Positions 1 to 64,000 of a stretch of 64,000 bases of DNA are shown here, one piece after another. Below the pieces are notes generated by a model. It was not told the origin of the DNA. It saw only the letters and a program-made list of their open reading frames with translations, and ran no database searches. Made by a program: the position numbers and the translations under genes. The DNA is from a virus. Location of the stretch: IMG/VR virus record IMGVR_UViG_3300025919_000136, positions 24,425-88,424 of that record; one strand, written 5' to 3'. Position 1 is the stretch's first letter. Every line of letters begins with the position of its first letter.

Positions 1-218
1 TTAGGACATTGGGTGCGGATCTCTGACGGTGTCAGCTTCTTGAAGAGATTCTTATGGTCGTCCTCCCGTTCCAAGACGATAGTTGCCCCGCAAGCTGAAC
101 ACCTTCCACTTCGGCCCACCCACCATTTGTTAGGTAGACGAACAGGAGTGGAAGAGTTCAGCTTGCGTTGCCCACTACTTATAGTTGTGGTGGTAGTGTG
201 GGTCGAACTACACGACAT
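1..218 (-). CDS. Zn-ribbon small protein (partial, runs off window edge)
   Basis: Read by hand: MSCSST...WWVGRSGRCSACGATIVLERED...TQCP; resembles ORF 6992-7222. Confidence 0.5.
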   Translation of the reverse strand, partial: MSCSSTHTTTTTISSGQRKLNSSTPVRLPNKWWVGRSGRCSACGATIVLEREDDHKNLFKKLTPSEIRTQCP

Positions 219-510
219 TGTCCGCACCTACCAAAGGCTCGCCGTCCGTGCCGACCGCAACCACATTCTGTTCCTGAAGGATTTGCTGATCCTCTGGAGA
301 GAGCTTGGGTTGCTTGCTGGTCGCCTTGCGCTCCGCAATAGCTTTGGTACAAGTCGGGCACAGATCGATAATCGACTGCAGCTTCCAACCTGCAGCGACG
401 GCTTGCTGCTTCGCTTCAGCTGCCGAGGCAGCCTCGTAGTTAGCAGTGGAGCCCTCGTGCGGGTCGCCATTGGAACACTGGAGCGAGAGAACGAATCGTC
501 CGTTTTTCAT
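208..510 (-). CDS. hypothetical protein with Cys pairs
   Basis: Fits the tightly packed minus-strand operon; C-terminal DLCPTC. Confidence 0.6.
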   Translation of the reverse strand: MKNGRFVLSLQCSNGDPHEGSTANYEAASAAEAKQQAVAAGWKLQSIIDLCPTCTKAIAERKATSKQPKLSPEDQQILQEQNVVAVGTDGEPLVGADNVV

Positions 511-518
511 AATATCAC

Positions 519-680
519 CTACTTCCGTTGCGTTCGATACATATCCGAAGGTTGAGTTGTCTTAGTAAGTTCTTCCAGCGCCTTCGCTATCCTAGTGAGC
601 GGTTCGTGGACGTACATCGCTCCCAGAAAAACGGAGGCCGCAAGAAGAAAGATGGCGGTGGCTACAAGAATGGATTCCAT
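519..680 (-). CDS. small membrane protein (53 aa)
   Basis: Read by hand: MESILVATAIFLLAASVFLGAMYVHEPL...; fills the gap between neighbouring genes. Confidence 0.55.
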   Translation of the reverse strand: MESILVATAIFLLAASVFLGAMYVHEPLTRIAKALEELTKTTQPSDMYRTQRK

Positions 681-692
681 ATCTATTTATAG

Positions 693-1169
693 TTAGAATA
701 CATGAACCGAACAACACATAGCGGCAAGTTCAATTGCATTTTCTGGGGAGGGATCATCGTACCGTTCAGCGGTACTGAGAGCCTCCAGCATGGTTAGTTC
801 GAACCGCTTCTGGTTCGGGTCGTCCTTGCAGGGTACATACGCCGAGTACTCTCCAGCCACCCACTTGCGTGAACCACGGTGGGTGTTAGAGTTCAGTGTT
901 TGCACTGCACCCCTCAATTGGGTGCGAAGGGTTTCCACCAGCGATCGGTGGGCCAAGTACGGTGGTTCCATTGGCGAGCATTCCTTGCACATCGGGCAGC
1001 GCCAAGAACCATCTACGTACTCGTTGGTAGTGATCCAACTTGTATCCATCTGGAACACGCAGTCACACTTGGGGCATTCTTCCTGCCGAATGAGGGCTAC
1101 ATACTCCGTTGGCGGATAGTAGAACTCGTTCAAGTCGGCGTGAGTGTAGACTTTCTTGATTAGGTCCAT
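693..1169 (-). CDS. hypothetical Zn-finger protein
   Basis: CPKC...CPMC; operon context. Confidence 0.6.
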   Translation of the reverse strand: MDLIKKVYTHADLNEFYYPPTEYVALIRQEECPKCDCVFQMDTSWITTNEYVDGSWRCPMCKECSPMEPPYLAHRSLVETLRTQLRGAVQTLNSNTHRGSRKWVAGEYSAYVPCKDDPNQKRFELTMLEALSTAERYDDPSPENAIELAAMCCSVHVF

Positions 1170-1275
1170 GGTTAGTCCACCGTCGCTACCAAATCACTGT
1201 TATCCAAACTACAACGCCTCTGAGTTCGTAATACAACTTGCAGTGCGTGCTCTCCGGGTAGCGCACGGTCGCCAA

Positions 1276-1575
1276 CTATCCATTCTGGTAAATCTGAATG
1301 TTGATGAAGTCGCGACTGACACCCTCACGCTCCAGTTCGTTGCCGGGATTGGCGTGACCCGACATCGAAACGCTGTAGGAATGGTCTCCTCCGCCCAAGG
1401 CGGTGCTCCTAAGAATCTCATAAACGGCACGCTTGGCACTCGCCGCCGCTGCGTCGCGCTCAGTCGGGCAGTCCGTGTTGCCCAACACTTCGGCGTCCAT
1501 AATGGTCGCCTCTAGTGCCTCGACAGGAACCGTCCCTTTCGGGATTGTTACGCTTGCACTCCAACTCATAAACAC
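1276..1575 (-). CDS. hypothetical protein
   Basis: GGAGG upstream; operon context. Confidence 0.6.
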   Translation of the reverse strand: MFMSWSASVTIPKGTVPVEALEATIMDAEVLGNTDCPTERDAAAASAKRAVYEILRSTALGGGDHSYSVSMSGHANPGNELEREGVSRDFINIQIYQNG

Positions 1576-1580
1576 CTCCG

Positions 1581-1784
1581 TTACAACCTTCTCAACCTCT
1601 CTCGCAACACACCCTCAACCGCCGCCACGCTCAGTTCCTCGCGCTCCGCGATGTCAAAGATGGTATCACCCGACAGAAACCGCTCAACGACTCTGCGATT
1701 GACTGAAGGCGCTACGCGTGTCAGTTGCGATAAGTCCCAGTCCGACTCGTCCATCTCGTGAGTGAGCCAGTCACCTGCGGTCAT
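1581..1784 (-). CDS. small helix-turn-helix protein
   Basis: VVERFLSGDTIFDIAEREELSVAAVEGVLR is an HTH pattern; likely start MTAGDW. Confidence 0.5.
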   Translation of the reverse strand: MTAGDWLTHEMDESDWDLSQLTRVAPSVNRRVVERFLSGDTIFDIAEREELSVAAVEGVLRERLRRL

Positions 1785-2013
1785 ATTGCGCTCCGTGCAT
1801 TGCGCCAGACACCACCAGATAGGGCGAGTTGCGGTGACTTTCCTCAATCCACTGAGCCGATGCCGCCCCCATCTCAATCAGCGCGGCCTGAATTGCCTCC
1901 CGCGCGGCTTTCTCGTGCTCCTGCGGTAGCCCCAACTCAATCATTTTTTCCAATAGGATTTTTGTCCGTTCTGTGTAATCCATTGCAGTCATCTCCATAT
2001 GGTTTTGCAGCAA
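1771..2013 (-). CDS. hypothetical protein
   Basis: Operon context. Confidence 0.5.
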   Translation of the reverse strand: MLQNHMEMTAMDYTERTKILLEKMIELGLPQEHEKAAREAIQAALIEMGAASAQWIEESHRNSPYLVVSGAMHGAQYDRR

Positions 2014-2031
2014 CCATACTGCGTGTTCGTC

Positions 2032-2241
2032 TTACCGTGCTCCCCAAACCTCGTCCACACGCTCGACACAGGCGTCTGTCACCTGTACCCAACGATGCCC
2101 ATACAGCCAGCCGCCCACCTTGGCCCAACGTCCACCACGATTTCGGCGATACCACCGCAACTGCGACGGCTCAATACCAAACAGCGGACCTATTAGCTGT
2201 ATAATAAGGTACACTAAGATAACGTTTATGATAAACTTCAT
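2032..2241 (-). CDS. small membrane protein, paralog of 8589-8789
   Basis: N-terminal TM helix plus WYRRxRxGRWAK...RWVxVTDxCxERxDE. Confidence 0.65.
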   Translation of the reverse strand: MKFIINVILVYLIIQLIGPLFGIEPSQLRWYRRNRGGRWAKVGGWLYGHRWVQVTDACVERVDEVWGAR

Positions 2242-2247
2242 TTAGTG

Positions 2248-3648
2248 TTAGTCTACCGTCGCTACCAAATCTCCGTCCAACTCTGGGAACACATGCTCCC
2301 GCGTCGTCAGGTTAACAGGGTCCTTGTAGGCGCAGAGGCGAAGGTATTCGCAGGGACGGTTCCACATCTGGCAGGCGCCTGAGTTGCGGTAGGTGCCTTC
2401 GTTGGAATTGGCCCAACGATATAGGTGGGCCATCATACGGGTGAGGTCGCGAGCGGCCCATTCGTCCAGTTCATCAGGCGTGATGGATACGTTATAGCGA
2501 ACGAAGTATTCTTCTGGACGAGACTGGACGTCCGCCGTGATGCGGTCGCAGAAATCGTCGAGGGACTCCTTCACCTTCTGACGAAGCATGGGGCGCTTCA
2601 CGATGTTATACAGCACTCCACGCGGAGTCTCGCCGTAGGTTTGTTTCATCGCCCACAGATACAGCATGACTTGCAGTTCGAAGTTCAGCCGGTCGGACAG
2701 GGACTGCTCATCAATGTAAGATTTCGTCTTGGTCTCGAAGAGCCACAAGTGGCCTGTAGGGGCCTCGGTGGTGGGGGCGGAGCGGAATACCCCGTCATAC
2801 TTGCCACGAACGGGGAAGGTAACTAGGTTCTGTGGCCCGTTGAACGGATAGGTGAAGTTTACGTCACCAGGACCAATTTTATATGTATAGGAAACACGGA
2901 AGGTCCGCTCCAGATCTACCCAGTTCAATTCGCGGAAGTCCGTCTCCCAATGGCGGAAGTACATCCGTAGCATAACCTTCGCCAAGGAACAGTTTACCTC
3001 GAGGGCGATGAGTTCCGTGGGCGAAGCCGTCCCCTGCAGGAGGGCTTCACGGTCCGTCTGGTAGATCTGAATGATGGCATCTTCCACGAACGAGTCCATG
3101 TTGGTGATGAAGAACTCCGGAACGTATTCCGTTTGGGTGTCGTTGGCTTCCGCCTTCGCCAATCCGTAGACGTTATCTAGGGCGCGGTGGAATACATCGC
3201 CGAAGGCTAAGGCTCCGGACTTGCTTGGGCTGGATAGGCCCTGCTTCATTTTGATTGCCGCTTTTTCTGGGCAGAGTGCCACAAGGGCAAGTAGTCCTTG
3301 CGTCACACCATCGCGGGTTAGTTGCCAGAAGTCGGTGGGCGGTTGGGTGGAGGTTATCGGTAATGTAGTAAGGAACGTCTTCGATCCGTCGGAGGCGTAG
3401 TATTGCGAGCCGAGAGCCACTTTGTCTAGTATTTCGAGTTCTTCGCGCTGATCATCAACTCCGAAGAACTCCGCTTGGCTAGCCACCACTATAGGGTCCG
3501 GCGTGCCAACCGTCGCAGCCACGAGGTCCATGGCTTCCTTAGCGGAGAGACCGTCCAGGTTGGGCTGTCCGGTTGGTTGGGTCGAGCGGACTTTAACTTT
3601 AGCCACGATTCTCGCCTGCCTTTGTAAACTGTGCTCTGAATTCTTCAA
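2248..3648 (-). CDS. PD-(D/E)XK nuclease, AddB/Cas4-like exonuclease
   Basis: GDVFH, RGKYDG...FETKT, QVMLY, and a C-terminal Cx6Cx5C plus an N-terminal LCP (Fe-S staple pattern). Confidence 0.85.
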   Translation of the reverse strand: MKNSEHSLQRQARIVAKVKVRSTQPTGQPNLDGLSAKEAMDLVAATVGTPDPIVVASQAEFFGVDDQREELEILDKVALGSQYYASDGSKTFLTTLPITSTQPPTDFWQLTRDGVTQGLLALVALCPEKAAIKMKQGLSSPSKSGALAFGDVFHRALDNVYGLAKAEANDTQTEYVPEFFITNMDSFVEDAIIQIYQTDREALLQGTASPTELIALEVNCSLAKVMLRMYFRHWETDFRELNWVDLERTFRVSYTYKIGPGDVNFTYPFNGPQNLVTFPVRGKYDGVFRSAPTTEAPTGHLWLFETKTKSYIDEQSLSDRLNFELQVMLYLWAMKQTYGETPRGVLYNIVKRPMLRQKVKESLDDFCDRITADVQSRPEEYFVRYNVSITPDELDEWAARDLTRMMAHLYRWANSNEGTYRNSGACQMWNRPCEYLRLCAYKDPVNLTTREHVFPELDGDLVATVD

Positions 3649-3866
3649 GGTCAGCTAGCTCCAAACCTAACGAATTACCAATTCCTTGCCACTTCTCGGA
3701 TATTCGCTTAACCGTCGCTGGAGATTGTTTAAGCCCACGGACGTAGGCATAATCTATTACGGAGTAGATGCCGAACTCTGGTATTGCTAACTGCAACCCA
3801 ACACGATAGTCGGTGTCGTCGTGCTCGACATACTGAATAATCCGCAATTCTCTATCTACGTTATTG

Positions 3867-4199
3867 TCAGTTGCCATTAGATTGATTATTCACCAGCTGT
3901 TCAATACGTACGTTACCTTCGTCGGTGAGTGGATTCCACCACAGGACCATACCAGGGTCTTCTCCATTCAGGAACTGCAACACGTCTTCAATGGCGCGTT
4001 CGTACCCATTATCGAAGCCTTGCTTCATACAAGTACCAGGGTGTCCGCTATTATAGTGCTTCGAGGTCACTAATTGTACTTCGATCAGCACTTCTCGCAG
4101 CTTTACCTTTAACTCCGTAACCTTCGTTGTAGGCGGGGGCGGAGTAGGCGGTGGTTTCGGTGGGTATACGCCTCCGGGCGGCGGGTTGTATATCTTCAT
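3867..4199 (-). CDS. hypothetical protein, Pro-rich N-terminus
   Basis: Start overlaps the upstream stop (ATGA). Confidence 0.55.
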   Translation of the reverse strand: MKIYNPPPGGVYPPKPPPTPPPPTTKVTELKVKLREVLIEVQLVTSKHYNSGHPGTCMKQGFDNGYERAIEDVLQFLNGEDPGMVLWWNPLTDEGNVRIEQLVNNQSNGN

Positions 4200-4414
4200 T
4201 CGGAGGTAATTCGCTTCCTGGAAACCACTTTATATTGATCGGGGCGGAGCACCATACGGTAGCCTTTCATCACGACTTCTACTGAACCGTTCGCTAGAAG
4301 CTGCTTAACCTGGTACTCCGACCCCTTCCAGAAAAGCTGCTCGTTCCGGCGAACATTGCAGCGGAGTTGGATACGAGTTGGAACCCTACGAAGTATGGGG
4401 ACTGGTTGTGCCAT
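4196..4414 (-). CDS. small SH3-like hypothetical protein, probably leaderless
   Basis: ATG lies about 6 nt downstream of the -10 box at 4420-4425. Confidence 0.55.
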   Translation of the reverse strand: MAQPVPILRRVPTRIQLRCNVRRNEQLFWKGSEYQVKQLLANGSVEVVMKGYRMVLRPDQYKVVSRKRITSE

Positions 4415-4419
4415 TCTAA

Positions 4420-4448
4420 ATTATCCCTCTTTCAGCGGCCTTTGAGGG
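4420..4448 (-). promoter_or_regulatory. phage-type promoter CCCTCA-N17-GATAAT
   Basis: Matches the 15-member promoter family. Confidence 0.6.
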
Positions 4449-4465
4449 GCCTTTCAGAAAATAGA

Positions 4466-4762
4466 TTATGAGTTATTTTGATACTTGTTGGCGTGGTGCG
4501 GCGTATGTAGAAACTTTCTACGCAAGCGAGCCGTAGCGTCCGCTTGATAGCGGGCGCGTTGCGCCTCAGGCACCACGTTCGCCAACGCCTCGGTGGATTG
4601 CTTGGGTTGATCCAGCTGCCAAGCTGCAATTACCATCGCCACGGCTTGATCTTGGGTGTAGCGAAGCGTACGTAAGCAGTTCAGTATGGATTGTATGTCC
4701 TCCGCCGTATAAAGCGGTGCGGTGTGGCGGGCCAGTTTAATCGCCGTTCGTGAGAGGTTCAT
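4466..4762 (-). CDS. hypothetical protein
   Basis: Operon context. Confidence 0.5.
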   Translation of the reverse strand: MNLSRTAIKLARHTAPLYTAEDIQSILNCLRTLRYTQDQAVAMVIAAWQLDQPKQSTEALANVVPEAQRARYQADATARLRRKFLHTPHHANKYQNNS

Positions 4763-5330
4763 GGTTAATTGGTGGAGTTGTAGAAGAGAGATCTTCGGTT
4801 AGCTTGTCGCCGGGGATAGGTTCGTAGCGGATGGGGTCTTGGTCTAGGAACTTACTGGTGAAGCTACCGATGATTGGGTCTGGTATCCGAACGGGTTGAA
4901 CTTTGTACTTCGGATATCGAACCTTCACTCCTGTTTGCAAGTTCCACGTTTCAAAGTACTCTCTATACTCCAGCACCACGTGCACGTTATCCAGCCACGG
5001 ACACAGCACCACTTCGATCGGGCGAAGGTAACTGGTGGGTTTGGACGGAGCGGTTCGTTCCTCAAGCATCGAGAGAAGATGGTGGTTCAACCGTACGGAG
5101 AGCGGGATGGTGTCGGCTATATGGCGGAGTTCCTCCATCCTCGTGTGCAAGTCGGCGAAGGTTATATGCGGAGTTGGTGCGGCGGAAGCCGTGGTAGCAT
5201 TTAGGGCGAACAGACCGGATGGCGAATCGGTGGTAGGACGGATACCAACGAATTCGGCAAACTCCGCCGGTACGACTGGCTTAGGTGGTGTAGTTGGTGT
5301 AGTTAGTTCAGAGTTCATTGTTTGTAGCAA
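4737..5330 (-). CDS. hypothetical protein
   Basis: Operon context. Confidence 0.55.
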   Translation of the reverse strand: MLQTMNSELTTPTTPPKPVVPAEFAEFVGIRPTTDSPSGLFALNATTASAAPTPHITFADLHTRMEELRHIADTIPLSVRLNHHLLSMLEERTAPSKPTSYLRPIEVVLCPWLDNVHVVLEYREYFETWNLQTGVKVRYPKYKVQPVRIPDPIIGSFTSKFLDQDPIRYEPIPGDKLTEDLSSTTPPINHEPLTNGD

Positions 5331-5613
5331 ACCTTTCCATTCGTTCTATCTCTTCCATCGTCTGCGCGATGGGACCGGAGAAACCCAGGTATTGGTCCGG
5401 GGCTGCAGGTGACACCCATACAGTAATGCCAGCCTGAGCAAGATCTATCAAAGTTTCGCGCCACTGATCTGGGCAGGATACCCATGCATTCAACGACACT
5501 ACAATCATACCTTCCGGTGGCGGGTCGCTGGGGCGGACGGGTATGAGTTGCCTCAGCTTGCCCATCGTGAGCAGGCCGATTTCGCGGGTGTGGTTCGGGT
5601 CGAAGAAGGGCAT
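5308..5613 (-). CDS. hypothetical protein
   Basis: Operon context. Confidence 0.55.
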   Translation of the reverse strand: MPFFDPNHTREIGLLTMGKLRQLIPVRPSDPPPEGMIVVSLNAWVSCPDQWRETLIDLAQAGITVWVSPAAPDQYLGFSGPIAQTMEEIERMERFATNNEL

Positions 5614-5616
5614 TGG

Positions 5617-6264
5617 TTACTGAGAACCTTTCGGTAGTGCAGCTGGCGGCATTGGCCCTGGAGCCATCGCTTCGCGGAGGTCTTCCACGTATTGCGCCTT
5701 GGCTGCTTCAAGGTCCAGTTGGCGGACCACCCACGACGGATGCCGCACGGCACGCAGGCGGAAAGTATGGCCGGACAGCTTGGCAATATGCGGAGCATAG
5801 TCCAGCGGAACTTTGCCAGTTACGATGATTATCTTCGGTTGGAGCAGGCGCACGAGTTCGGTTAGGCGCGGTGCGCATGCCTCGATTTCGTTATGGTCTG
5901 GGGCGCGGTTCGCTGGATGACTAGGGCGGAGCGCCCACGGACGGCAAGCCAGCAGATTCGTCAGGGTATACGGGGACGTATTCCCTGTAGCCGCAATGCA
6001 CTCCCGCAACAGCTGCCCTGCCGGGCCTACGAAGGGCCGTCCAAGGACGTTCTCCCCCACTCCAGGCCCCTCGCCGATGAACATGAATGGTGGGCGTAGA
6101 TTGGCGTAGAACGGTGTAGCATTGGTGGCTGGGTCGGGGGGCACCACAATTTCGAACAGTACATGATGCTTCGCGGAGGCTCCCAACGGGCATCGTTGGC
6201 AGGTAGACCACTCCTGGACGAGTGGTTCGAGGATAGGCAGGGAGCAAATGGAGGTGTCTGGCAT
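5617..6264 (-). CDS. udg: uracil-DNA glycosylase family 4 (Fe-S)
   Basis: CQRCPL, IGEGPG, PFVGPAG, TNLLACRP and HPS motifs. Confidence 0.9.
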   Translation of the reverse strand: MPDTSICSLPILEPLVQEWSTCQRCPLGASAKHHVLFEIVVPPDPATNATPFYANLRPPFMFIGEGPGVGENVLGRPFVGPAGQLLRECIAATGNTSPYTLTNLLACRPWALRPSHPANRAPDHNEIEACAPRLTELVRLLQPKIIIVTGKVPLDYAPHIAKLSGHTFRLRAVRHPSWVVRQLDLEAAKAQYVEDLREAMAPGPMPPAALPKGSQ

Positions 6265-6272
6265 TAGATGAT

Positions 6273-6488
6273 TTATGGTTCCTTTGATCTATGGTGAATA
6301 ATTCCACTTTTAGTAATGTAGGATGCAAATAGTGGATTTGGACTGACAGGAGTACGTCTCACACCCTCCATTGTCTGTGCTGCTTTGACAGCTTTGTTAC
6401 TCAGTAACCTCATACAGTATGGGCACATCGTCGGATTGGATACAACCGGTTCGAACTCCTTGCTGCACGATGGATGAGGACATGTCAT
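6273..6488 (-). CDS. small Zn-finger protein
   Basis: CPHPSC...CPYC. Confidence 0.55.
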   Translation of the reverse strand: MTCPHPSCSKEFEPVVSNPTMCPYCMRLLSNKAVKAAQTMEGVRRTPVSPNPLFASYITKSGIIHHRSKEP

Positions 6489-6808
6489 TAGATTGGTTCG
6501 TAGGACTGGGCGAATTCGTCTGGAGTTAGGACTCCAAAATGCCTACCTTCTACATGTTGAACTACCCAGTAGTCCGGTGGGATTTCTAGTGTGTCGGTTC
6601 CCAGCTGAATCACGAACATACCATTGTCGTGTGCGAACACCGCGCCGAAAGTCTCCGGAGCACGATAGAACCGATCGCGGAACCACGTTGGCCATTCCAA
6701 GTGAGCGTTCGCTTCGTACTTCATCTGGAAGGCTTCAACTTCGATTGGGCGATGGCGGTACTTATTCACCATTAGCTGGATCCTCTCCTCGATGATAGTT
6801 GTCGGCAA
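6488..6808 (-). CDS. conserved phage protein (KYRxxPxxVEAxQ type)
   Basis: KYRHRPIEVEAFQ...PDEFAQSYE, a common phage family pattern. Confidence 0.7.
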   Translation of the reverse strand: MPTTIIEERIQLMVNKYRHRPIEVEAFQMKYEANAHLEWPTWFRDRFYRAPETFGAVFAHDNGMFVIQLGTDTLEIPPDYWVVQHVEGRHFGVLTPDEFAQSYEPI

Positions 6809-6991
6809 GCAACTGACGACGCAGAAACCCAGCGGCTCCCTCTAGGTACCTGACCCTCGGATACCCTACCACGAACTCCGGCAGCCCAAGCGCCGCACAG
6901 CATCGTTCCTCCGCGAAGTGCTGCAAGCGGAGGAGCTCCTCCAGCGAAGGGGCATCCGGATTTAGTGGGATGAACTGGATTTGGATAGACA

Positions 6992-7222
6992 TTAGGATTG
7001 CTTCGGTAATTGTAGCGGAACATTTGCCTCGCACCCTGGCGTCGGGCAGCCAATGTACCGCTTCAGGACCTTGTCGTGGTGGTCCTTCACTTCCACTACG
7101 CGCTGCGTATCGGTGGGTTCGATTTCGAACTGTGTGCCGCACTGGGGACAGGTACCAGTTGCGCCCACCAGGGGCGATACGGATTTATGCTGGGAGATCT
7201 TGCCTGGCTTGGTGATTTTCAT
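6992..7222 (-). CDS. Zn-ribbon small protein
   Basis: CPQC...CPTPGC. Confidence 0.6.
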   Translation of the reverse strand: MKITKPGKISQHKSVSPLVGATGTCPQCGTQFEIEPTDTQRVVEVKDHHDKVLKRYIGCPTPGCEANVPLQLPKQS

Positions 7223-7279
7223 TTGATTTGGCCTTCCTCTGGGAGAGATGTCTCCGCGAATAGTAAATACGAACAGTGG

Positions 7280-7483
7280 TCAGTTAACTACAATAATCGT
7301 CTTCTGCAGAACGGGTGTTGGCTTGCCGTTGGCTCCCCTGATGGCGAAGTAGCGGCCTTTGCCGGTGTAGTAAATGGAGAGTTGACCTTCGACTTCGACG
7401 GACTGCTTGCCGAAGAAGGGTACCGTCTTGGCGCGAATGGTGGTCTTTTGGTTGACGAGTTCTTCGAGTTGGTTCGTGGTCAT
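7280..7483 (-). CDS. hypothetical protein
   Basis: Operon context, ATGA overlap. Confidence 0.55.
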   Translation of the reverse strand: MTTNQLEELVNQKTTIRAKTVPFFGKQSVEVEGQLSIYYTGKGRYFAIRGANGKPTPVLQKTIIVVN

Positions 7484-8016
7484 GGGTTGGGCTTAGGCTT
7501 GGTCTGATCAAGTAGCGTAGCTACCTGTCCTAGTCGACGGGAGTTCCGCTCCAAGTCCTCGGTGATCTCGTGGATTGGGCGGAGTCCTATGTAGGTAGTA
7601 AGTGCGTCCTGGGTTTGCTGGGAGTTGATCACCATCCAGTAGTTGGGGCGGGTGATGGCGTCCAGCCCGGATAGTTTCTTCTTGAGTTCCGCGAAGGCTT
7701 CGAAGTAGTCGGTGAGTTCGGCGCGGAGTTGCTGAAGCTTATCGTGCAGAGACTCCTGCTCCGCTAGGAGTAGCGCCCGCTGGAGTATGGTGAGCGATTG
7801 TGGTTCGGTATTATCCGGATTGGTAATCGTGCTCTGCAGCCATTCGTGCATTGCGGAGTCGTAAGCGAGTTGAGCAGTTTCGTCTGCCTGGTAGTACTCC
7901 TGACAGGCTCCGGGCTGGTCCTGGAACTCCAACATGCACGACTGTAGGCGTTGCGCGGCTACGATGCGGCGTTGGTTGAGTTCGAGCAGGTCGTCGGGTA
8001 GTTTGGAGGTAGACAT
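7480..8016 (-). CDS. coiled-coil hypothetical protein
   Basis: Likely start MSTSKLP; helical. Confidence 0.55.
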   Translation of the reverse strand: MSTSKLPDDLLELNQRRIVAAQRLQSCMLEFQDQPGACQEYYQADETAQLAYDSAMHEWLQSTITNPDNTEPQSLTILQRALLLAEQESLHDKLQQLRAELTDYFEAFAELKKKLSGLDAITRPNYWMVINSQQTQDALTTYIGLRPIHEITEDLERNSRRLGQVATLLDQTKPKPNP

Positions 8017-8020
8017 AATG

Positions 8021-8602
8021 TTAGTACTTCTTGCCACCTTCCTTGGCGCGAACGTGTGGCTTATGATCCTCGCGGACGGAGTTGTAGGCCAACTTCTCCG
8101 CCATGATCTCCGGCAACTCCGGAGCATATTCGCCCGCTAGGTCGTAGATGCGAATGAGAGTATCCGCAAGTTCGCAAGCGAACATGGAGCGGTGGGGCAA
8201 CTTGTCGTCGGGTAGACCCTTGCGGTGGCCTTCCATGGCCTCGGCGAGTTCGCTGACGGCAAGCATGAGCAGTTCGCCAATGTTGCGCTGAACGTATTCG
8301 CCAGTATGTGGGTCGTTCCACCAGCCGCAAGCGACGGCGTTGCCGTGGCATTGGGCGACTAGGATTTGGGTGGCACCAGAGATCGCGACTGGATCCAGAG
8401 CGAAGGTTCCAGTAGAGGGATACGGCGCGGCTTCGAAGCGGTCGGTTTGGTAGAGCGGTTGCGGGGTGTTCGGATGATCTGCTGGTGCGGACGGGTCGTT
8501 CAACGGAAGTCGGTGGATTTCTGGTTGGTTGGGCATCTCGGTTCCTTTTAAGTATTGTTCGCCTAAGTACTCTAAATATGGCGAAGGTTCAGTATTGCTC
8601 AT
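8021..8602 (-). CDS. MazG-like nucleotide pyrophosphohydrolase
   Basis: SELAEAMEGHRK...ELADTLIRIYDL...EKLAYN. Confidence 0.85.
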   Translation of the reverse strand: MSNTEPSPYLEYLGEQYLKGTEMPNQPEIHRLPLNDPSAPADHPNTPQPLYQTDRFEAAPYPSTGTFALDPVAISGATQILVAQCHGNAVACGWWNDPHTGEYVQRNIGELLMLAVSELAEAMEGHRKGLPDDKLPHRSMFACELADTLIRIYDLAGEYAPELPEIMAEKLAYNSVREDHKPHVRAKEGGKKY

Positions 8603-8789
8603 CTATTCGCTCCCGACACTGGTCGGTTACTCGGACCCAACGGTAGCCTGCAATACGACCTTGCAACTTGGCCCAACGACCCCGCCTACGTCGGCGGTAC
8701 CACTGGAACATCGATAGTTCCAAGCCTACGGACCAAGCGGTGGCGTATAGCAGAGCTATAGTAAATAGAATGCTGGCGATTGTGTTCAT
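8589..8789 (-). CDS. small membrane protein, paralog of 2032-2241
   Basis: TM helix plus WYRRRRRGRWAK. Confidence 0.65.
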   Translation of the reverse strand: MNTIASILFTIALLYATAWSVGLELSMFQWYRRRRRGRWAKLQGRIAGYRWVRVTDQCRERIDEQY

Positions 8790-9340
8790 TAATAGTATAC
8801 TCCTGGCTGTGGTTCTGGAGTGAGTTCGAAGGTGATCGGGATCTCGGTACTATGGCTATATGGTGCTCCGTAAGCCAGTTTGTATGATGTTTGATCGCTG
8901 TCCAGATGATACGGCGGTAGCAGCGTGTATGTAGGTAATTGGGCTTGGAGCGCCATATTGGTCTCTTCGGTCAGGCCAACAGAATTCTCCCAGCCGTCCA
9001 GTTGCAGTATGAAGAGCGCATTGCAACGGGCAAGCATACGTACATCGAAGGTTCGCCAGTAGTTCCAGCCGCGCCGCTTGCGTTCGGCTTGAACGGAGTC
9101 GGGCGGAGTGGTGGTTTCGATTAGCTTCGCCAGAGGATGGTTATGTACGATAGGGCTGTATACTACGTAGCCCTGCTCCATCAGGTAAGCGGTGGCGTGG
9201 AGGGCCGCTTCGAAGCGTTGCTCCATGATGTGGCCGAAGGGGTGGTTGTATGGGCTGGCAAGGTAGATCACGCCACGGTTGCCGATGTAGCGGAGGGCCT
9301 GAATGGATTGTTCTCGGGAGTACTCCGTAGTAGTATTCAT
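8789..9340 (-). CDS. DUF1937 / nucleoside 2-deoxyribosyltransferase-like protein
   Basis: IYLASPY...VYSPIVHNH...GWENSVG..EE. Confidence 0.8.
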   Translation of the reverse strand: MNTTTEYSREQSIQALRYIGNRGVIYLASPYNHPFGHIMEQRFEAALHATAYLMEQGYVVYSPIVHNHPLAKLIETTTPPDSVQAERKRRGWNYWRTFDVRMLARCNALFILQLDGWENSVGLTEETNMALQAQLPTYTLLPPYHLDSDQTSYKLAYGAPYSHSTEIPITFELTPEPQPGVYY

Positions 9341-9828
9341 GCTTGGTTAAAATGTCCTTTAAGATGTAGTCCCATTCCCACTGCATCAGATATGTGTTCG
9401 TCGAACTTCATGCCAAGACGATGCTTAATGCGGCGATCAACGACCTTCTTCGGCATGGTTCCCTTCCATTCGTTAACTGGGAGGAAGTGGTACTTGACTC
9501 CGTTGGTATGGCAGCACTGCGCTAATCGGCCTACCATTACGGACAGCTTCACTAAGTCACCTCTAGTGGCCGACGCAGCACCGGATCCGGTTGCTACCAT
9601 GAGCGCAGGATACTCAATATGGGCGTCGGTAACCTTGCCGGTTAGCTGGAGTAGTAGCTGAGTAAACTGAACTACGATACTATCGCAGCGCTCATCCCAC
9701 TCAGCAGATGGCCGCTTAGGAGCGAAGCAATCCACGGCTACTGGCGGAACTAGTTGCTTCCACAGTGGATTGCTCCATTGGGCAACTCCGGTGCCGCCTA
9801 CGCCTGGATCAACGGTTAGGGTGAACAT
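9337..9828 (-). CDS. RuvC-like Holliday junction resolvase
   Basis: VDPGxxGTG, IEYP, WKG and HISDAVGMG motifs. Confidence 0.8.
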   Translation of the reverse strand: MFTLTVDPGVGGTGVAQWSNPLWKQLVPPVAVDCFAPKRPSAEWDERCDSIVVQFTQLLLQLTGKVTDAHIEYPALMVATGSGAASATRGDLVKLSVMVGRLAQCCHTNGVKYHFLPVNEWKGTMPKKVVDRRIKHRLGMKFDEHISDAVGMGLHLKGHFNQA

Positions 9829-9877
9829 TACTTGGTCTGTAGGGCCGTCGGCCCATTCTCGGTTCCTTTGTATATGG

Positions 9878-10222
9878 TTATTGGGTTGGGGGTTGGTTCC
9901 TCGGCAGCAACCGGCTATGTGCCTCTACGGAGGCAATCTCGTTGGAGTGGTTCACCTTCAGCAGTGGTTCGCAGAACTTGGCATCATATGCGGCAATCCA
10001 TGCCTCCACTACCGCAATCACGAAGGACTTCGTAATGTGGCCGCTGGTTCGCTGGAAGCGAATGCAGGCTCGCGTTAGCACCGCTTGGAGGCGTGGATTG
10101 AGTCTCCACAGTTCGAACGGCGGATCGTCGGTATGCTGGTCGTAAAGGTAGGTACGCGCATAGTCCAGCGATTCGGACAGCGTGAGCCTGGTTATAGACT
10201 TCGTGACAGGGTTAAGTGGCAT
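9878..10222 (-). CDS. hypothetical protein
   Basis: Operon context. Confidence 0.5.
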   Translation of the reverse strand: MPLNPVTKSITRLTLSESLDYARTYLYDQHTDDPPFELWRLNPRLQAVLTRACIRFQRTSGHITKSFVIAVVEAWIAAYDAKFCEPLLKVNHSNEIASVEAHSRLLPRNQPPTQ

Positions 10223-10260
10223 GTTGGTGAAGGGACGTTTGGAGTGGGGTGAAGGCTCCG

Positions 10261-10743
10261 CTATGTATTGGTGGTGGGGTCGGGCGGCTCCGCGATGGGG
10301 CCGTACCAGAGACCTACCAAGTTAGTGATTGGACGTCCGACTTGATCGTGAAGGACGTTGGGATCTTGACACATTATCCTTACTCCCCAGCCCAAGTTCA
10401 GTAGTATAGGGTTCCGACACTCGTTCATAAATACATATAATCCTGATTCGCAAGGGGAGTACTTAGACCAGTAAGGACCGCTCTGTTTTGGCCCATCTTC
10501 TGGGAGAGATGCTCCGCCTGATTCATTCGCGTGGGGTTGGGCGTTGGCGTCAATGAAGTCCGCGATTTGACGGAGGAACTTTGCCCGTTCGTGACCGAAA
10601 TAATGAGGTCTACCTTCAGGTGACTCATCGTCGTATATGGTAGTAAAGATCAATGTATTTATCACTTGTTCGGTGTCGAGCTCGACGTATTCGTACGGTG
10701 GGTCTTGGTCGGGGCGCGGAATACAAAGTTTGGTTCGGTGCAT
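10261..10743 (-). CDS. hypothetical protein
   Basis: Operon context; contains a motif copy read as GASLPEDGP. Confidence 0.55.
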   Translation of the reverse strand: MHRTKLCIPRPDQDPPYEYVELDTEQVINTLIFTTIYDDESPEGRPHYFGHERAKFLRQIADFIDANAQPHANESGGASLPEDGPKQSGPYWSKYSPCESGLYVFMNECRNPILLNLGWGVRIMCQDPNVLHDQVGRPITNLVGLWYGPIAEPPDPTTNT

Positions 10744-10776
10744 GGTGGGCGGAGACTCCTTCCAGAAGATAGGCCT

Positions 10777-11010
10777 TCAATTATAGGTGGGTCTGTCGTC
10801 GTTGTTATCGCTGTTGGTATCGCCCCCAGAACAGTCCAAAACCCACGCCAGGGCCACCGCTGGCCAGAACAGAACCCAGCCCACGAAGCAGCATCCAGCC
10901 GCTGTGGCAGCCAAGATACGGCTGGGGGCGGAGTGTTGGTGGACGAACATCCGGATACTGAACAGGATGGAAACGACGATGCCCGCGACGAGGTAGAGGA
11001 ATAGGAGCAT
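10777..11010 (-). CDS. small two-TM membrane protein
   Basis: Likely start MLLFLYL; two hydrophobic helices. Confidence 0.55.
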   Translation of the reverse strand: MLLFLYLVAGIVVSILFSIRMFVHQHSAPSRILAATAAGCCFVGWVLFWPAVALAWVLDCSGGDTNSDNNDDRPTYN

Positions 11011-11012
11011 GA

Positions 11013-11249
11013 CTATTCGTACCTCTCGTAATGTCCTGGCAGGAGGAAGTAGTGACACCCGCCACTGAGCCGAACTACGCGTCGGTTTGGATGCAACCAC
11101 TTGGCGATCTCCTCGCCAGTCATGATGAGACCGTGACGCCTCATAACGCTTTGCAGGTTAGCGGTAGTAAAAACGTTGTCAGCGTTATCAAAGAATGATA
11201 TGGCTTCTTCTATCGCGTTCATCTGGCTCGCTTCTAGGTCGTTTATCAT
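11013..11249 (-). CDS. hypothetical protein
   Basis: TAATG overlap with the helicase stop. Confidence 0.55.
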   Translation of the reverse strand: MINDLEASQMNAIEEAISFFDNADNVFTTANLQSVMRRHGLIMTGEEIAKWLHPNRRVVRLSGGCHYFLLPGHYERYE

Positions 11250-12871
11250 TAGTTGTTTAGTTGCCTCCTCCAGAAGTTCGCATCAATCGCCGCCATGAAT
11301 AGCTTCGCGTTAGTTACCTTAGCGTTGACAGCGGCTACGATGTCTTCGTCGATGGTGCGTTCGGTGACCAGATCTATGTAGAGGAGCGGAGTAGTTTTCT
11401 TGGGGTGGTAGATCCGATCCTCGCTTTGGGCATTCACTTCACAGGAATACGAACGGCTGTAGTTGATGATGGTATCCGCTGCGGAGAGGTTCAGGCCCAT
11501 CTTCACCAAGGCTACTTGGCAAAGCAGTACGCGGTTGGGCGGGCTGGCGGGGGACTGGAACCACTCCAGAATAGCGGAGCGCTCCTTGGTTGGCGTTGAG
11601 CCGACCAGGATATCGTTCGGTATATTGTTAGCGTTCAGTAGTTCGGCCACGTGACGCAGTTCGCTGTTGAAGCGGAAGTAGACTACGACGGGTTGGCCTT
11701 GGAGTTCGCCCGTTAGAAGACGATATAGTTCGTTCCGCTTGCCGGGGTAGAGTAGGTTACCTTCGATGTCGCATCCACCGGCAAGGCGGGCGAGCCACAG
11801 CTGCTTCACTATGACGTGTTGGGTTTCGTGGCGAACCGTGTCCGTCTCGTGGCGGGTGGTGGCGGGGGTGTTGTGGTTGTCGGCGGTGATTTCGCTGTCG
11901 CTATCTGGTAAATCCAAAATGGCCGGGGGCGGTGGTTGGGCTGGGTTGTGCTGCGTTGTTGCTGCGATGGTGTGGTTGGCGTGTTCGGTAACTAGAGTGG
12001 CGAATTCGCGTTCAATCATCCGATACTGCTTGAGTTGTTCTGGAGTGGGGGGTATTGTGTATGTCTCTCGTACTTTATGGTTCGGTAGGTTCACATCCTG
12101 ACGACGGAGCACGAAGGCCTTGCTGTGGACGGCATCGTGAATGGTTTGGCGGGTGTCTGGTTTGGGGTCCCATCCGTCGCGCGAATCTACGCCGTTGGCC
12201 GGTTCGTAGAACTTAGCGCGGAAGTGGTAGTAGTTGTCGCAACCGAGGAACGTGTTGTGGAGGAACTTGAACTGTTGGAATAGGTCTAGGTCAGATTCAG
12301 GGCTGGGTAGGCCGCTTAGAATCATGCGATGGGGGACCATCCTAAAGCCCTTTGTCATTACCTTCGATATCTGGGCAGAGGGGTTACGGAATGTAGTTGA
12401 TTCATCAGCGATCACAACTTTCCAGGCCATCGCGGCAATGGTGGGATCAGCACGAAGTGCCTCGTAGTTAAGGAGAACCCAACGGCGTTGGTAGAGTGGC
12501 GTGGCCGGGTGGATTGGTCGTGATGGGGGGCGGTAGGCTGTAGGCTTGAAGGCCCACTGCATGCGGAAGCGCCGCTTCTCTGGAGAGAGTCCAGTTGATA
12601 GGATGAAGGTTTCTCGTTCCTCGGTTAGTTCGAGCCTCCAGGCGTTGAGTACGGTTAATGGGGCTAGCACTAGTATGGGCATGGGTGTGGTGGTCGGGGT
12701 AGGATACCAACCTTGGACGGTCCTTATAGCTGTGAGGCTCTTCCCCAATCGCATATCCATGAGCCAAGCCGGATGGCGAACGGAATCTGTGGTCAGCCAC
12801 CGCAGCGCATCCTGCTGGTGAGGCATGAGCGGGCGCTTGCTGGTTGGTGCGGTGGCGGTTGGAGTTGGCAT
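11249..12871 (-). CDS. SNF2-family helicase/ATPase
   Basis: LMPHQ, MRLGKS, IADES, LSGLP, GLNL and QSEDRIYH motifs. Confidence 0.9.
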   Translation of the reverse strand: MPTPTATAPTSKRPLMPHQQDALRWLTTDSVRHPAWLMDMRLGKSLTAIRTVQGWYPTPTTTPMPILVLAPLTVLNAWRLELTEERETFILSTGLSPEKRRFRMQWAFKPTAYRPPSRPIHPATPLYQRRWVLLNYEALRADPTIAAMAWKVVIADESTTFRNPSAQISKVMTKGFRMVPHRMILSGLPSPESDLDLFQQFKFLHNTFLGCDNYYHFRAKFYEPANGVDSRDGWDPKPDTRQTIHDAVHSKAFVLRRQDVNLPNHKVRETYTIPPTPEQLKQYRMIEREFATLVTEHANHTIAATTQHNPAQPPPPAILDLPDSDSEITADNHNTPATTRHETDTVRHETQHVIVKQLWLARLAGGCDIEGNLLYPGKRNELYRLLTGELQGQPVVVYFRFNSELRHVAELLNANNIPNDILVGSTPTKERSAILEWFQSPASPPNRVLLCQVALVKMGLNLSAADTIINYSRSYSCEVNAQSEDRIYHPKKTTPLLYIDLVTERTIDEDIVAAVNAKVTNAKLFMAAIDANFWRRQLNN

Positions 12872-13041
12872 TGGAGTGGTCTGGGTAGGTTAAGCGTTCA
12901 GGATATCCCAACCGAACGGATCATACAAGTCGTGGTAGTCAGATCCGCCGTCAGCGGAGTCCTCTCCAGAGAAGTGGGCCAAAACTGCGAACACGAGGCC
13001 TGCTAAGAGTAGGGAAGCGAAGGCAAGGATGAGTTTTGGTT

Positions 13042-13413
13042 TCATGACATTTTGGAGGTAGGTTCGTAATCAGTAGAGTTAGTTGGTTTTCCAGCTGCCT
13101 TGGTCTTGAACTTCGAATCTACCTTGTTCAGGTCTAGTACTTGGTTCCCTGGCTTCGAGAGTTCGTTGATCAAGATGCGCGCTAGCTTATGGCCCGTCTC
13201 GGTAGAGGGAACGGAGATAAGCGGGATTGGGCGCTCATCGTCGGTTAGCTTGCAGTACAAGACCGGAGTCTTGGAATTGGTAGTGTGGGCCGTCCACAGC
13301 TTCGATATGTGGGCGCAGTTAACAATGGTATGGAGTGTGGTGATCAGCCACTTCTGGGTGAGCTCCATCGGCATTGGTACTAGGGGCGGTTCGGGCTTCG
13401 GGTGGAGGGCCAT
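13042..13413 (-). CDS. hypothetical protein
   Basis: Operon context. Confidence 0.5.
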   Translation of the reverse strand: MALHPKPEPPLVPMPMELTQKWLITTLHTIVNCAHISKLWTAHTTNSKTPVLYCKLTDDERPIPLISVPSTETGHKLARILINELSKPGNQVLDLNKVDSKFKTKAAGKPTNSTDYEPTSKMS

Positions 13414-13763
13414 TAGGATTGGTTCGGTAACTTAGATGGGAACTGGTTGTCCTTGGATAGGGCCGCATCCGTTCGCTTGCGGCGGAGCGAGTCGCGAAGC
13501 CGGGGCACGAAGAATGGGGCGTGGGAATCCATACCGACGCGGTAGGATAGGTAACAGATTAGGATGGTAAGCGGCGGGAGGATGTAGTTCATAGGTTTAG
13601 TCTCCGGTACAGAATACGTAGAACAGGAACTCCCAAACGAGCGCCACGACCACCAACGACGCAACCAGACTGTAATCACCTTGGCAGAGCAGATAAGTGT
13701 AGGCGCTGCCTTGAATGAAGCGGAGTACTTCCAGTGGTAACGTCTGGCGGCGGAATTTGCGGA

Positions 13764-14009
13764 TCATGGGCTTGTGGTGGTATGGAATGGTTCGTTCGCC
13801 TCGGCGGTGTATAGTCTGCGGTTGATGATTTCGATGACGAGATCGATACGTTGCCAGACGGATAGGTCGGTGTTCGGATGGAAATGGAACAGCTTTGCAC
13901 GGCGGACTAGGGTTCGTTTCGGGTATAGCTTCATCATCCGCCGTGCGATTGCACGCTCCTTGTGGTCGAAGCCCTCGCAGGCTAGCAAGTATTCGTACGA
14001 TGGTCTCAT
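13764..14009 (-). CDS. hypothetical protein
   Basis: ATGA overlap. Confidence 0.5.
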   Translation of the reverse strand: MRPSYEYLLACEGFDHKERAIARRMMKLYPKRTLVRRAKLFHFHPNTDLSVWQRIDLVIEIINRRLYTAEANEPFHTTTSP

Positions 14010-14392
14010 GACTCAATCAGCGACTGGAGCACCTTCATATCGCCTTCGAGGAAAGTATAGCCGTTAGCGATCTTGTTCAGAAGGTAGATGGCGGAGATCT
14101 TCCAATTGCGGTTGTTGTCTTCGACTGCAAGTTTCCAGTCGTACTTGAATATGTATCGTTCGGCTTCCAGCGAAGCCAAGGATTTCTCCCGTTCGCATTC
14201 GTCTTCGATACCCAGGATCTGGTGGACGATGTTGCTCGTGATTTGGGCCGCTTCTCTGGGAGAGATCTCCGCTGTGGCAGACTGCTTTACGTGCCTGTCG
14301 GTGGTTTTCTTCTGTCCGCCGTATATGGTGGCGAACGTGCTGATCTGCGCTTGCTTGCGACGGCGCTGCATTTCTTGGGCGGTGATTGGCAT
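14006..14392 (-). CDS. hypothetical protein
   Basis: AAGGAG RBS upstream. Confidence 0.6.
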   Translation of the reverse strand: MPITAQEMQRRRKQAQISTFATIYGGQKKTTDRHVKQSATAEISPREAAQITSNIVHQILGIEDECEREKSLASLEAERYIFKYDWKLAVEDNNRNWKISAIYLLNKIANGYTFLEGDMKVLQSLIES

Positions 14393-14439
14393 GGTTGGTT
14401 GGACTCCTTAGTAGGATTGTGGCTTGGTTACTTGAACGG

Positions 14440-14799
14440 CTAATCTATGCTGCTAACGTAGTAGACTCCAGTGAATCGGCCTTTACTGAGTTGGACGGTA
14501 CAAGGGTCGCCGTCCTTCAACGAACGGTATCGTTCAACGTAGGTCTCGGCTTCGTAGGAATGATGGTCGAAGCTGGTTTGGACGCGGATGTAGTAATGTT
14601 CGGGATTGTACTGCGGCATCATTTGCTTGCCGGTGTACATGTAGGTGGTAGACGGCGGAACGTAGCGGTGGCCGAGTACTATGGCTGCGGTGCTGTTAGA
14701 CGGAGCCAGCAGCATGTCGGCGGCGAAGAATACTACCGACAGTATGATCAGTGCGAGCACGAGGCCGATGAGTTTCGTAGTCCGATCGTAGGTTTCCAT
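14440..14799 (-). CDS. membrane-anchored OB-fold-like protein
   Basis: Likely start METYD; TM helix then a beta-rich domain ending LKDGD..TVQLSKGRFTG. Confidence 0.6.
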   Translation of the reverse strand: METYDRTTKLIGLVLALIILSVVFFAADMLLAPSNSTAAIVLGHRYVPPSTTYMYTGKQMMPQYNPEHYYIRVQTSFDHHSYEAETYVERYRSLKDGDPCTVQLSKGRFTGVYYVSSID

Positions 14800-14917
14800 G
14801 GCTAGGGTGGTTGTGGTAGTCTCGGTTACCGGATCCGGGGTCGGCTTGCCTACGCGTCCGGTCGCAAGCAGCCAACGGCCTCTATATGGGTGGGTAGGCG
14901 TGGTTGGTGCGGGTTGG

Positions 14918-15802
14918 TTAGTTAAAAGACAGATGGATTTCCTGCTGGTCGGCGGCGACTTGGGTATAATCATCGACCAAGGAGCGGAGTCGCTTGAGAG
15001 TGTTGAATTGTACGGCGGGACTGAACGACTTCACGACTTCGGTAGCTGAGTTGTAGAAGCTATATAAGGTGCGCGGTTCGAACTCGTCGTGGGTGGGGTT
15101 CTGCCAATTGTGGTAGACGGACTCAAGGTGCCGCCACTTGAAGATCCCTCGCTCCCCCGCCTTCATGATGGCATAAGAGGCATCGCGGTCGTCCATCGGG
15201 ACTTGCTGCATGCCAACCGCTAGGAGTTGGACGGAGTCCAACTCTTGGAGGTAGTTTTCCACGCCTTCGGCGACGGTCTCTTCGAGATTGCGCTGGGAAA
15301 GTTCGCGGAGTTGGGCGTCGGTAAGCTGGGACAGGCCCGGAATGGGTTCGTTGTAGTTAGTGGTGGATTTGGACTGTAGATGTTGGTTTATTGATTGGGT
15401 GTTGGGGCGAAGGTGCCGATGCTTCAGCACGAAGTCCCCGGAGAACATGCCATTGGCGCAGACCGCAATGCGCGCACCCACCGCGAAGGAGATCGCGTAG
15501 CGACCCAAATTATCATGGCGGACGCCAAGGGAGAACGTGGCCGGGGAGCCAGGGATATTGAGGGCGAAGTCGGTATTGGAAGTGTCCAGGTCCAGCGCGC
15601 CGAAGAGGGCGCTGCCGTTGGGGTTGGTGTACCAACCTTCGTTGGTGATTTGGAGGCCGATCTTCTGGACATAGGAGGTAATGGTGTCCGCTAGGACACC
15701 GTGGTTGACGCCTTCCCACAGGCGACCTACGTCGGTTCGCGGTGGGACTGGGATGTCGTGGAGTTGGGCGCGGGTCTGGGCAATACCGGAGTTGTACAGC
15801 AT
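14918..15802 (-). CDS. DUF932/DUF945-like protein
   Basis: LGVRHDN...FAVGARIAVCANGMF, TLYSFYNSATE; first gene after a promoter. Confidence 0.8.
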   Translation of the reverse strand: MLYNSGIAQTRAQLHDIPVPPRTDVGRLWEGVNHGVLADTITSYVQKIGLQITNEGWYTNPNGSALFGALDLDTSNTDFALNIPGSPATFSLGVRHDNLGRYAISFAVGARIAVCANGMFSGDFVLKHRHLRPNTQSINQHLQSKSTTNYNEPIPGLSQLTDAQLRELSQRNLEETVAEGVENYLQELDSVQLLAVGMQQVPMDDRDASYAIMKAGERGIFKWRHLESVYHNWQNPTHDEFEPRTLYSFYNSATEVVKSFSPAVQFNTLKRLRSLVDDYTQVAADQQEIHLSFN

Positions 15803-15856
15803 GGGGTGGGCTCCTTTGGTAGGGTCGGTCTTGGTATGACTTGGTTGACAGAGTAT

Positions 15857-15885
15857 ATTATGCCCGATCTTGGGGCGTTTGGGTG
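15857..15885 (-). promoter_or_regulatory. phage-type promoter CACCCA-N17-CATAAT
   Basis: Family consensus. Confidence 0.75.
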
Positions 15886-16205
15886 GGGTTTATTGGGGTA
15901 TTTTCGGAATTATTTGTAGGTAGGTTTCGTACCCAGAAATCTTTGATGGCCGATTCTTGGTTCTCGTAAGTATATAGCGGAGTGGTATTGAACGGATACG
16001 AGGTTTGGTATAGCCTGGTGGTATAATAGTTGATCACGCGGAGAACGGCGCGGAGTTGTTTCCGGTGACGTTGGCTGCGGCGGTATAGGTGATGTGGGTT
16101 GCGGAGTTTGGGCGCTCTTCTGGGAGAGATGCTCCGCTGTCCATAGATAGCATTCGATTGCCGCGTTGACGTGGGGTGGCCGTATGTGGTGGAGGGGTAC
16201 TTCAT
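15858..16205 (-). CDS. hypothetical basic protein
   Basis: ATGA overlap with the upstream gene. Confidence 0.4.
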   Translation of the reverse strand: MKYPSTTYGHPTSTRQSNAIYGQRSISPRRAPKLRNPHHLYRRSQRHRKQLRAVLRVINYYTTRLYQTSYPFNTTPLYTYENQESAIKDFWVRNLPTNNSENTPINPTQTPQDRA

Positions 16206-17281
16206 TGTGGGTTGGGGTCGGGCTCGGGTTCGCTTGGCTGGCTGTGGTGATAGTGAACGGCACTTTGGATAAAGTCTTGGACGTGGTTCGCCAGCTGCAC
16301 GTGATTAATGAACTGGACGTCCTTCACCTCTATGCAATTCAAATTGCCTGGGTGGCGGGATTCTGCCTCGCGGAGGAGGTCAAGCGGAAGGACGATATAG
16401 AAAAGGTGGATTTGGTAATTAGTTGGGTTAGTTGGTTGGACTGGGAACGCTGAGTAGTAGATCCAATCATCATAGTTGGTGGAAAGGCCGGTCGTGGCTT
16501 CGAAGGCTTCGGCCATAGCGTGGTTGAATGAGTATGATGGGTCGGGCTGGTCGGCTGGGTAGACGGTAGCTACTCCGCTCCACAAGTGATCGTCGTTGAG
16601 CGGAGGTAGGGTCAGCTTGTTGGACTTGCGCAGGAGTACTCGTTTGAAGTCGGGCGTGAAGGCGAAGCCGAGAACGTAGTCGGTGCGTGGGGTGGACTCG
16701 TTTGTTTGGGGTTGGGTGTTTGTAGCTATCTCCCCTAGTAGCTGGTCGTATATCTGCTCTGTCTGATGGTCTGATAATAGACCTACTTCTTGGATGCTGG
16801 GACCACAGATACAAACTACGCGGAGGCTTGGGTATGTTTTATTGACTGATACCTGCAACTGGTGAGCTATTTCTTGTAGCTGCTCTAGACGGAAGTACTC
16901 AGCTGTATCTATACCAAAGTTTAGTAGAAGAAGTCCCGCTGATTCTAAGGCTTCGTTGGATAACAGTTGAGCGTTCGCCGACGGCACCACCATTAGGTTT
17001 ATGTGTTGGGCTGGTGTGGCTGGTTGGGTGTCGGTGGGTGTGGGCGTAGGTTGGGCGAATGGATTCGGGGCGGGGCGGGGTAGGTCATATGGTGCGGAGG
17101 AATCGGTGGTGGCGTTGGCTTCTAGCATGGTTAGATAGTCTAGGAAGCCTTCGTAGGGGAAGGTCAGGTATTCTTCCTTGCCTAGCTCATGGCAACGCAC
17201 CCTACCTTCAAGAATACTAGCCCTTAAGCCCAAGGCCTCAGCGCGAGCTAACGTTGATTGTTCGTTAGTAGTCGGTTCCAT
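16202..17281 (-). CDS. multidomain protein with a degenerate C-terminal Nudix fold
   Basis: YVLGFAFTPDFKRVLL...AMAEAFEATTGL (Nudix box lacking REUXEE). Confidence 0.6.
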   Translation of the reverse strand: MEPTTNEQSTLARAEALGLRASILEGRVRCHELGKEEYLTFPYEGFLDYLTMLEANATTDSSAPYDLPRPAPNPFAQPTPTPTDTQPATPAQHINLMVVPSANAQLLSNEALESAGLLLLNFGIDTAEYFRLEQLQEIAHQLQVSVNKTYPSLRVVCICGPSIQEVGLLSDHQTEQIYDQLLGEIATNTQPQTNESTPRTDYVLGFAFTPDFKRVLLRKSNKLTLPPLNDDHLWSGVATVYPADQPDPSYSFNHAMAEAFEATTGLSTNYDDWIYYSAFPVQPTNPTNYQIHLFYIVLPLDLLREAESRHPGNLNCIEVKDVQFINHVQLANHVQDFIQSAVHYHHSQPSEPEPDPNPQ

Positions 17282-17311
17282 TATATTAGTTCCTTTAGCT
17301 AGATACCGGAG

Positions 17312-17452
17312 TCAATCGTTGCCTAGTTCGTGGGAGCGAACTTTGCCTTCGAGGATGGTTGCCTGAAGTCCGAGGGCTTTGGCACGGTTGATAGTGTTTT
17401 GTTCGGAGGTTGTGGTTGGTTCAACGTTGGATGTAGACGTGGTTGGTTCCAT
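17312..17452 (-). CDS. 46-aa ORF duplicating the N-terminus of 16202-17281
   Basis: MEPTTSTSNVEPTTTSEQNTINRAKALGLQATILEGKVRSHELGND* versus MEPTTNEQSTLARAEALGLRASILEGRVRCHELG. Confidence 0.55.
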   Translation of the reverse strand: MEPTTSTSNVEPTTTSEQNTINRAKALGLQATILEGKVRSHELGND

Positions 17453-17669
17453 GGAGAGTGGGTTCCTTTGCTGGCTTGTTGGGTTTATAAACGGATTGTA
17501 TGGATCGACCTAGGTTCTGCAGGTTAAGTGTTACGAACATGACCAACGCAGACCCAATTATGGTTTCTATGCTTCGGCCAGGGAAGATGTAGAGCGACAG
17601 AGCCAGAAGTGGCAGCATTTCTAGCCAGATGCCGAAGCCGTAGACTAGATAGCGAGCGAGTTTGTTCAT
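17421..17669 (-). CDS. small membrane protein
   Basis: Two hydrophobic segments. Confidence 0.5.
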   Translation of the reverse strand: MNKLARYLVYGFGIWLEMLPLLALSLYIFPGRSIETIIGSALVMFVTLNLQNLGRSIQSVYKPNKPAKEPTLHGTNHVYIQR

Positions 17670-18088
17670 TGTAGTTTTGGGCCGTCCTCTGGGAGAGATG
17701 TCTCCGCGTCAATATTCGGTGTGGGCGTGGTCTTGGGCGGAGCTAACGCTGCTACGTTTTCTAATGCTTGACGAGCGATGGATTTCAGATAGTTTGGGTC
17801 GTTGGCGTTGTAGATGGCCATAACTCCGTTCAGGCGGTGGGTTGGTGGCAGCTTGCGTATGATGGCGGCAATAGGATCTACGATATCTTGTAGTGCTTGC
17901 GTAGCTAATTCAAGTTGGCGGTTAGCGGTGGTGGCGTTCCATTTGGTTGTAGCTAGTTCGGGTGTGGGTGCGGAGGGGCCGGTTGCGTCGCAGGTGTAGC
18001 AACCGGTCTGGACGTTGCCGTTGGATAAGGAGGCGTAGGATGGGTCTGTGTCGGTAGAGCCGCAGAAGGGGCAGGGGTTGGGTTTCAT
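17666..18088 (-). CDS. Lar-like (restriction alleviation) Zn-finger protein
   Basis: KPNPCPFCG...CYTCDATGP...KWN. Confidence 0.75.
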   Translation of the reverse strand: MKPNPCPFCGSTDTDPSYASLSNGNVQTGCYTCDATGPSAPTPELATTKWNATTANRQLELATQALQDIVDPIAAIIRKLPPTHRLNGVMAIYNANDPNYLKSIARQALENVAALAPPKTTPTPNIDAETSLPEDGPKLQ

Positions 18089-18330
18089 TTTGTATCGGTT
18101 TGGGGTTTGGGCGGCATCTCTCCGTACTTGAAGAAGTATATAAGGCAGTCTTCGCAGAGATCAGGGAGCTCAGACTTCGGCCGATCATTAGTGCCGATGA
18201 ATAGATGTACCTCCAGCGGGCGTGGAGACTTGAGAAGTGAGGGATTTGGATAGTAGTTGTGGGTGTGCTGGTAGCTCGCACCAGAATGCTTGAGGAGGGT
18301 ACCGCAACCGTCGCATTTGATTTCTATCAT
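18085..18330 (-). CDS. small Zn-finger protein
   Basis: CDGCG...DLCEDC. Confidence 0.6.
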   Translation of the reverse strand: MIEIKCDGCGTLLKHSGASYQHTHNYYPNPSLLKSPRPLEVHLFIGTNDRPKSELPDLCEDCLIYFFKYGEMPPKPQTDTK

Positions 18331-18362
18331 AAGGTTTGGTGGACTTGTGGACTATGGATGAG

Positions 18363-19013
18363 TTACGTATTCGCCAGCAGATCATATAACGATGCAGTTC
18401 GTTCGCCGGATTCGTAGCGAAGAATACCTTCGTATAGTTGAACGGCGGTTGTGACTGAGATGCTGTGGTCGGCGAGGGTGGTATAGGTTCGTTGGGCGAT
18501 GGCTTCCCACTGGGCTTCGACTCGACTGGTGGAGTTGGTTGGCTTAGTGGAACGGTAGTTCCAAGTGTGGCGGGCTGCACTGTGGGTGTAGCATTCGGGG
18601 CCGCGTGCGTTGCAGCCGGGGCATCGAACATAGTATATTGGTTCGTTGTAGGACGGGTGGTGTTCCTCGACGCAAACTCGTGGGCTGGTGTGGTTGCAGA
18701 ACGGGCAAGCGGAGAGTGGTGGGTGGGTTGGCTGTGGGGTTGGGGTGGGTTGGGATTGTATATTGGTTGGTTGTTCGGTCGTTAGTATGAGTATGTTGGT
18801 TGGCTTATAAATCGCTTGGAAGTAGACCGGCGGATATGGATCTCCGGGGTGGGCTTCGTTGGAGTTGGGTGGAAGGATAGCAATGCCGCCGATAGGTTGC
18901 CAACCGGTGTTGTAGGTGGCTTGGGCGACTTGCTGGCATAGTTCGTAGCAGCCGTCAGCGGAGAGGATGCGGTAGTTTAGGTCGGGTGTGGGTTGGTTCA
19001 TTTGGTTTGGCAT
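18363..19013 (-). CDS. DUF1737-like plus Lar-like fusion protein
   Basis: YRILS...GWQPIGGIA...FQAI, then LSACPFC...VRCPGCNARGP...WN. Confidence 0.65.
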   Translation of the reverse strand: MPNQMNQPTPDLNYRILSADGCYELCQQVAQATYNTGWQPIGGIAILPPNSNEAHPGDPYPPVYFQAIYKPTNILILTTEQPTNIQSQPTPTPQPTHPPLSACPFCNHTSPRVCVEEHHPSYNEPIYYVRCPGCNARGPECYTHSAARHTWNYRSTKPTNSTSRVEAQWEAIAQRTYTTLADHSISVTTAVQLYEGILRYESGERTASLYDLLANT

Positions 19014-19642
19014 TCCTCGCTTGCATTAGTAGGTGGTGTAGGCGGCGCGATCGCTTCTATATTGTCTATAGCTTGGTGGGCGATGCATTTCAGGTAGTTA
19101 GGGTCGTTGGAGTTATATACGGCCATGGCACCCTCTAGCTTTTGATCTGGGAGTAGCTTGCGAGATATAGCCGCGATAGGATCTATAATATCTTGTAGGG
19201 CTTGGGTGGCAAGCTGGAGTTGGTGCGATTGGGCGGCAAGGGTGGTTTGGAGGGCTTGGATGGTGTCGTTCTGTTGTTCGATGATGATTGGTAATGTGGT
19301 GCTGCGTGTCTTTACCTTCACTAACCGGTTGGGCGGTGGGCTGCGCTTGGGTAGCTTTGGACGGATAGTCAGGAGGTCGCGAACTTCGATGTACAGGTCT
19401 TCCAGTTTAGCTTCGTCTTGGCTGAAGTCCTCGACCTTCACCAGCAGCTTGAATAGGTCCAGGATGTAGGCTATGGCTGGGTATGGCAGGGCGGGGTCAC
19501 AGAGTTCAAGGAGAACGTTGCGGGCCTCTTCGAATTTGGCTTCCCACTTCGCTTTGCGCCGCTTCTGCAAGTGAGGCGTGTCGAAGGGAGCGGCTTGAGG
19601 AGTGGTGAACTTACTAAGGTCAATTGGGGTTGGTTGGGTCAT
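18998..19642 (-). CDS. hypothetical protein sharing a C-terminal domain with 17666-18088
   Basis: LATQALQDIIDPIAAI...NDPNYLK shared. Confidence 0.6.
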   Translation of the reverse strand: MTQPTPIDLSKFTTPQAAPFDTPHLQKRRKAKWEAKFEEARNVLLELCDPALPYPAIAYILDLFKLLVKVEDFSQDEAKLEDLYIEVRDLLTIRPKLPKRSPPPNRLVKVKTRSTTLPIIIEQQNDTIQALQTTLAAQSHQLQLATQALQDIIDPIAAISRKLLPDQKLEGAMAVYNSNDPNYLKCIAHQAIDNIEAIAPPTPPTNASEECQTK

Positions 19643-20000
19643 CTGGAGACCTCTTGGGTGGGTTTTCGTATGGGAAGGCGGCTTCTAACCGTTCGTTGTC
19701 TTCGATATATTTTGCTCGGCGAATTGCAGTTCGGTAGGCTTCGCAGTTCTTTCTAAGGTTGTATTCGACTATAGCAACCGCTTTCTTGTGACAGTTCTCA
19801 CAAACCATACGTTGCTTGGTCATGAAACGGTCATTCAGATGATTGTGGAAAGTGTTAATCCGTTGGACGTATTCGGTAATGTAGCAGAAGTTGTACGAGC
19901 CACAGTAGTGGCAGCACATTAGCCGGTTCAGTTGATTTCTTACTTCACCTTCGCCCTCGAGCGTGACATCGGCGACGGGCAAGTGGATATCGTCAGACAT
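19620..20000 (-). CDS. Zn-finger hypothetical protein
   Basis: CHYCG...CENC. Confidence 0.55.
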   Translation of the reverse strand: MSDDIHLPVADVTLEGEGEVRNQLNRLMCCHYCGSYNFCYITEYVQRINTFHNHLNDRFMTKQRMVCENCHKKAVAIVEYNLRKNCEAYRTAIRRAKYIEDNERLEAAFPYENPPKRSPDDPTNPN

Positions 20001-20034
20001 TGGATGATTGGCCGAATCTTAGATTCTGGAACGA

Positions 20035-20508
20035 TCATAAATTTGGCTTTGGTTTCGGCCGCTGCTTGTAACCTTCGATTAGCTCATGGCAAAGAGAGGC
20101 TAGAAACTCGCCGTGGAGTTCCTGGGGTATTTGGTTGAAGAAGAATTTGAGACGATCTATGGTCTCGGTGCAGTTGTCGGTTAGTTGGCTGGCGTCGCCG
20201 TTGAGCTCCTTATATAAGGCTAAGGGGCGGATTTGCGTGATGACCTTGGCCCAACCGGAACGTCGCCCCATACGAAGGGCTCGCTGGGTTGGCGGCTTGC
20301 CAAATACGATATCGCCCGGATCCGCATCGCAAAGCGGGAATTCAGTAGCCAGCGAATGGTCCTTGAGCAGTTCAGCGGCGTTGCGGGTTTCCGGTGCTTG
20401 GCCGCGTAGGAACGCACATTCACGCGCCACCTCCGTGTAAACGTGGCGCTTCGGCAAGTCCTCGACCAGCTGGTGGTAGCCCAGGTACACGTAGTTTTTG
20501 CTTTGCAT
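20035..20508 (-). CDS. hypothetical protein, first gene of the leftward operon
   Basis: GGAGG RBS; directly downstream of the promoter at 20525. Confidence 0.65.
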   Translation of the reverse strand: MQSKNYVYLGYHQLVEDLPKRHVYTEVARECAFLRGQAPETRNAAELLKDHSLATEFPLCDADPGDIVFGKPPTQRALRMGRRSGWAKVITQIRPLALYKELNGDASQLTDNCTETIDRLKFFFNQIPQELHGEFLASLCHELIEGYKQRPKPKPNL

Positions 20509-20524
20509 CGCGCCTCCACCAGAA

Positions 20525-20553
20525 ATTATGCCTCAATTTGAAGCGGCTGCGGG
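20525..20553 (-). promoter_or_regulatory. phage-type promoter CCCGCA-N17-CATAAT
   Basis: Family consensus. Confidence 0.7.
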
Positions 20554-20770
20554 GACTGGGAGAAAATAAATCGAAGGTTATTTTCATACCACCATGAGTA
20601 TAGATTTGATTTTGGCCGTTCTCTGGGAGCGATACTCCGCGTCGGGCGGGCCGTTTGGGGCCGGTAAGGCGGGTGGTCGTTCGCTACCCCACGATTCTTT
20701 TGATTGGTAAGGCGCAAAGCTGGGCTGGCCTAAACGCTTTTACGGAATTCGAGCAAATCGAGCAATAACT

Positions 20771-21287
20771 TTAAAACGGCGTTTCGACCCCACGTACAGC
20801 CTTCGTTTCTGGGCGAATTTCGTAGATTTCCATCGGTGGCTTCGTGGGTCTACAACGCCGTTTAAATGCTTATTACCCGATTTAGCCATAAATCGACTAA
20901 ATCGGTCAACCCGTCTAAAAACGGCTGGGGGCGCGAAGACGGATGGCGCTCATGAAAACGCGTTATTTGTCGTATTTTCCGGTTTTGGTCGTATTTTGTG
21001 TTTTCGTATTTTTAGGCTTTGAAAATCTTGTTTTTTCGTAATTATTTACTAAACTTGACCATATCTTCAGATATGATATTTATAAAATATAATATGACAA
21101 AAAGCAGACAGCGCATGACGAACGATACCACCAATTAAGGAGTCGACGCTGGACTCCCTGTTGCCGCTAACTTAAGACGGATCAAGCAGAAGCCGGGCTG
21201 GCTCTTTTGGCTCAAACGATTTTGTAGAAAACAGACGCGCCATCCGTCTTCACCCCCCCAGCCGTTTTTAAGCGGTTTTACCGATTT
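20771..21287. other. non-coding origin-like region with inverted repeats and an AT-rich core
   Basis: IR 20771-20801/20838-20866; ~50-bp IR 20899-20949/21237-21287 enclosing an AT-rich stretch at about 21000-21105. Confidence 0.6.
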
Positions 21288-21400
21288 GGCCCAAAACCGA
21301 TATTCCGTAAATCCGCCAAAACCGCCCACTTCGCGCCCCCGCCCAACCCACCATCATTCGCTAACTATCAACGCGGAGGATCTCTCCCAGAAGATGGGCC

Positions 21401-21437
21401 AAAAGAAAACCCCAGCAGCGCATAGCTGCTGGGGTTC
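21401..21437 (-). terminator. rho-independent terminator
   Basis: Minus strand GAACCCCAGCAGC-loop-GCTGCTGGGGTTTTCTTTT. Confidence 0.8.
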
Positions 21438-21454
21438 ACTCCGCCGACCACACC

Positions 21455-21832
21455 CTACATTCGATCCAACAACCCGCCCAACAGATGTACCATCATCGCG
21501 GCAGCCGCCGCCTCGCGGAAGTGGGAGACTTGCCAGCCGTCGCCGTTGTGGGAGACGGAGCCGGTGTGCAAGCCAAGCAACTTGTTCAAGGCGTAGTCGT
21601 AATCGCGCTGGACGGATTCCTTCAACTTGTCCTGCTCTGGGTACTGCAGCGCGATTTCGGTGGAGCGAATGTAGCTCAGCTTCGCCTTGGCGACGATCCA
21701 GGCTTCCACGTAGTTCTCGATCGATCCGGGATGGGCATAGCTGTCGGCAGCTTCGTTGACCGCCATATTCTTCGCGGCAACCTCTGCTTGGTGCAACGCC
21801 TCTACGACTTCGGCCACGTTCAATAGGTTCAT
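21455..21832 (-). CDS. hypothetical early protein
   Basis: AAGGAG RBS; followed by a terminator. Confidence 0.7.
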   Translation of the reverse strand: MNLLNVAEVVEALHQAEVAAKNMAVNEAADSYAHPGSIENYVEAWIVAKAKLSYIRSTEIALQYPEQDKLKESVQRDYDYALNKLLGLHTGSVSHNGDGWQVSHFREAAAAAMMVHLLGGLLDRM

Positions 21833-21935
21833 GATGTCTCCTTTGTTTTCGCTGTCGGTTTCAAGTCAGGATTCCGCCCCAAGGCCGGTCTGGGGCACTG
21901 GGGCGGAATGCGGTAAAAGTGGGGCTAGCTTGGTG

Positions 21936-22235
21936 CTAAGGCCGGTTACAGTCCGCTGGAACGCCGCCCCACACGCCCAAGCAAGCGTTGGCATAGTCGT
22001 ATGCTTTGATGCAACTATCGAAGCGGACGGTGGCGGTTATTGGGCTGCCCATCTCGATGTAGTACAACCCCTTCTTGTACAGGCGAGACGCGAACCGGGC
22101 GTATTCCGTGGCGTCCTTCAGCATGTTTGGGGTGCAGGTTGCGCGCAGTTCCTTGCGCTTGGCCTGGTAGAATTCCTTGGCCCGATCGGCATCGGTGCGA
22201 GCCTGGTTTAGCTTCGCTTCGGTAGTTGGGTGCAT
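21936..22235 (-). CDS. hypothetical early protein
   Basis: AAGGAGG RBS. Confidence 0.7.
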   Translation of the reverse strand: MHPTTEAKLNQARTDADRAKEFYQAKRKELRATCTPNMLKDATEYARFASRLYKKGLYYIEMGSPITATVRFDSCIKAYDYANACLGVWGGVPADCNRP

Positions 22236-22325
22236 CTTGTTTCCTCCTTGGATTCGGTTCCCCTTCGCGGGGACGGAGCGGCCCGGTCAAGTTGGGTCGC
22301 TCCCGCACGGATTGCACGCCACCGA

Positions 22326-22493
22326 TCACAGATTGTGCATGCGGCATTCCGCAGCGTAGGCGGCACGCTCTGCAGCTTCCTGGCCTTCGGCTTCCAGCCG
22401 CTTGGCTTCACGTTCGGAAATCTCGCGGGTGAACCAGACAACCTTGCCATTGGTCTCGGTACGGCAATCGTGAATGCGAACGGTCTTTTCCAT
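22326..22493 (-). CDS. 55-aa early protein
   Basis: Read by hand: MEKTVRIHDCRTETNGKVVWFTREISER...; AGGAG RBS; first gene after promoter 22527. Confidence 0.65.
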   Translation of the reverse strand: MEKTVRIHDCRTETNGKVVWFTREISEREAKRLEAEGQEAAERAAYAAECRMHNL

Positions 22494-22526
22494 TGAATTC
22501 TCCTGTAATTGGTTCCGTCATCATTA

Positions 22527-22555
22527 ATTATAACCGATCGGTACAGGTTTGGGGG
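22527..22555 (-). promoter_or_regulatory. phage-type promoter CCCCCA-N17-TATAAT
   Basis: Family consensus plus an AT-rich palindromic UP region. Confidence 0.8.
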
Positions 22556-22803
22556 CCTTTTCCGAAAGTATTTTCGAAAATACTTTCGGGCCGCTACCTG
22601 CCTGGGGCCTGTAGAAGGTGTCGCTGCTGAAAACGTTGCCTGTAGTGGGCCTAGAACGCGATAGATTCGTGCGACCGAAGGCTGTTACCGAAACGGGCCT
22701 AAGTCGCCGGGAAGCGGCCTCTAAACCAATTTATAGCCTCACCACGCTTGAGGCATGGTGGGGCTAGGCGCGACACGCGGAGCATTCTGCCCAGAGGATG
22801 GGC

Positions 22804-23316
22804 CTATTCGACGCGGACCCACCGCTCCACGGTGCCATCAGTGTTGTAGATCACGAAATCGTTGGTCTTGTCGTTGTAGGTGATCAGGTCGATGTGGTTG
22901 GTGAGGCCTCCGGTGGAGATCCACCATTCGTCTCCTACGGGCTGGTTAGCCTCGACCCATTGCTGGCAGCGACCACCGAAATCGGCGTAGCCGTTGACGT
23001 GATACAGGTGGTGGCCTGCCACCTTCATCGCGTAGACGGGGATGGGCTGTTGGCAATCGGTGACGATGGATTCGATGTCTTCAGGTAGCATCTCGTTGGC
23101 GAGCAATTCGCGGAGCAGCGGCCAATTGCTGGCTTCGATGGCTTGGTTCAGCGAGACCACGAGCTCGTTAGCGGAGCGGAAATGGGGTGCGGGATCTTCG
23201 TTGCGATGCTTGACGGCGCGTAGGTTGCCACGCAATTTGGTGCCGTCTTCCAATGTGTAGAGAGCGTTGTTCTTGCCGATAGAACATTCTACGGCGAAGC
23301 GTCGGGTGATCTTCAT
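22804..23316 (-). CDS. hypothetical early protein
   Basis: RBS; flanked by hairpins. Confidence 0.7.
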   Translation of the reverse strand: MKITRRFAVECSIGKNNALYTLEDGTKLRGNLRAVKHRNEDPAPHFRSANELVVSLNQAIEASNWPLLRELLANEMLPEDIESIVTDCQQPIPVYAMKVAGHHLYHVNGYADFGGRCQQWVEANQPVGDEWWISTGGLTNHIDLITYNDKTNDFVIYNTDGTVERWVRVE

Positions 23317-23370
23317 ATAGGTACCTTTCAGCCCAGCCCCAAACGGGGCTGGGCTTGGTCGTTGTGGCGG

Positions 23371-23766
23371 TTATAGATTCTCAGCGATTCGGGCTAGCTT
23401 CTCGAAGAAGCCCAGGTCATCCACACGGAGGCTGTCTTCCAGCAAGACGAATTCCTCCTTGGTGAGCACGGTGCGCAGCTTCTCCAGCAGCGCCTCCTGT
23501 TCGGGGCTGATAGAGCCGAACGGTTTGTGCATCCAGAAATGGGCCTTGGTTACCTGGTCGGGGGAGACCACGTAGCCCAATTCGGTTAGCTTCTTGCCGA
23601 CAACTTCGGGGTTGGGGTCCTTGGCAGCTTCTTCAAGCTGGTCGCGGACGAGCACCGCTTGGGTGTAGCTGGGGAAGGAATCCACCTTCACGCTGCGGAT
23701 CTCGTCCAGCTGCATGCAGACCATGGTGTGGCTGCCGGGCTCGGTTGGGGTGCTGGTGTAGAACAT
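23371..23766 (-). CDS. hypothetical early protein
   Basis: AAGGAG RBS, TAATG overlap. Confidence 0.7.
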   Translation of the reverse strand: MFYTSTPTEPGSHTMVCMQLDEIRSVKVDSFPSYTQAVLVRDQLEEAAKDPNPEVVGKKLTELGYVVSPDQVTKAHFWMHKPFGSISPEQEALLEKLRTVLTKEEFVLLEDSLRVDDLGFFEKLARIAENL

Positions 23767-24020
23767 TAATCGATCTCCTTTAGGCTGTCTGTAAATGGCT
23801 TGATGGATTTGGCTACGTCGGTACGACTGACCCTATGAGAGCCCCTGTGCCCAGGGTTTTCATGGTCTGGTCCGGTCGGTACGGCCCACACGCTGCACAG
23901 AGCGGTGGTATGGTCCCTGTAAATCCCCACAGCCTTCAGGTAGGCTTCGAGGATGGTGTCGTGGCGATTTGGGCTCAGGCTACCCGAATTGCAGACCGTT
24001 GTGTACTTCTCATTTTTCAT
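23766..24020 (-). CDS. hypothetical early protein
   Basis: AAGGAGG RBS after promoter 24044. Confidence 0.65.
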   Translation of the reverse strand: MKNEKYTTVCNSGSLSPNRHDTILEAYLKAVGIYRDHTTALCSVWAVPTGPDHENPGHRGSHRVSRTDVAKSIKPFTDSLKEID

Positions 24021-24043
24021 GTGGATTGGCCTCCTTACCTTAC

Positions 24044-24072
24044 ATTATGCCTGACGCGAACGGCTTTGGGTA
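24044..24072 (-). promoter_or_regulatory. phage-type promoter TACCCA-N17-CATAAT
   Basis: Family consensus. Confidence 0.75.
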
Positions 24073-24157
24073 GTAAATCTGAAAATATTTTCAGGAATAT
24101 TTTCTGGGGCTGTTCGCTGGGTATGGTTAGCGGAGGTATCTCTCCCAGAAGATGGGC

Positions 24158-24238
24158 CTAAAGCTGGATGCCTTCCCAGCCGCCATTGTAGCGGGTTGCG
24201 CCGATTTCCTTGGGGATGTTCACGAGAATTGGTTCCAT
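24158..24238 (-). CDS. 26-aa peptide
   Basis: MEPILVNIPKEIGATRYNGGWEGIQL*; AGGAG RBS; only ORF behind promoter 24280. Confidence 0.5.
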   Translation of the reverse strand: MEPILVNIPKEIGATRYNGGWEGIQL

Positions 24239-24279
24239 TTGCTGCACGCTCCTGTTGGTTTTAACGACTTACAAGAGAT

Positions 24280-24308
24280 ATTATAACTGATTCGTAGGCG
24301 TTTGGGTG
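24280..24308 (-). promoter_or_regulatory. phage-type promoter CACCCA-N17-TATAAT
   Basis: Family consensus. Confidence 0.8.
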
Positions 24309-24343
24309 GGTTTTGGAGAAGTATTTTCGAAAATATTTTTACG

Positions 24344-24377
24344 AAAATACCAGCCCACCTTGCGGTGGGCTGGTATC
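24344..24377 (-). terminator. rho-independent terminator
   Basis: ATACCAGCCCACC-loop-GGTGGGCTGGTATTTT. Confidence 0.75.
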
Positions 24378-24399
24378 GTGGCTTAGCAGTTTGGTTGGC

Positions 24400-25425
24400 T
24401 TATCCCTCGGCGGGTGCTTCCGTCGGCTCCGCATGGGCTTCGGTAGTCGCTTCCGCCGACTCTGTTGATTCAGGCGCGTTCTCCGGCGTGGCCTGCTTGC
24501 CCTTGGGCGCATTCACCTTCAGCGAGTAGTCGTACGGATGGCCACCGTTGGCTACGAACTCGTCGGCCTTCGCCTTGGCTTCCTCCGCCATCTGGACCCG
24601 TTCGCGAGCGGACTTGACCTTCTTCGCGGCGATAGGACTGAAGGGATGGATGCGCTGGTCCATCAGGGCCCAGTTCAACGAAGCGGTGGCGTTCTCCACG
24701 CGGGCCTGAGCCAGTTCGACCACGGTCGGCTTGGGGCCGATACCCTCGGCCTTGGGGCCGAACTTCGCGGCGAACTTCTCTTCGCGGAGGCGCAGCTTCT
24801 CTTCGCGGATGGCGGCGAGCTCTTCCGGCGACTTCGCAGGCTTGGGCGTGCGCGGCTGCTTCGGCTCACGTGGTTGGCGCACCTTGTTGTTCTGCACGTC
24901 GACGTAGATGGCATGCGCTTCGCGACCCTTGTCGGTGAGCGTGACCTCGTTGGTGGTCTGGTCCACTTCGATCAGCTTGCGGTTGCCCAACGAACCGATG
25001 ATGGCTACGGCCGTCAGCGCATCGCCGTACTCGCGGGTGACGTTCTGCAGCTGGATGGACGGATTGTCCTGCACGATCGTCAGCACCTTGAAGTCACGCG
25101 TGGTGATGGTGGGCTGCTTACGTTCCTGGCGAGTGGGGTCTCCATCGGCTCCGGGCTTCGGTGCGTTGTCGGTACCATCGCCAGCGGTGGACTGGGTGGG
25201 CGTGGCCGCTTCGGGGTTGGTTGCTTCCTGGGTATCCGTACCCAGATGGCCATTTAGTGCGGCTTCGGCTTCGGCACGCGACTTGAACTTATCGCCGATG
25301 ACATGATCGCCATGGGTTGCGGTCCAGGTCTTGCGGTCCTTGTTCACTGCGACGCGGACATCGGTGCCTTCGTGGGTGCCAGCATAGATATGCTTTCCCT
25401 CCGCCAACTTACTTAATTGTAACAC
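24400..25425 (-). CDS. putative DNA-binding protein with a winged-helix domain
   Basis: Likely GTG start after AAGGAG; KVLTIVQDNP...SLGNRKLIEV...TLTDKG wHTH pattern; Lys/Arg-rich segment; strong codon bias. Confidence 0.65.
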   Translation of the reverse strand: MLQLSKLAEGKHIYAGTHEGTDVRVAVNKDRKTWTATHGDHVIGDKFKSRAEAEAALNGHLGTDTQEATNPEAATPTQSTAGDGTDNAPKPGADGDPTRQERKQPTITTRDFKVLTIVQDNPSIQLQNVTREYGDALTAVAIIGSLGNRKLIEVDQTTNEVTLTDKGREAHAIYVDVQNNKVRQPREPKQPRTPKPAKSPEELAAIREEKLRLREEKFAAKFGPKAEGIGPKPTVVELAQARVENATASLNWALMDQRIHPFSPIAAKKVKSARERVQMAEEAKAKADEFVANGGHPYDYSLKVNAPKGKQATPENAPESTESAEATTEAHAEPTEAPAEG

Positions 25426-25504
25426 TTTCGGCTCCTTTTGGAGGGGTGGGATATAGTTGGTCCCTCCAGATCTACTAAACACATGCGAACGGCTTGTACA
25501 CTAT

Positions 25505-25533
25505 ATTATGCCTGATCCGCCAGCCTCTGAGTA
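25505..25533 (-). promoter_or_regulatory. phage-type promoter TACTCA-N17-CATAAT
   Basis: Family consensus. Confidence 0.7.
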
Positions 25534-25651
25534 GGTATTATCATGATATTCAAAATAATATTTGAGTATTTTTATTACCTTATGGTACACATACCGATGA
25601 TGATGATAGTGTCGGCACATGCTCTAGAAGTAGGAAAAGTAGCGCATCTTT

Positions 25652-25680
25652 TTGCCGGAGGATTCGTCGGGATTTATAGT
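25652..25680 (+). promoter_or_regulatory. canonical sigma70-like promoter TTGCCG-N17-TATAGT for the homing endonuclease
   Basis: Directly upstream of the GGAGG RBS and ATG 25700. Confidence 0.55.
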
Positions 25681-25699
25681 TCGCTCAAGTGGAGGTTGT

Positions 25700-26392
25700 A
25701 TGGAAGGACGAATTTCTATTGCTGGAGTATACAGCATATGCTGCACTTCTAACGGTGCGTTGTATGTAGGTAGTAGTATCAATTTATATGGTAGGTTGAA
25801 CAGGCACTTGCAGGCGTTGAGAAACGGGGATCACCAAAATAAACGTATGCAAGGATGCTGGAACAAATACGGGGAGGCTTCGTTTAAAATTGAGATACTG
25901 ACGGCTTGTCACGTAGACAAGCTGCTTGAAGAAGAGCAGAATTGGATAGACAAGTTGGAACCTTGTCTTAATGGCAAGAAGATAGTTGCGATCTCTCCAG
26001 AGGATTTAAGTAGGTTTACTCGAGGCACCAAAAGAGGCCCAATGTCGGACGAGGCTAGGCGAAACATGTCTCTCGCTAAATTAGGCAAACCAAGGAAAAC
26101 TCCGATCACTGAGGAAGCCAAGATGAGAATGTCGGAGGCTGCCAAGCGAAGAGGGATGAATATGTCTGCTGAGTCCCGGAGGAAGGCTGCTGAGAGTAGA
26201 CGGGGCAAGAAGCGTGGTCCAATGTCTGACGAGACTAGAGCTAAAATGTCCGAATCAGCAAAGAAGCGACCAATGCCATTCACAGCCGAATCTAGGCGAA
26301 AAGCAGCAGAAACAAAACGGAGCAAGACAGCGCTCAGGAGATTGGAAAAGGAGGCTCAGCTCATTACGCCTTTGGCTGAGCCTCAATCCTAA
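25700..26392 (+). CDS. GIY-YIG homing endonuclease with NUMOD3-like repeats
   Basis: GVYSI...YVGSS...R..H...E; repeated RGxKRGPMSDExRxxMS; lower GC; opposite strand to neighbours. Confidence 0.9.
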   Translation: MEGRISIAGVYSICCTSNGALYVGSSINLYGRLNRHLQALRNGDHQNKRMQGCWNKYGEASFKIEILTACHVDKLLEEEQNWIDKLEPCLNGKKIVAISPEDLSRFTRGTKRGPMSDEARRNMSLAKLGKPRKTPITEEAKMRMSEAAKRRGMNMSAESRRKAAESRRGKKRGPMSDETRAKMSESAKKRPMPFTAESRRKAAETKRSKTALRRLEKEAQLITPLAEPQS

Positions 26393-26408
26393 CTGTTTTG
26401 TCTTGGCT

Positions 26409-26783
26409 TTACCTATATGAGTCGGGGCCGAGATCGGTGTCGTCGGCCTGGAACTTCGCGGGTACGGAGCATATCTCGGTCACGGCGTCGCCCACCTGCA
26501 GCCGGAGCGCAAAGTAGAGCGTGGAGTCGTTGGGAATCAAGAAGCGGAGTTCGGGGCGGGCGTCCACTAGTTGCTTCCAGGTTTTGGTGGTGGATTCGAC
26601 GGTTGGGCTGGTTTCGCGGTATTGGCGGACGTCGAACTTTGCGGCTGCTTGGGCGCAAGCCGATTCGTAGTCGCGGCCTTGTGCAGCCAATTCGCGGGCT
26701 TCGGTCACCTGCGGTTTGGTCAGGCCATGCTTCCGCTCCACGGCGGCACGGAACACAGGTGGTTCGATCGTGATGGTGTTCAT
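26409..26783 (-). CDS. hypothetical early protein
   Basis: Operon context. Confidence 0.6.
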   Translation of the reverse strand: MNTITIEPPVFRAAVERKHGLTKPQVTEARELAAQGRDYESACAQAAAKFDVRQYRETSPTVESTTKTWKQLVDARPELRFLIPNDSTLYFALRLQVGDAVTEICSVPAKFQADDTDLGPDSYR

Positions 26784-26823
26784 GGTGTAGTGTGGATCCT
26801 CTCCAGAAGACGGGGCCTGAAAA

Positions 26824-27324
26824 TTACAGGTCGTCGGGTACTGTGTCGTAGGGGAAGCTGCGAACGTAGTTCCAGGTGCTATTGCCGGAGCGTTCGTACT
26901 GCAGGACTACTGTGCCAGCAAGCTGCAACCGGAAGAATCGGCCATCGGCCATGACCCGCTCCAGTTTGCCAGACACTGCCTTGTAGCCACGTTCGCGCAT
27001 TCGGTTTACGAAGTCGAAGCGTACAATGTGCATTGGATCTTCCGACGAAGGTGGATTGATAGCTGCGCTTTCCGCTAAGGCCAATTTCAGTAGATACTTC
27101 GCGGAGAGTACAATCGACCCTTCAGGGCATAGGAAGCGGAGCTCGATATCTCCGTCGTGGGTACCGCCAACGTATACGTGGTTCGGCATCCCGCCAAGGT
27201 TCCTTATGTGTTGGCGTAGACGTTGCTTGTCTTGTTCCATAGGATTTATAACTTCATTCCGACCAGCTGATCCTTTTCGTTCAGCGACAGTTGCGAGTAG
27301 TATCCGGAGGTGATACGGATCCAT
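26824..27324 (-). CDS. hypothetical early protein (start probably MEQDK at about 27240)
   Basis: Operon context. Confidence 0.55.
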   Translation of the reverse strand: MDPYHLRILLATVAERKGSAGRNEVINPMEQDKQRLRQHIRNLGGMPNHVYVGGTHDGDIELRFLCPEGSIVLSAKYLLKLALAESAAINPPSSEDPMHIVRFDFVNRMRERGYKAVSGKLERVMADGRFFRLQLAGTVVLQYERSGNSTWNYVRSFPYDTVPDDL

Positions 27325-27476
27325 CCGGTGCCGTGCTTCACTTCGTTGCGGGCCGCAACTTTGGACAGCTTCATCCGGCGGACGGAACCGCTACGGTCGA
27401 TTTTCTGGTAGTGGCCGAAGCGATCCTTCTTGTAGTCGTGGCGGATGCACCACGCTTCGAACTCTTGTTGTGTCAT
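27246..27476 (-). CDS. small early protein, paralog of 35418-35639
   Basis: AAGGAG RBS; MTQQEFEAW...RMKL...GW....Y..L.L...QLVG. Confidence 0.65.
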   Translation of the reverse strand: MTQQEFEAWCIRHDYKKDRFGHYQKIDRSGSVRRMKLSKVAARNEVKHGTGWIRITSGYYSQLSLNEKDQLVGMKL

Positions 27477-27564
27477 GTGAACTCCTTAGGTGGCTTGGGT
27501 ATGAGGGCCTGGGCTTGGAACCAGGGCTGCCGCATTACGGCCCGGATGGGGCCGTCCTCTGCGA

Positions 27565-27915
27565 TTAGAAGGAATCGTCCTCCACGTCGTCGGCAAACTC
27601 CGCGAAGGCCAGTTCCTGCGCTTCGATGTAGGCATCGAAGGCGGCTTCGTTGGCGTCCGTTTCGGTCGGACTAGGAACGAATACGGAATCGTTCGCCATA
27701 TCGAACACGCGGATGCCGTTGGAGCGGCAATACGGTGCGTTCACGTTGCAAGGGCCATACACACCCAACATGGCATCTGGGTGGAAGATGCACATTTCGC
27801 GCATAGCGGCGTCGGCATAGGCTTTGTCGCCCACTACGACGGCAATGGCGGCTCCAGCCACCAAACGCCCGTTCCCTGCATCTTCGCATAGCACGATCGA
27901 ATAACCCTGTTGCAT
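27565..27915 (-). CDS. early protein with acidic C-terminus
   Basis: AGGAG RBS after promoter 27956. Confidence 0.65.
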   Translation of the reverse strand: MQQGYSIVLCEDAGNGRLVAGAAIAVVVGDKAYADAAMREMCIFHPDAMLGVYGPCNVNAPYCRSNGIRVFDMANDSVFVPSPTETDANEAAFDAYIEAQELAFAEFADDVEDDSF

Positions 27916-27955
27916 TGTTCGCTCCTGAAAACGTTGGAATTGCCTTACAAGAGAT

Positions 27956-27984
27956 ATTATGACTGATCGGTATGAGTTTGAGGG
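27956..27984 (-). promoter_or_regulatory. phage-type promoter CCCTCA-N17-CATAAT
   Basis: Family consensus. Confidence 0.8.
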
Positions 27985-28150
27985 GATTTTTCAGGAAAAT
28001 TATTAATTATTTTCCGGATTTCTTTCGCCCGCCTACGAAGCAGGTACTCATCGATGTTCGGTAGGAGGTCCGCGCCAAGCAGCCCGACCAAGTCTAGGCG
28101 CAATCTGCCGTCGGCGGATAGCGGAGGTATCTCCTCCAGAGAATGGGAGT

Positions 28151-28384
28151 TCACAGTTCACCAAGATCCTTCATGATGCGGTCCAGGTCCAGCTTGCTCA
28201 GGTCTTCGGGGCCGAGCAGATGGCGGACGGCGGCTAGATCGCCAGCCTCGACGAAGTCGTTCAATACTTCACCGAACATGTCGATTCGGAATAGCTTGTC
28301 GTCTGAGACGATGCGAATCTTGTCTTTCGCAACGGTGACGTAGTCCAAGGCGAAGCCTTGGGTAATGGTGGAAACTTCGAACAT
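28151..28384 (-). CDS. hypothetical protein
   Basis: Operon context. Confidence 0.55.
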   Translation of the reverse strand: MFEVSTITQGFALDYVTVAKDKIRIVSDDKLFRIDMFGEVLNDFVEAGDLAAVRHLLGPEDLSKLDLDRIMKDLGEL

Positions 28385-28385
28385 A

Positions 28386-29213
28386 TCAATACCCTTTCAG
28401 TTGTTCCAGTCGCTGTGCGGCGAGCTCCAGCGGGATGCATTTCAGCTTGCCCGCCCCAGTTGCACTGGCAAGAAGATCGGCGCTAGAAAGGCCTCCAAAC
28501 CGCTCCAGTAGCACTATGTAGATCCCCACCCATCCTGGACCGTGGCCCGGCTCGGAGTCTTCATGGCGGCGGTTGATATTTTGTATTTTGTACTCCCAGC
28601 GCGTTTGGAAGATGTGGGCTAGCTCGTGGATGACAATCCACGGACATAGGTCGCGGGGCGTGGAGTAGCGGATCAGGTAGTCGCCGCGAGCGATGGAGGT
28701 TCGGGCGTTGCGCAGGAATTCGATACGCGGCGGAGCAATACCTAACTCACGACAGATGTGCGCTGTTAGCGCAGCTGTAGAAGCCTCGTCGAACTTGGTT
28801 GCCAGCGGAGTTGGCTTGATGGTTAACCGCTCCCAGGCGTAGGCCTTGGCGCGTTGCGAATCGCGGGCGAAGTAGAAGGATGATTTCGGTTCGAAGCCTT
28901 CGGGTTGCCACCCTATCGCCGTCCACCACAGGAACTTACCACAATTGGGGCACTTCTGGCAGAAGCGAGCGTAGTCGTCGGTGGAGTCATAGACCCGCTC
29001 CAGCCAATAGGTCAGCTGACCTTCGGGGTGCTTACAGCGGGTGCACCAGGTATAGGTGACGCGGCCTTGCACGCCACGCCGCAGAATCATGAGGCGCTTG
29101 ACCTCTGCGTAGGTTAGATCGCGGAAGTTTTCGCCAGGAGCCAAAATGGATTCGGTGGGTTTGCTCATTGGTATGAACCTTTCTTGAGACGGCTTGGAGT
29201 TCAACGACACCAA
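28386..29213 (-). CDS. SprT-like zinc metalloprotease with N-terminal Zn finger
   Basis: IHELAH...HGPGW; CTRC/CPNC. Confidence 0.75.
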   Translation of the reverse strand: MVSLNSKPSQERFIPMSKPTESILAPGENFRDLTYAEVKRLMILRRGVQGRVTYTWCTRCKHPEGQLTYWLERVYDSTDDYARFCQKCPNCGKFLWWTAIGWQPEGFEPKSSFYFARDSQRAKAYAWERLTIKPTPLATKFDEASTAALTAHICRELGIAPPRIEFLRNARTSIARGDYLIRYSTPRDLCPWIVIHELAHIFQTRWEYKIQNINRRHEDSEPGHGPGWVGIYIVLLERFGGLSSADLLASATGAGKLKCIPLELAAQRLEQLKGY

Positions 29214-29215
29214 TC

Positions 29216-29244
29216 ATTATAACTGATCGGTAGGGGTTTGGGGG
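29216..29244 (-). promoter_or_regulatory. phage-type promoter CCCCCA-N17-TATAAT
   Basis: Family consensus. Confidence 0.8.
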
Positions 29245-29410
29245 CCTTTTCTGGAAATATTTTCTAATATTTCTGGTTGGCCTTGAGCAGCCAGCGAATT
29301 GAAGCTATCCGACTTGTAGCCTCCATGCGGTTGGATCGGGTGATGCGGGCGTATTCCGCAGCGGTGGCAGCGTTGGAGTGGGCTAATGTTGAGTACTACC
29401 AGTTGGGTGC

Positions 29411-29800
29411 TTATGATATCCTCCGCCATATGTCTTTGGTTACATGGATGAACTGCTTGCCATCGATCTTCATTGGCCGTTGGTCCGTCGGTTCCCAAAC
29501 CGTGCAGCATTCCTCCTCGATGGCGGCATCCTGCCAGTTGCGAAGCAGTACGGTACAGCGGAGTTCCAGTTGGGTGTACTTGATTTGGAAGTCGGGGCCT
29601 TGGCCGGTCGTGTCGGTGATGGGGTAGGTGCGTACGATGTATTCGCGACCATCCCGCAGAATATCCCACAGCTTTTGCTGCATCGAAGAGTGCATATAAC
29701 CTTCGAAGCGAGTGCGATCATTGCCCTCGAAGGACATCTTTATGTCGAACCAACCAGTGCGTTTAATCATCTTCGATCGACTCCCCATGTTCCAGCTCAT
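29411..29800 (-). CDS. hypothetical protein
   Basis: Operon context. Confidence 0.55.
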   Translation of the reverse strand: MSWNMGSRSKMIKRTGWFDIKMSFEGNDRTRFEGYMHSSMQQKLWDILRDGREYIVRTYPITDTTGQGPDFQIKYTQLELRCTVLLRNWQDAAIEEECCTVWEPTDQRPMKIDGKQFIHVTKDIWRRIS

Positions 29801-30098
29801 CCTTGAACTTAGCCAGCCCTAGCATCAGCGCCCGGCACACTTCCTGTCCGCTATATGCCCCGGCGGAGATCCGGTCCAGAAAAGTGGGCTCCGGGATTCC
29901 GAGGGCCTCCGCCGTCCACATGGCCGCATCGAAGCCGTACCTTGGCAACGCCTGGACGATGGCTTTCTGGCGGATTGGGTCGTCCCAGTCGCGTACCTTG
30001 TTCAGTGCCACATAGAGGTTGTGTTGGGCTTCTGGCGGCCACTCCGCAAGTAAGGCCGTGGCCTCCACGAACTGCTTGATTTGAAGGTGGTTCATCAT
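29763..30098 (-). CDS. hypothetical protein
   Basis: ATGA overlap. Confidence 0.55.
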   Translation of the reverse strand: MMNHLQIKQFVEATALLAEWPPEAQHNLYVALNKVRDWDDPIRQKAIVQALPRYGFDAAMWTAEALGIPEPTFLDRISAGAYSGQEVCRALMLGLAKFKDELEHGESIEDD

Positions 30099-30337
30099 AT
30101 TATCATTCCAAGCGCGAAGTCGATGGATTCTTCATCGTGAATTGGGGCGGCTATGTCGAGCTCGGCCTCGTTCGGTTCGATGAGGGCTGGAGTGAATATA
30201 TAGCCCTTGCCCGCACCTAGGTCGGCCACGAAGACGATGTGCTCGCCCTGTGGTCCGACCATTGGTGTGGCTTGGGTGGTGCTATTGGCGACGAACCCAC
30301 GCTTGGTGAGTTCGACCATGATTTCGTTTGGGTTCAC
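30095..30337 (-). CDS. hypothetical protein
   Basis: GTGA overlap. Confidence 0.55.
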   Translation of the reverse strand: MNPNEIMVELTKRGFVANSTTQATPMVGPQGEHIVFVADLGAGKGYIFTPALIEPNEAELDIAAPIHDEESIDFALGMII

Positions 30338-30876
30338 GAATGCTCCGTTCTCCGCTTATTGGCGTTATATTCCTTCAGCTTCCGCGATTGTTCGGCGCGT
30401 TGTTCGGGCGTCCAGGGACGGGCGTATTTGCTGCGGGCTGTTTTCTGGAGCGAAGGCGGGGTCGTAGCCGGTTGGTTCAATTCCGTAATCAGCCTGTAGG
30501 TGCTGTCCAAGTGACGCTCCACTTCGTCGCGGTGGAGCATGTAAAGGCAGCCACGCAGCGATTTGAGTTCGGCGGTGTTCTCGGCAACGGCCTGCACTAA
30601 TTCAGCTTGGGCCTCCGCGTTCAGCACCATAGCGGCGGAGACGTCTTGCAGCTGCCGGAGCAGGGCCTGATGTTGGGTGGTTTGCTCGGCGCGAAGCTGA
30701 CGGTCAGCGGCTTGCTGCTGGTCGTCCAGGGCTTCGAGCAGGTTGCTTAGCTTGGCGGAGATGCCTTGCTGGGAGACCAGGTGGCGAATGGCTAGCTCAG
30801 CGATGCCGTTAGCATCGGAGACGTCTTCGCCAATTTGGTAGACGAGGTTGGGTCGGGGTGGATACTTGTTGCTCAT
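30334..30876 (-). CDS. coiled-coil hypothetical protein
   Basis: ATGA overlap; WTPEQRAEQS tail. Confidence 0.6.
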   Translation of the reverse strand: MSNKYPPRPNLVYQIGEDVSDANGIAELAIRHLVSQQGISAKLSNLLEALDDQQQAADRQLRAEQTTQHQALLRQLQDVSAAMVLNAEAQAELVQAVAENTAELKSLRGCLYMLHRDEVERHLDSTYRLITELNQPATTPPSLQKTARSKYARPWTPEQRAEQSRKLKEYNANKRRTEHS

Positions 30877-31085
30877 GATCTAGGATACCCCTCAGACTCG
30901 TCGTCCGAGGTGCCCAGAGTCCACTCTATGGGGTCTAGCTCTGCGGCGTGCTTGGCTACTGCCACTAGTAGCTGCTCGTCCTGCTCGTCCATCAGTTCGG
31001 CCAGGTCTAGGAATTCCTGCTTGGTCAGCTTCTGCTTCAACGTCTCTACTGTCTGTTCTACAGTTGCCATGGTAGGCTCCTTCAT
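30873..31085 (-). CDS. small acidic protein
   Basis: AAGGAG RBS. Confidence 0.55.
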   Translation of the reverse strand: MKEPTMATVEQTVETLKQKLTKQEFLDLAELMDEQDEQLLVAVAKHAAELDPIEWTLGTSDDESEGYPRS

Positions 31086-31319
31086 GTTTAAATGGCTCTA
31101 TACGGTCGATCGTAATGGAGGTAACTTAGCGGTCCTTCCGGCCACGGTTGAAGCGAATCTCGTCGATGATTGCATCTCGCGCATCGATGATCCGGCAGAC
31201 CAGATGATGGGTCGCACCGAGAATGAGGAGCATTATGAGAACGCTCATCGCGCAGATACAATTGATGATGCTGTCCATGTCGTTGGTTCCTTTTGGGATC
31301 GGGGAGCTGGGCAACGGCC

Positions 31320-31649
31320 CTACTCGCCTAGAATGCTGTCTCTAAGAGTTTGCAGACTCTCGTCTCGCTCCTTATCTAGTTGTGCCTGCAAGACTGCTCC
31401 GTCCGGGGTATGATCCGGGTGAACGCTCAGGTAGACTCTGACTTCTTCTCCCTTCTTGTTGGCGAAGTAAAGCCTGCCGGTCGCAGTGGACTGAACCGAT
31501 AGACCACGGCGTGCTTGTGTCGCTGCTTGGTCGTAGGTTTTACAGTGGGTCATTCCGCCCACCGTCTTGACGTCTTTTGTATTGCGGTGGTGATAGCAGT
31601 TGGTTTTCATGATTTTCCATGGCGCTCCGGGGAGGGGCCACTCACGCAC
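31320..31649 (-). CDS. hypothetical protein
   Basis: Operon context. Confidence 0.5.
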   Translation of the reverse strand: MREWPLPGAPWKIMKTNCYHHRNTKDVKTVGGMTHCKTYDQAATQARRGLSVQSTATGRLYFANKKGEEVRVYLSVHPDHTPDGAVLQAQLDKERDESLQTLRDSILGE

Positions 31650-31663
31650 CCCCCTATAGCACG

Positions 31664-32686
31664 CTAGCTAGCGGCCTCCGCGAAGAACTGATCCAACGCC
31701 CGCCCACTCAGCGAACAACCCATTAGCAACTCCGGAGCAATGTGGCCTTCGTACCGCATGGGATGGCGGCGGGATTTCTTGGTGGGTTTGGGTGTGGGAG
31801 CACATTGAATGGCAGGCTTTGCGGCACGCCCACGCGGAGCATCCGTCCCAGAAGAGGGGCCATCTACGTTCAGCTTCGCCACAACCTGATGGCGAATCTC
31901 TACACGATCCGGCGCACGCTCGTAGACTGGATAGGAATTCAATACATTCTGGACTTCCTGCTGGATCTCGGCTTCGGTTGGGGCCAACGGCAACGGATCG
32001 CTTAGATCGATCGCCGGGACTTCCACGGCCACCGCCCCACCATGCTGCGGGTGGGGCAAGCCGTAGTGCTCGGCGCAGACCGGGCCGTAGCCAACTTCCA
32101 CGGAACCTTCCTCTTCCAGCGTCCGACTGCAGAAGCAACAGGCCCCTAGCAGCTTGCCATACTCGGCGGCAACTTGTACCGGGTTGGCGGCGAACCGCAG
32201 CACTACTTCGCGAATGGCAGGAGTCATGGACTTGCCCTCCACCAGACGGCCATCAGGGTCGATGCGCCCGAACCAGGTACGGTCTTCGTATGAACCGGAC
32301 GAGACAACCGAGAGGGATTGTGGGTGCTTGCTAGCCGAAGTATTCGGCAAGATGCGGAAGTCTACAACCTCCCCGGACGGGGTGGTGGCTTGCAGCCGAA
32401 CCTTGGGTCGCTTGAGTGCTTTGGCAGCCACCGCAAATAACTCGTAGATTTTGGCGACTTCGCCAACGGAAATGGGGGTGGACTTGGCGGCATCCATGGC
32501 CAGCTTGTGTACCCACCACCATTGTTCGCTGCTCAGTTGGCCCTTAGAGGTGAAGTCCGCGACCAACTTCGCGGCGAAGGAGTCGGGTTTACCTTCGGCC
32601 AACCCTACCAACGCTTCCATAGCTTCCCGGTACGTAAACGGCGATTCCAACGTTCCCCGCTTGCCTGCTACACGATTCCGAATCAT
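31664..32686 (-). CDS. DUF6011-domain protein
   Basis: CCFCSRTLEEEGSVEVGYGPVCAEH; AAGGAGG RBS. Confidence 0.75.
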   Translation of the reverse strand: MIRNRVAGKRGTLESPFTYREAMEALVGLAEGKPDSFAAKLVADFTSKGQLSSEQWWWVHKLAMDAAKSTPISVGEVAKIYELFAVAAKALKRPKVRLQATTPSGEVVDFRILPNTSASKHPQSLSVVSSGSYEDRTWFGRIDPDGRLVEGKSMTPAIREVVLRFAANPVQVAAEYGKLLGACCFCSRTLEEEGSVEVGYGPVCAEHYGLPHPQHGGAVAVEVPAIDLSDPLPLAPTEAEIQQEVQNVLNSYPVYERAPDRVEIRHQVVAKLNVDGPSSGTDAPRGRAAKPAIQCAPTPKPTKKSRRHPMRYEGHIAPELLMGCSLSGRALDQFFAEAAS

Positions 32687-32716
32687 ATCACGACCTCCTT
32701 GACTGACTTACCATTA

Positions 32717-32745
32717 AGTATAACTCATCAGAGAAGGTTTGGGGG
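32717..32745 (-). promoter_or_regulatory. phage-type promoter CCCCCA-N17-TATACT
   Basis: Family consensus. Confidence 0.8.
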
Positions 32746-32798
32746 CCTTTTTATCGAAAATAATTTAATTATTTTCCAAGAGATTTGGGAGCGTGGCC

Positions 32799-33344
32799 CT
32801 ACTGGTCCGCCTGACGAAGGCGACCTTGGCGCTTCTGAGCAGGGTTGCTCCATGCGGAATGGGCCGTATGCTTCGGACCGAAAACACCCACTTCGGTGGC
32901 TGTCCCAACTTCAGGAAAGTCGCTGCGGTCCAAGTCGTGGGAAGCAAGCGGCTTGCGCAAGCATCCACAGGACTTCGCCACGCCTTGGATCATTTTTCCA
33001 ACTGCAACCCTGGCGGTATTACCACAGTCACATTGACAGAGCCACATGGTGCTCTGGTTACCTGACTTTGAGATTCGCTTGCCGTCGTAGCGCACCGCCG
33101 TCAGCAGACCACTCCGAAGGCCGGTGATATCTTTGCGTTGGCATTGGGGTAGAGTGCTCTTGTAGCAACCGCTCATGCCGCAGGACTTCACCCGACCAAG
33201 GCGCAAGTTTTGGGAGACTTGGGTCGTAATACGACCGCAATCACAGCGACAAATCCAATGGGCTCCGCCACGATTATTCGAAGTCTGCTCGATGGCAACC
33301 AGTCTTCCAAATCGCTGCCCGGCAAGGTTAATGGCTTTTGGCAT
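32799..33344 (-). CDS. homing-endonuclease-type DNA-binding repeat protein, no visible nuclease domain
   Basis: Two units of (D/N)(L/I)xGxRxGxL...W.C.CDCG...KSCG. Confidence 0.7.
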   Translation of the reverse strand: MPKAINLAGQRFGRLVAIEQTSNNRGGAHWICRCDCGRITTQVSQNLRLGRVKSCGMSGCYKSTLPQCQRKDITGLRSGLLTAVRYDGKRISKSGNQSTMWLCQCDCGNTARVAVGKMIQGVAKSCGCLRKPLASHDLDRSDFPEVGTATEVGVFGPKHTAHSAWSNPAQKRQGRLRQADQ

Positions 33345-33378
33345 ATTCGTTCCTTTTGGTTTTAACGACTTACCTTAT

Positions 33379-33407
33379 ATTATGACTGATTGGGATGGGT
33401 TTGGGGG
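33379..33407 (-). promoter_or_regulatory. phage-type promoter CCCCCA-N17-CATAAT
   Basis: Family consensus. Confidence 0.8.
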
Positions 33408-33737
33408 ACTTTCAGAAAATATTCTCAACTATTTTTCCAACGAAAAGGGGCAGGGGCCGAAGCCCCCGCCCCCAAAGCACCACGCCAACTAAACATTGCG
33501 GGCAACGGCTTCGCCCATTTCTTCGTGAAACCACTCGGCCATCGCCGGGATTTCGAGCAACCGGGCAACCTCTTCGAGGATCACGATTTGATTTTCCTCA
33601 CCTTCGCACAGATTCGGCTTCGCGCGCAAGGTTTGCGCCTTTTCGCGGCAGGCCAGGATGACCAATTCGGTGGTTCGGGTTTCGACGATCATGGATTTCT
33701 CCCAGAAAACCGGCGCTACATTCTGCCGGCACCAAAC

Positions 33738-33766
33738 AGTATAACCGATCGGGACGGGTTTGAGTG
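33738..33766 (-). promoter_or_regulatory. phage-type promoter CACTCA-N17-TATACT
   Basis: Family consensus; drives the small ORF MIVETRTT (about 33692-33489). Confidence 0.8.
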
Positions 33767-33840
33767 GGTTTTGGAGAAGTATTTTGGAAAATATTTTCGG
33801 AGCAATGAGGGGAGCGCCTGAAAGCGCTCCCCACTCCCCA

Positions 33841-34098
33841 CTAGAACGTTTGCTCAATCCCTGTAGGCTGCCAGTAGGATTCGTCCTTGCCTCCGCCACC
33901 GTTGGCAGAGTCGTCATGCTCCGGACGGATTACCAAACCGAGAACTTCGGGATTGTTCGGCTGGGCTACCACCATCAACCCTGTTACCGAATTCTCCTCG
34001 GGCGTCCACCACTGGCAAGGAACGCCCACGAGAACGGGCGTGTCCTCAGGAATCGGGAGTTCCTGCAGGGCCTTTACGAATTGCTTCAACGTAATCAT
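33841..34098 (-). CDS. hypothetical early protein
   Basis: Likely start MITLKQ after AAGGAG. Confidence 0.6.
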   Translation of the reverse strand: MITLKQFVKALQELPIPEDTPVLVGVPCQWWTPEENSVTGLMVVAQPNNPEVLGLVIRPEHDDSANGGGGKDESYWQPTGIEQTF

Positions 34099-34138
34099 TC
34101 TGTCTCCTTTGAACGGCTTGAATTGAACAACAAGCATC

Positions 34139-34167
34139 AGTATAACCGATCGCGCAGCGTTTGGGAC
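34139..34167 (-). promoter_or_regulatory. phage-type promoter GTCCCA-N17-TATACT
   Basis: Family consensus. Confidence 0.7.
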
Positions 34168-34391
34168 ATAAGCCCTTACGTCGAATTTGGGAATTTTCCA
34201 AAGTATTTTTCTTGACCTATATTCTGGAGCGAGCACCCCCCAAACTGCTCGCTATTCGCGGAGCATCCTGCCCAGAGGATGGCCCAACCATTTAAAGCGG
34301 TCTAGCAGCCGGTTTAAAGCGACTTTATAGCAGTAGGCCTTAGTGGTCCGGGGGCGCGAAAATCGTTTTTACGGCTCTATACGTCAAAAGG

Positions 34392-34625
34392 TTACTCCGT
34401 GTAGTCATCCACGATCGCTTGGATTTCGAAGGTTTGGAGTGGCGCAGCCAAGGTTAGCGAACAGATGCTCAAGTGGAAGGTAAGCGAGTCGTGGTCCTGG
34501 TGTTCGCGGGAGAGGCATTCCAGTTGAGTCTCGGCATTGTTATCGTGGTTATACTTTCCCACCAACACCTGCTCGCCAGAGCCATTGAACGAATAGTAGA
34601 TCAAGTTGCCTTCGCGAATGAACAT
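34392..34625 (-). CDS. hypothetical protein
   Basis: TAATG overlap. Confidence 0.55.
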   Translation of the reverse strand: MFIREGNLIYYSFNGSGEQVLVGKYNHDNNAETQLECLSREHQDHDSLTFHLSICSLTLAAPLQTFEIQAIVDDYTE

Positions 34626-34831
34626 TAGTCCTCTTCGTCCCCTTCCCGCTTCACGGTGCGATCGATCGAAATCACGACCGTGGCTCCAGCGGCATCCTCA
34701 ACCCTCAACCAATTGCGGCCAATGGTTCGCACGATGCCGCGTTGCGGGGTGGTGTTGCCATGTCCGTTTTCGTACTGCACGATGTCGTACTCGTTGAAGT
34801 CGGCGGCTGTGGGTATAGCGGTGGATTTCAT
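34625..34831 (-). CDS. small SH3/KOW-like protein
   Basis: AAGGA RBS; DIV...RGIV..IG..WLRV. Confidence 0.55.
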   Translation of the reverse strand: MKSTAIPTAADFNEYDIVQYENGHGNTTPQRGIVRTIGRNWLRVEDAAGATVVISIDRTVKREGDEED

Positions 34832-35022
34832 ATTTGTCCTTTAGCGGAACCGAATGACGTCTGCAATGTGCAGCGCACGTTCGGTGTCGGTCATGTGCGG
34901 GTGGCGGAAGGCGTAGGTCATCTCGGCTACGAAGAAGAATGCTGCTAGAGTCCAAAGTAGGTAAATGGCAGCCTTCCACAGCTTGATCTCGGTTTGGATG
35001 TCTATCCTTGGCTTTTTCATGG

Positions 35023-35421
35023 TCATCCTGAAGAATCTACTCGGTTCGACACGCCGCACTTCGAGCAGGTATTCGTGTGGTCGAACATAGCATGGGTGAC
35101 CGTCGTCCAGATGTGCTCGCAGCCAATGTAGAAGTAGCGCGTATGCTCGTTCTGGTTGCGTGGACGCATGCGGCCTACCGCCCACTGGTCGAACCAGACG
35201 ATGTCGAGCGCACGGAAGGACAAGCCTTGGTCCCCCTCAAAGTTCATCAGTTGGCGGTGCTCTTCGAAGCGGGACTGCGGATAGATTCGGCCGTAGTACT
35301 CGTGCTCCGAGATCTCGACCATTGGTTGCGGTGGTCGGTTGTGGTTGCCAAACTCTTGCAGCCAAGGCCGATCGACGAATTCGATTTCGGGCGTCTGGCA
35401 CCAGACCAAGCGGTAGCTCAT
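35023..35421 (-). CDS. hypothetical protein with C-terminal Zn finger
   Basis: GCEH...CSKCG. Confidence 0.6.
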   Translation of the reverse strand: MSYRLVWCQTPEIEFVDRPWLQEFGNHNRPPQPMVEISEHEYYGRIYPQSRFEEHRQLMNFEGDQGLSFRALDIVWFDQWAVGRMRPRNQNEHTRYFYIGCEHIWTTVTHAMFDHTNTCSKCGVSNRVDSSG

Positions 35422-35639
35422 TTAATCTCCTGCAGCCCGGACAGCTTCCCCTCTGGAGAAATGGTTAGCTTCCTATACTCGCCATACTTCAGCCCCATCC
35501 AACCGCCACCAGCGCGCGACTCCAGGCGAACGTAGCGCTCGTTCAGCTTCAGCCGCTTGTTAGCCTTATATAAGTGGTTGTTCTGGCCGACGGTCCAACC
35601 TTTGGACTTGGCCCAGTCTACCAGTGCTTGCTTGGTCAT
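35418..35639 (-). CDS. small early protein, paralog of 27246-27476
   Basis: MTKQALVDW...RLKL...GW...Y..L.I...KLSG. Confidence 0.6.
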   Translation of the reverse strand: MTKQALVDWAKSKGWTVGQNNHLYKANKRLKLNERYVRLESRAGGGWMGLKYGEYRKLTISPEGKLSGLQEIK

Positions 35640-35869
35640 TCACGCCCCCATACGGCTTCGTCGATTTCTTCCTTATCCTCGACCGGTTGCGGCGTGTTGG
35701 TGCTCTCTTCCTCCGCAAAGTAGGTCACGAAGATGTATGGCTCCCCGTCCATTTCGACCAACACTACAACATCACCTTCGTCGTTGGAAAGTACTTGGGC
35801 GGTGGAACCGTCGGTGGTGGGCGTGAAGCCCAAAGTGGAGAGATGAAATGCTGCTTCGGAGACTTTCAT
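35636..35869 (-). CDS. small acidic protein
   Basis: Likely start MKVSEAAF after TAAGGA. Confidence 0.6.
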   Translation of the reverse strand: MKVSEAAFHLSTLGFTPTTDGSTAQVLSNDEGDVVVLVEMDGEPYIFVTYFAEEESTNTPQPVEDKEEIDEAVWGRE

Positions 35870-35891
35870 TGGATTCCTTAAGATAGAGGTA

Positions 35892-36168
35892 GCAAGGCTG
35901 GTTGAGCTACTGACGATCATCGCACTACGCTGCAGCGCGTAGGCTCCCGAGGTTCGCTCTCAGTCGGGTTATCAGCAAGTCGAACACTGCATGTATACGA
36001 CAGCGGCAGCAAACTTGCTCTCGCCGGACCATGCCGACTCTCCACGGAACCAGCCTTGCCCCATGCAAGCAAACCAGGAGGCAGGACTCAACTACCTAGC
36101 GGGATAGCTGGGGTACAATCGCGAAGTCTTACGACCGTGCCATACGTCCCGAATTGTTCCTGGTTGCT
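35892..36168 (-). ncRNA. candidate structured non-coding RNA(s)
   Basis: Perfect 12-bp closing helix 35892-35903/36048-36059 around several hairpins; second domain closed by GCAACCAGGA/TCCTGGTTTGC. Confidence 0.5.
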
Positions 36169-36169
36169 C

Positions 36170-36246
36170 TGGGAACTCCGATCGGGCTCGAACCGATACT
36201 GTAGCCGAATTACTCGGGTGCCTCTGCCAGTTGGGCTACGAAGTTC
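36170..36246 (-). tRNA. tRNA-like RNA with non-canonical anticodon arm
   Basis: Acceptor AACTTCG/CGGAGTT, TA-GCCC D-arm with GG, T-arm ATCGG-TTCGAGC-CCGAT, C+CCA end; anticodon arm does not pair in the standard register. Confidence 0.7.
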
Positions 36247-36274
36247 TTAGGAGCCACAGCAGGCTCCACCGTAT

Positions 36275-36303
36275 ATTATGCCCCAAGCGAACAGCTTTGG
36301 GGG
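36275..36303 (-). promoter_or_regulatory. phage-type promoter CCCCCA-N17-CATAAT (leftward, drives the RNA locus)
   Basis: Family consensus. Confidence 0.8.
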
Positions 36304-36363
36304 CCGTTTTCTCTTGTATACGAAAATAACTGGGTAGTTATTTTGATAGGACCCTGCCAGAAC

Positions 36364-36392
36364 CGCTCAGGATCCGCTAATTAAGGCATACT
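36364..36392 (+). promoter_or_regulatory. phage-type promoter CGCTCA-N17-CATACT (rightward)
   Basis: Family consensus at the strand-switch point. Confidence 0.65.
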
Positions 36393-36447
36393 TGCTGCGG
36401 TAGCGAGAACCGCACCGAGCCCCTAACCAGCCCAGGAAACTGTTGGC

Positions 36448-36825
36448 ATGGAATACAGCAACGACACTATCACATACTGGGAATGTCCAGTATGCTTGCG
36501 GCAAATAGACTCTTGGGAATTCGATGTTCACCTCTTCCGTCACTTAGCGGAGGACACCCCAACTACTAACGGCAACGGACATTGTGGGCACGACCACGGA
36601 ACCTTAGTAGCTGCAGCTATAGATTTGCTAGGGGCGGGCGCTACGAATGGCTTCGGCGTGGTGGAAGTTGGTGATCCCGGACTGGAAGAGTTCCTGACGA
36701 AGCAAGAGGCGGAACTGATGGAGTTCGACGTCTGGTTGAGTTGCGAACAGTTACGACGCTACCGCATCTACTGGGAGCGACACTACAGGAAATACCGAGC
36801 CGAGGAAGATGGAGGGGATGATTAG
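36448..36825 (+). CDS. C2H2-like Zn-finger hypothetical protein
   Basis: CPVC...H...H. Confidence 0.6.
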   Translation: MEYSNDTITYWECPVCLRQIDSWEFDVHLFRHLAEDTPTTNGNGHCGHDHGTLVAAAIDLLGAGATNGFGVVEVGDPGLEEFLTKQEAELMEFDVWLSCEQLRRYRIYWERHYRKYRAEEDGGDD

Positions 36826-37250
36826 TGGCCATAATAGACCCTGGATGGAACCGAGCCAACTTCAGCTCCGACCCATTCCGTCTCATGTTCGACAATTACT
36901 TCCTTCGAACCGGGACGCGCCACCCAGCAGACCCCAAGTACAAGGAATGGCAGGAAGCACAAAGCGTACCACCTGGCAACCCTTCGGCTGGACGTGGAGC
37001 ATCTCCTCCAGAAGATGGGCCAAAATCCAAAGTTCCATACGTATCGCTAGAGGTTCGCAGGGCTGCAGATTTTCTGGCAGCGAACTCGACGGTGCGCTCT
37101 GACTACATAACCACATCGCCAGAGCGAATGAAAGCGGCTTTCCGCGAAGCGACTCAGAAGTTACGCCCCGACCTTGGCCGCAACCACGAAGCTTCGGTTC
37201 AGTTGAACGCAGCCTACGCCACGCTGAAGCGATTCCATGGTGTTCGGTGA
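36825..37250 (+). CDS. protein with a C-terminal J-like domain (HPD changed to RPD)
   Basis: KAAFREATQKLRPDLGRNHEASVQLNAAYATLK. Confidence 0.65.
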   Translation: MAIIDPGWNRANFSSDPFRLMFDNYFLRTGTRHPADPKYKEWQEAQSVPPGNPSAGRGASPPEDGPKSKVPYVSLEVRRAADFLAANSTVRSDYITTSPERMKAAFREATQKLRPDLGRNHEASVQLNAAYATLKRFHGVR

Positions 37251-37301
37251 AGGGTCCAATAAGTACGGCAGCCGTTTCTGACAGCAAACGACTAAACCTT
37301 A

Positions 37302-37580
37302 ATGGAATCCGTAACTCGCCGTACTACTATGACGGTTTCGGGAGTGTGGGTGCGTGGAGCACTCTACGTAGGTGCGGCGATGCTGAACGATATTTATGCG
37401 TTCCTAACCAGCGATGCAGTTCCTCGATGGTCGGTTATAGTGTGCAAACTTGCCCTGACTTGTGTCATCACAGTCCGCACTTTTATCGATCAGTCGCCAA
37501 CTCAGCAAACTGTTGCAGGACAGGTACGGGCGGGGGAATCCAACGCGGTTGTAGTCTCGGGTATCGAAGGGAATAAGTGA
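37302..37580 (+). CDS. putative holin-like membrane protein
   Basis: Two hydrophobic segments, upstream of lysin-like genes. Confidence 0.5.
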   Translation: MESVTRRTTMTVSGVWVRGALYVGAAMLNDIYAFLTSDAVPRWSVIVCKLALTCVITVRTFIDQSPTQQTVAGQVRAGESNAVVVSGIEGNK

Positions 37581-37584
37581 GATT

Positions 37585-38298
37585 ATGAAGGGCAACCAAC
37601 TCGAAGGTGACGGAACTTGGTCGTGGTTAAAAGTCGAGGTTGATGGCGCTGACCTGGTGCTGCGTAGTGCTACTTCCACTTGGTTCGGTGGCGCTCACGA
37701 TCCTGAGGACTCCGGTGCTACGGCTAGCGGCGTCTCCACGAAGTTGCACCCTGACATATTGGGATGCGCACTCCCCATGGCCGGATTCGGTCATGCTACG
37801 CAAGGTTCCCCGATTCCCCGCTTGCCGTGGCACACCCTCGTGAAGGTCTTCTGCTACGAGACGCACAAGGAAGTGGAGGTCGAACTCATCGATCTCGGCC
37901 CTTCCAAGTACACCCACCATGGGCTGGACTTGACTGTAGCCGCCTTCGCGGAGTTGGGCATTTCGCTGGACCAGGGAACTTGTCGCTGCGATGCCCGCAT
38001 TGTGGATGGGGCGCGGCACATTAAAGGCTTCCACGCGGCGCTAAGCGGCGTAGTGGAAGGGGCCGAACTAGCCAACGGCGAACCGCAGCCGGACTATAAT
38101 CCACAGCGAGTCTTGCCGCTGGAGGAGTCCGAGGAAGAGCCCACTAACGAAGCGGACCCGAACCACGGGATTCCCGCCTCCGTGCTACGCGGAGCGTCTC
38201 GACCCAACTTAGTTGAGAGTGGCACTCCAGCCACCGCGAACGACCAAGCGGACACAGACGGAGTGGCGGAACCAGCTACTTCCACCACCACCGACTAA
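37585..38298 (+). CDS. RlpA-like double-psi beta-barrel protein (possible lytic transglycosylase) with acidic tail
   Basis: STWFGG..D...TASG...CALP...IDLGP...LDLT.AAF. Confidence 0.7.
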   Translation: MKGNQLEGDGTWSWLKVEVDGADLVLRSATSTWFGGAHDPEDSGATASGVSTKLHPDILGCALPMAGFGHATQGSPIPRLPWHTLVKVFCYETHKEVEVELIDLGPSKYTHHGLDLTVAAFAELGISLDQGTCRCDARIVDGARHIKGFHAALSGVVEGAELANGEPQPDYNPQRVLPLEESEEEPTNEADPNHGIPASVLRGASRPNLVESGTPATANDQADTDGVAEPATSTTTD

Positions 38299-38301
38299 CC
38301 C

Positions 38302-38859
38302 ATGCTCGATACCCTCACCCAGAAAATACGCGAGTTCTTCGCACCGCAGCCCGTTGCGGCCAACCATGGCATGTCGCGCCCTCCGGGAATGCAAGTTCAC
38401 GAGTGGGAAGCGTACCTGGCAGCTTGCGCGGAAGCAGGCGTATCGCCAGATAGAATCATCCAGGTAGTAGGGGATGCACCCGCTTCCCAAGGCTTCCACC
38501 TACCGGACGGCAGATTCACTAACTCCAACGGCCAACTTGAAGACTATACTGCGGCGCTGGACCTTTCCGTCAAGCACCCTAACGGACACTTGACGGTCGA
38601 ACAGATTAAGCGACTCCTTGACTGTCTAGCGAAGCGTGGGTTCATTGGTTGGTATCGGCCCTGGGGCGATAACGAGCACATTCACGTCGTCTACTGCGGA
38701 TTGCCGATGAAGGAAAAGCTGCGCAACCAAGTACATGACTGGTTCAAGCACTTGGACGGTTTAGTGGACCACTCCTATGATGGATTCGTGTTGCCGACCG
38801 CAGCCGAGATGAACTTCTGTCGGGCATTGTTCTTGGCCCACAACCCGGCGAACGGGTAG
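38302..38859 (+). CDS. putative endolysin, M15/LAS-type Zn peptidase
   Basis: GFH...AALDLS...EHIHV. Confidence 0.6.
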   Translation: MLDTLTQKIREFFAPQPVAANHGMSRPPGMQVHEWEAYLAACAEAGVSPDRIIQVVGDAPASQGFHLPDGRFTNSNGQLEDYTAALDLSVKHPNGHLTVEQIKRLLDCLAKRGFIGWYRPWGDNEHIHVVYCGLPMKEKLRNQVHDWFKHLDGLVDHSYDGFVLPTAAEMNFCRALFLAHNPANG

Positions 38860-38868
38860 AGGTATATT

Positions 38869-39042
38869 ATGGTTGCTGCTATCGTCGAGATCATCTTCAT
38901 CGGTCTGATTGTATGGGCGGTGAACGCCTTCCTACCCATCCCAGCCACCTTCAAGAACATCGTTATGTTCCTCGGAGTGTTGGCCGTCATCATGGTACTG
39001 TGGGGCTTATTCGGCGGACACCCAATCGTATCGGTTCGATAG
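38869..39042 (+). CDS. small two-TM membrane protein (57 aa)
   Basis: MVAAIVEIIFIGLIVWAVNAFLPIPATFKNIVMFLGVLAVIMVLWGLFGG...; GAGG RBS. Confidence 0.65.
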   Translation: MVAAIVEIIFIGLIVWAVNAFLPIPATFKNIVMFLGVLAVIMVLWGLFGGHPIVSVR

Positions 39043-39116
39043 GAATGGTCAGCGGAGGACCTGTCCCAGAAGATGGGCCCTAAATCATATAGACTACTGT
39101 AGGGGAGGTGATTTGA

Positions 39117-39500
39117 ATGAACTATATGTCAATCGTAATCCAGGGTGTCCTCGCTTGGATTGCCGCTCACAAGGACATGAGCGATCGGTTGCTGCAGATC
39201 AAGCCAGTGCTAGTCAAGCTGCACGACATCATCGAGGTGGTCTACCCGGATATCGCTCAACGCTCTGGCGATCAGCATCTGCTAGCTGCACGACGCGAGT
39301 TGGATAGTGGGTCGATCGGAGTTGATGGCAGCGATAGTACATCGGAAGTCGGAGCTACTGCACCGGATTCTGACGTTACTGCCGTCTCCGGCAAGGATTC
39401 CACCGGAACTGGTGCACAGGACACTCCTGCCAACGCAGGTGCAGCCCCGCAGAATGCGGGCGATGTTCAGCGCGTACCGGATGTACCGGGCGCGGAGTAA
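39117..39500 (+). CDS. hypothetical protein
   Basis: GGAGG RBS. Confidence 0.6.
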   Translation: MNYMSIVIQGVLAWIAAHKDMSDRLLQIKPVLVKLHDIIEVVYPDIAQRSGDQHLLAARRELDSGSIGVDGSDSTSEVGATAPDSDVTAVSGKDSTGTGAQDTPANAGAAPQNAGDVQRVPDVPGAE

Positions 39501-39652
39501 TCTAGTACTAGTAACTCTGTACCTGAGGTTACTGGACAACAGTAGTCGTATAGACCGCTCCCAGCTGACTTGATTAGTCGGGCTAACCGGTCCCTCGGCC
39601 GAGTTAGCTGAGAGCATAAGTTGTTAAAGGCGTAGCTTGCGAGCATCTCCCG

Positions 39653-39698
39653 AAGTGTACGGAGTCGAGGTAGGGATGTCTTGACTCCGTACACTTTT
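39653..39698 (+). terminator. long hairpin followed by Ts
   Basis: AAGTGTACGGAGTCGAGG...TCTTGACTCCGTACACTTTT. Confidence 0.6.
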
Positions 39699-39733
39699 AT
39701 CTAAATTGATGAGTGCGATGAACCGAGACCCTC

Positions 39734-40372
39734 ATGAACGATCTTGCGGCTGCGCAGATGGACCTCCATATCGCTGCAACATGGCCAGTGGAAGTAATAC
39801 CTATATTAAGTGGCGCAACCGTCCCGAAGGACGACTACACCTACATAGACCGAACCGTTGTCCCTTGGTGGCGTAGCTTTATCATGAACCGACCCAGACC
39901 TACACGTGTGTTAGTAGTAGAGGATCAGGAAGACCAACGCCGCTTGGTTCAGCTGTGGTTGGATGGTCCGGGGGAACCTAGGGCTGCTTGCGGCAACGAC
40001 GGCTGGGAGATTTCCGAGGCTACCACCCTAGAAGAGGCTTGCGAGGCTATTAGCAGTCACACATACGATTGCATTCTGCTGGATCTAGGACTGGGGATAT
40101 ATACTGCCGAGAAGGTATTCGATACCGTTAAAGAGTGTGCGGGCAAACAGCCAATCGTAGTCATGAGTAACAATACGGACGACTCCATCTACGAGTACGT
40201 GATGGCCCATGGAGCGGCGGAGTTCATCCCAAAAATGAGCGTGCACGAAGATGGACTTAAGCACTCTATCTGCAACGCCATGCGCTGGTCCGAGTTAGAA
40301 CAAGTCGAAGCTGAACTAAGTGCCAAGGTTGAAGAGCACTTGGAAACTTCAGCAAACTACAGGGTTGTATAG
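39734..40372 (+). CDS. response-regulator receiver (CheY-like) domain protein
   Basis: RVLVVED, DCILLDLGL (phospho-Asp), IVVMS, GAAEFIPK. Confidence 0.85.
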   Translation: MNDLAAAQMDLHIAATWPVEVIPILSGATVPKDDYTYIDRTVVPWWRSFIMNRPRPTRVLVVEDQEDQRRLVQLWLDGPGEPRAACGNDGWEISEATTLEEACEAISSHTYDCILLDLGLGIYTAEKVFDTVKECAGKQPIVVMSNNTDDSIYEYVMAHGAAEFIPKMSVHEDGLKHSICNAMRWSELEQVEAELSAKVEEHLETSANYRVV

Positions 40373-40419
40373 GCCGGTGTGATAGACTGGTGACATCTTG
40401 AGCAGGATGAAATGTGAGG

Positions 40420-40932
40420 ATGGTAACTTGGTGGCAGTGGGTGGTATTCGTCGCCGGATCAGGCGGGATTGTCTGGTCTACGTACGATCGGATAGCCCAG
40501 CGACAGAAATTTAATCTGGAGCAGAAAGCTGCTGCATTAGCCAAGGATGAGAAGTTAGCAGACCGTTCTTATCAGGAGCACCATGATTTAGTAGAGTCGT
40601 TGCAGGCGGAGCGTACTAGTAAGAACGAAGAGATTGCCCGTAAAGATGCCGCTATTGAGAGTCGCAATGCGGAGATTGTTCAGTGGAAGGAACTGAGTGG
40701 GAAGTCCAAGGAAATCATCGCTCACAAGAACTTAGAAATCTTCCTCTACCGCAGGGAACGGCGCGAGTTATTAGAAGCTGCCCAAGAGTTGGAGCAAGAC
40801 TTGAAGGCACTAGAGGTAGCAGCCAGGGAAGCCAAGTGGAACGACAACGAAATTCGAGACTGTACCCAGCTGGTTGCAATGATGGTTGCTAAGCTGACTC
40901 ACGATATAGAGATACCATTCGAGAATCTATAG
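40420..40932 (+). CDS. membrane-anchored coiled-coil protein
   Basis: N-terminal TM helix, long coiled coil. Confidence 0.6.
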   Translation: MVTWWQWVVFVAGSGGIVWSTYDRIAQRQKFNLEQKAAALAKDEKLADRSYQEHHDLVESLQAERTSKNEEIARKDAAIESRNAEIVQWKELSGKSKEIIAHKNLEIFLYRRERRELLEAAQELEQDLKALEVAAREAKWNDNEIRDCTQLVAMMVAKLTHDIEIPFENL

Positions 40933-41004
40933 AATGGTATCTGTCGGGCGGAGGATTTCTCCCAGAAAAATGGGCAATTCAAAATTAGCCGTTCAAGCAT
41001 GGTT

Positions 41005-41049
41005 GGTCTCCTTCATTGTGTCAGGGTTGATACTGGAAGGAGACCTTTT
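41005..41049 (+). terminator. rho-independent terminator
   Basis: GGTCTCCTTCA...TGGAAGGAGACC followed by TTTT. Confidence 0.65.
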
Positions 41050-41115
41050 CGCACAGTGCGGTCTTGGCGACTGACCTCGGCACCGCTGGATTGAGAATCG
41101 AGACATACTACGCTT

Positions 41116-43242
41116 ATGAAAAAACTACTCTTGCTCCTCCTGCTTCTCTGCTGCATCGCACCGGCCTGTCATGCCGCACCGCCACCACCTGTGCCTCGCG
41201 CCAACTACTCGCTGCGCGTGGTCTACGCGTCGGGTTTGGGCTGTGCTCAGGACGGCACCACCGACGACACCACGAAGTTACAAGCCGCGCTCAACCGCGC
41301 CAGCACCGGCACACCGCTGCGTCTGGTCATGGACGGCGCGGGACTGGCGCTGGTAAGCGGCCTCAACGTCTACGGCAACACCACCATTGAGGCGATCAAT
41401 GGCGGCGGCTTCAAGCTCAAGGCAGCGTCCAACCGCTCCATCCTCCGCAACGCCAACCGCACCACGAGCACCGTCACCAACAAGCACATAACCCTGCGCG
41501 GCCTCTACCTGGACGGCAACGGCACGGCGCAGACGAGCGGCGTCACCGAAGCGGACGCCACGACGATGACCTGCCTCGACTTTTCGGGTGTGCAGGACTT
41601 CATGGTGCGCGACTGCACGCTCTACAACTCGAAGGCGTATGGCGCGCTCATCAACAACGCCACCTATGTCCACATCGACAACTGCACTGTCGCTGCGGTT
41701 GGCACCGGGACCGCTAACCAGGACGGCATCCACTTTTGCGGTAACTGCCAATACATCACCGTCGCCAACTGCAAGATATGGGACTACGACGATGGCCTGG
41801 CCTTCAACGCCGACGACGGCAACACCGGGCCATACGTGGCGAATGGGCCGATCACGGATGTCAACGTCTCGAACATCCAGTTCACCAACGCGCTGCTCGG
41901 CATTCGTATGTTGTCCGACAGCAACGCCATAGACCGGGTGGTAGTCAACGGCGTCACCGGTTCGATTAAGAACTACCTCGCGGTGCTGGACTACTTTACG
42001 TTTGCCACACACGGCGCCTTTGGCTCAGTAACGATTGGCAATGTGGATGTAACGATTCAGGCCAGCGTGAGCAGCGGTGCAGGTGGTTCCAGTGCGGCGC
42101 TGATGAACTTTAACGGTGCGTTCGATAACCTGCGCCTCTCCAACATCCGCGTGCGGAACCCGATTGATACGCGCCCACTGCTGTGGTTCCACTCCAATAC
42201 CGACATCAAGCAGTTTGAACTTGACGGCTTCTCCATCTACGACACCAACTCAGCGGCCACCGGAGCGGTACCTATTTTTCTGGAAGGTCGCCTGCGCCGC
42301 TGCGTCGGGCGCGGCTGGAACTGGTATCGAGATGCGGCGCTGACCGCAGCGACGCGCATGGTGCAGTTCAGCGGCAGCAGTTCCAAAATTGACGCCCTGG
42401 TGCTGGATCAGGTGTTTGCCAATAACGTCAGCACGCTCATTGACCAGGCGGCGGGCATTCTGACGTTCGTGCAGGCCACCAATATCCGCCACGACAACGG
42501 CAGCGGGCAGACCTTCAAATGCGGCAGCGGTGCGGTTACGGACGTGGTGCTGAGCAATTACTACGGACCTGCTGCAGTTGCCACCGCCGGCACCGGCACG
42601 GCGCCATCACAGCGCGGCGACGGCTTTAGCAGCACGCCGCCAATTCCAGGCGTAAATATCTACGATGCCTTTACCGACACCGACAACACGCTGGTGACGG
42701 CGCATACCATCGCGCCCATTAACACCGTCAGCGCATCCTACACCCTACCGTCCGGCAGTGCGAAAATCGTCAGCAACAAGGCGACGAATAACTCTGCGGT
42801 CGCCACCGTGGTTCACGCTGTAGCCGACTCGGCGCTGAGTAGCTGTACCGTCACGGCCAACGTTGCCACGGGCAATGCAACCGTGGCGGACATGGCTGGC
42901 GTTTTGTTCCGCTATACCGATGAGAATAACTACTGGCTCGTGCGCTTCGTTTACAATAGCGCAAGCGCCACCGGCACCTTCCAGTTGTGCAAGATGCAGG
43001 CGGGCACCTTTACCGTGGTTTCTGTCGTGTCCAATACGGGCGCGGAAACGCCGGGCACCGTTCATGCGATCTCGGTTATCTGCAACGGCACCGTTATCAG
43101 TGCTACCAACAACGGCGGCAACACGGTGAGTACCACGTCCTCGTTCAACCAGACCGCGACGAAGGTGGGCCTGTTCTTCTATCAGGACAGCGGCACGCCT
43201 ACGCTCAAGCCAACCGTAGACGATTTCCGAGTGTCGGCGTAA
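41116..43242 (+). CDS. signal-peptide-bearing pectin-lyase-like beta-helix protein with C-terminal lectin-like domain
   Basis: MKKLLLLLLLLCCIAPACHA; DGTTDDT..LQAAL, NQDGIH, DDGLA (GH28-like pattern). Confidence 0.8.
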   Translation: MKKLLLLLLLLCCIAPACHAAPPPPVPRANYSLRVVYASGLGCAQDGTTDDTTKLQAALNRASTGTPLRLVMDGAGLALVSGLNVYGNTTIEAINGGGFKLKAASNRSILRNANRTTSTVTNKHITLRGLYLDGNGTAQTSGVTEADATTMTCLDFSGVQDFMVRDCTLYNSKAYGALINNATYVHIDNCTVAAVGTGTANQDGIHFCGNCQYITVANCKIWDYDDGLAFNADDGNTGPYVANGPITDVNVSNIQFTNALLGIRMLSDSNAIDRVVVNGVTGSIKNYLAVLDYFTFATHGAFGSVTIGNVDVTIQASVSSGAGGSSAALMNFNGAFDNLRLSNIRVRNPIDTRPLLWFHSNTDIKQFELDGFSIYDTNSAATGAVPIFLEGRLRRCVGRGWNWYRDAALTAATRMVQFSGSSSKIDALVLDQVFANNVSTLIDQAAGILTFVQATNIRHDNGSGQTFKCGSGAVTDVVLSNYYGPAAVATAGTGTAPSQRGDGFSSTPPIPGVNIYDAFTDTDNTLVTAHTIAPINTVSASYTLPSGSAKIVSNKATNNSAVATVVHAVADSALSSCTVTANVATGNATVADMAGVLFRYTDENNYWLVRFVYNSASATGTFQLCKMQAGTFTVVSVVSNTGAETPGTVHAISVICNGTVISATNNGGNTVSTTSSFNQTATKVGLFFYQDSGTPTLKPTVDDFRVSA

Positions 43243-43254
43243 CCGGGATTCACC

Positions 43255-44814
43255 ATGAGCTTCACTTATCGCGCATCGGTCCCGCTCGGCACCACCGGCC
43301 TGGCTCCCACCGTTCAGGTCGGCACAGCGGGCGCCTATGCCACGGCTGTCAACTTGGCTGAGTCGGTGGCCGGGAGTGGCACCTACGAGGCTGACGTGAC
43401 GCTGGCGAGCTACGACACCAGCTACACGCTGCTGTATGCGGACGGCCAGGGCAACTCCACTATCGAGACGGTACGGGTGCCGCAGCCGCAGACGGGTGAC
43501 GTTTACGCGCGTGTGGGAGCCAACGGTGCGGGGCTTACAGCGTTGGGAGACACTCGCCTCGCCTACCTTGACAGCAGCGTGGCGGGCGTGCTGGCGGCTG
43601 TGCTCAACGTCCAGAACGGCTCATTCGTCAGCGCCAATGTGCCGCCCGTCTTGGAGCGCCCCGACGCCGGTTCCGAGACATTCCAGATCGTCGTCCTCTT
43701 CGCCGACGAAACCGGAGCGCCCAAGAATCTCGACAGCGGCAACCCGACCGTGACCCTCGTCAACAACGCGGCTACGGACCTGTCGTCGCGCCTCGGATCC
43801 TGGAGCAACCCGGCGACGGGCAAATACACCGCGAACTATACGAACACCTCGACCGATGCCCTGGACGACTTGCACTGGGAGTTCGATGGCACGGTGAATA
43901 GCAAGTTGCGCCGCTTTGTGGGCACGACACAGTTGGTGGACACCACGGCGGTAGACTTCACCAGTGCCGACCGCACGAAGCTCAACGCGATTCAGGCCGA
44001 CTACGCCCGGCGCGCCGGCGACTATGCCACTGTGGGCGCAGCCATGACCCTCACCTCTGACTACGACGCCGCTAAGACGGCAGGCGATGCTACTGCCGCG
44101 AATCAGGCCACCATCCTCGCCCGCCTCGGCGCCTTCACCGGCACCGGCGTCAACACCGTGCTCGGCTTCCTGCGCGCGATGTTCCGGTCGGACCTGACGG
44201 CACCAACGGACCTGGCAAGTGGCGGCACGGCGACCAGTGCGGCAGATTCGTTACAGGCGATTGCGGCGGCGAGTGGGGGTGGGACTGATCCGCTAACTAA
44301 CGCACCCTCTGATTATGCCGAGGGGCAGATAGGTCACCTGATCGGGGACATAAAAGCGAAGACGGATCTTATCACAGTTGATAATGTACAAATAGTTCAG
44401 AGTGCGCAGAGCAATATAGCAGGTAACCGAACTCTACTCCGTATCTCCGAGCGATATATCCTGAACTTCTTCGGTTTGGGACCTATAGGTAGCAGCGAGC
44501 AGATGTGGTTCACCATCAAGACTCAGCTTACCGACTCAGACAATGCTGCCTTGGTCTACATCAAGCGAACAGGCGGATTGATCCGCATCAACGGGCAAGC
44601 AGCCTCTACTTCGGGGCACGGATCCATAACCGTAACGAACGCCACAACGGGTGATGGCACGATTACCTTGTCGGAACTGGAGACAATAAATCTGGCACCA
44701 AGTAATCTGATGCCAGTCTACGAGATCAAAGTACTTGACCCAACCTATGGTCCTCAAGCACGGATCCAAGGTGAATGTAGTATTGTTTACGACGTTAATC
44801 GACAGACTAGTTAG
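43255..44814 (+). CDS. putative virion structural protein with Ig-like/BppU-like domains
   Basis: Thr/Gly/Ala-rich beta domains; C-terminal GSITVTNATTG...VYEIKV...QGECSI. Confidence 0.55.
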   Translation: MSFTYRASVPLGTTGLAPTVQVGTAGAYATAVNLAESVAGSGTYEADVTLASYDTSYTLLYADGQGNSTIETVRVPQPQTGDVYARVGANGAGLTALGDTRLAYLDSSVAGVLAAVLNVQNGSFVSANVPPVLERPDAGSETFQIVVLFADETGAPKNLDSGNPTVTLVNNAATDLSSRLGSWSNPATGKYTANYTNTSTDALDDLHWEFDGTVNSKLRRFVGTTQLVDTTAVDFTSADRTKLNAIQADYARRAGDYATVGAAMTLTSDYDAAKTAGDATAANQATILARLGAFTGTGVNTVLGFLRAMFRSDLTAPTDLASGGTATSAADSLQAIAAASGGGTDPLTNAPSDYAEGQIGHLIGDIKAKTDLITVDNVQIVQSAQSNIAGNRTLLRISERYILNFFGLGPIGSSEQMWFTIKTQLTDSDNAALVYIKRTGGLIRINGQAASTSGHGSITVTNATTGDGTITLSELETINLAPSNLMPVYEIKVLDPTYGPQARIQGECSIVYDVNRQTS

Positions 44815-44855
44815 CTATTCGCTGTATACCGATAGCGGAGCACTCTCTCCAGAGG

Positions 44856-47800
44856 ATGGCCCAAAATATGCCAATTAACAAAGCCTATGGTTGTCGCCCC
44901 GACTTAGCAGACCAGCGGGACCACGTATGTACTGTCGAAGCCCCAGCCTCGAAGTTGCCGCTGATGATGGATCTTCAACCTGGAATGCCACCTATAAGGG
45001 ATCAAAACGCTCTTGGTTGCTGTTTTTCCGGAGAGACTGAAGTAAGTCTGCTAGATGGTACAGTAGACACACTTAGGAACCTATCCGAGAGGATTAGTGA
45101 AGATCCTCTGTGGGTGTACTCGTGCAACCCAGATACTGGTGGATTTATACCTGCTGTGGCTACTGCTCATAAGACTAGAACGAGCGTTCATTTGCTCAGA
45201 GTTACGCTGGATAACGGACTATACATAGACTGCACGGAAGATCATAATTTCTTGACTCGTGATGGGTTATATGTAGAAGCTCAAGACTTGAAGCCTGATG
45301 ATAGTCTTATGCCTCTATACAAGGCTCTCGCTATTGAAGGGGACGAGTTGCCTGGGTATGAGATGATCTTCCAGAATGATAAACTGGAATGGACGTATAC
45401 CCATCGCCTTACATGTCCATGGGGGAAAGGTTCTGTAAGACACCACAAGAACTTTAATCGCACAGATAACCGTCCAGACAATCTTCAGATGATGACTTGG
45501 GAGGACCACAATCGTTTACACGTAGATAATGTGAAAGAGATGTGGGCATGTGCCAGTGAAGAGAAGCGGGCGGCTATGTTGAAGGCTCTAAAGGAATACA
45601 ATGGTAGTGAAGCTCAAAGGAAACACTCCCGAGACTTGATGAATGCTCTTCACGAGAAAGGTCCAGAATGGAGATCTAGCAGATCGTCCAAAGGTGGGAA
45701 AAATGCTTGGCAGAGGGTCTCTGCTGATCCCCAAAGGAAACAGAAGGCTTTAGATTGCTTAGGTTTAGGCCATACTCCTGAATCGAGAGAAAAGGCTAAA
45801 GCTACGCAGCAGATTACTATGGCCGCTCCAGAGTTCAAGAAGAAGCAATCTGATAGACTGAAAGCTGCATACCGTGCAAGTGAAAAAATGCAGCGGGCTG
45901 CCCACCAAAATGGTAAGAACATAGGAGGTGTGGCTAGCCTTCGTTTTCAAATTTTGAAATTCGCACGGAAGGTGCTCGAAGAGGAAGGTAGTCTCAATGA
46001 AGTAACTTGGGAAATTTGCCGGTGTAGGCTTCAGAATACATACAAAGCCCGAGTGAGATTTGGTAGGAACACCGTTAGAAAAGGTTATAAACCTCCTAGA
46101 TGGGAAACGGTGATTCGCGAATTTGGCACTGAAGATGCAGTTATCGAGGCTGCCGAAGTCGTGAACCATAAGGTGGTCTCTGTAGAACCTCTGGATGGCC
46201 TTCATGATACATACTGTCTGTCAGTGCCAGATACAGAGAACTTTGCGTTAGCTGCTGGTGTTTATGTGCATAACTGTACTGGGTTCGGCACTGCAGCGGT
46301 GTTCGAATTCGAGCAAATGCGACAGAAATTGCCGGTCTTCGCGCCTAGCCCACTCTTCATCTATTATAACGAACGTCAACTCGAAGGAACCGTTCCCATA
46401 GATGCCGGTGCTGAAATCCGCGACGGTATAAAGGCCATTGCACGCTGGGGCGCGGCTCCTGAGGCAAGTTGGCCCTACGACATAAGTCGCTTCGCCACGG
46501 CCCCTCCAGCGGAAGCCTATGCGGATGCTGCGCCCCATACCGCCGTACTCTACGAGCGAGTGCCGCAGACGCTACGCAGCATGATGGGCGTGCTGGCGAG
46601 CGGACTGCCAATAGTTTTTGGTATGACTGTATACGAATCTTTTGAGTCCGACGAGGTTGCGCGGACTGGAATGGTGCCGCTGCCTCAACCGCAAGAGAAG
46701 GTAGTAGGCGGACATTGCTTTACAGGAGATACCAAAGTATCGCTGCTAGATGGAAGGGAACTGACTTTCATAGAGCTAGTTAACGAGTTTGGATTCTCTG
46801 GGCAGCCTTTCTGGGTATACAGTTGTAAAGAAGATGGCACTATCGTACCGGGGTTGGCCCACTCGCCTAGAAGAACTGGAGAGAGTCAGAAGTTACTGAT
46901 GGTAACGCTGGATAATGGCGAAGAGATCCGCTGTACTCCCGACCACTTGTTTATGTCGAGAGAGGGCATATATGTAAAAGCTTGCGAGCTCTCCGCTGGG
47001 TATAGTCTTATGCCTCTCTATCGTAGGCCTAGCGAAGATGAGCGTATGCCAGACTACGAGCAGCTGTACGACGTGAAGTCTAAGCAATGGAAATACACCC
47101 ACAGAGTTGTAATGAGCGACTGGCACGACGGTTGGTACGATGGAGTTGTACATCATATCGACTTCAACAAGTTCAATAACTCTCCAGACAACCTAGAAGT
47201 TATGTCTTGGGAAGATCATACGAAGCTGCATGCCGATATGCTTGTTGAGTATAATCGGAGCGAAAAGGGTCGGGAAACCAGCCGGCAGAACATGAAGAAG
47301 CTGTGGGATGATCCAGAGTGGAGAGCTAAGATGCTAGCCACTACTCAGAAGAACTTCGCTCGTGGAGCCGAAAAACTAAAGAGAGAAGGACGGCATGGTT
47401 GGGCTGGGATGGACAAGGACAAGCTACGTAAGATGTGCTCGGAGGCTGGGAAGAAGGGGAAGGGTAGAAAGGTTCCTCAAGAGGTAATAGATAGGATACA
47501 GGCAACCAAGAAGAAGATAAGAGAGGAGGATCCAGAAAAAAGAGCAATAGCTGCTACTACGGCGGCAAACAACCTGAAATCGTATAACGAAAAGTTAAAG
47601 AGCGGAGAAATCTCCATCTCTGAAAATCAAAGGAACGCCCGTAGACTAAACGGAGCTAGATGTACCTACAGGAAGTATTACGAGGATATGTTCGACACGT
47701 TCGAAGAGTATCTCGAGTGTAGAAATAAGAACTCACAGGACCCTATTCTCTACAACAATCACAAGGTAGTATCCGTAGAAGAGTGTGGGGAAGAGGACGT

Positions 47801-48026
47801 ATACGACTTAACCGTAGAGACCTACCACAACTTCGCACTCTCTGCCGGAGTATTCGTCCATAATTGTATGGTTATGTGCGGCTATCGTACGGACTGGCGA
47901 ACCTTCAAGGTTCGAAACTCGTGGGGCGCGGACTGGGGTCGACAGGGCTACTGCCACATTCCCTTCGAGTATTTACTCAACAGCGATCTGGCATCCGACT
48001 TCTGGGTCGTAAGAATTGTGAAGTGA
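44856..48026 (+). CDS. papain-like (C1A) cysteine protease containing two inteins
   Basis: Exteins DQNALGC/CTGFG, SPLFIYYNER, GGH/CMVMCGY, VRNSWG.DWG..GY; spliced product about 255 aa. Confidence 0.92.
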   Translation: MAQNMPINKAYGCRPDLADQRDHVCTVEAPASKLPLMMDLQPGMPPIRDQNALGCCFSGETEVSLLDGTVDTLRNLSERISEDPLWVYSCNPDTGGFIPAVATAHKTRTSVHLLRVTLDNGLYIDCTEDHNFLTRDGLYVEAQDLKPDDSLMPLYKALAIEGDELPGYEMIFQNDKLEWTYTHRLTCPWGKGSVRHHKNFNRTDNRPDNLQMMTWEDHNRLHVDNVKEMWACASEEKRAAMLKALKEYNGSEAQRKHSRDLMNALHEKGPEWRSSRSSKGGKNAWQRVSADPQRKQKALDCLGLGHTPESREKAKATQQITMAAPEFKKKQSDRLKAAYRASEKMQRAAHQNGKNIGGVASLRFQILKFARKVLEEEGSLNEVTWEICRCRLQNTYKARVRFGRNTVRKGYKPPRWETVIREFGTEDAVIEAAEVVNHKVVSVEPLDGLHDTYCLSVPDTENFALAAGVYVHNCTGFGTAAVFEFEQMRQKLPVFAPSPLFIYYNERQLEGTVPIDAGAEIRDGIKAIARWGAAPEASWPYDISRFATAPPAEAYADAAPHTAVLYERVPQTLRSMMGVLASGLPIVFGMTVYESFESDEVARTGMVPLPQPQEKVVGGHCFTGDTKVSLLDGRELTFIELVNEFGFSGQPFWVYSCKEDGTIVPGLAHSPRRTGESQKLLMVTLDNGEEIRCTPDHLFMSREGIYVKACELSAGYSLMPLYRRPSEDERMPDYEQLYDVKSKQWKYTHRVVMSDWHDGWYDGVVHHIDFNKFNNSPDNLEVMSWEDHTKLHADMLVEYNRSEKGRETSRQNMKKLWDDPEWRAKMLATTQKNFARGAEKLKREGRHGWAGMDKDKLRKMCSEAGKKGKGRKVPQEVIDRIQATKKKIREEDPEKRAIAATTAANNLKSYNEKLKSGEISISENQRNARRLNGARCTYRKYYEDMFDTFEEYLECRNKNSQDPILYNNHKVVSVEECGEEDVYDLTVETYHNFALSAGVFVHNCMVMCGYRTDWRTFKVRNSWGADWGRQGYCHIPFEYLLNSDLASDFWVVRIVK
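45021..46274 (+). mobile_element. intein 1 with HNH endonuclease (418 aa)
   Basis: CFSGET..., CTEDHNF, HHKNFNRTDNRPDNL, ...YVHN followed by Cys. Confidence 0.92.
46716..47864 (+). mobile_element. intein 2 with HNH endonuclease (383 aa)
   Basis: CFTGDT..., CTPDHLF, HHIDFNKFNNSPDNL, ...FVHN followed by Cys. Confidence 0.92.
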
Positions 48027-48032
48027 TTTTTA

Positions 48033-48482
48033 ATGGCTCTCCCCTTTAAACCCGAGATTAAAGCGAGCATCATCCAGCGGATGAAGGACGGCGAAGATGT
48101 ATCCAGTCTGGCTAGAGAGTTCCGCATCCTACCGAGTACGATCCGCAACTGGCTTAAGGCTGAACAGCTGGACCTTAACGGTATGCGAGGTAGGGAGAAT
48201 GGTCAAGTCTTGGACGAGGCCATTTTCGATTATGTCGTAACCGCACTCGAATGCTTGACGATTCAAGCCCAAGTGTTTTCAGATGAAAGTTATCTCAAAA
48301 CCCAATCAGCAGAGTCCAACGCTGTCCTCCATGGTGTCGTGGCGGACAAGGCGATTCGTATTCTCGAAGCAACCTCAGCCGTCGCACCAGAGTCCAACGG
48401 GCTCTCCCTTGAGGACTTCGGCAACGAGAACTTCCCCAACCACTACGAACCAGCAACAGCAGCTAGCCCGCCTGAAGCCTGA
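48033..48482 (+). CDS. terminase small subunit (HTH)
   Basis: N-terminal HTH (VSSLAREFRILPSTIRNW); directly upstream of TerL. Confidence 0.7.
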   Translation: MALPFKPEIKASIIQRMKDGEDVSSLAREFRILPSTIRNWLKAEQLDLNGMRGRENGQVLDEAIFDYVVTALECLTIQAQVFSDESYLKTQSAESNAVLHGVVADKAIRILEATSAVAPESNGLSLEDFGNENFPNHYEPATAASPPEA

Positions 48483-49956
48483 GCTCCCACTTAGGACCTT
48501 CATCAAGCTGGCCTGGCACGTAGTGGAACCAGGGAACAAGTTCGTGTCTAATTGGCACTTGGACTGCATTAGCGAACATCTAGAAGCGTGCACCTTCGGG
48601 CAAATTCGCTCGCTGATCATCAACATGCCGCCGAGGTGCATGAAATCTCTTAGTGTTGCGGTTTTCTGGCCAGCGTGGGTATGGACCTTCCGTCCGGGGA
48701 GCCGATGGCTCTTCGCTAGCTATTCCGAAGCCTTCTCCACGCGGGATAGCATGAAGTGTCGGCGCGTGATTAAGAGTGACTGGTACCAGCGACGATTCGG
48801 CCACATCTATACGATTTCGCGCGACCAGGATGCGAAGATGCGGTTCGAGAACTCCGCTGCCGGGTTCCGGCTAGCTTCCTCCGTCGCCGGTATGGGTACT
48901 GGCGAAGGCGGAGACTTCATCTGCCCAGACGACCCTCACAAAGTGAAGGAAGCGGAGTCGGACGTGATTCGTCAAGGTGTAGTAGATTGGTGGTTCGAGA
49001 CGATGCCCACCCGTTTCATTGATCCGAAGACTGTAGTGAAAGTTGTCACTATGCAGCGGATCAAGGAAAACGACCTGAGCGGAGAGATCCTCTCCAGAGA
49101 ATTGGGCTACGAACATCTCTGCCTTCCAATGCGCTACGAAGAAGGCCGGACCTTCTACGAAGTCCCAATCAAGCTGGACAGTGGCAAGAAGGCTACTGCG
49201 GACGGCCAAGAGCTACCGAAGGATGCTATCATCGGGACCAGCCTACAGCGGCTTCGTCCAGAGCTCCGTGATCCTCGCAAGGAAGATGGGGAACTGTTGT
49301 GGCCCGCTCGTCTGGACGAGCTCTCAGTACTCCAGATGGAGGGGTCGCTCCTTGAATATGGTACAGCTGGACAGCTGCAACAGCGCCCCGCTCCGCGTGG
49401 TGGAGGTATGCTGCAACGAGACTGGTTCAAGCTGGTGAAGGCAGTACCTCGCGATAGTAAGTTCGTTCGCTACTGGGATAAGGCGGGAACCGAAGGCGGC
49501 ACTGGGGCGCGGACTGCAGGCGTGCTAATGGCGAAGTATCCGGACGGGCGCTACTGCGTGGTAGACGTAGTGAAGGGGCGGTGGGGTGCTACGGGCCGCG
49601 AACAAGTCATCGTGCAGACTGCCGAACTGGATGCTAGAATGTACGGTCGCGTGGAGACCTGGATCGAGCAGGAACCAGGCAGCGGTGGGAAGGAATCTGC
49701 CGAGCTAACCATTCGCGCCTTGGCAGGGTATATCATCTACGCGGAGATAGTACGCGGAGATAAGGTCACACGTGCGGAACCCTTCTGTTCCCAGGCTAGA
49801 GCGAAGAACGTTGATATCATGGACGGTCTGTGGAACATAGAATACTTCGGCGAGATGGAGTCCTTTCCTAATGGACGATTGAAGGACCAGATCGACGGCA
49901 CCAGCGGAGCATTCAACAAACTTGCCCCGCCCAAACTGGAGTGGATTACTCATTAA
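48283..49956 (+). CDS. terL: terminase large subunit (true start uncertain)
   Basis: INMPPRCMKS, ICPDDPH, MQR, YWDKA, IEQEPGSGG, FPNGRLKDQIDG. Confidence 0.93.
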   Translation: MKVISKPNQQSPTLSSMVSWRTRRFVFSKQPQPSHQSPTGSPLRTSATRTSPTTTNQQQQLARLKPELPLRTFIKLAWHVVEPGNKFVSNWHLDCISEHLEACTFGQIRSLIINMPPRCMKSLSVAVFWPAWVWTFRPGSRWLFASYSEAFSTRDSMKCRRVIKSDWYQRRFGHIYTISRDQDAKMRFENSAAGFRLASSVAGMGTGEGGDFICPDDPHKVKEAESDVIRQGVVDWWFETMPTRFIDPKTVVKVVTMQRIKENDLSGEILSRELGYEHLCLPMRYEEGRTFYEVPIKLDSGKKATADGQELPKDAIIGTSLQRLRPELRDPRKEDGELLWPARLDELSVLQMEGSLLEYGTAGQLQQRPAPRGGGMLQRDWFKLVKAVPRDSKFVRYWDKAGTEGGTGARTAGVLMAKYPDGRYCVVDVVKGRWGATGREQVIVQTAELDARMYGRVETWIEQEPGSGGKESAELTIRALAGYIIYAEIVRGDKVTRAEPFCSQARAKNVDIMDGLWNIEYFGEMESFPNGRLKDQIDGTSGAFNKLAPPKLEWITH

Positions 49957-49960
49957 CTAC

Positions 49961-51559
49961 ATGACTGCTGAACTACTACCAGGTTGGGTTGACTTCGCCG
50001 GATACGTTCTATGTCTGGATCGTATCGAATACCCACAGCTTCATCGCGCCATTCAACATCAGTCATTGGTCGAAGTTAAATCCGTCTTAGCGGAGCTAGA
50101 CGCGGCGACACGGAGCATCCCTCCCAGAGAAGGGGCCTGGAAATTCATCGATGCACTGAAGGCCTCCGATGATGGTCCGGGACGATGGGTGACAATTGAC
50201 GGTACCCACGTGTTCATTAAAGATGGGGAGTCGGTAGGCAAAGCTATCCAAGAACTTCATGATCGCAACGAAGGTCAGAAGGATGAATCCCACTCTAGGG
50301 AAGCAGTTGAGCATATAGATAGAGTATCAACAACGATTAATAGTCTTCATGAGAACGCAGATAAGTTACGGAACGAGCCAACGCACGCAGAGCGGCTAGA
50401 TGCTTATTCGCAGCAAGCTTACAGGAAGGACTACGAAGGAGCTAAGCAGCATATCCAGTCGCTACACCAACAAAAGTTAGAAAAGAACCAGCCTACAAAA
50501 TCAGATGTGGAGTCAATTAAGAATCTGTTGAATGGGCACCTAGGAGCCTCCTCGCTTAGTTCAGAAACAGAAAGCGCCCTATCTTCTGGGAGCGATCACC
50601 CTGTAGCTAACGTAGTGCGTCGACTGTCCGAGGAGGTTATAGGTCACCTACCGGAACTCCACCTACACACCAATGAAGAAGGTGCTTCACCAGAAGTTGG
50701 CGGCACCATAGACCTAAAGCAGAGGTTATTCACCAGTAGGCCACAGGAGAAGAATGGCGGAACGCACTACATAGTCCATGACGCGCAAACTGGCACCAAT
50801 GTGTCTGCACTATCCGATAGTCCCGAACTAGGACAAGTACTTCATCACAATCCTAGTGGGTATAGAGTAACTTCAGTCGAGCATACAGAATCAGGCAGGA
50901 CAGTCCATCTGAATGCTAGACCAAACTCCGTACTAGGAAAAGACTACGAGAGTGTGATAGATGGTCTATCCGAACACGACAAGAAAGTCCTGAAGCATTA
51001 CACTCTCGGAGTGTCGTCCTACAAAAGTGGTGTGATGAACCATCAACTATTGAACGATCATCTACGTCACGGCAAGTCTCTTCCCACGTTGGCAGCCCAA
51101 CAGAAATATCAAGATAGCTGGAAGCATGTAGGGTTCAAGAAGGATTATCAGATTAGTGCTCAAGAGGTAGCCCAGAAGCTCCCGGAAATACTACATCGTG
51201 GAGTGGCCCAACACTCTTTCAAGACGTTCAAAGGCACTGATACTAGCAGCCTACCGAAGGACTTGAAAGTTGGAGACGTATTCACCGACCACGGATTTAA
51301 CTCCTCTACAACTGATGAGGCTGTAGCAGGTGAGTTCGCTACTGACAGAGCCAATAAGTCCAAGTCGGATAGAGCTATTGTTGAGATCCACGTGCCTAAA
51401 GGGTCTAAAGGTTTGTACTTGGGTGACAGTTCGGTAGGTATGTATAATGAGAAGGAATTCCTACAACATAAGGCAACTTACAAGGTGACGCATATAGCCG
51501 ATGAAACGGACTCCAAAGGAAAGAAAGTTAGGCGAGTGCACTTGGAAACTATATCATGA
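49961..51559 (+). CDS. VIP2-like ADP-ribosyltransferase, head-associated
   Basis: N..LR, TFKG, GFNSST, EKEFL; WVTIDGTHV motif; between terL and the portal gene. Confidence 0.8.
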   Translation: MTAELLPGWVDFAGYVLCLDRIEYPQLHRAIQHQSLVEVKSVLAELDAATRSIPPREGAWKFIDALKASDDGPGRWVTIDGTHVFIKDGESVGKAIQELHDRNEGQKDESHSREAVEHIDRVSTTINSLHENADKLRNEPTHAERLDAYSQQAYRKDYEGAKQHIQSLHQQKLEKNQPTKSDVESIKNLLNGHLGASSLSSETESALSSGSDHPVANVVRRLSEEVIGHLPELHLHTNEEGASPEVGGTIDLKQRLFTSRPQEKNGGTHYIVHDAQTGTNVSALSDSPELGQVLHHNPSGYRVTSVEHTESGRTVHLNARPNSVLGKDYESVIDGLSEHDKKVLKHYTLGVSSYKSGVMNHQLLNDHLRHGKSLPTLAAQQKYQDSWKHVGFKKDYQISAQEVAQKLPEILHRGVAQHSFKTFKGTDTSSLPKDLKVGDVFTDHGFNSSTTDEAVAGEFATDRANKSKSDRAIVEIHVPKGSKGLYLGDSSVGMYNEKEFLQHKATYKVTHIADETDSKGKKVRRVHLETIS

Positions 51560-51726
51560 ATACCTCCCAACAAATGCCCAAATCTAATACGGACGATCCT
51601 ATCGAAGACGCCCCATCCCGCTTCGAATTCGACGCGACCAACGTCCACTTCGAACGGCTTGGCGGCAAGCCTCAGCCTAAGCAACGATCCACCGCTCCGC
51701 TCCAGAATACGGCGGCGCTCGACTAA

Positions 51727-52065
51727 ATGGAACGAATCCCACCCTTCCCAGAAAACTACGTTGGCCCCACTCACATCCAATCGGGTGGGGTGGATTCGTT
51801 CGGCAATCCGGTCGGCCCTGGATATCCCTTCGAAGCCCACGTGGAAGCACCCGGACCCGTCGCCATAGACCCGGACACACTCATTGATGGCACCGGACAG
51901 CGAATTCAGCAGTCGCTCCCAGAAAATGCGGGGCTCTCGCCCGCAGCCATCGGTACGATCGCCGCACTGGTATTGCCACTACTGGCGATCGTTTACATTA
52001 GCATATTCGTAAAGCTATTCACTTGGATGCTACTGGCGTTTGCAGGACTGCGTGTGGTCTTGTAA
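51727..52065 (+). CDS. membrane protein
   Basis: Hydrophobic C-terminal half. Confidence 0.5.
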   Translation: MERIPPFPENYVGPTHIQSGGVDSFGNPVGPGYPFEAHVEAPGPVAIDPDTLIDGTGQRIQQSLPENAGLSPAAIGTIAALVLPLLAIVYISIFVKLFTWMLLAFAGLRVVL

Positions 52066-52097
52066 ACCCCTGTACATATATCTATACCAATACCCCC

Positions 52098-54113
52098 ATG
52101 GGATTCCTCTCACGCGCACTCACCAAGCTAGGCCAAGAAGTCAAGGCTAACGTCAAAGTACCATTTTCCATCTACGGCTCTCTAGGCCAAGGCGACGCGG
52201 GGATGGGCTATACCTCTTCGCGGGATATTGGCTACCTCTTCACCACGAACCCAGGAGCGCAGTACGACTATCTGACGGCGGCTGGTAATCTGGCCGAGAA
52301 CTCCGTGGTGGCTGCAGCTAGCGAAGCCATTGCCCGCGCATTGCCGGACGCACCCCCAATCCTGGAAGTCAAGAACAAGAAAGGCAAGTGGGAATCCGCT
52401 GGGGATCACGAAGTACTGGACTTCCTTGGTTGGCCTAACGGTGCTCCGGATAAGGACGTTCGCGGTTACTCCGCAGCGCACCTATGGGCGGCAACCATTC
52501 GCTCGGAGTATACGAACGGTAATGGATTCTGGAGACTCGTGGTGGCTCGCGATGGCACCCCATTAGAAGCGTGGTGGGAGCCGTTCATGTCGCCTCGGTA
52601 CAACAAGACGGAGTTCATCCAAGACTACGTAATCTACGTGGATGGCAAACCATACTATCTCCCTGTTGAACAAGTCGTCCACTTCCGGCTGGCACTGAAC
52701 CCGTACAACTCGCGTTGGGGCTACACCCCACTCTATACGGCTGTACGCCATGTAGACGGCGATAACCGGGCCGCGACGTTCCATACTGCCCTACTGCGGA
52801 ATGGAGCTGTAGGAAGCTACTCGGTGTCCTTAAATGATTCGGCTGACTACGCCAAGGCAGGCATCACGCCCAAGCAGTTCGACGCTACCTTAGCTAAGTG
52901 GGAGAAGCGGCTACGTGGCGAGGGTGCGGGGCGGATGATCTCGTCTTCTCTGCCAGTGAAGATCGATAAGCTGGACTACTCCCCCAACGATCTGATGCTG
53001 GATAAGTTGGTGGCCTACTACGAGTCACGCATCTGTGCAGTGTTGGGCATCCCGGCGATGGTGATTGGCATCTCTTCTGGAGACAGTACCAAGACCTATT
53101 CCAACTACGAAGAGGCACTGAAGGACTTCTGGCAGCGGACGATCAAGCCGCTCAACGGGCTGCACGCCTCGGAGTTGGGAGCACAGTTGCTACCGCTGTT
53201 CGGTCTGTCCCCGTCCGAGTATCGTATTAACTGGGACTACAGCAACGTATCCGCGTTGCAGGAATCCGTGGATGCGGTGCACACGCGGGCGCGAGCGAAC
53301 TGGCAAGCAGATGGTATTACGCTGAACGAATTCCGAGGTCATATTGGCGAAGAGACGAAGCCGGAATTTGAAGATGTCTGGTACACTAACCAAGGTCCGA
53401 AGGAAATAAGCAGCTTCGACCCGAACGATCCTTCTAATCAACCACCTGAAGCCACCCCAACCCCACTCCCAAGCGGAGCATCCTCTCCAGAAGATGGGCC
53501 AACAACGCAAACCGACGAAGAGCAGTTGGCTGCGTTAGATAAGGGCGCGACGAAGTCGGAAGACGAACCACGCGACGATCATGGCAGGTGGACGTCGGAA
53601 GAAGTTACCCCTCCAAAAGCTGATACCAACCAGCCAACTTCCCGCTCCGAACTCTCCAAGCTGAACCATAAGGTCTCCACGAGGGAGAAGCAACAGTACG
53701 CGGAGCAGCAGGAAGTAGACCTTGCGCAGCACTTGGGCGGCTATTCCCTGGAAGACAACGAACCGCCCGACATCATTGTGCCGAACAAGTCCGGCAAGGG
53801 TCACCAGCCAATAGAGCTCAAAACGATGCTGGACAACGACCGCGACCGCATTACAATTCACGCTGATTCGCTGGAAAGGAAGCAAAAGTACGCCGCCGAC
53901 AATAAAACGACGTTCCATACGGTGGTACTCGACCATCGCGATCGATTCGCTGGCGGGGTGAATGCCCACCAGCACTCCGGCCACGAGATCTACTATCGGA
54001 GGGGGCTGGGTAGCTACAAACTCTCCGCAATGTACAAGGTGAAGGATCACGCTGAATTGAATCGACTGATACACATGTCGAATAGCAAACTTCCGTTAGG
54101 AGCGCGACCATGA
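52098..54113 (+). CDS. HK97-type portal protein with C-terminal PD-(D/E)XK-like domain
   Basis: GNGFW, VVHFR, GYTPL, ICAVLGIP, TYSNYEE, ITLNEFR; tail EPPDIIV...IELKT. Confidence 0.9.
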   Translation: MGFLSRALTKLGQEVKANVKVPFSIYGSLGQGDAGMGYTSSRDIGYLFTTNPGAQYDYLTAAGNLAENSVVAAASEAIARALPDAPPILEVKNKKGKWESAGDHEVLDFLGWPNGAPDKDVRGYSAAHLWAATIRSEYTNGNGFWRLVVARDGTPLEAWWEPFMSPRYNKTEFIQDYVIYVDGKPYYLPVEQVVHFRLALNPYNSRWGYTPLYTAVRHVDGDNRAATFHTALLRNGAVGSYSVSLNDSADYAKAGITPKQFDATLAKWEKRLRGEGAGRMISSSLPVKIDKLDYSPNDLMLDKLVAYYESRICAVLGIPAMVIGISSGDSTKTYSNYEEALKDFWQRTIKPLNGLHASELGAQLLPLFGLSPSEYRINWDYSNVSALQESVDAVHTRARANWQADGITLNEFRGHIGEETKPEFEDVWYTNQGPKEISSFDPNDPSNQPPEATPTPLPSGASSPEDGPTTQTDEEQLAALDKGATKSEDEPRDDHGRWTSEEVTPPKADTNQPTSRSELSKLNHKVSTREKQQYAEQQEVDLAQHLGGYSLEDNEPPDIIVPNKSGKGHQPIELKTMLDNDRDRITIHADSLERKQKYAADNKTTFHTVVLDHRDRFAGGVNAHQHSGHEIYYRRGLGSYKLSAMYKVKDHAELNRLIHMSNSKLPLGARP

Positions 54114-56761
54114 CTTACGAAGCATATCTCAACGGCGAGTATGCCGGTCCCGCTGCTACGGTGAAGGGTTGGGGGAACTTTGGTAGGTGGACAAGATGCC
54201 TTCCAGAAGACCAGTACCCCACACTTAGTGAACTAGAGAAAAGTGGTCGGACCTCGAACGGCCACCTTCTGGCAGGAGAGCTCCGCCAGGGCATGCAGCA
54301 ATTCCCGCCCCGCGAAGCAGTGCGGAGTACTGCGGAGGGATTGCTGGCCTATGTGGGCGACGCGAGCGAAGGCGCGGTGTTGGAGATCTCGGACGGGACG
54401 GCGGATGATGTGGATGAAGATGAGGAGCCTGAGACTAAATCAACGGACGACGAACCAAGAGATGAATACGGACGATGGACCTCTGGTTCTAATTCATATG
54501 CTCACGAATGGAAAGGCGGTAAGCCTTGGGAAGATGATACATTTGAAGATAACGCTAAACAGCTTGGACTAGAAGTTCATGATGAATCGATAGGTAAAAC
54601 CAGCCGCAGTTATGTGGTACTGAATAATCCTGTGACGGTCTATCACGTAACTAGAGGCGCCAACGTAGATGCTATACTTAAAAATGGATTGCAGCCAACA
54701 GACAATGGAGGCAGGCAGGTGAATGGCGTTTATTTAGGTGGTAAGGATATAGCTTCATATCTTGGAGACGAAGGCCACCTATTGAAGGTTCGCCTGCCAG
54801 TAGGAACTAAATTGTACCAAGATGTGCAGCCAAATGCTGTTTTAGTGCGCCACCCTATCCCAAGCAAAGACGTAGAGCTAGTGGATACAAATAAGCATAC
54901 TGAGACTAAGTCCTTCAACGGCTACTCCTACGCCTCCACGCAGGTTAATCTCCCCGAACCACTCGCAAGCCAAATCACCGATTGGGCCGCAGCCAATATC
55001 CCTGTCGATTCGCTGCACGACGAATCCCAGGGGCAAGACGTGCCCCACATCACGGTAAAGTACGGAATATTAGATGACTCGCCAGCGAGTTCGGAAGCGG
55101 CACTCCGGTTTACGGGTCCAATCCAAGCTACGCTGCGGAACATGAAGGTATTCCGGTTTTCACCTTCGTACGACGTGCTGGTGATCGCCGTAGACAGCCC
55201 CGACCTGCACAATGCGAACAGTACCATAAAAGCAGTGGTGCCGACGGTGGATACATTCCCAACATACGATCCCCACGTGACGGTGGCTTACGTCAAGAAA
55301 GGTGAAGGGGAAGCGTTCGACGGGAATGGGGAGTTTTCTGGGCAGAACTTGCAGTTTGGTAGCGTAATCTTCAGTAGTAAGGACGGCGAAGAGTATGAGA
55401 TCCCGCTGAACGGCTACGATTTCTATTCACCGTACAACAACTACGATGAAGAAGTGACCTATCCCGAACTAGAAGCGAAGTCCTGGGAAGACGAGCCCCG
55501 CGATGAGTCCGGTAAGTGGACCACTGGCGATGCAGATACCGACCGCAAGCTAGCGGCCCTCCGCTGGGAGGGGCGCAAGCTACGCGAGACACTGAAGACT
55601 CACGAAGCGAAGCTGAAGGATGCCCGCGAACGCGGCGACGAAGCCGCCATCAAGGAGCACGACGCCAATCATCGCCGCACCGCTATCGAGTTGCGTAAGC
55701 TACGCGAACAGCATCATCAGTTGGCGGGCAAGAAGGAGTATAAGAATCCGTACGAGAAACGCGGAGGAACTTCTCCAGAGAAGGGGCCAAAACCGGAACC
55801 AGAGCTGGTGAAGGATACGAGGCCAGAAGCACAGAAAGTGCGGGAGCAACTGCTCGCAGATAGCAAGTCTATAGACGAACAGTGGCAGAAGCATTATGAT
55901 AGGTACAATGAAACCGACAGCAAGATTGTCGACATAAATAGCAAAATTCGTGATATTCATCTAGATAATGATGAACATAATCGATACGACGCGAATCAGC
56001 TAGAGGATGTCATGGAGCCTCTTCGCAAGGAACGGTCGAAACTATACGAAGACATGGCCGATGCCCAGCGGGCTATGACCCAACTGGATAAGGACCGAAT
56101 TGTCAAGTTGAGGCAAAATTTGTACCAAGACACATCTAAGATAAGCCGTAAGTTTAGAGTTGTTTATAGTGATACAGGAGGCGAGAAAATCCCTCCTTCT
56201 ACTCGACGAGCAGTGGAAGGTGGTATGGAAGAATTCCACAAGCTAGCCGCATCGGCAATATACAATTCTGCAGCTATAACGTTCAAGAGGGAAACCAAGA
56301 CTAGATCCAACGCAAATGGGCACCAAATTAGTCTAGATAAGAACTCTGGCCAGGATATAGTAGTTCACGAGTTAGGCCACGTACTAGAAAACAATAACCC
56401 GGATATCCATAAGGCTGCTGTAGCTTTCCTGGCCAAACGGACCAAAGGCGAATCACTTAAGCCGCTGAGTTTTCTCACTGGGCAAAAGGGTTACGGGAGT
56501 ATTGAAAAAGCACGCAAAGATAAGTTCATCAATCCCTACATGGGCAAGGACTATTCTCCAAGTCAGAAATGGGAACAAGGACGGTGGAAGGATGTGGACA
56601 ATAACGCAGTATACTCAGACCCGTCCAAGAACCCAGCCACCGAAATCATCTCTATGGGCCTAGAATATATGCACTCCCAGCCGCATGTTCTGGCAGAGAA
56701 GGACCCGGAGTACTTTGACTTCATGTATAACGTATTAAGAGGCAATTACGATGCAGTTTGA
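54110..56761 (+). CDS. polyvalent head-associated protein: ART-like, 2H phosphoesterase (Acb1-like), coiled coil, zincin
   Basis: YHVT...ILKNGL...GVYL; PHITVKYG and PHVTVAY; VHELGH...EIISMGLE. Confidence 0.8.
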   Translation: MTYEAYLNGEYAGPAATVKGWGNFGRWTRCLPEDQYPTLSELEKSGRTSNGHLLAGELRQGMQQFPPREAVRSTAEGLLAYVGDASEGAVLEISDGTADDVDEDEEPETKSTDDEPRDEYGRWTSGSNSYAHEWKGGKPWEDDTFEDNAKQLGLEVHDESIGKTSRSYVVLNNPVTVYHVTRGANVDAILKNGLQPTDNGGRQVNGVYLGGKDIASYLGDEGHLLKVRLPVGTKLYQDVQPNAVLVRHPIPSKDVELVDTNKHTETKSFNGYSYASTQVNLPEPLASQITDWAAANIPVDSLHDESQGQDVPHITVKYGILDDSPASSEAALRFTGPIQATLRNMKVFRFSPSYDVLVIAVDSPDLHNANSTIKAVVPTVDTFPTYDPHVTVAYVKKGEGEAFDGNGEFSGQNLQFGSVIFSSKDGEEYEIPLNGYDFYSPYNNYDEEVTYPELEAKSWEDEPRDESGKWTTGDADTDRKLAALRWEGRKLRETLKTHEAKLKDARERGDEAAIKEHDANHRRTAIELRKLREQHHQLAGKKEYKNPYEKRGGTSPEKGPKPEPELVKDTRPEAQKVREQLLADSKSIDEQWQKHYDRYNETDSKIVDINSKIRDIHLDNDEHNRYDANQLEDVMEPLRKERSKLYEDMADAQRAMTQLDKDRIVKLRQNLYQDTSKISRKFRVVYSDTGGEKIPPSTRRAVEGGMEEFHKLAASAIYNSAAITFKRETKTRSNANGHQISLDKNSGQDIVVHELGHVLENNNPDIHKAAVAFLAKRTKGESLKPLSFLTGQKGYGSIEKARKDKFINPYMGKDYSPSQKWEQGRWKDVDNNAVYSDPSKNPATEIISMGLEYMHSQPHVLAEKDPEYFDFMYNVLRGNYDAV

Positions 56762-56802
56762 TTTGCCAAGCGCAAGCGAACGGCTTAGCGAAGAGGTTCA
56801 TT

Positions 56803-57222
56803 ATGTCAGTTAAAGTACGCTTAGCCTCCGGCGAAGTGGCGATCGTAGACGGCTACGAATGGGTGGCGGCGGACCCGCAATTGCGAACGCTACTCAACAC
56901 CTTCAAGCAACCTTACGGCCCCTCCGCAAGCGATCCCGACCCAGACTATTCGCTGGCGGAAACCGTTATTGGGATGCTTGGTGGCGAGATCGTCTCGGCA
57001 GACCCACCGCTAGACCCGCCCCAATATGGCGACCCCAACCCCACACCAAGTACTGTTAGCGGAGCACCTCTCCCAGAAGATGGGGCCACAAAATCCACCA
57101 GCCCTGACAGAGACGTACCCGACTTCACGGATCCCAACGTCCAGAAAAGTACCGCATCCGAATCCTATGCGCAAGCGTCTGCACCATTTAAAGAGCTCCT
57201 CGCGGCGGACGTGGTGGACTAG
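56803..57222 (+). CDS. small acidic protein
   Basis: GAGG RBS before MSVKVRL. Confidence 0.6.
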   Translation: MSVKVRLASGEVAIVDGYEWVAADPQLRTLLNTFKQPYGPSASDPDPDYSLAETVIGMLGGEIVSADPPLDPPQYGDPNPTPSTVSGAPLPEDGATKSTSPDRDVPDFTDPNVQKSTASESYAQASAPFKELLAADVVD

Positions 57223-57224
57223 CT

Positions 57225-57857
57225 ATGGATTTCGAGCCAAAGAGTCTGCTGCGCTACTCGCGCAAGCTACTGAAGTACCTAGATGACAGCGGAAAAGTGC
57301 TCTCCGCCAAGGCCGTGCGGAAGATAGTAGATGGCGATATAGAGGCTACTGCAGGTAGACTCTACTCCATACTTCAAGACTTCCAATCCGGTCGATTAGA
57401 TGAAGCCCAATTTAGGGCGGACTTCAAGAAGTCAGTAAGTAATCTGCATTTAGCTCACGTAGCCGCTGCTCAAGGCGGCTTCCGCAATATGAACCAAGCG
57501 GCGTGGGGTTTTGCTGGACAGCGAATCCGCCAACAATATACATATGTAGATGGACTAGTTAGCGACATACAGCAGGGTCTTCTGAGCGGCCCCAAGGGGC
57601 TGCTTAGAATGAAACTGTGGGCCTCCAGTGCGATGGATTCGTACGAAGCCATGCTGGCGAAAGTACATAACTCAGTGCATTTCCCCTTCGCGGAGAACCT
57701 ACTGAACCAGCAGAACATTAGCGAAAAGAACTGCCCAATTTGCACTGGGCTGACCGCACTTGGAATCACGGATCGCGACGATATACCGCTCCCAGAAGAC
57801 CGGCACTTCAGCTGCAACTGCGGCATTGCCTACCACCGTACGCTTGACGGAGATTGA
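57225..57857 (+). CDS. MuF-like minor head protein
   Basis: C-terminal CPIC...HFSCNC; between the portal and protease genes. Confidence 0.7.
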   Translation: MDFEPKSLLRYSRKLLKYLDDSGKVLSAKAVRKIVDGDIEATAGRLYSILQDFQSGRLDEAQFRADFKKSVSNLHLAHVAAAQGGFRNMNQAAWGFAGQRIRQQYTYVDGLVSDIQQGLLSGPKGLLRMKLWASSAMDSYEAMLAKVHNSVHFPFAENLLNQQNISEKNCPICTGLTALGITDRDDIPLPEDRHFSCNCGIAYHRTLDGD

Positions 57858-57860
57858 ATT

Positions 57861-60749
57861 ATGACTGCTACCGCTACCATATACGAACCCACGGACTTAG
57901 CTCTGAAGGCATACGGCTTCGGCGGATCCGGCAGTTACACAGAAACCAAAGCTGACGACGACACTGGTTGGAGGACAATAGACGGTCGCCACGTCTATTT
58001 TGGGGATGACGGAGAGCAGCATACAGGAAAGGACGCGGTAGAAGCTTCAAAGAAAGACTCAGAAAAATCATCTGATGAAGCAGATAGTAAGTCCCAGCAC
58101 GCCCACGAGTCTACAGCGAACTCCAATGCATCGTCAGACACTAAAATAAACTCGTACTCAGCTAACTCCAACTCGAGCAAAGCCAAAGAAAATAACTCAG
58201 CTGATGCTTCTGACTCTAAGTTAAAAGAGGCGCAGGCACATCACGAAAAGGCTGCTAGAGCCCACGCTAGAGCAGCCAAACACCTAGAGAGTAATCCGTC
58301 AGGCACCCAACCAAACACAGGCGGCACCAAAGAGGACGAGAGTAAGAAAGATACCAATGCCAAACTACACCGAGACGCTCAGAGAGCTCATGAGAGTGCA
58401 GCAGATAAGCTATCGGAGCATTTACATCATTCAAGTAGAGATAGTCTAGAAGAAGCGAAGAAGGACGCTGCCAGTTCTACGGAAAAAGCTGACACAGCTA
58501 CGAAGAATGCTAGGAAATTTGATAAAGAGAAATCTACTGCCAACAACTCCGCTGGTCGAGAGTCTCACAAAGCTAAGTCTGAATCGGACGGTATAGGATT
58601 CCATACTACCGAAGGTGATATTCAACACGCACATCACAATATCGCGGCCCATCACACATCGGCGGCGGAGGCTCATCGGGAGCAGGCTTCTCGAGCTCGA
58701 AACGGGAACGACCAGGCAGCTCACCACGCAGCAGCCAAAGCGCACTTGGAAGCTGCAGCGAAGCACAAGGCGTTGTCCTTGCGTGGACCATACGAGAAGA
58801 AGTCCGAGGCCGACGATATAATGTCTGCAAAAGCTGCACGGAGTGAATTTATGAAAACTGCCGCCGACGTCCTGATTAGCTACGGCTCCGAACTGAAAGC
58901 CACTGGCACCGACGAAAACGGAGACTTCCACTTCGGCGGCTACTTGGTGCTGTTCGACAGCCATGATGTCTCGCGTCAGCGGGACAAGTATCTGAAGTCT
59001 ACGGACTACGACTTCGAGGATGGGGACAAGACCACCATCTACTTCCACCATGGCTTGGACGAGACGCTGAAGGCCACCAAGCTGGGCACTGGCAAGCTGT
59101 ATATGAAGGACGCTGGCGTGTGGATGGACGGCATCATCAAGGCCCGCACGGACTACCTCGCGAAGCATGTGGACAAGATCAAAGACGGTATTAAGGACGG
59201 ATATTTTGGCCTATCCAGCGGCGTCCCCGCCCACCTGGTGGAGCGCAAGGCCGTCCCCGCTGGCCACGAAGTGCTCACTTGGCCCCTAGGCAAGGATGCT
59301 TCCATTACGCACATCCCCGCCGAGCCCAAGACGATGTGCTTTTCGTTGAAGTCGTTGATGGAGGAAGAGAGCGGAGAAGCTCTCCCAGAAGATGGCCCAT
59401 TTTCTGGAGCGGATACTCCGCTTGAAGCGAAGTACTCCGACGACGAAGAACGCGACGAACATGGCCGCTGGACGGCTGGTGGAGCTAAGGATGCTCTATC
59501 TGCTAGTGAAGCTGCAGACTCCGCCAGCCAGGATACTGGGGTTGATAGCTCTCCGGACGACGAAGTTGGAGGAGGGACCTACTTCGCTAAGGACTTTGCT
59601 CTATCCGCCACAGAGGGTGGCAAGGAAGCTGCCAACAACCACGGCACCGCAGCTAACCTGCATCAGATCATGGTTGACTACCACAATGACCAAGCAAAAC
59701 AGTCGTCTGATGTTGATGAAAAACTGGCCCATCAGAAGGCTGCAACCCTCCACACCACTGCAGCCGCAATGCACCGTGGTCTGGCGAAGGCGGCTAGTGG
59801 GAGTTCGAGTCCATCTTCTGGAGAGAGTGGCTCCGCGACTAGTAATTCGCAAAGCGCTATATCCGGAGCAGCTATGGACGAATCTCAAGCTGCTTGGAAG
59901 GCTACCAATAAGGCTGAAGGTCCTGGACCCAAAAGTCACTCAAGAATGCATCGGGTTGGCGAAACTTCAGCTATTGCCCGCAGAGCTACCCAAACGGAGG
60001 ATCCGAGACAGGCCATTGCGCTACATAACCAAGCAGCTAAGGACCACGAAACTCACGCTGCTATTCATAGCAATCGCGCCAACTATCCGGATGATCCGAC
60101 TGCAGGAAGCAACCGCACAATGGAACAAGCTTCTCGCGATCATCTGGCTGCTTCAGATGCTCACGAAAAAGCAGCTAAGGCCCATCGCAACGCCGCTAGA
60201 ATGTTGAAGAAGTATTTACCAGAGAAGAAGGATGATGGTTCGTACGACGATGTAAGTTCAATTATCACTCCTGACGTTATACAGGTTCTGGCGGATGGTC
60301 GGCATGTAGGCCTCCGCTTCCAGGACCACCCAAAAGTGGTGCTTGCAGCCATGAAGGGATTCGTACATCGCTTGTTCGATTGGCACGTGGATCGAACGGC
60401 GAGTCGTAAAAGTGGACAGGTATACTCCGGGGATAACTGGGATATGCACGACACCATTTGCAACGGAATGGCGCAGATGGTGCAGCAGTACCGTAATCAC
60501 CTGGATGACAACTGCCCGCCTGGGCGTAAACCGTGCAAGGTCCCTGTAGTGCAACTAGGTACAGCGGCTCCGCTGTCGTGGTCGGATTCTGGTGGAGCGC
60601 TAGGTACCGATCAGTTCAAGGCAACCGACAGCGCCGACGCGCTGGAACGGATGGAAGCTGAGTTGCTCGAACGTCAAGCGGCCTTCGCCCGCCTTCGGGC
60701 TGATGGGTTGCTGATCCAAGAGCGAATGGTTGCAGCTGCAGTAGACTAG
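57861..60749 (+). CDS. prohead maturation protease with large His/Ala-rich extensions
   Basis: Core about 58890-59350: FGGYLVLF, YFHHG, GVWMDG, GLSSG, ASITHIPAEP. Confidence 0.82.
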   Translation: MTATATIYEPTDLALKAYGFGGSGSYTETKADDDTGWRTIDGRHVYFGDDGEQHTGKDAVEASKKDSEKSSDEADSKSQHAHESTANSNASSDTKINSYSANSNSSKAKENNSADASDSKLKEAQAHHEKAARAHARAAKHLESNPSGTQPNTGGTKEDESKKDTNAKLHRDAQRAHESAADKLSEHLHHSSRDSLEEAKKDAASSTEKADTATKNARKFDKEKSTANNSAGRESHKAKSESDGIGFHTTEGDIQHAHHNIAAHHTSAAEAHREQASRARNGNDQAAHHAAAKAHLEAAAKHKALSLRGPYEKKSEADDIMSAKAARSEFMKTAADVLISYGSELKATGTDENGDFHFGGYLVLFDSHDVSRQRDKYLKSTDYDFEDGDKTTIYFHHGLDETLKATKLGTGKLYMKDAGVWMDGIIKARTDYLAKHVDKIKDGIKDGYFGLSSGVPAHLVERKAVPAGHEVLTWPLGKDASITHIPAEPKTMCFSLKSLMEEESGEALPEDGPFSGADTPLEAKYSDDEERDEHGRWTAGGAKDALSASEAADSASQDTGVDSSPDDEVGGGTYFAKDFALSATEGGKEAANNHGTAANLHQIMVDYHNDQAKQSSDVDEKLAHQKAATLHTTAAAMHRGLAKAASGSSSPSSGESGSATSNSQSAISGAAMDESQAAWKATNKAEGPGPKSHSRMHRVGETSAIARRATQTEDPRQAIALHNQAAKDHETHAAIHSNRANYPDDPTAGSNRTMEQASRDHLAASDAHEKAAKAHRNAARMLKKYLPEKKDDGSYDDVSSIITPDVIQVLADGRHVGLRFQDHPKVVLAAMKGFVHRLFDWHVDRTASRKSGQVYSGDNWDMHDTICNGMAQMVQQYRNHLDDNCPPGRKPCKVPVVQLGTAAPLSWSDSGGALGTDQFKATDSADALERMEAELLERQAAFARLRADGLLIQERMVAAAVD

Positions 60750-60751
60750 TA

Positions 60752-60775
60752 GTTCAGCGAACTAGTTCGCTGAAC
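60752..60775. repeat. perfect 24-bp palindrome upstream of the capsid RBS
   Basis: GTTCAGCGAACT-AGTTCGCTGAAC. Confidence 0.75.
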
Positions 60776-60805
60776 AGTAGCATAGTAAAGAGGAATGCAA
60801 GCACA

Positions 60806-62158
60806 ATGCCAACTTTAAAAGAGAAGAACGACGCCCTCGCGAAGCTGCGAGCGGATCATCAGAAGCGGTTCGAGGCGTTCGACGCCGAAACCGACAGCGG
60901 ACGCAAGTCCGCCATCTTGCAGGAAATCAACCGGGCTGAAGTGGACATCAAGTCCCTCAGCGACGAGGTCGCGCAGGAAGTCCAAGTCGTCGAGATGAAG
61001 CGGCGCAACGAGGCCGAGATGAAGGGCCTCCGGCTCCCGGCTGGCGTCGGGGTGCCCTTCCCGGAGCGTGGCGGCAAGGACGGCGAGCTCCACGGCGAGC
61101 GCATGAGCGCCATCAAGTCTGTCGGTCAGTCGCTGATCGACGACAAGTCGGACATCATGCATAAGTTCCGCGAGTACAACGAGAAGTACGACGTGGTCTA
61201 CGAGTACCCCTTCCGCTCCGTGGGCGAATGGAAGGCTGCGATCCAAGCGGAAATGAAGACGACCCTGACCGAGTCGGGCTTCACCGCGTACGACCGGTTG
61301 CCCAACATCATCACCCTTGGTGCTCAGGTGCCGATGGTTCGCGACCTGATCCCTCAGGGCCAGACAACCGCGATCACCATCCGCTACCCACGTGAAGTGT
61401 CGTACACCAACGGCGCGACGAACGTGGCCGAAGGTGGCCAGAAGCCAGAAGCGGTGTTCAACCTGGCGGAAGTCGACGCTCCGGTGCGCAAGATCGCCGT
61501 CGTAGCTCGCGTCACCGACGAGATGTTCGCTGACTTCCCGGCTGTCCGCGACTACATCAACATGCGGCTTCCCTTTATGGTGGAGCAGCAAGAAGATAAC
61601 CAGATCCTGAACGGAAATGGTAGCTCGCCGAACCTGCAGGGTATTCTGGGCACGACTGGCGTGCTGTCCGGCGGCGCGTTGAACCAGTCCGCCAGCCCCG
61701 CCGACGACCCGATCGTGAACGTGATCCTCCGTGCGATCACGCGCATCCAGGCTGAGTCCTTCTTCCAGCCTACGGGTATCGTCATCAACCCGTTCGACTG
61801 GGAGAACGTCCGCCTGATGCGTTCGGGTACTGGCGACGCTGCCGGTGGTGCGAACCGTGGGCTATACCTGTTCGGTAACCCGGACGGTATGGGTATCGAC
61901 TCCATCTGGGGTCTGCCCGTCGTGAAGACCGTATACTGCCCTCGCGGTAAGGTACTGGTCGGCGCGTTCAGCCTCGGCGCTCAGATCTTCCGTCGCGAAG
62001 GCATCACCATGCAGATGTCGAACTCCGATGGCAACGACTTCTCTTACAACCGTGTCGCGTTGCGGGTGGAAGAGCGTCTCGCTCTGGCCGTGTATCGTCC
62101 AAGCGCCTTCGGTGTCTGCACCCTGCATAGCTACGGTGAGGCCTCGAGCTCCGCGTAA
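60806..62158 (+). CDS. major capsid protein (HK97 fold)
   Basis: Coiled-coil delta domain, VAEGGQKPE, ILNGNG, IWGLPVV, RVEERLALAVYRPSAF. Confidence 0.95.
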   Translation: MPTLKEKNDALAKLRADHQKRFEAFDAETDSGRKSAILQEINRAEVDIKSLSDEVAQEVQVVEMKRRNEAEMKGLRLPAGVGVPFPERGGKDGELHGERMSAIKSVGQSLIDDKSDIMHKFREYNEKYDVVYEYPFRSVGEWKAAIQAEMKTTLTESGFTAYDRLPNIITLGAQVPMVRDLIPQGQTTAITIRYPREVSYTNGATNVAEGGQKPEAVFNLAEVDAPVRKIAVVARVTDEMFADFPAVRDYINMRLPFMVEQQEDNQILNGNGSSPNLQGILGTTGVLSGGALNQSASPADDPIVNVILRAITRIQAESFFQPTGIVINPFDWENVRLMRSGTGDAAGGANRGLYLFGNPDGMGIDSIWGLPVVKTVYCPRGKVLVGAFSLGAQIFRREGITMQMSNSDGNDFSYNRVALRVEERLALAVYRPSAFGVCTLHSYGEASSSA

Positions 62159-62198
62159 GAACCCAATCCCGGCCCTCCCACCGGTACTACTTTCTAGC

Positions 62199-62238
62199 CC
62201 TAGCCCACTCCTCGATTCTCGGCGGGGAGTGGGCTAGG
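62199..62238 (+). terminator. hairpin/terminator after the capsid gene
   Basis: CCTAGCCCACTCCTCG...CGGGGAGTGGGCTAGG; weak U-tract. Confidence 0.55.
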
Positions 62239-62258
62239 TTCGTAGTTAAAGGACAACA

Positions 62259-62498
62259 ATGAATAACTCCGTTAGAGCCAAATTCAAGTGTAACGAAATC
62301 ATTAAGCGAATAGGGTGGGCTAATAGCAGTGAGTTCCTATATTCTGCCCGATTTAGCATCGTAGCTGACGGATCGGAAGAGAACAAGAAGTTCTTCGCCG
62401 CCACCCCAGGAGGTAGTTTAGAGCTCACTACTCTCCGCGACGACTTCTTTCAGGTTGGTAAAGAATACTACATAGATGTAACCTTGGCTGAATCATAG
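62259..62498 (+). CDS. conserved small phage protein
   Basis: VRAKFKC...EENKKFFAATPGG...GKEYYID. Confidence 0.7.
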   Translation: MNNSVRAKFKCNEIIKRIGWANSSEFLYSARFSIVADGSEENKKFFAATPGGSLELTTLRDDFFQVGKEYYIDVTLAES

Positions 62499-62535
62499 TT
62501 GCGGAGTATCTCTCCCAGAAGATGGCCCTATATTC

Positions 62536-63423
62536 ATGCAACGCAAGTACCTACTGACTACCCAAGCGGAACCGAACGATAGACTGCTCCGCTATCGTCC
62601 CACGATTGGGCAAGCGGCAATCTACGATAGTCATGACAAGCAGGTACAGTTCAACGACATGTATGCTGGCTACGCAGCCTTCCTACTTTGCGGTGGGCCT
62701 TCGCTGGCCCGTATGGACCTCGAGCCCCTTCGCGAACGTGGCATGCTGACGATGGCCGTCAACAATGCCTGTGCCGTATTCAAGCCGAACCTGTGGACGC
62801 ACATGGACGCGCCCGGTCGGTTCTTGGAGAACAATTGGCTGGATGCTACGGTCATGAAGTTCTCCATGTTCTCGCACCACTGGGCGAACATTCGCCAGCG
62901 AGACAAGGAGAGCGGAGAGCTCCTGCTAAGCGACCTGACCGTGGCCCAACTCCCGAATACGTGGTTCTACCACGCTGACGAATACTTTGATCCCAACACC
63001 TATCTAACTAGCCATGCATTCTCGTGCGGCTGCAAGGACGGTGCAACGGATTCTCTGGGCAACGTGGGTAGCCGTTCCGTTATGCTAATCGCCCTTAAAC
63101 TGCTCTATGTATTGGGCGTGCGCACAGTGTACTTGGTAGGGTGCGACTTCCGCATGCAGCACGACACCCCTAACAACTACGCCTTCCCGCAGAATCGCGC
63201 CACAAGCACAATAGACGCCAACAATCGGGCGTATAGCACTTTAAATAGCCGCCTGAGTGCGCTGCGGCCGAAGTTTGAGGATGTCGGATATAACGTCTTC
63301 AACTGCACGCCCAACAGCGGACTGAATGCCTTCCCGCATGTACCGTACGAGGTAGCGGTGAAGGCAGCTAGCAAAGTCTGCAACGAACTGCCGATCATCA
63401 CGGAGGGATACTACGATACATAA
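62536..63423 (+). CDS. glycosyltransferase-like protein (DUF115/MptE-like Rossmann fold)
   Basis: LCGGPSL, AVNN, LGVRTVYLVGCDF, VFNCTPNSGL. Confidence 0.7.
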   Translation: MQRKYLLTTQAEPNDRLLRYRPTIGQAAIYDSHDKQVQFNDMYAGYAAFLLCGGPSLARMDLEPLRERGMLTMAVNNACAVFKPNLWTHMDAPGRFLENNWLDATVMKFSMFSHHWANIRQRDKESGELLLSDLTVAQLPNTWFYHADEYFDPNTYLTSHAFSCGCKDGATDSLGNVGSRSVMLIALKLLYVLGVRTVYLVGCDFRMQHDTPNNYAFPQNRATSTIDANNRAYSTLNSRLSALRPKFEDVGYNVFNCTPNSGLNAFPHVPYEVAVKAASKVCNELPIITEGYYDT

Positions 63424-63481
63424 CCTCCAAGTCGAATGCTCCCCACCCACTCGACTATGCCCTCATCCAGAAAGATGGCGC

Positions 63482-64000
63482 ATGTACGATGGCGAGACAG
63501 CGGAAGTTGAAGTGCTCTCTTTTCTGGCGAGCATGGTTCATCTACTGAAGCCTGCCCTCGTAGTAGAAACTGGTTCGGCATATGGCTACAGCGCGTTGTA
63601 CATGGGTCAAGCTCTCCGTTTAAATGCAGACCGCTATAATTCGCCCGGAGAGCTATATTCGTACGAAGCAGACGCAGGCCGCGCCAAGCAGGCCAAGCTT
63701 CGCTGTGCGGGGCTGCCAGTAACAATCCTATGTCAGCATACACTGGAACCAGAGCCCATCTTCTGGGGCGCAGGACCAATCGATATGCTGTACTTGGATA
63801 GCGACTTGGGTGCCCGCGTACGCGAACTAGAAATATTCCGCGAGAGTCTGTCTCCACGACACGTGATTCTGATGCACGATACCGGCGAGACGCATGAGAG
63901 TCCACGGACGCAGCTGGAGGAGTATAGGCAGACGCACCAGCTGCATGTGGTGAACTTAGCTACTCCGCGTGGACTGTCAGTGTTGCAGTTCCAGAGTTAA
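63482..64000 (+). CDS. class I SAM-dependent methyltransferase
   Basis: VVETGSAYGYS, IDMLYLDS, ILMHDT. Confidence 0.85.
   Translation: MYDGETAEVEVLSFLASMVHLLKPALVVETGSAYGYSALYMGQALRLNADRYNSPGELYSYEADAGRAKQAKLRCAGLPVTILCQHTLEPEPIFWGAGPIDMLYLDSDLGARVRELEIFRESLSPRHVILMHDTGETHESPRTQLEEYRQTHQLHVVNLATPRGLSVLQFQS

What the first reader, a model, noticed from the sequence alone, without database searches (positions are those of the whole stretch)
7230..62528. About 30 dispersed copies of a ~28-bp DNA motif, spaced every 1-4 kb, with orientation flipping at ~21 kb
Seen: consensus GCGGAG-N6-9-CCAGA-N4-5-GGCC (best copy GCGGAGCATCTCTCCCAGAAGATGGGCC). It occurs between genes and inside genes in different frames and strands (GASLPEDGP, AEISPREAA, SGEILSRELG in TerL, RSIPPREGA, antisense elsewhere), so selection acts on the DNA, not the peptide. 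Left of ~21 kb, 6 of 8 clear copies are on the minus strand; to the right, 19 of 22 are on the plus strand. Polarity therefore follows the origin-like region rather than transcription, since genes at 21-36 kb are minus-strand while the motif is plus-strand. I found no clear copy in the inteins, the GIY-YIG gene or the 41.1-44.8 kb cassette. Inference: polar binding sites for a phage protein, such as lagging-strand priming or replisome-loading sites (spacing is Okazaki-like), KOPS/Chi-like translocation signals, or genome-organising or stoperator-like sites.
Basis: partly seen in the sequence, partly recalled or inferred. Interest (0 to 1): 0.85.

Follow-up and report, generated by a model that had tools for sequence, protein, structure and literature searches.

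The report
Strand-polar 28-bp repeat in phage
An uncultivated soil phage carries about forty copies of one 28-base sequence whose direction flips at a single non-coding control region, which suggests that an unidentified factor reads this genome in a direction-dependent way.

Summary
The strict pattern has 19 matches in the window against 0.01 expected. A profile finds 31 copies in the window and 43 in the 88.4-kb record, against 1.1 in codon-preserving shuffles. A related phage (G001, 70-90% nucleotide identity) has 42 copies, mostly at the same places and better conserved than their flanks.

Orientation flips once, at the 0.9-kb non-coding stretch at window 20.5-21.45 kb. In the window, 6 of 7 copies to the left are minus and 20 of 24 to the right are plus (P = 0.002). 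It does not follow local genes: all 9 copies in the leftward early operon are antisense, in both phages.

The motif is a linear sequence with no conserved fold. It is 4-fold enriched between genes, and inside genes it sits mostly in one tolerated reading frame.

The flip region holds overlapping divergent sigma-70-like promoters flanked by an inverted repeat that each phage keeps with different letters. No skew signal or DnaA box marks it as an origin.

My best reading (about 0.38) is a strand-specific transcription-control site, like stoperators or nut/ops sites, on post-early transcripts leaving this hub. The main rival (about 0.28) is a replication-oriented polar site. No binding factor was found.

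The parts
7230..7257 (-). motif copy, intergenic, 8 nt upstream of a start codon; TTCGTA element upstream
   Evidence: 21.4 bits; G001 orthologue
10490..10517 (-). motif copy (best match), inside a weakly supported ORF, sense
   Evidence: 31.2 bits; 27 of 28 identical in G001 with flanks at 63%
10749..10775 (+). motif copy, intergenic, opposite to the local majority; GGTTCGGT upstream
   Evidence: 22.8 bits; conserved in G001
14246..14272 (-). motif copy inside a gene, sense
   Evidence: 21.5 bits
16115..16137 (-). motif copy, intergenic (3' GGCC block degenerate)
   Evidence: 23.3 bits; G001 orthologue
17680..17707 (-). motif copy at the 3' end of one gene, 11 nt before the next start codon
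   Evidence: 21.5 bits
20614..20640 (-). last minus-oriented copy, on the left flank of the hub
   Evidence: 19.9 bits
20509..21454 (.). non-coding hub where orientation flips
   Evidence: no gene called; sequence; partly conserved in G001
20899..20949 (.). left arm of a 51-nt inverted repeat (88% complementary, 287 nt between the arms)
   Evidence: G001 has a different 33-nt inverted repeat 285 nt apart around the same core
21237..21287 (.). right arm of the inverted repeat
21055..21100 (.). A+T-rich core with overlapping divergent sigma-70-like promoters: minus TTGTCA-16-TATCAT (21100-21073); plus TTGACC-16-TATTTA (21055-21082)
   Evidence: minus promoter. Plus promoter is my reading. Both hexamer pairs and both spacings are kept in G001. 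The tool's other plus hit (TTCAGA-16-TATAAT) is not kept in G001 or in the laid contigs
21373..21400 (+). first plus-oriented copy, on the right flank of the hub; TTCGCTA 10 nt upstream
   Evidence: 30.0 bits; 27 of 28 identical in G001
21407..21437 (-). intrinsic terminator for leftward (early) transcription, 13-bp stem then TCTTTTGG
22777..22804 (+). motif copy abutting the stop codon of a minus-strand early gene (antisense)
   Evidence: 23.9 bits
24130..24158 (+). motif copy, intergenic in the early operon, antisense; TTCGCT 11 nt upstream
   Evidence: 27.3 bits
26795..26814 (+). weak or partial copy in a 40-nt spacer of the early operon
   Evidence: 12.5 bits; G001 has a full copy there (24.8 bits)
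28121..28147 (+). motif copy 4 nt past the stop of an early gene, antisense
   Evidence: 18.7 bits
29863..29884 (+). weak copy inside an early gene, antisense
   Evidence: 12.1 bits
31834..31861 (+). motif copy inside the early gene with DUF6011, antisense
   Evidence: 25.1 bits
33693..33714 (+). weak copy abutting an early gene start, antisense
   Evidence: 13.0 bits
34258..34284 (+). motif copy, intergenic in the early operon, antisense
   Evidence: 22.7 bits
36996..37021 (+). motif copy inside a plus-strand gene, sense
   Evidence: 25.7 bits
39052..39079 (+). motif copy, intergenic, 38 nt before a start codon; GGTTCGAT upstream
   Evidence: 26.4 bits
40948..40970 (+). motif copy, intergenic, just before the 41.1-44.8 kb cassette
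   Evidence: 20.1 bits
44835..44861 (+). motif copy directly upstream of the TerL reading frame; TTCGCT 11 nt upstream
   Evidence: 22.3 bits
49079..49102 (+). weak copy inside TerL, sense
   Evidence: 15.0 bits; 24 of 24 identical in G001
50111..50137 (+). motif copy inside the gene with an ADP-ribosyltransferase domain, sense
   Evidence: 22.5 bits
50578..50596 (-). weak copy in the same gene, antisense
   Evidence: 12.1 bits
53473..53500 (+). motif copy inside the portal gene (residue about 458 of 671), sense
   Evidence: 27.5 bits; 28 of 28 identical in G001 with flanks at 81%
54260..54286 (-). motif copy inside a late gene, antisense; an exception kept in G001
   Evidence: 16.6 bits
55761..55788 (+). 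motif copy inside a late gene; G000/G001 homology ends at its first base
   Evidence: 19.0 bits
57059..57084 (+). motif copy inside a late gene, sense
   Evidence: 26.5 bits
59371..59397 (+). plus member of a convergent pair sharing GGCC, inside a 962-aa late gene
   Evidence: 24.7 bits; pair kept in G001
59394..59421 (-). minus member of that pair; together about a 50-bp palindrome
   Evidence: 24.2 bits
59811..59836 (-). motif copy inside the same late gene, antisense
   Evidence: 18.2 bits
62501..62527 (+). motif copy, intergenic, 9 nt before a start codon
   Evidence: 29.2 bits
33446..33473 (-). second intrinsic terminator on the minus strand inside the early region
36281..36302 (+). terminator-like hairpin plus T-rich tail on the plus strand at the right end of the early region
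   Evidence: 7 pairs; weak consensus match only

Best explanation
The motif is a lineage-specific, asymmetric cis-element. It is about 28 bp long, or 36 bp counting the A-rich tail. A sequence-specific factor, still unidentified and probably phage-encoded, reads it as a linear sequence on one strand.

I read it as a transcription-coupled polar site. It lies in the sense direction on every transcription unit that runs outward from the bidirectional promoter hub at window 21.06-21.10 kb: leftward through the middle (nucleotide-metabolism and replication) genes, and rightward. It also lies sense on the late operon. The early mRNAs, read leftward, carry only its complement.

Such a site could work in two ways:
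- It could load or reload a factor onto RNA polymerase or the nascent RNA about every 2 kb, as boxA/nut/ops sites do. That would give post-early transcripts processivity or protection that early and host transcripts lack.
- It could act as a one-way protein roadblock, as stoperators do.

I favour the first because I found no lysogeny genes.

Shown: the motif exists, it is under selection, it has no conserved fold, its polarity is as described, and promoters and terminators match consensus at the stated places.

Inferred: that rightward transcription crosses the early region, that a protein binds the motif, and what the binding does.
For: 1. The site is strand-specific and shows no conserved secondary structure. 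RNAalifold on 61 copies with flanks predicts 0 pairs. Complementarity to downstream DNA is limited to the 16 paired copies plus one more. The three conserved blocks are separated by 0-2 and 0-1 variable bases. Recognition of a single strand tolerates that more easily than a rigid duplex site does.

2. Both flanks of the hub have the same layout: promoter, then the first motif copy in sense. The leftward promoter TTGTCA-16-TATCAT is followed by the copy at 20640-20614. The rightward TTGACC-16-TATTTA (my reading) is followed by the copy at 21373-21400. Both promoters keep their hexamers and spacing in G001 while the spacers differ.

3. In 18 of 48 intergenic copies (both phages) a TTCGNT-like element lies within 34 nt upstream, against 5.2% of random intergenic 34-mers and 1 of 48 downstream. 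The modal gap is 10-11 nt. This includes copies that are antisense to local genes, so the unit is a composite regulatory cassette.

4. A convergent pair of copies sits exactly where the rightward late operon and the leftward replication operon meet (G000 11765/11792).

5. A terminator-like hairpin on the plus strand at window 36281-36302 closes the early region on the right. This would make sense if plus-strand transcription crosses that region.

6. The density of about 1 per 2.2 kb, the asymmetry, and the mix of promoter-proximal and internal sites resemble the stoperators of Cluster A mycobacteriophages. For those, reversing a site abolishes its effect, and the repressor is a monomer with two DNA-binding domains (PMC9283540: abstract and four passages read).

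7. A model of two transcription units diverging from the hub and meeting at G000 11.8 kb fits 29 of the 36 singles I tallied by hand from the table. One search's script counts 35 singles.
Against: 1. No RNA data exist. Only DNA contigs hold this sequence, so plus-strand transcription across the early region is unproven.

2. No sigma factor, RNA polymerase, HTH repressor or NusG/RfaH-like protein was found among the 110 called proteins of G000. PHROGs covered all 110 and Pfam covered 106 of them. The atlas search was uninformative for the two hub-flanking genes.

3. 19 of 43 copies lie inside genes, many far from any gene start. Stoperators are described as intergenic.

4. Known nut and put sites rely on RNA hairpins, and none is conserved here.

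5. Six or seven singles per genome point the 'wrong' way, and several are conserved in G001. Convergent pairs between co-directional genes and inside a 962-aa late gene are awkward for any roadblock model.

6. A replication-oriented model fits the orientations about equally well: 30 of the same 36 singles by my hand tally against 29. It also needs no extra assumption for the early region.

7. The late operon appears to have its own divergent promoter region at window 35.9-36.45 kb, so the rightward hub transcript may be short.
Confidence: 0.38

Rival explanations
1. The motif is a replication-oriented polar site. The hub would be a promoter-type origin, with an A+T-rich core and transcript priming as in T7 or T4 origins. 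The motif would lie on the lagging-strand template (the strand with the leading-strand sequence) of both outward forks. It could then serve as a phage-specific signal read on single-stranded or passing DNA: a priming or helicase-reloading site, or a Chi/KOPS-like signal for a phage nuclease or translocase. Its length would make it unique to the phage.
For: - Orientation flips at the hub irrespective of gene direction. All 9 early-region copies in each phage point away from the hub although the genes point toward it.
- A replichore model with the origin at G000 45.4 kb fits 30 of the 36 singles I tallied by hand from the table. The plus run ends (G001 19670+, then G000 700- and 1033-) within about 2.5 kb of the point opposite the hub on a circle of about 94 kb.
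- Density is fairly uniform across coding and non-coding DNA and spacing is slightly regular.
- In-gene copies are conserved with no relation to gene starts.
- Each phage keeps an inverted repeat around the A+T-rich core, but with different letters (51 nt in G000, 33 nt in G001). That indicates selection on DNA structure.
- The hub lies between the early and middle operons next to promoters, as the T7 primary origin does (recalled).
- A TOPRIM primase, PolA, SNF2 helicase, AAA_24/DUF669 and a PD-(D/E)XK nuclease are encoded.
Against: - Nothing independent marks an origin. GC3 skew follows the coding strand and keeps its sign across the hub. No DnaA boxes are present.
- The second change point is ill-defined. 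In G001 the minus domain is only 45.6-62.0 kb, and the left 'replichore' fits only 9 of 15.
- Known primase sites are trinucleotides, and Chi/KOPS are 5-8 nt host signals (recalled). No 28-nt replication-polar site is known in a phage.
- This model does not explain the TTCGNT element at a fixed distance upstream of 18 of 48 intergenic copies, or the pair at the convergent operon junction.
- A Tus-Ter-type barrier version is unlikely. The four convergent pairs (G000 8.66, 11.78, 17.75 and 83.8 kb) would trap forks and leave about 28 kb unreplicated.
Confidence: 0.28
2. The motif acts at the RNA level to tell temporal classes apart. Post-early RNAs carry the motif and early mRNAs carry its complement. 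Either a factor protects or activates motif-bearing RNAs, or the two classes pair over about 28 nt and the duplexes, like the hairpins made by the convergent pairs, are cut by a double-strand-specific RNase. That would shut off early genes.
For: - All 18 of 18 early-region copies (both phages) are antisense, and at least 7 of 9 in G000 lie in spacers between cistrons.
- The motif is unstructured and so would be free to pair.
- Copies are similar enough to cross-pair.
- The four convergent pairs would fold into hairpins of about 24 bp.
- The same early operon carries a twister ribozyme, so RNA processing is used here.
Against: - No RNA data exist.
- Indels and 10-30% divergence between copies would weaken the duplexes.
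- In-gene sense copies in late genes would expose late mRNAs to the same cleavage.
- I know of no precedent for such a scheme.
Confidence: 0.08
3. The motif is a site for a strand-specific DNA transaction other than replication-fork passage. It could be a recognition site of a nicking enzyme (localised single-strand interruptions as in T5 or phiKMV-like phages, recalled). Or it could be a recombination linker at which gene modules are exchanged.
For: - 10 of 72 homology breakpoints between G000 and G001 lie within 25 nt of a copy, against 3.9 expected in a class-matched null (P = 0.005).
- Contigs of related strains in two other runs join at the 3' ends of two different copies (window 21397 and 24155) to window 22527, with the same 24 letters in between.
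- The motif is absent from apparently recent insertions.
- HNH-type nucleases are encoded.
Against: - The breakpoint excess can arise because a conserved island stops BLAST extension.
- The joints were seen at 80% likeness in metagenome contigs, where repeats mislead. They may only show a further plus-oriented copy near 22.5 kb in those strains.
- No read-level data exist to see nicks.
- This does not explain the bipolar orientation.
Confidence: 0.08
4. The motif is a promoter, or the core of one, for a phage-directed form of RNA polymerase. It would fire about every 2 kb, including antisense promoters in the early region.
For: - Its number, length and conservation resemble T7-type promoter sets (recalled).
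- Several copies end 6-40 nt before start codons.
- The GCGGAG and GGCC blocks are 16-18 nt apart, the spacing range of two-block promoters.
Against: - No phage RNA polymerase or sigma factor was found among the 110 proteins. The longest ORF in the 6 kb that only G001 holds is 422 aa (lengths only, not scanned).
- The most conserved part is the would-be spacer (CCAGA).
- Many copies lie deep inside genes.
- The pairs are convergent, so as promoters they would fire into each other.
Confidence: 0.05
5. The motif is a selfish miniature repeat (REP/MITE-like) that spread by insertion, with orientation biased by single-strand transposition at forks.
For: - It is a dispersed short repeat, enriched between genes, sometimes in inverted pairs.
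- In-gene copies sit in tolerated frames.
- It is linked to homology breakpoints.
Against: - Positions are stable. Of 32 G000 copies aligned through the motif, 31 face a G001 copy. Two of these are motif-only matches to copies elsewhere, leaving 29 of 30 with flanking alignment.
- The one lost copy decayed by point changes, not by excision.
- Copies are more conserved than their flanks (88.5% against 81.2%).
- Single copies are not palindromic.
- No transposase or RAYT-like gene was found.
- The motif was not found in 201 sampled genomes of the phylum of the nearest named relative beyond background.
Confidence: 0.04

Closest known systems
Stoperators and operators of Cluster A mycobacteriophages (L5 gp71-type repressors)
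   Same: They are asymmetric sites repeated more than 20 times across a phage genome, about one per 2 kb, both at promoters and within transcribed regions. Orientation matters for function. The binding protein is a monomer with two DNA-binding domains, which could tolerate variable block spacing (PMC9283540: abstract and passages read).
   Different: - Here the site is 28-36 bp, not 13 bp.
- 44% of copies lie inside genes.
- Orientation does not track local transcription (19 of 35 singles), and it is uniformly antisense in the early operon.
- Convergent overlapping pairs exist.
- No repressor, integrase or partition gene was found.
Lambda-type nut (boxA/boxB), HK022 put and RfaH ops sites (recalled)
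   Same: These are strand-specific signals placed in sense just downstream of promoters. In lambda they sit on both arms of a divergent promoter region and are read on nascent RNA or the non-template strand to change elongation. boxA is a linear element. RfaH-controlled genes often lack Shine-Dalgarno sequences. Several genes right after the motif here lack one too, while 49 of 109 genes overall have one.
   Different: - Known systems use one or two sites per operon, not about 40 per genome.
- boxB, put and ops depend on small hairpins, and none is conserved here.
- No N, Q or NusG-family gene was detected.
Chi, KOPS/SRS and other replication-oriented polar sequences of bacterial chromosomes (recalled)
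   Same: They are dispersed through coding and non-coding DNA. One strand is strongly preferred, and the preference flips at a single point. The fraction of 'correct' orientation is similar (about 83% here).
   Different: - Those are 5-8 nt words read by host enzymes, whereas this is a 28-nt phage-lineage-specific sequence.
- No independent origin signal was found, and the second flip is unclear.
Tus-Ter / RTP-Ter polar fork barriers (recalled)
   Same: They are asymmetric protein-binding sites of about 23-30 bp whose effect depends on the direction of approach. Inverted pairs form traps.
   Different: There are about forty sites rather than about ten. Four convergent pairs lie far from the point opposite the hub and would block completion of replication. 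No Tus- or RTP-like protein was found.
PeSL regulatory cassettes of T4-type phages and Start-Associated Sequences of Cluster K mycobacteriophages (recalled; the Cluster K paper appeared only in the listing)
   Same: These are repeated short regulatory sequences at gene boundaries, linked to module shuffling (PeSL) or placed a few bases before start codons (SAS).
   Different: Those are co-oriented with their genes and confined to intergenic DNA. Here orientation is bipolar and many copies are intragenic.
Over-represented word in a distant PolA relative (G204, complete 64.5-kb phage with 127-bp terminal repeats)
   Same: It shares the core TCTC(C)CAG(A/G). The word occurs 83 times against 23 for the reversed word, and CTTCTCTCCAG occurs 15 times against 0.22 expected.
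   Different: In G204 the word is a short near-palindrome (CTCTCCAGAGAG) without the GCGGAG and GGCC blocks. It shows no polarity (39 plus, 44 minus), and 75 of 83 occurrences are in genes. Kinship with the window's motif is a lead only.

Membership tests
Cluster A mycobacteriophage stoperators | Short asymmetric site repeated more than 20 times across the genome | tested here: met
   There are 43 copies in G000 and 42 in G001. The site is asymmetric, but 28-36 bp long rather than 13 bp.
Cluster A mycobacteriophage stoperators | Orientation correlates with the direction of local transcription | tested here: not met
   19 of 35 singles (G000) and 19 of 34 (G001) are co-oriented with the local gene. 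All 9 early-region copies in each phage are antisense.
Cluster A mycobacteriophage stoperators | Sites lie in promoters and short intergenic spaces | tested here: inconclusive
   24 of 43 copies are intergenic, a 4-fold enrichment (P = 1e-10), but 19 lie inside genes.
Cluster A mycobacteriophage stoperators | Cognate HTH immunity repressor encoded by the phage; temperate lifestyle | tested here: not met
   No HTH repressor, integrase or partition protein was found among the 110 called proteins (PHROGs on all 110, Pfam on 106). Most early proteins have no family, so a novel binder is not excluded.
Cluster A mycobacteriophage stoperators | Protein binding blocks elongation in one orientation | not testable with these tools
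   This needs reporter or in-vitro transcription assays.
nut / put / ops antitermination sites | Sense orientation just downstream of the promoter of the regulated unit | tested here: inconclusive
   Each side of the hub has a consensus promoter followed by a sense copy at about 270-430 nt. Transcription itself was not observed.
nut / put / ops antitermination sites | Conserved small hairpin (boxB, put, ops) | tested here: not met
   RNAalifold predicts 0 pairs on 61 copies.
nut / put / ops antitermination sites | Cognate factor (N, Q or a NusG/RfaH paralogue) | tested here: not met
   None was found by PHROGs or Pfam.
Chi / KOPS-type replication-oriented sequences | Strand preference switches at the origin and again at the terminus | tested here: inconclusive
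   One sharp switch lies at the hub in both phages. The best two-domain fit is 29 of 35 (permutation P = 0.017) and 29 of 34 (P = 0.042). The second switch falls at different places in the two genomes.
Chi / KOPS-type replication-oriented sequences | Independent evidence that the switch point is the origin | tested here: not met
   GC3 skew keeps its sign across the hub. No DnaA-box-like word lies in the hub, and such words are not enriched in the window (8 against 10 expected). The A+T-rich core and inverted repeat are suggestive only.
Chi / KOPS-type replication-oriented sequences | Short oligomer (5-8 nt) read by a host enzyme and also skewed in the host chromosome | tested here: not met
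   The motif is 28 nt. Counts in 201 sampled genomes of the phylum of the nearest named relative are at background, similar to the reversed control. The host itself is unknown.
T7-type phage promoters | Phage-encoded RNA polymerase or sigma factor; promoters co-oriented with genes | tested here: not met
   No such protein was found. The extra 6 kb of G001 has ORFs of at most 422 aa (lengths only). The early-region copies are antisense.
REP / MITE-type mobile repeats | Palindromic unit, copy turnover, cognate transposase | tested here: not met
   Single copies have no fold. 29 of 30 copies with flanking alignment keep their place in G001. No transposase was found.
Known RNA families (Rfam 15) | Match at gathering score at a motif copy | tested here: not met
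   The only Rfam hit in the window is a twister-P5 ribozyme at 27509-27563, which is not at a motif copy.

The most novel reading that the evidence does not exclude
The hub is a promoter-type replication origin. The 28-nt motif would then be a phage-private polar sequence on the lagging-strand template of both outward forks. It would be a long, genome-specific counterpart of Chi/KOPS, or a dedicated priming or replisome-reloading signal, letting a phage enzyme tell its own DNA and its direction of replication from the host's. No such replication-oriented signal has been described for a phage. My searches for the motif words and for the concept found nothing.
Probability: 0.28. Interest if true: 0.85.

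Novelty: new variant of a known kind. Interest (0 to 1): 0.6.

Why it matters
Dispersed polar sites are how genomes tell moving machines which way they are going: RNA polymerase at stoperators and nut/ops sites, RecBCD at Chi, FtsK at KOPS, forks at Ter. Here an uncultivated phage of about 94 kb, most of whose early proteins have no known family, devotes about forty conserved 28-bp sites to such a signal. It even writes the signal into portal, terminase and other structural genes.

The arrangement cleanly separates 'direction relative to one hub' from 'direction of the local gene'. Either outcome would be informative:
- If transcription-coupled, this is a new and unusually dense elongation-control or transcript-marking system in a seemingly lytic phage, with built-in antisense logic for early genes.
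- If replication-coupled, it would be the first phage-private replication-polar sequence.

The motif is also a ready handle for fishing out the binding protein from a set of ORFans.

Tried and rejected
- **Chance or coding artefact:** rejected by the shuffles and the reversed controls.
- **Structured RNA:** RNAalifold gave no pairs. Rfam gave no hit at any copy. Duplex energies to the flanks are notable only for the paired copies.
- **Host repeat:** the pattern is at background in 201 genomes of the phylum of the nearest named relative. It has 0 matches in the MAG (G002) that holds the 55%-identical capsid gene. Contig C8 of that MAG has other repeats of its own and shares only three head genes with G000.
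- **More relatives with the motif:**
  - 43 loci (482 kb) around distant capsid relatives hold no copy.
  - PolA relatives G203 and G206 show nothing similar. G204 shows only a short unpolarised word.
- **Megablast of 12 kb against named phages:** no match.
- **GC skew as an origin marker:** it follows coding strands.
- **DnaA boxes:** not enriched.
- **RNA evidence:** no RNA holder is listed. Laying four DNA runs gave contigs only, which cannot show ends, strands or nicks.
- **Candidate binding proteins:** PHROGs, Pfam and the protein atlas found none.
- **TTCGCT as a canonical promoter element:** the hexamer occurs 120 times in G000, and only 6 are followed by a motif within 40 nt. Its position relative to -10-like words is inconsistent, so I treat it as an associated second element and not as a proven promoter.
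- **Closed or unused tools:** I therefore could not fetch the 94,285-bp contig that holds the identical capsid protein, or the contigs of the 47-56% capsid relatives.
- **Literature:** searches for the motif words and for polar, replication-oriented phage motifs returned nothing relevant.

Full report
**What the window is.** The window is the last 64,000 bases of an 88,424-base IMG/VR virus record (G000; window coordinate + 24,424 = record coordinate). I called genes with a simple codon-usage caller of my own, which gave 110 genes and an 86.2% coding fraction. This is not a validated gene finder. Strand assignments are backed by family hits, two strong minus-strand intrinsic terminators, a minus-strand tRNA-Leu and a minus-strand twister ribozyme.

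The layout in record coordinates is:
- 1-11.7 kb, plus strand: late or tail genes.
- 12.0-45.0 kb, minus strand: TOPRIM primase, PolA, ThyX-like protein, HD dNTPase, AAA_24, DUF669, PD-(D/E)XK nuclease, SNF2 helicase and others.
- 45.9-60.3 kb, minus strand: 28 small genes, almost all without a known family. I call this the early operon.
- 60.9-88.4 kb, plus strand: TerL with HNH/intein-like inserts, portal, major capsid.

A relative, G001 (85,035 bases; locus L127 and onward), is collinear, circularly permuted relative to G000, and 69-91% identical over 67% of G000. It holds about 6 kb that G000 lacks between its two ends, so the full map is about 94 kb. A contig of 94,285 bases is on record for the identical capsid protein.

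- The strict pattern has 19 matches in the window against 0.01 expected. The record has 25, against 0 for the backwards pattern.
- A profile built from those 25 finds 43 copies of at least 11 bits in G000, 31 of them in the window.
- The profile finds 0 copies in reversed sequence and 1.1 on average (max 3) in 40 shuffles that keep every protein sequence and the codon usage.
- G001 has 42 copies.

**Anatomy.**
- The conserved core runs from 14 bases before to 13 bases after an invariant CCAGA: GCGGAG, 0-2 free bases, A-YCTCTCC-CAGA-RGA, 0-1 free base, GGCC. A weakly conserved A-rich tail follows.
- RNAalifold on 61 copies with flanks predicts no base pair. Complementarity to neighbouring DNA is confined to the paired copies. 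The unit is therefore a linear, asymmetric sequence and not a hairpin.
- Four sites, kept in both phages, are convergent pairs that overlap at GGCC and form palindromes of about 50 bp. They lie at G000 8652/8673, 11765/11792, 17744/17769 and 83795/83818 (= window 59371/59394). One of them sits exactly at the junction of the convergent late and replication operons. One lies inside a 962-aa late gene.
- In 18 of 48 intergenic copies (both phages pooled) a TTCGNT-like element lies within 34 nt upstream, most often 10-11 nt away. The same is true of 5.2% of random intergenic 34-mers and of 1 of 48 downstream windows.

**Where the copies lie.**
- 24 of 43 copies in G000 (and 24 of 42 in G001) are intergenic, although only 13.8% of the record is intergenic.
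- Several copies end 6-40 nt before a start codon with no Shine-Dalgarno sequence between. Overall, 49 of 109 genes have such a sequence.
- In-gene copies prefer one frame per orientation: 15 of 19 sense copies read (S/G)-G-A-S-L-P-E-D-G-P and 12 of 17 antisense copies read G-P-S-S-G-x-x-A-P. These are flexible, hydrophilic peptides. I take this to mean that a DNA or RNA signal is accommodated where proteins tolerate it.
- No copy lies in the 41.1-44.8 kb cassette or in the intein/HNH part of TerL.

**Conservation.**
- Of 32 G000 copies that align through the motif to G001, 31 face a G001 copy. Two of those are motif-only matches to copies elsewhere, which leaves 29 of 30 with flanking alignment.
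- Identity is 88.5% inside the motif against 81.2% in the flanks.
- Several copies are kept although one or both flanks no longer align.
- 10 of 72 homology breakpoints lie within 25 nt of a copy, against 3.9 expected (P = 0.005). A conserved island can stop BLAST extension, so this is suggestive only.
- Contigs of related strains in other rhizosphere runs show joints at the 3' ends of two copies. This is at 80% likeness, so it is a lead only.
- The motif was not found in more distant capsid or PolA relatives, or in sampled bacterial genomes. One PolA relative, G204, has a short unpolarised word with the same core.

**Orientation.**
- In the window, 6 of 7 copies left of 21 kb are minus and 20 of 24 to the right are plus (Fisher P = 0.0017).
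- The switch lies between window 20640 and 21373, and at the homologous place in G001 (62031-/62776+).
- Orientation is not explained by local genes: 19 of 35 singles in G000 and 19 of 34 in G001 are co-oriented with the local gene.
- The reason is the early operon. All 9 copies there are plus in G000 and all 9 in G001, while all called genes, the tRNA, the ribozyme and both terminators are minus.
- A two-domain model fits 29 of 35 singles (permutation P = 0.017) and 29 of 34 (P = 0.042). Only the hub change point is shared. The other falls at different places in the two genomes.
- G000 and G001 share most sites by descent, so these are not two independent tests.

**The hub.** Window 20509-21454 has no gene.
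- It holds a 51-nt inverted repeat with arms 287 nt apart, around an A+T-rich core.
- G001 has an inverted repeat of 33 nt with different letters, 285 nt apart, around the same core. This points to selection on structure.
- The core carries a minus-strand sigma-70-like promoter, TTGTCA-16-TATCAT, and a plus-strand TTGACC-16-TATTTA (my reading). Their -10 hexamers overlap. Both are kept in G001 with changed spacers.
- The early operon ends at a canonical minus-strand terminator at 21437-21407, directly beside the first plus copy.
- GC3 skew follows the coding strand and does not change sign at the hub. DnaA-box-like words are absent from it.

**How it most likely works.** Three facts must be explained together: strand specificity without structure, polarity that diverges from a promoter-bearing hub regardless of local genes, and conserved copies inside genes.

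*(a) Transcription-coupled site (0.38).* The motif is sense on the leftward middle unit, on whatever is transcribed rightward from the hub, and on the late operon. Early mRNAs carry only the complement.
- A factor made early could recognise the motif on nascent RNA or the non-template strand. It could give post-early transcripts processivity or protection, as boxA/nut/ops sites do. Or, bound to duplex DNA, it could stop polymerase from one side, as stoperators do (PMC9283540: abstract and passages read).
- In favour: the promoter-then-motif layout on both hub flanks, the associated upstream element, the pair at the operon junction, a plus-strand terminator-like hairpin at 36281-36302, and the stoperator-like density.
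- Against: no RNA evidence, no recognisable factor, many intragenic copies, conserved 'wrong-way' copies, and pairs inside operons.

*(b) Replication-oriented site (0.28).* If the hub is a promoter-type origin, the motif lies on the lagging-strand template of both forks. The plus run ends within about 2.5 kb of the opposite point of the circle.
- This needs no assumption about antisense transcription and copes with intragenic copies.
- But there is no independent origin signal, and the left domain is poorly polarised (9 of 15 in G001). No 28-nt precedent exists, and the upstream element is left unexplained.
- A Tus-like barrier is unlikely because the four convergent pairs would trap forks.

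*Minor rivals.* RNA-RNA temporal discrimination (0.08), a nick or recombination site (0.08), promoters (0.05) and a selfish repeat (0.04). About 0.09 remains for readings I have not thought of.

**Comparison and novelty.** The nearest known kind is the stoperator system. The motif fails its defining test of co-orientation with local transcription, and no repressor was found, so I do not file it as a member. It resembles nut/ops sites in placement but lacks their hairpins and their factors. It resembles Chi/KOPS in statistics but not in length or in reader. Searches of the paper library for the motif words and for the concept found nothing relevant. I rate it a new variant of a known kind (polar cis-elements read by moving machinery), with a real chance of being something new.

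**Limits.**
- The gene calls are my own.
- There is effectively one lineage.
- There are no RNA or read-level data.
- The host is unknown. The nearest named capsid relative, at 55% identity, lies in an Abditibacteriaceae MAG.

Noticed in passing
window 27509-27563 (-): A type-P5 twister self-cleaving ribozyme (50.6 bits against a gathering score of 37.6) sits between small genes of the early operon, in the sense of that operon.
   Followed up: no
window 36170-36245 (-): A tRNA-Leu (anticodon TAA) lies at the head of the leftward early operon, preceded on the minus strand by TTCGCT-N7-TAATAT. A G+C hairpin with a T-rich tail lies on the plus strand at 36281-36302.
   Followed up: partly
G000 18.1-23.2 kb (L009/L010) and window 5617-9340: A dense set of nucleotide-metabolism genes: a ThyX-like protein of 404 aa, a YfbR/HD dNTPase (PHROG name 'dATP triphosphohydrolase'), a MazG-like pyrophosphatase, two nucleoside 2-deoxyribosyltransferase-like proteins, a UDG-superfamily protein, a short-chain dehydrogenase and DUF6378. 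This suggests a non-canonical or modified base in the phage DNA.
   Followed up: no
window 49922-51559 (+) and 54110-56761 (+): Two large head-module proteins carry enzyme domains: an ADP-ribosyltransferase exoenzyme-like C-terminus (Pfam PF03496, E = 1.5e-7) and a 2H / 2'-5' RNA-ligase-like, Acb1-like domain (E = 2.8e-7 and 1.2e-4). They may be ejected counter-defence proteins.
   Followed up: no
window 12000-20000 (G000 36-44 kb): Strand composition is extreme. GC skew on the plus strand is +0.19 to +0.34, and coding-strand GC3 skew is -0.30 to -0.52. The skew rises steadily toward the hub and drops abruptly at it. Neither model explains this.
   Followed up: partly
window 41191-44814 (+): A two-gene cassette (683 aa with a weak beta-helix hit, and 519 aa). 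The 2-kb composition bin at window 42001-44000 has 61% G+C. It has no motif copy and no counterpart in the part of G001 that is held. It is probably a recent acquisition.
   Followed up: no
window 39734-40372 (+): A 212-aa protein with a response-regulator receiver domain (Pfam PF00072, E = 2e-10) and no recognised output domain, just upstream of the late genes.
   Followed up: no
G204 (loci L390-L393), whole record: A complete 64.5-kb phage with 127-bp terminal repeats, PolA 38% identical, and all but one of 76 called genes on one strand. It holds 83 copies of TC[TC]CCAG (23 for the reversed word), often as the near-palindrome CTCTCCAGAGAG, mostly inside genes and without strand bias.
   Followed up: partly
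G002 contig C8 (loci L177-L181): This Abditibacteriaceae MAG contig has the 55%-identical capsid gene. It carries two repeat families of its own: GGCCCTCACCCC...CCCCTCTCCCA-loop-TGGGAGAGGGG hairpins (about 10 sites), and a motif of about 45 nt, GCGGAGCCGGA..GTCGGTTGCAGCGCCTGGTTGAGCCGCTG (about 20 sites), with apparent compensatory changes in an inner stem.
   Followed up: partly
L131:2312-2344 and 2630-2662 (G001 hub): The arms of G001's hub inverted repeat contain CCCCAGAAGTTGGGAC, a near copy of the 3' half of the motif. The arms of G000's repeat do not.
   Followed up: no

Follow-up and report, generated by a model that had tools for sequence, protein, structure and literature searches.

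The head module of this phage raises the question of what joins extra enzyme domains to the proteins that build the head, and what becomes of those domains there. A sequence-only reading had proposed that such cargo enters the prohead fused to head proteins and is freed by the maturation protease at Lys sites followed by short tags. In the window, the 64,000 nucleotides analysed here, tag 1, (D/E)E(P/E)RDxxG(R/K)WT, occurs four times and tag 2, WxTIDGxHV, twice, all six directly behind an (E/A)-x-K triplet (K-site); the same six copies had been recorded earlier, with every coordinate exact. Six-frame scans of the window and of the whole 88,424-bp genome placed all matches, four of RD..G[RK][WFY] and two of the WxTIDGxHV type, in the head module, with no further tag 1 or tag 2 beyond it. 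A degenerate DNA pattern of tag 1 had four matches in the window versus none in each of 100 dinucleotide-preserving shuffles.

Table 1 Features of the head module in window coordinates (↓, presumed cut; ranges on K-site lines cover the triplet, and the sequence behind it begins the tagged stretch).
Protein	Feature	Position	Strand	Support or remark
ART protein	whole protein	49961..51559	+	ATG at 49961; longest frame from TTG 49922
ART protein	N-terminal domain, ~75 aa			paralogous to N-domain of 883-aa protein, BLASTP E 3e-7
ART protein	ALK↓ASDDGPGRWVTIDGTHV	50153-50161		K-site of tag 2
ART protein	tag 2, GRWVTIDGTHVFI	50180-50218		long middle region follows
ART protein	C-terminal ADP-ribosyltransferase	51194-51526		Pfam ADPrib_exo_Tox E 1.5e-7, aa 425-535
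Portal	whole protein with C-terminal extension	52023..54113	+	phrog_2662
Portal	core	52302-53336		Pfam Phage_portal E 5.4e-34, aa 94-438
Portal	SGASSPEDGP linker motif	53472-53505
Portal	ATK↓SEDEPRDDHGRWT	53547-53555		K-site of tag 1
Portal	tag 1	53556-53594
Portal	C-terminal domain, ~155 aa	53640-54110		PD-(D/E)XK lead
883-aa polyvalent protein	whole protein	54110..56761	+	phrog_33618 and phrog_19443 (minor head protein family)
883-aa protein	N-domain	54110-54409
883-aa protein	first ETK↓STDDEPRDEYGRWT	54431-54439		K-site of tag 1
883-aa protein	first tag 1	54440-54481
883-aa protein	weakly ART/Tpt1-like domain	54482-54901
883-aa protein	second ETK↓	54902-54910		untagged
883-aa protein	2H phosphoesterase	54911-55414		Pfam 2_5_RNA_ligase2 E 2.8e-7
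883-aa protein	EAK↓SWEDEPRDESGKWT	55472-55480		K-site of tag 1
883-aa protein	second tag 1	55481-55522
883-aa protein	coiled coil	55532-56116
883-aa protein	zincin-like domain	56159-56758		HELGH
154-aa protein	whole protein	56758..57222	+
154-aa protein	SGAPLPEDGATK↓STSPDRD	57058-57093		K-site and degenerate tag-like stretch
210-aa head-module protein	whole protein	57225..57857	+	phrog_24776 E 8e-26, function unknown
962-aa protease protein	whole protein	57861..60749	+
Protease protein	ETK↓ADDDTGWRTIDGRHV	57942-57950		K-site of tag 2
Protease protein	tag 2	57951-58001
Protease protein	His-rich helical insert	58038-58850
Protease protein	ELK↓	58890-58898
Protease protein	assemblin-fold protease core	58899-59342		His397 and Ser452
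Protease protein	SLK↓	59343-59351
Protease protein	SGEALPEDGP motif	59370-59403
Protease protein	EAK↓YSDDEERDEHGRWT	59424-59432		K-site of tag 1
Protease protein	tag 1	59433-59474
Protease protein	variable helical region	59478-60257
Protease protein	conserved C-terminal domain	60258-60746
Major capsid protein, HK97-type	whole protein	60806..62158	+	Pfam Phage_capsid E 7.8e-35
Major capsid protein	delta domain	60806-61258		ends in EMK↓, 61250-61258

The ADP-ribosyltransferase (ART), the 2H phosphoesterase and the zincin-like domain, all named as cargo before, were recognized by Pfam, by Pfam and fold, and by a conserved HELGH motif, respectively, while the nuclease proposed for the portal is a PD-(D/E)XK lead only (Atlas feature PDDEXK_14 on the extension, score 0.89). 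In the AF2 model of the 883-aa protein the 2H domain is confident (~aa 273-435), with fold matches by Foldseek to Usb1, the poxvirus cGAMP phosphodiesterase and Acb1 (7t27). The K-sites flanking it, at residues 267 and 457, lie in segments with pLDDT <50 (157-272 and 436-463). The zincin part is similar to a protein of PaV-LD whose annotation is virion structural protein. Judging from these domain types, the payload may have an anti-defence role.

The phage head is HK97-like, by both the capsid match and the protease fold. The capsid protein matched HK97 gp5 (PDB 1ohg, E 5.8e-44), residue 17 of mature HK97 aligning with residue 164. The protease core was modelled with a pLDDT of 94-98 and had herpesvirus assemblins and T4 gp21 as top Foldseek matches; Pfam S78 gave an E of 0.021 only. 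Residues K346, H397, S452 and K497 were invariant in 101/101 aligned relatives, and the core was flanked by [EA][VIL]K↓[AST] and [SA][LIV]K↓[SA] in all 101. The second flank lies in an AF2 linker with pLDDT <50; K346 opens the first beta-strand of the fold, and thus its invariance may be structural. In the capsid protein, K151 at the delta end was kept in 57 of 59 relatives, with A or T at P1' in all 59. Conservation among them begins exactly at K151/P1', the upstream sequence being gapped and variable. HK97 gp5 itself reads FNK↓SLGSD, and the solved mature chain begins at that S. The Lys site therefore suits a maturation protease, as had been proposed, and Lys is presumed to be the P1 residue at its natural sites. 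Untagged K-sites were confirmed at the 2H start (ETK↓SF), the protease core start (ELK↓AT) and the capsid delta end (EMK↓TT). The proposal is thus supported in part, for the domains, the Lys site and the positional link. The His-rich stretches lie within the protease-scaffold protein, vary strongly between relatives and may be scaffold-like filler instead of cargo.

Bare [EA]xK is frequent, with 23 occurrences in the protease protein and 12 in the 883-aa protein. The stricter E[TALM]K[STAY] or A[TL]K[STAY] was found 13 times in 4,020 head-module residues versus 7 times in 22,490 elsewhere, a tenfold excess that is partly circular, as the pattern was written after the head sites were seen. The motif also turns up inside folded domains, as IELKT in the extension of the portal and as RETKT in the zincin; being so short and frequent, it cannot define a site from sequence alone. 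At least three K-sites have no tag, so the tag appears unnecessary for the presumed cut. Of the 18 protease relatives that have tag 1, and that are not independent of each other, 15 show K or R immediately before the aromatic residue of the tag. For tags of phages lacking this protease family, the figure is 35 of 117 (Fisher p 2e-5). Shared descent could be the source of the conserved K in the 18.

Tag 1 was modelled by AF2 as a small hairpin with an Arg(i)-Trp(i+6) bridge in all three modelled copies, inside low-confidence linkers. Tag 2, which also has G(R)W.T, is the longer form of the hairpin and tag 1 the short one; the tags look like autonomous hairpins.

Two related phages, L143 and P0370, differ from this one by whole cassettes of K-site, tag and domain. 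L143 is without the ART gene at that place and without tag 2 and the His-rich insert; it has an additional AVK↓tag-1 domain behind the 2H domain and two ELK↓tag-1 cassettes behind the protease, insert and cassette number differing in the alignment. Its 2H protein begins 25 residues ahead of ELK↓SFNGYSYAS. In P0370, the 2H domain is followed by AKAK↓ and, behind it, the same tag 2 with an ART-PolyVal domain; the tail of the 154-aa protein, which here ends in KELLAADVVD, is fused to the end of its polyvalent protein behind HHETK↓SREDEPRDDQ. The portal layout is the same in L143, where the 210-aa protein is also conserved; the Cys-rich C-terminal motif of the latter is presumably comparable to that of MuF. 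A positional link between tag, K-site and domain boundary, expected in homologs by the sequence-only reading, was found in L143, P0370 and the tag-bearing protease relatives. On sequence grounds, it is shown that cargo is acquired, lost and relocated among related phages in units of K-site, tag and domain.

More broadly, tag 1 was present in at least 118 IMG/VR stretches, a sample drawn with a strict pattern, in which the invariance of EPRD..GRWT is by construction; the unforced flanks are [FY][DNS][PED][DNS] ahead and GGG behind. In nine of ten checked ORFs, the nine being those with a recognisable Pfam domain, the tag follows a portal, MuF or DUF7178 domain at a distance of 24-124 residues from its end. 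Partner domains include ART, 2H, topoisomerase IB, NUDIX, InPase, zeta toxin, ParB and GNAT. Tag 2 is placed like tag 1, and both recur behind portal, MuF and protease cores and ahead of varied enzymes. Tags also punctuate natural polyproteins, portal...MuF and zincin...protease-capsid (P0005, P0051), which would need cutting to work. As far as sequences can tell, the same tags are shown to stand at junctions of this kind in numerous unrelated phages. Tag 1 occurs in only 18 of the 150 best protease relatives and no tag was found in four ORFs read from Salinibacter phages with a homologous protease, suggesting that it is dispensable for head assembly. A basic residue stands at -5 or -6 in only 63 of 117 tags of the broad IMG/VR sample, and there are seven tags at the N-terminus of an ORF and two at the extreme C-terminus, so that the tag seems to work without a preceding Lys site. 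Among 32 tag-bearing contigs of at least 40 kb, only 7 had a Pfam-detectable S78 protease and only 7 a Pfam-detectable HK97-type capsid protein, which speaks against a partner bound to a single family of capsids or proteases.

As a whole, we lean towards cargo fused to carriers through units of cut site and hairpin. In the HK97-type head, assembly proteins would double as carriers of enzyme cargo, namely the portal, the two proteins with a common small N-terminal domain, and the protease-scaffold protein. A joining unit would consist of a flexible linker ending in (E/A)-x-K, a beta-hairpin of ~10-17 residues closed by an Arg-Trp pair, and the cargo domain. In the prohead, the Lys-specific maturation protease probably cuts after the Lys, which would leave separate enzymes inside the capsid to pass into the host together with the DNA. 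Such a cut would parallel delta removal in the capsid and, probably, release of the protease's own core, and the hairpin would remain at the new N-terminus of each released piece. More tentatively, the hairpin may be a handling label, docking or sorting cargo in the head or ordering its exit, and not part of the cut site. We did not find the cut-site-plus-hairpin tag in the published literature. It suggests an undescribed way to load and release proteins in virus heads, polyvalent proteins and T4 targeting sequences being known already.

The hairpin could instead be a capsid-targeting signal binding the prohead interior, next to a Lys site that merely trims the carriers and has no link with it. 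Stand-alone head-module proteins that start with a tag and have no other common element agree with this, as do the seven N-terminal tags; L081 follows terminase and portal genes, and L030 precedes a protease-capsid fusion. Encapsulin cargo peptides are comparable, and precedents exist in the T4 targeting sequence and the N-terminal signal of P1 DarB (passages of PMC9024508). We nevertheless consider it improbable, as the ART and 883-aa proteins already have a common separate N-terminal domain that could target, and a single conserved receptor is hard to see when tag phages span four Pfam portal families, with capsid and protease families mostly Pfam-undetectable. It is quite improbable that the tags are junction modules only, that is, conserved linkers for cargo shuffling like the pre-toxin motifs of polymorphic toxins, with the Lys as part of the motif and the polyproteins uncut in the virion. 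The cassettes of relatives do differ exactly at tags, the basic residue at -5/-6 belongs to a loose wider consensus (63/117), and packaging in one piece has been reported for some large polyvalent proteins, namely the N4 virion RNA polymerase (as cited in PMC5512222) and phi24B gp47, which was detected in virions (preprint). However, the tag copies are only 62-80% identical at the DNA level, yet very distant phages have retained the peptide, pointing to selection on the peptide and not on a recombination sequence. The Lys marks untagged boundaries too (capsid delta end, both protease flanks, 2H start), and assembly is hard to imagine if the portal...MuF and protease-capsid polyproteins stayed uncut.

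Cutting might also be done by the zincin-like metallopeptidase of the 883-aa protein, through autoproteolysis before packaging or after injection, with the tag as recognition element. Its HELGH is conserved, P0051 has a lethal-factor-like zincin upstream of its tags, and Iyer et al. proposed autoproteolysis of polyvalent proteins (passages of PMC5512222). We regard this as very improbable, because the same Lys motif stands at the capsid delta end (59 proteins) and the protease core flanks (101), both of them typical maturation-protease substrates. A zincin is absent from the 25 families listed for 89 tag-bearing ORFs, with Pfam also missing the zincin of this phage.

The closest known systems cover parts of the carrier-fused arrangement. 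Polyvalent proteins (Iyer, Burroughs, Anand, de Souza, Aravind 2017, PMC5512222) and MuF/portal-fused effectors (Jamet et al. 2017, PMC5576092) likewise combine ART, 2H and zincin in one polypeptide, either encoded amid head genes or joined to the portal or to MuF, and polyvalent proteins are predicted to be packaged and injected (both in passages of PMC5512222). Processing is, however, proposed there to be the work of a zincin peptidase, and the searchable main-text passages of the two papers do not describe a common cut-site-plus-hairpin unit. The head proteases of T4 (gp21) and of phiKZ-like phages such as SPN3US, where propeptides are removed, trim many head and ejection proteins, including the portal, at a short consensus (passages of PMC10052503), and in T4 and P1 short peptides steer cargo into proheads (passages of PMC9024508). 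The T4 targeting peptide sits on the N-terminal side of the cut and is removed, whereas the conserved peptide of this phage comes just C-terminal to the presumed cut and would remain attached to the cargo. The HK97-like protease of this phage would cut after Lys, and the tag occurs across very different phages, not in one lineage. The P1 Dar proteins are also a virion-delivered anti-defence payload loaded in head morphogenesis, DarB having an N-terminal signal of 30 residues, but each is a protein of its own, loading is stepwise, and they have neither a repeated tag nor a fusion to the portal or the protease (passages of PMC9024508).

HK97 shares with this phage a close capsid protein, the protease fold class with the same His/Ser positions, and the presumed Lys cut at the equivalent place. 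The C-terminus of HK97 gp4 reportedly targets gp4 to proheads, as Duda and co-workers are said to have found in 2013. Unlike the 225-aa gp4 and the cargo-free portal of HK97, the protease protein here is 962 aa long and includes two inserts with tags and, separately, a conserved C-terminal domain.

The window forms the final 64 kb of an 88,424-bp phage genome, a single contig. Its head module encodes, in this order, the large terminase, a 545-aa ART protein, a 112-aa ORF, a 696-aa portal, proteins of 883, 154, 210 and 962 aa, and an HK97-type major capsid protein. The sequence-only reading had proposed that effector domains are fused to these head proteins as cargo, behind a Lys site for the maturation protease and a short tag, and each site it listed was present in the window sequence where it had been placed. 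The Lys site (K-site) is (E/A)-x-K↓, the arrow marking the presumed cut; tag 1 is (D/E)E(P/E)RDxxG(R/K)WT and tag 2 WxTIDGxHV. With RD..G[RK]W and W.TIDG.HV we recovered four and two copies, respectively, and no further ones in six frames of the window or the whole genome. All six tags sit immediately behind [EA]-x-K, and the portal protein itself bears a tagged extension. The K-site motif also precedes the 2H domain of the 883-aa protein, flanks the protease core of the 962-aa protein on both sides and closes the delta domain of the capsid protein. The back-translated tag 1 pattern matched the window four times and none of 100 shuffled versions. At the DNA level the four copies of tag 1 are just 62–80% alike, indicating that they were kept as peptide and are not recent DNA duplicates.

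Features of the head module and its surroundings, in window coordinates
Feature	Position	Strand	Basis or remark
1056-aa ORF directly ahead of the terminase genes	44856-48026		translation
Head module genes	48283 to 62158	all +	translation, Pfam, PHROG
Large terminase	48283-49956
ART protein	49961-51559
112-aa ORF between ART gene and portal	51727-52065		hydrophobic C-terminal stretch
SG-x-x-(S/L)-PEDG-(P/A) repeat, portal	53472-53505
SG-x-x-(S/L)-PEDG-(P/A) repeat, weaker copy	55760-55793
SG-x-x-(S/L)-PEDG-(P/A) repeat, 154-aa protein	57058-57091
C-terminal end of 154-aa protein	57196-57222		...KELLAADVVD
K346 site, 962-aa protein	58890-58898		candidate self-cleavage site
K497 site, 962-aa protein	59343-59351		candidate self-cleavage site
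SG-x-x-(S/L)-PEDG-(P/A) repeat, protease protein	59370-59403
C-terminal end of protease protein	60720-60749		...ERMVAAAVD
Capsid delta domain	60806-61258		E-M-K three times

For the 962-aa protein, Pfam gave a match to S78 below the cut-off of 21 (PF04586, 15.4 bits, E 0.021) and PHROG gave none. The S78 model did not match the Salinibacter phage protease proteins or that of L143, an 85-kb IMG/VR phage, either. Residues 330–525 as query retrieved 1,663 cluster representatives at E ≤ 0.001, a family that appears poorly covered by the Pfam S78 model. An AF2 model built from 101 of these representatives had a core with pLDDT 94–98. Compared by sequence with PDB chains, this core gave chance matches alone, and a fold search was needed; the best Foldseek matches were only herpesvirus assemblins (4v07_A, E 9.7e-4) and T4 gp21 (5jbl_A, E 1.1e-2). 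The modelled core has an assemblin or gp21-like fold. The predicted catalytic residues, H397 and S452, were invariant in 101/101 relatives, and S452 aligned to GMSVG in HK97 gp4.

Two Lys residues flanking the core were equally invariant (101/101 each): K346, within G[GS][EA][VIL]K↓[AST][LV]G, and K497, within [SA][LIV]K↓[SA][LY]. HK97 gp4 has a Lys at both matching positions (EIK↓FTG and AAMK↓SV; HK97 record L144, 3348-4025). The two residues are candidate self-cleavage sites across the family. K497 lies immediately behind the core, in a linker with pLDDT < 50. K346 is placed at the start of the first strand in the AF2 model, so its conservation may be structural.

The capsid protein matched HK97 gp5 (PDB 1ohg, E 5.8e-44) and the NCBIfam model major_cap_HK97 (E 1e-33). 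Together with this match, an N-terminal helical extension of ~150 aa, ending at a conserved, presumed cut position, identifies it as an HK97-type protein with a delta domain. In the alignment, residue 164 of the window's capsid protein falls on residue 17 of mature HK97 gp5. The HK97 gp5 record reads ...TFNK↓SLGSDADS, where that S is the first residue of the solved mature chain, which puts the equivalent cut at most 4 residues from EMK151↓T152. K151 was present in 57 of 59 aligned capsid relatives, with A or T behind this position in each of the 59; immediately ahead of it the alignment was gapped and variable. This conservation pattern is as expected for a putative processing site. The delta domain contains E-M-K three times (VVEMK↓RR, EAEMK↓GL and QAEMK↓TT), as does that of L143, consistent with multiple cuts inside the domain. 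The protease presumably cleaves head proteins, the capsid delta domain among them, behind Lys, a residue conserved at the expected places.

As [EA]xK is a short motif, with 23 copies in the protease protein, we devised a stricter K-site pattern after seeing the data. It occurred 13 times in 4,020 head-module residues versus 7 times in 22,490 residues elsewhere, a tenfold enrichment, and it also matched within two folded domains. The large terminase has 32 Lys and no [EA]xK, which may be chance; head-interior proteins have 5–23 copies each.

Relatives of the protease provided a comparison beyond the window. Tag 1 was found in 18 of the best 150 of them, at most 25 residues behind the core in ten, as in the window, and near the N-terminus in four. 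Just these 18 carry it, so the tag is accessory. Salinibacter phages share the protease (31% identity); no tag was seen in the four of their ORFs that were read. The usual form in the tagged relatives is E-[IL]-K-K↓Y-D-P-x-Q-P-R-D-x-x-G-K-W. K or R stood immediately before the tag's aromatic residue in 15 of the 18, which are mutually related and do not count as 18 independent events, versus 35 of 117 distinct tags from IMG/VR phages among the matches listed (Fisher p 2e-5). An HMM of the window's protease family matched two of 140 IMG/VR loci (L130 and L143), neither of which supplied a tag to the sample of 117; the pre-tag residues were therefore compared using the protease relatives themselves. 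The positional link between K-site and tag predicted by the sequence-only reading thus extends to relatives, in that the Lys goes with this protease family.

The 883-aa protein has the hallmarks of a polyvalent phage protein: it carries at least two distinct effector-type domains on one polypeptide and is encoded among the head genes. We annotated a 2H domain (Pfam E 2.8e-7, plus fold matches), a zincin-like HELGH domain and, weakly, an ART/Tpt1-like domain. The 2H domain has two HxT motifs (PHITVKYG and PHVTVAY). Its modelled structure confirmed the 2H fold through Foldseek matches (E 1.6e-5 to 8.5e-5) with Usb1, a penguinpox cGAMP phosphodiesterase and phage Acb1 (7t27); the Pfam Acb1 score of 22.2 was below the cut-off of 27. 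AF2 predicted a confident 2H domain from ~273 to 435, with the K-sites at 267 and 457 in flanks of pLDDT < 50. Its zincin part is similar to a PaV-LD protein that carries the annotation virion structural protein, the sole hint of packaging in the capsid. About 70 N-terminal residues are paralogous between the ART and 883-aa proteins (E 3e-7), and this N-domain is the likeliest element to bring both into the prohead. By its domain types, the cargo may act in anti-defence.

Close relatives carry altered versions of these cassettes. L143 has a near-identical terminase, portal, protease core, protease C-terminal domain and capsid protein. Its terminase-portal interval lacks the ART gene; this gap is ~300 bases only. 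The N-domain protein of L143 stops after GETK↓SVDDEPRDERGRWT and a 260-aa domain. Its 2H protein is separate and starts with 25 unrelated residues, after which the window sequence resumes exactly at ELK↓SFNGYSYAS. An extra unit, AVK↓YSDDEPRDDSGKWT plus a domain of ~200 aa, lies between the 2H domain and the following tag. The L143 protease is without the ETK↓tag 2 and the His-rich insert, and has two DDLELK↓YSDD[EQ]ERDDxGRWT cassettes behind the core. In P0370, a polyvalent protein of another related phage, the N-domain is fused directly to the 2H domain via SVELK↓KFNGYSYAS. The window's tag 2 (WVTIDGTHVFIKDGESV) and an ART-PolyVal domain are set behind AKAK↓, and at the end HHETK↓SREDEPRDDQ is joined to the tail of the window's 154-aa protein. 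As both relatives differ from the window by whole units, K-site, tag and domain together constitute a unit of gain, loss and movement.

Tag 1 is widespread. Its DNA pattern was found in at least 118 IMG/VR stretches; fewer than ten would be expected by chance, on an estimate that combines the pattern's information content with a guess at the size of the collection. Among the matches listed (n = 117), flanks not forced by the pattern agreed with each other: F or Y at −4 in 88, D/N/S, P/E/D and D/N/S at −3 to −1, and G at +11, +12 and +13 in 78, 82 and 65. From the 121 distinct tag 1 ORFs among the matches listed, we scanned the 89 of 200–1000 aa with Pfam. Domains recognized were DUF7178 (9), four portal families (6 together), MuF (5), S78 or S78_2 (4), ADPrib_exo_Tox (3), topoisomerase IB (3), and one each of ART-PolyVal, PARP, Acb1, InPase, histidine phosphatase, zeta toxin, HNH, Tpt1 and SAM lyase. 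DUF7178, the commonest family (L004, L035 and others), is N-terminal to the tag, a carrier-like position.

Ten ORFs were chosen for a mid-protein tag and then checked for a core domain, which was found in nine: five portals (one below the Pfam cut-off), two MuF and two DUF7178. The tag followed 24–124 residues past the end of the matched domain, leaving out the partial portal match of L005. In seven ORFs the tag lay within 4–13 residues of the start and in two at the extreme C-terminus; two of the N-terminally tagged proteins checked were in head modules. Scored against 8,000 candidates, a profile of 111 tag windows matched 99 proteins at E ≤ 0.01, many of them multi-copy (best score 185 bits), and added NUDIX, GNAT, ParB and FAD oxidoreductases as partner domains. 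Two of the matches are natural polyproteins. P0005 (1535 aa) consists of a portal, four tagged modules (K↓[YF]S.. tags) and MuF. P0051 (1671 aa, locus L006) has a lethal-factor-like zincin and tagged modules, continues into an S78 protease-capsid fusion, and includes a KHPR...GQF variant of the tag.

The tag 2 pattern was found in 22 stretches, 15 of them in open frames of at least 100 aa with the extended context [GS][HRK]WVTIDGxHV[FLY]. Among nine ORFs scanned were three portals of three families, with the tag 76–168 residues past the core, one topoisomerase IB that carries it at residue 9, and one polyprotein of 1,920 aa that combines a 2H domain with an XkdF-type protease. This matching placement shows that both tags behave alike. 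The G(R)W.T of tag 1 is contained in tag 2, which by its sequence looks like a longer form of tag 1.

Both AF2 models place the tags in low-confidence linkers. Within these, one bridge, from the Arg of (E/P)RD to the Trp six residues on, was predicted in each of the three copies of tag 1 that were modelled: R531-W537 in the protease (pLDDT about 78), and R117-W123 and R464-W470 in the 883-aa protein. At loose thresholds, Pfam and NCBIfam had no family at either tag save a marginal match of tag 2 to a choline-binding repeat (Choline_bind_3, 27.1 bits, cut-off 27). That model likewise describes a hairpin unit; tag 2 is single and not part of a tandem array of ~20-residue repeats, and we regard the likeness to a cell-wall repeat as one of shape only. 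Binding of the tag to DNA was dropped on account of the strong acidity of the motif and the residues around it. A cut before an aromatic residue could create an N-degron, a role we also dropped, as the new N-termini in the window would be mostly Ser or Ala. Nor do the tags fit a capsid targeting sequence of the T4 type, for in the window all six lie behind the presumed cut, not ahead of it.

A broader reading, which we consider rather unlikely, is that the two hairpin tags work as an address code for capsid cargo, independent of the carrier and shared across phages. A domain behind a tag, whether on a portal, MuF or protease or on its own, would be loaded, set free by the phage's own head protease and passed on for delivery, and a single Arg-Trp hairpin of ~10 residues would be recognized in phages whose portals, capsids and proteases belong to unrelated families. 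Of 32 tag 1 contigs of at least 40 kb, 7 had a match to Pfam S78 and 7 one to Phage_capsid; among the 18 that were at least 90% complete the figure was 2. We read the 7/32 as low Pfam sensitivity plus real diversity and not as a test of the protease link, since Pfam misses the window's own protease too. With that poor sensitivity in mind, the diversity of tag-bearing phages speaks against any receptor that belongs to a single capsid or protease family. If true, the address code would be to phages what cargo-loading peptides are to encapsulins, and would give a general means of loading chosen proteins into capsids.

Earlier work describes polyvalent proteins joined to portal or MuF that combine ART, 2H and zincin domains, and ascribes their processing to the zincin domain (PMC5512222). 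MuF toxins have also been described, and a term search there gave no mention of a motif, linker or cleavage (PMC5576092). Trimming of many head and ejection proteins by a head protease, and short capsid-targeting peptides, are established in T4, SPN3US and P1 (PMC10052503, PMC9024508). Literature searches by motif spelling and by topic found no description of the tag in the texts within reach. What seems new is a conserved cut-site-plus-hairpin unit with the hairpin behind the presumed cut, its presence on portal, protease and N-domain carriers of an HK97-type system, and its role as the unit of cargo exchange.

How phages that bring enzymes into the host select, load and free this cargo is for the most part known only from T4 and its giant relatives and, partly, from P1. 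In an HK97-type phage, the head module reads as a grammar with four parts: carrier, Lys site, hairpin, cargo. These hairpins recur at the same junctions in many uncultured phages, so cargo repertoires could become readable from sequence. Whether the head protease frees effectors, what holds cargo in the head and how related phages swap counter-defence enzymes become directly testable.

Other features were seen in and around the head module. Three proteins (portal, 154-aa and protease) have a third peptide repeat, SG-x-x-(S/L)-PEDG-(P/A), 3–20 residues ahead of a K-site; its copies have 68–79% DNA identity, and the repeat may belong to a processing unit of greater length. The C-terminal ends of the 154-aa and protease proteins may be capsid-binding tails; KELLAADVVD is also the C-terminus of P0370. 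The translated 1056-aa ORF resembles a papain-type protease split by two related intein-like inserts.
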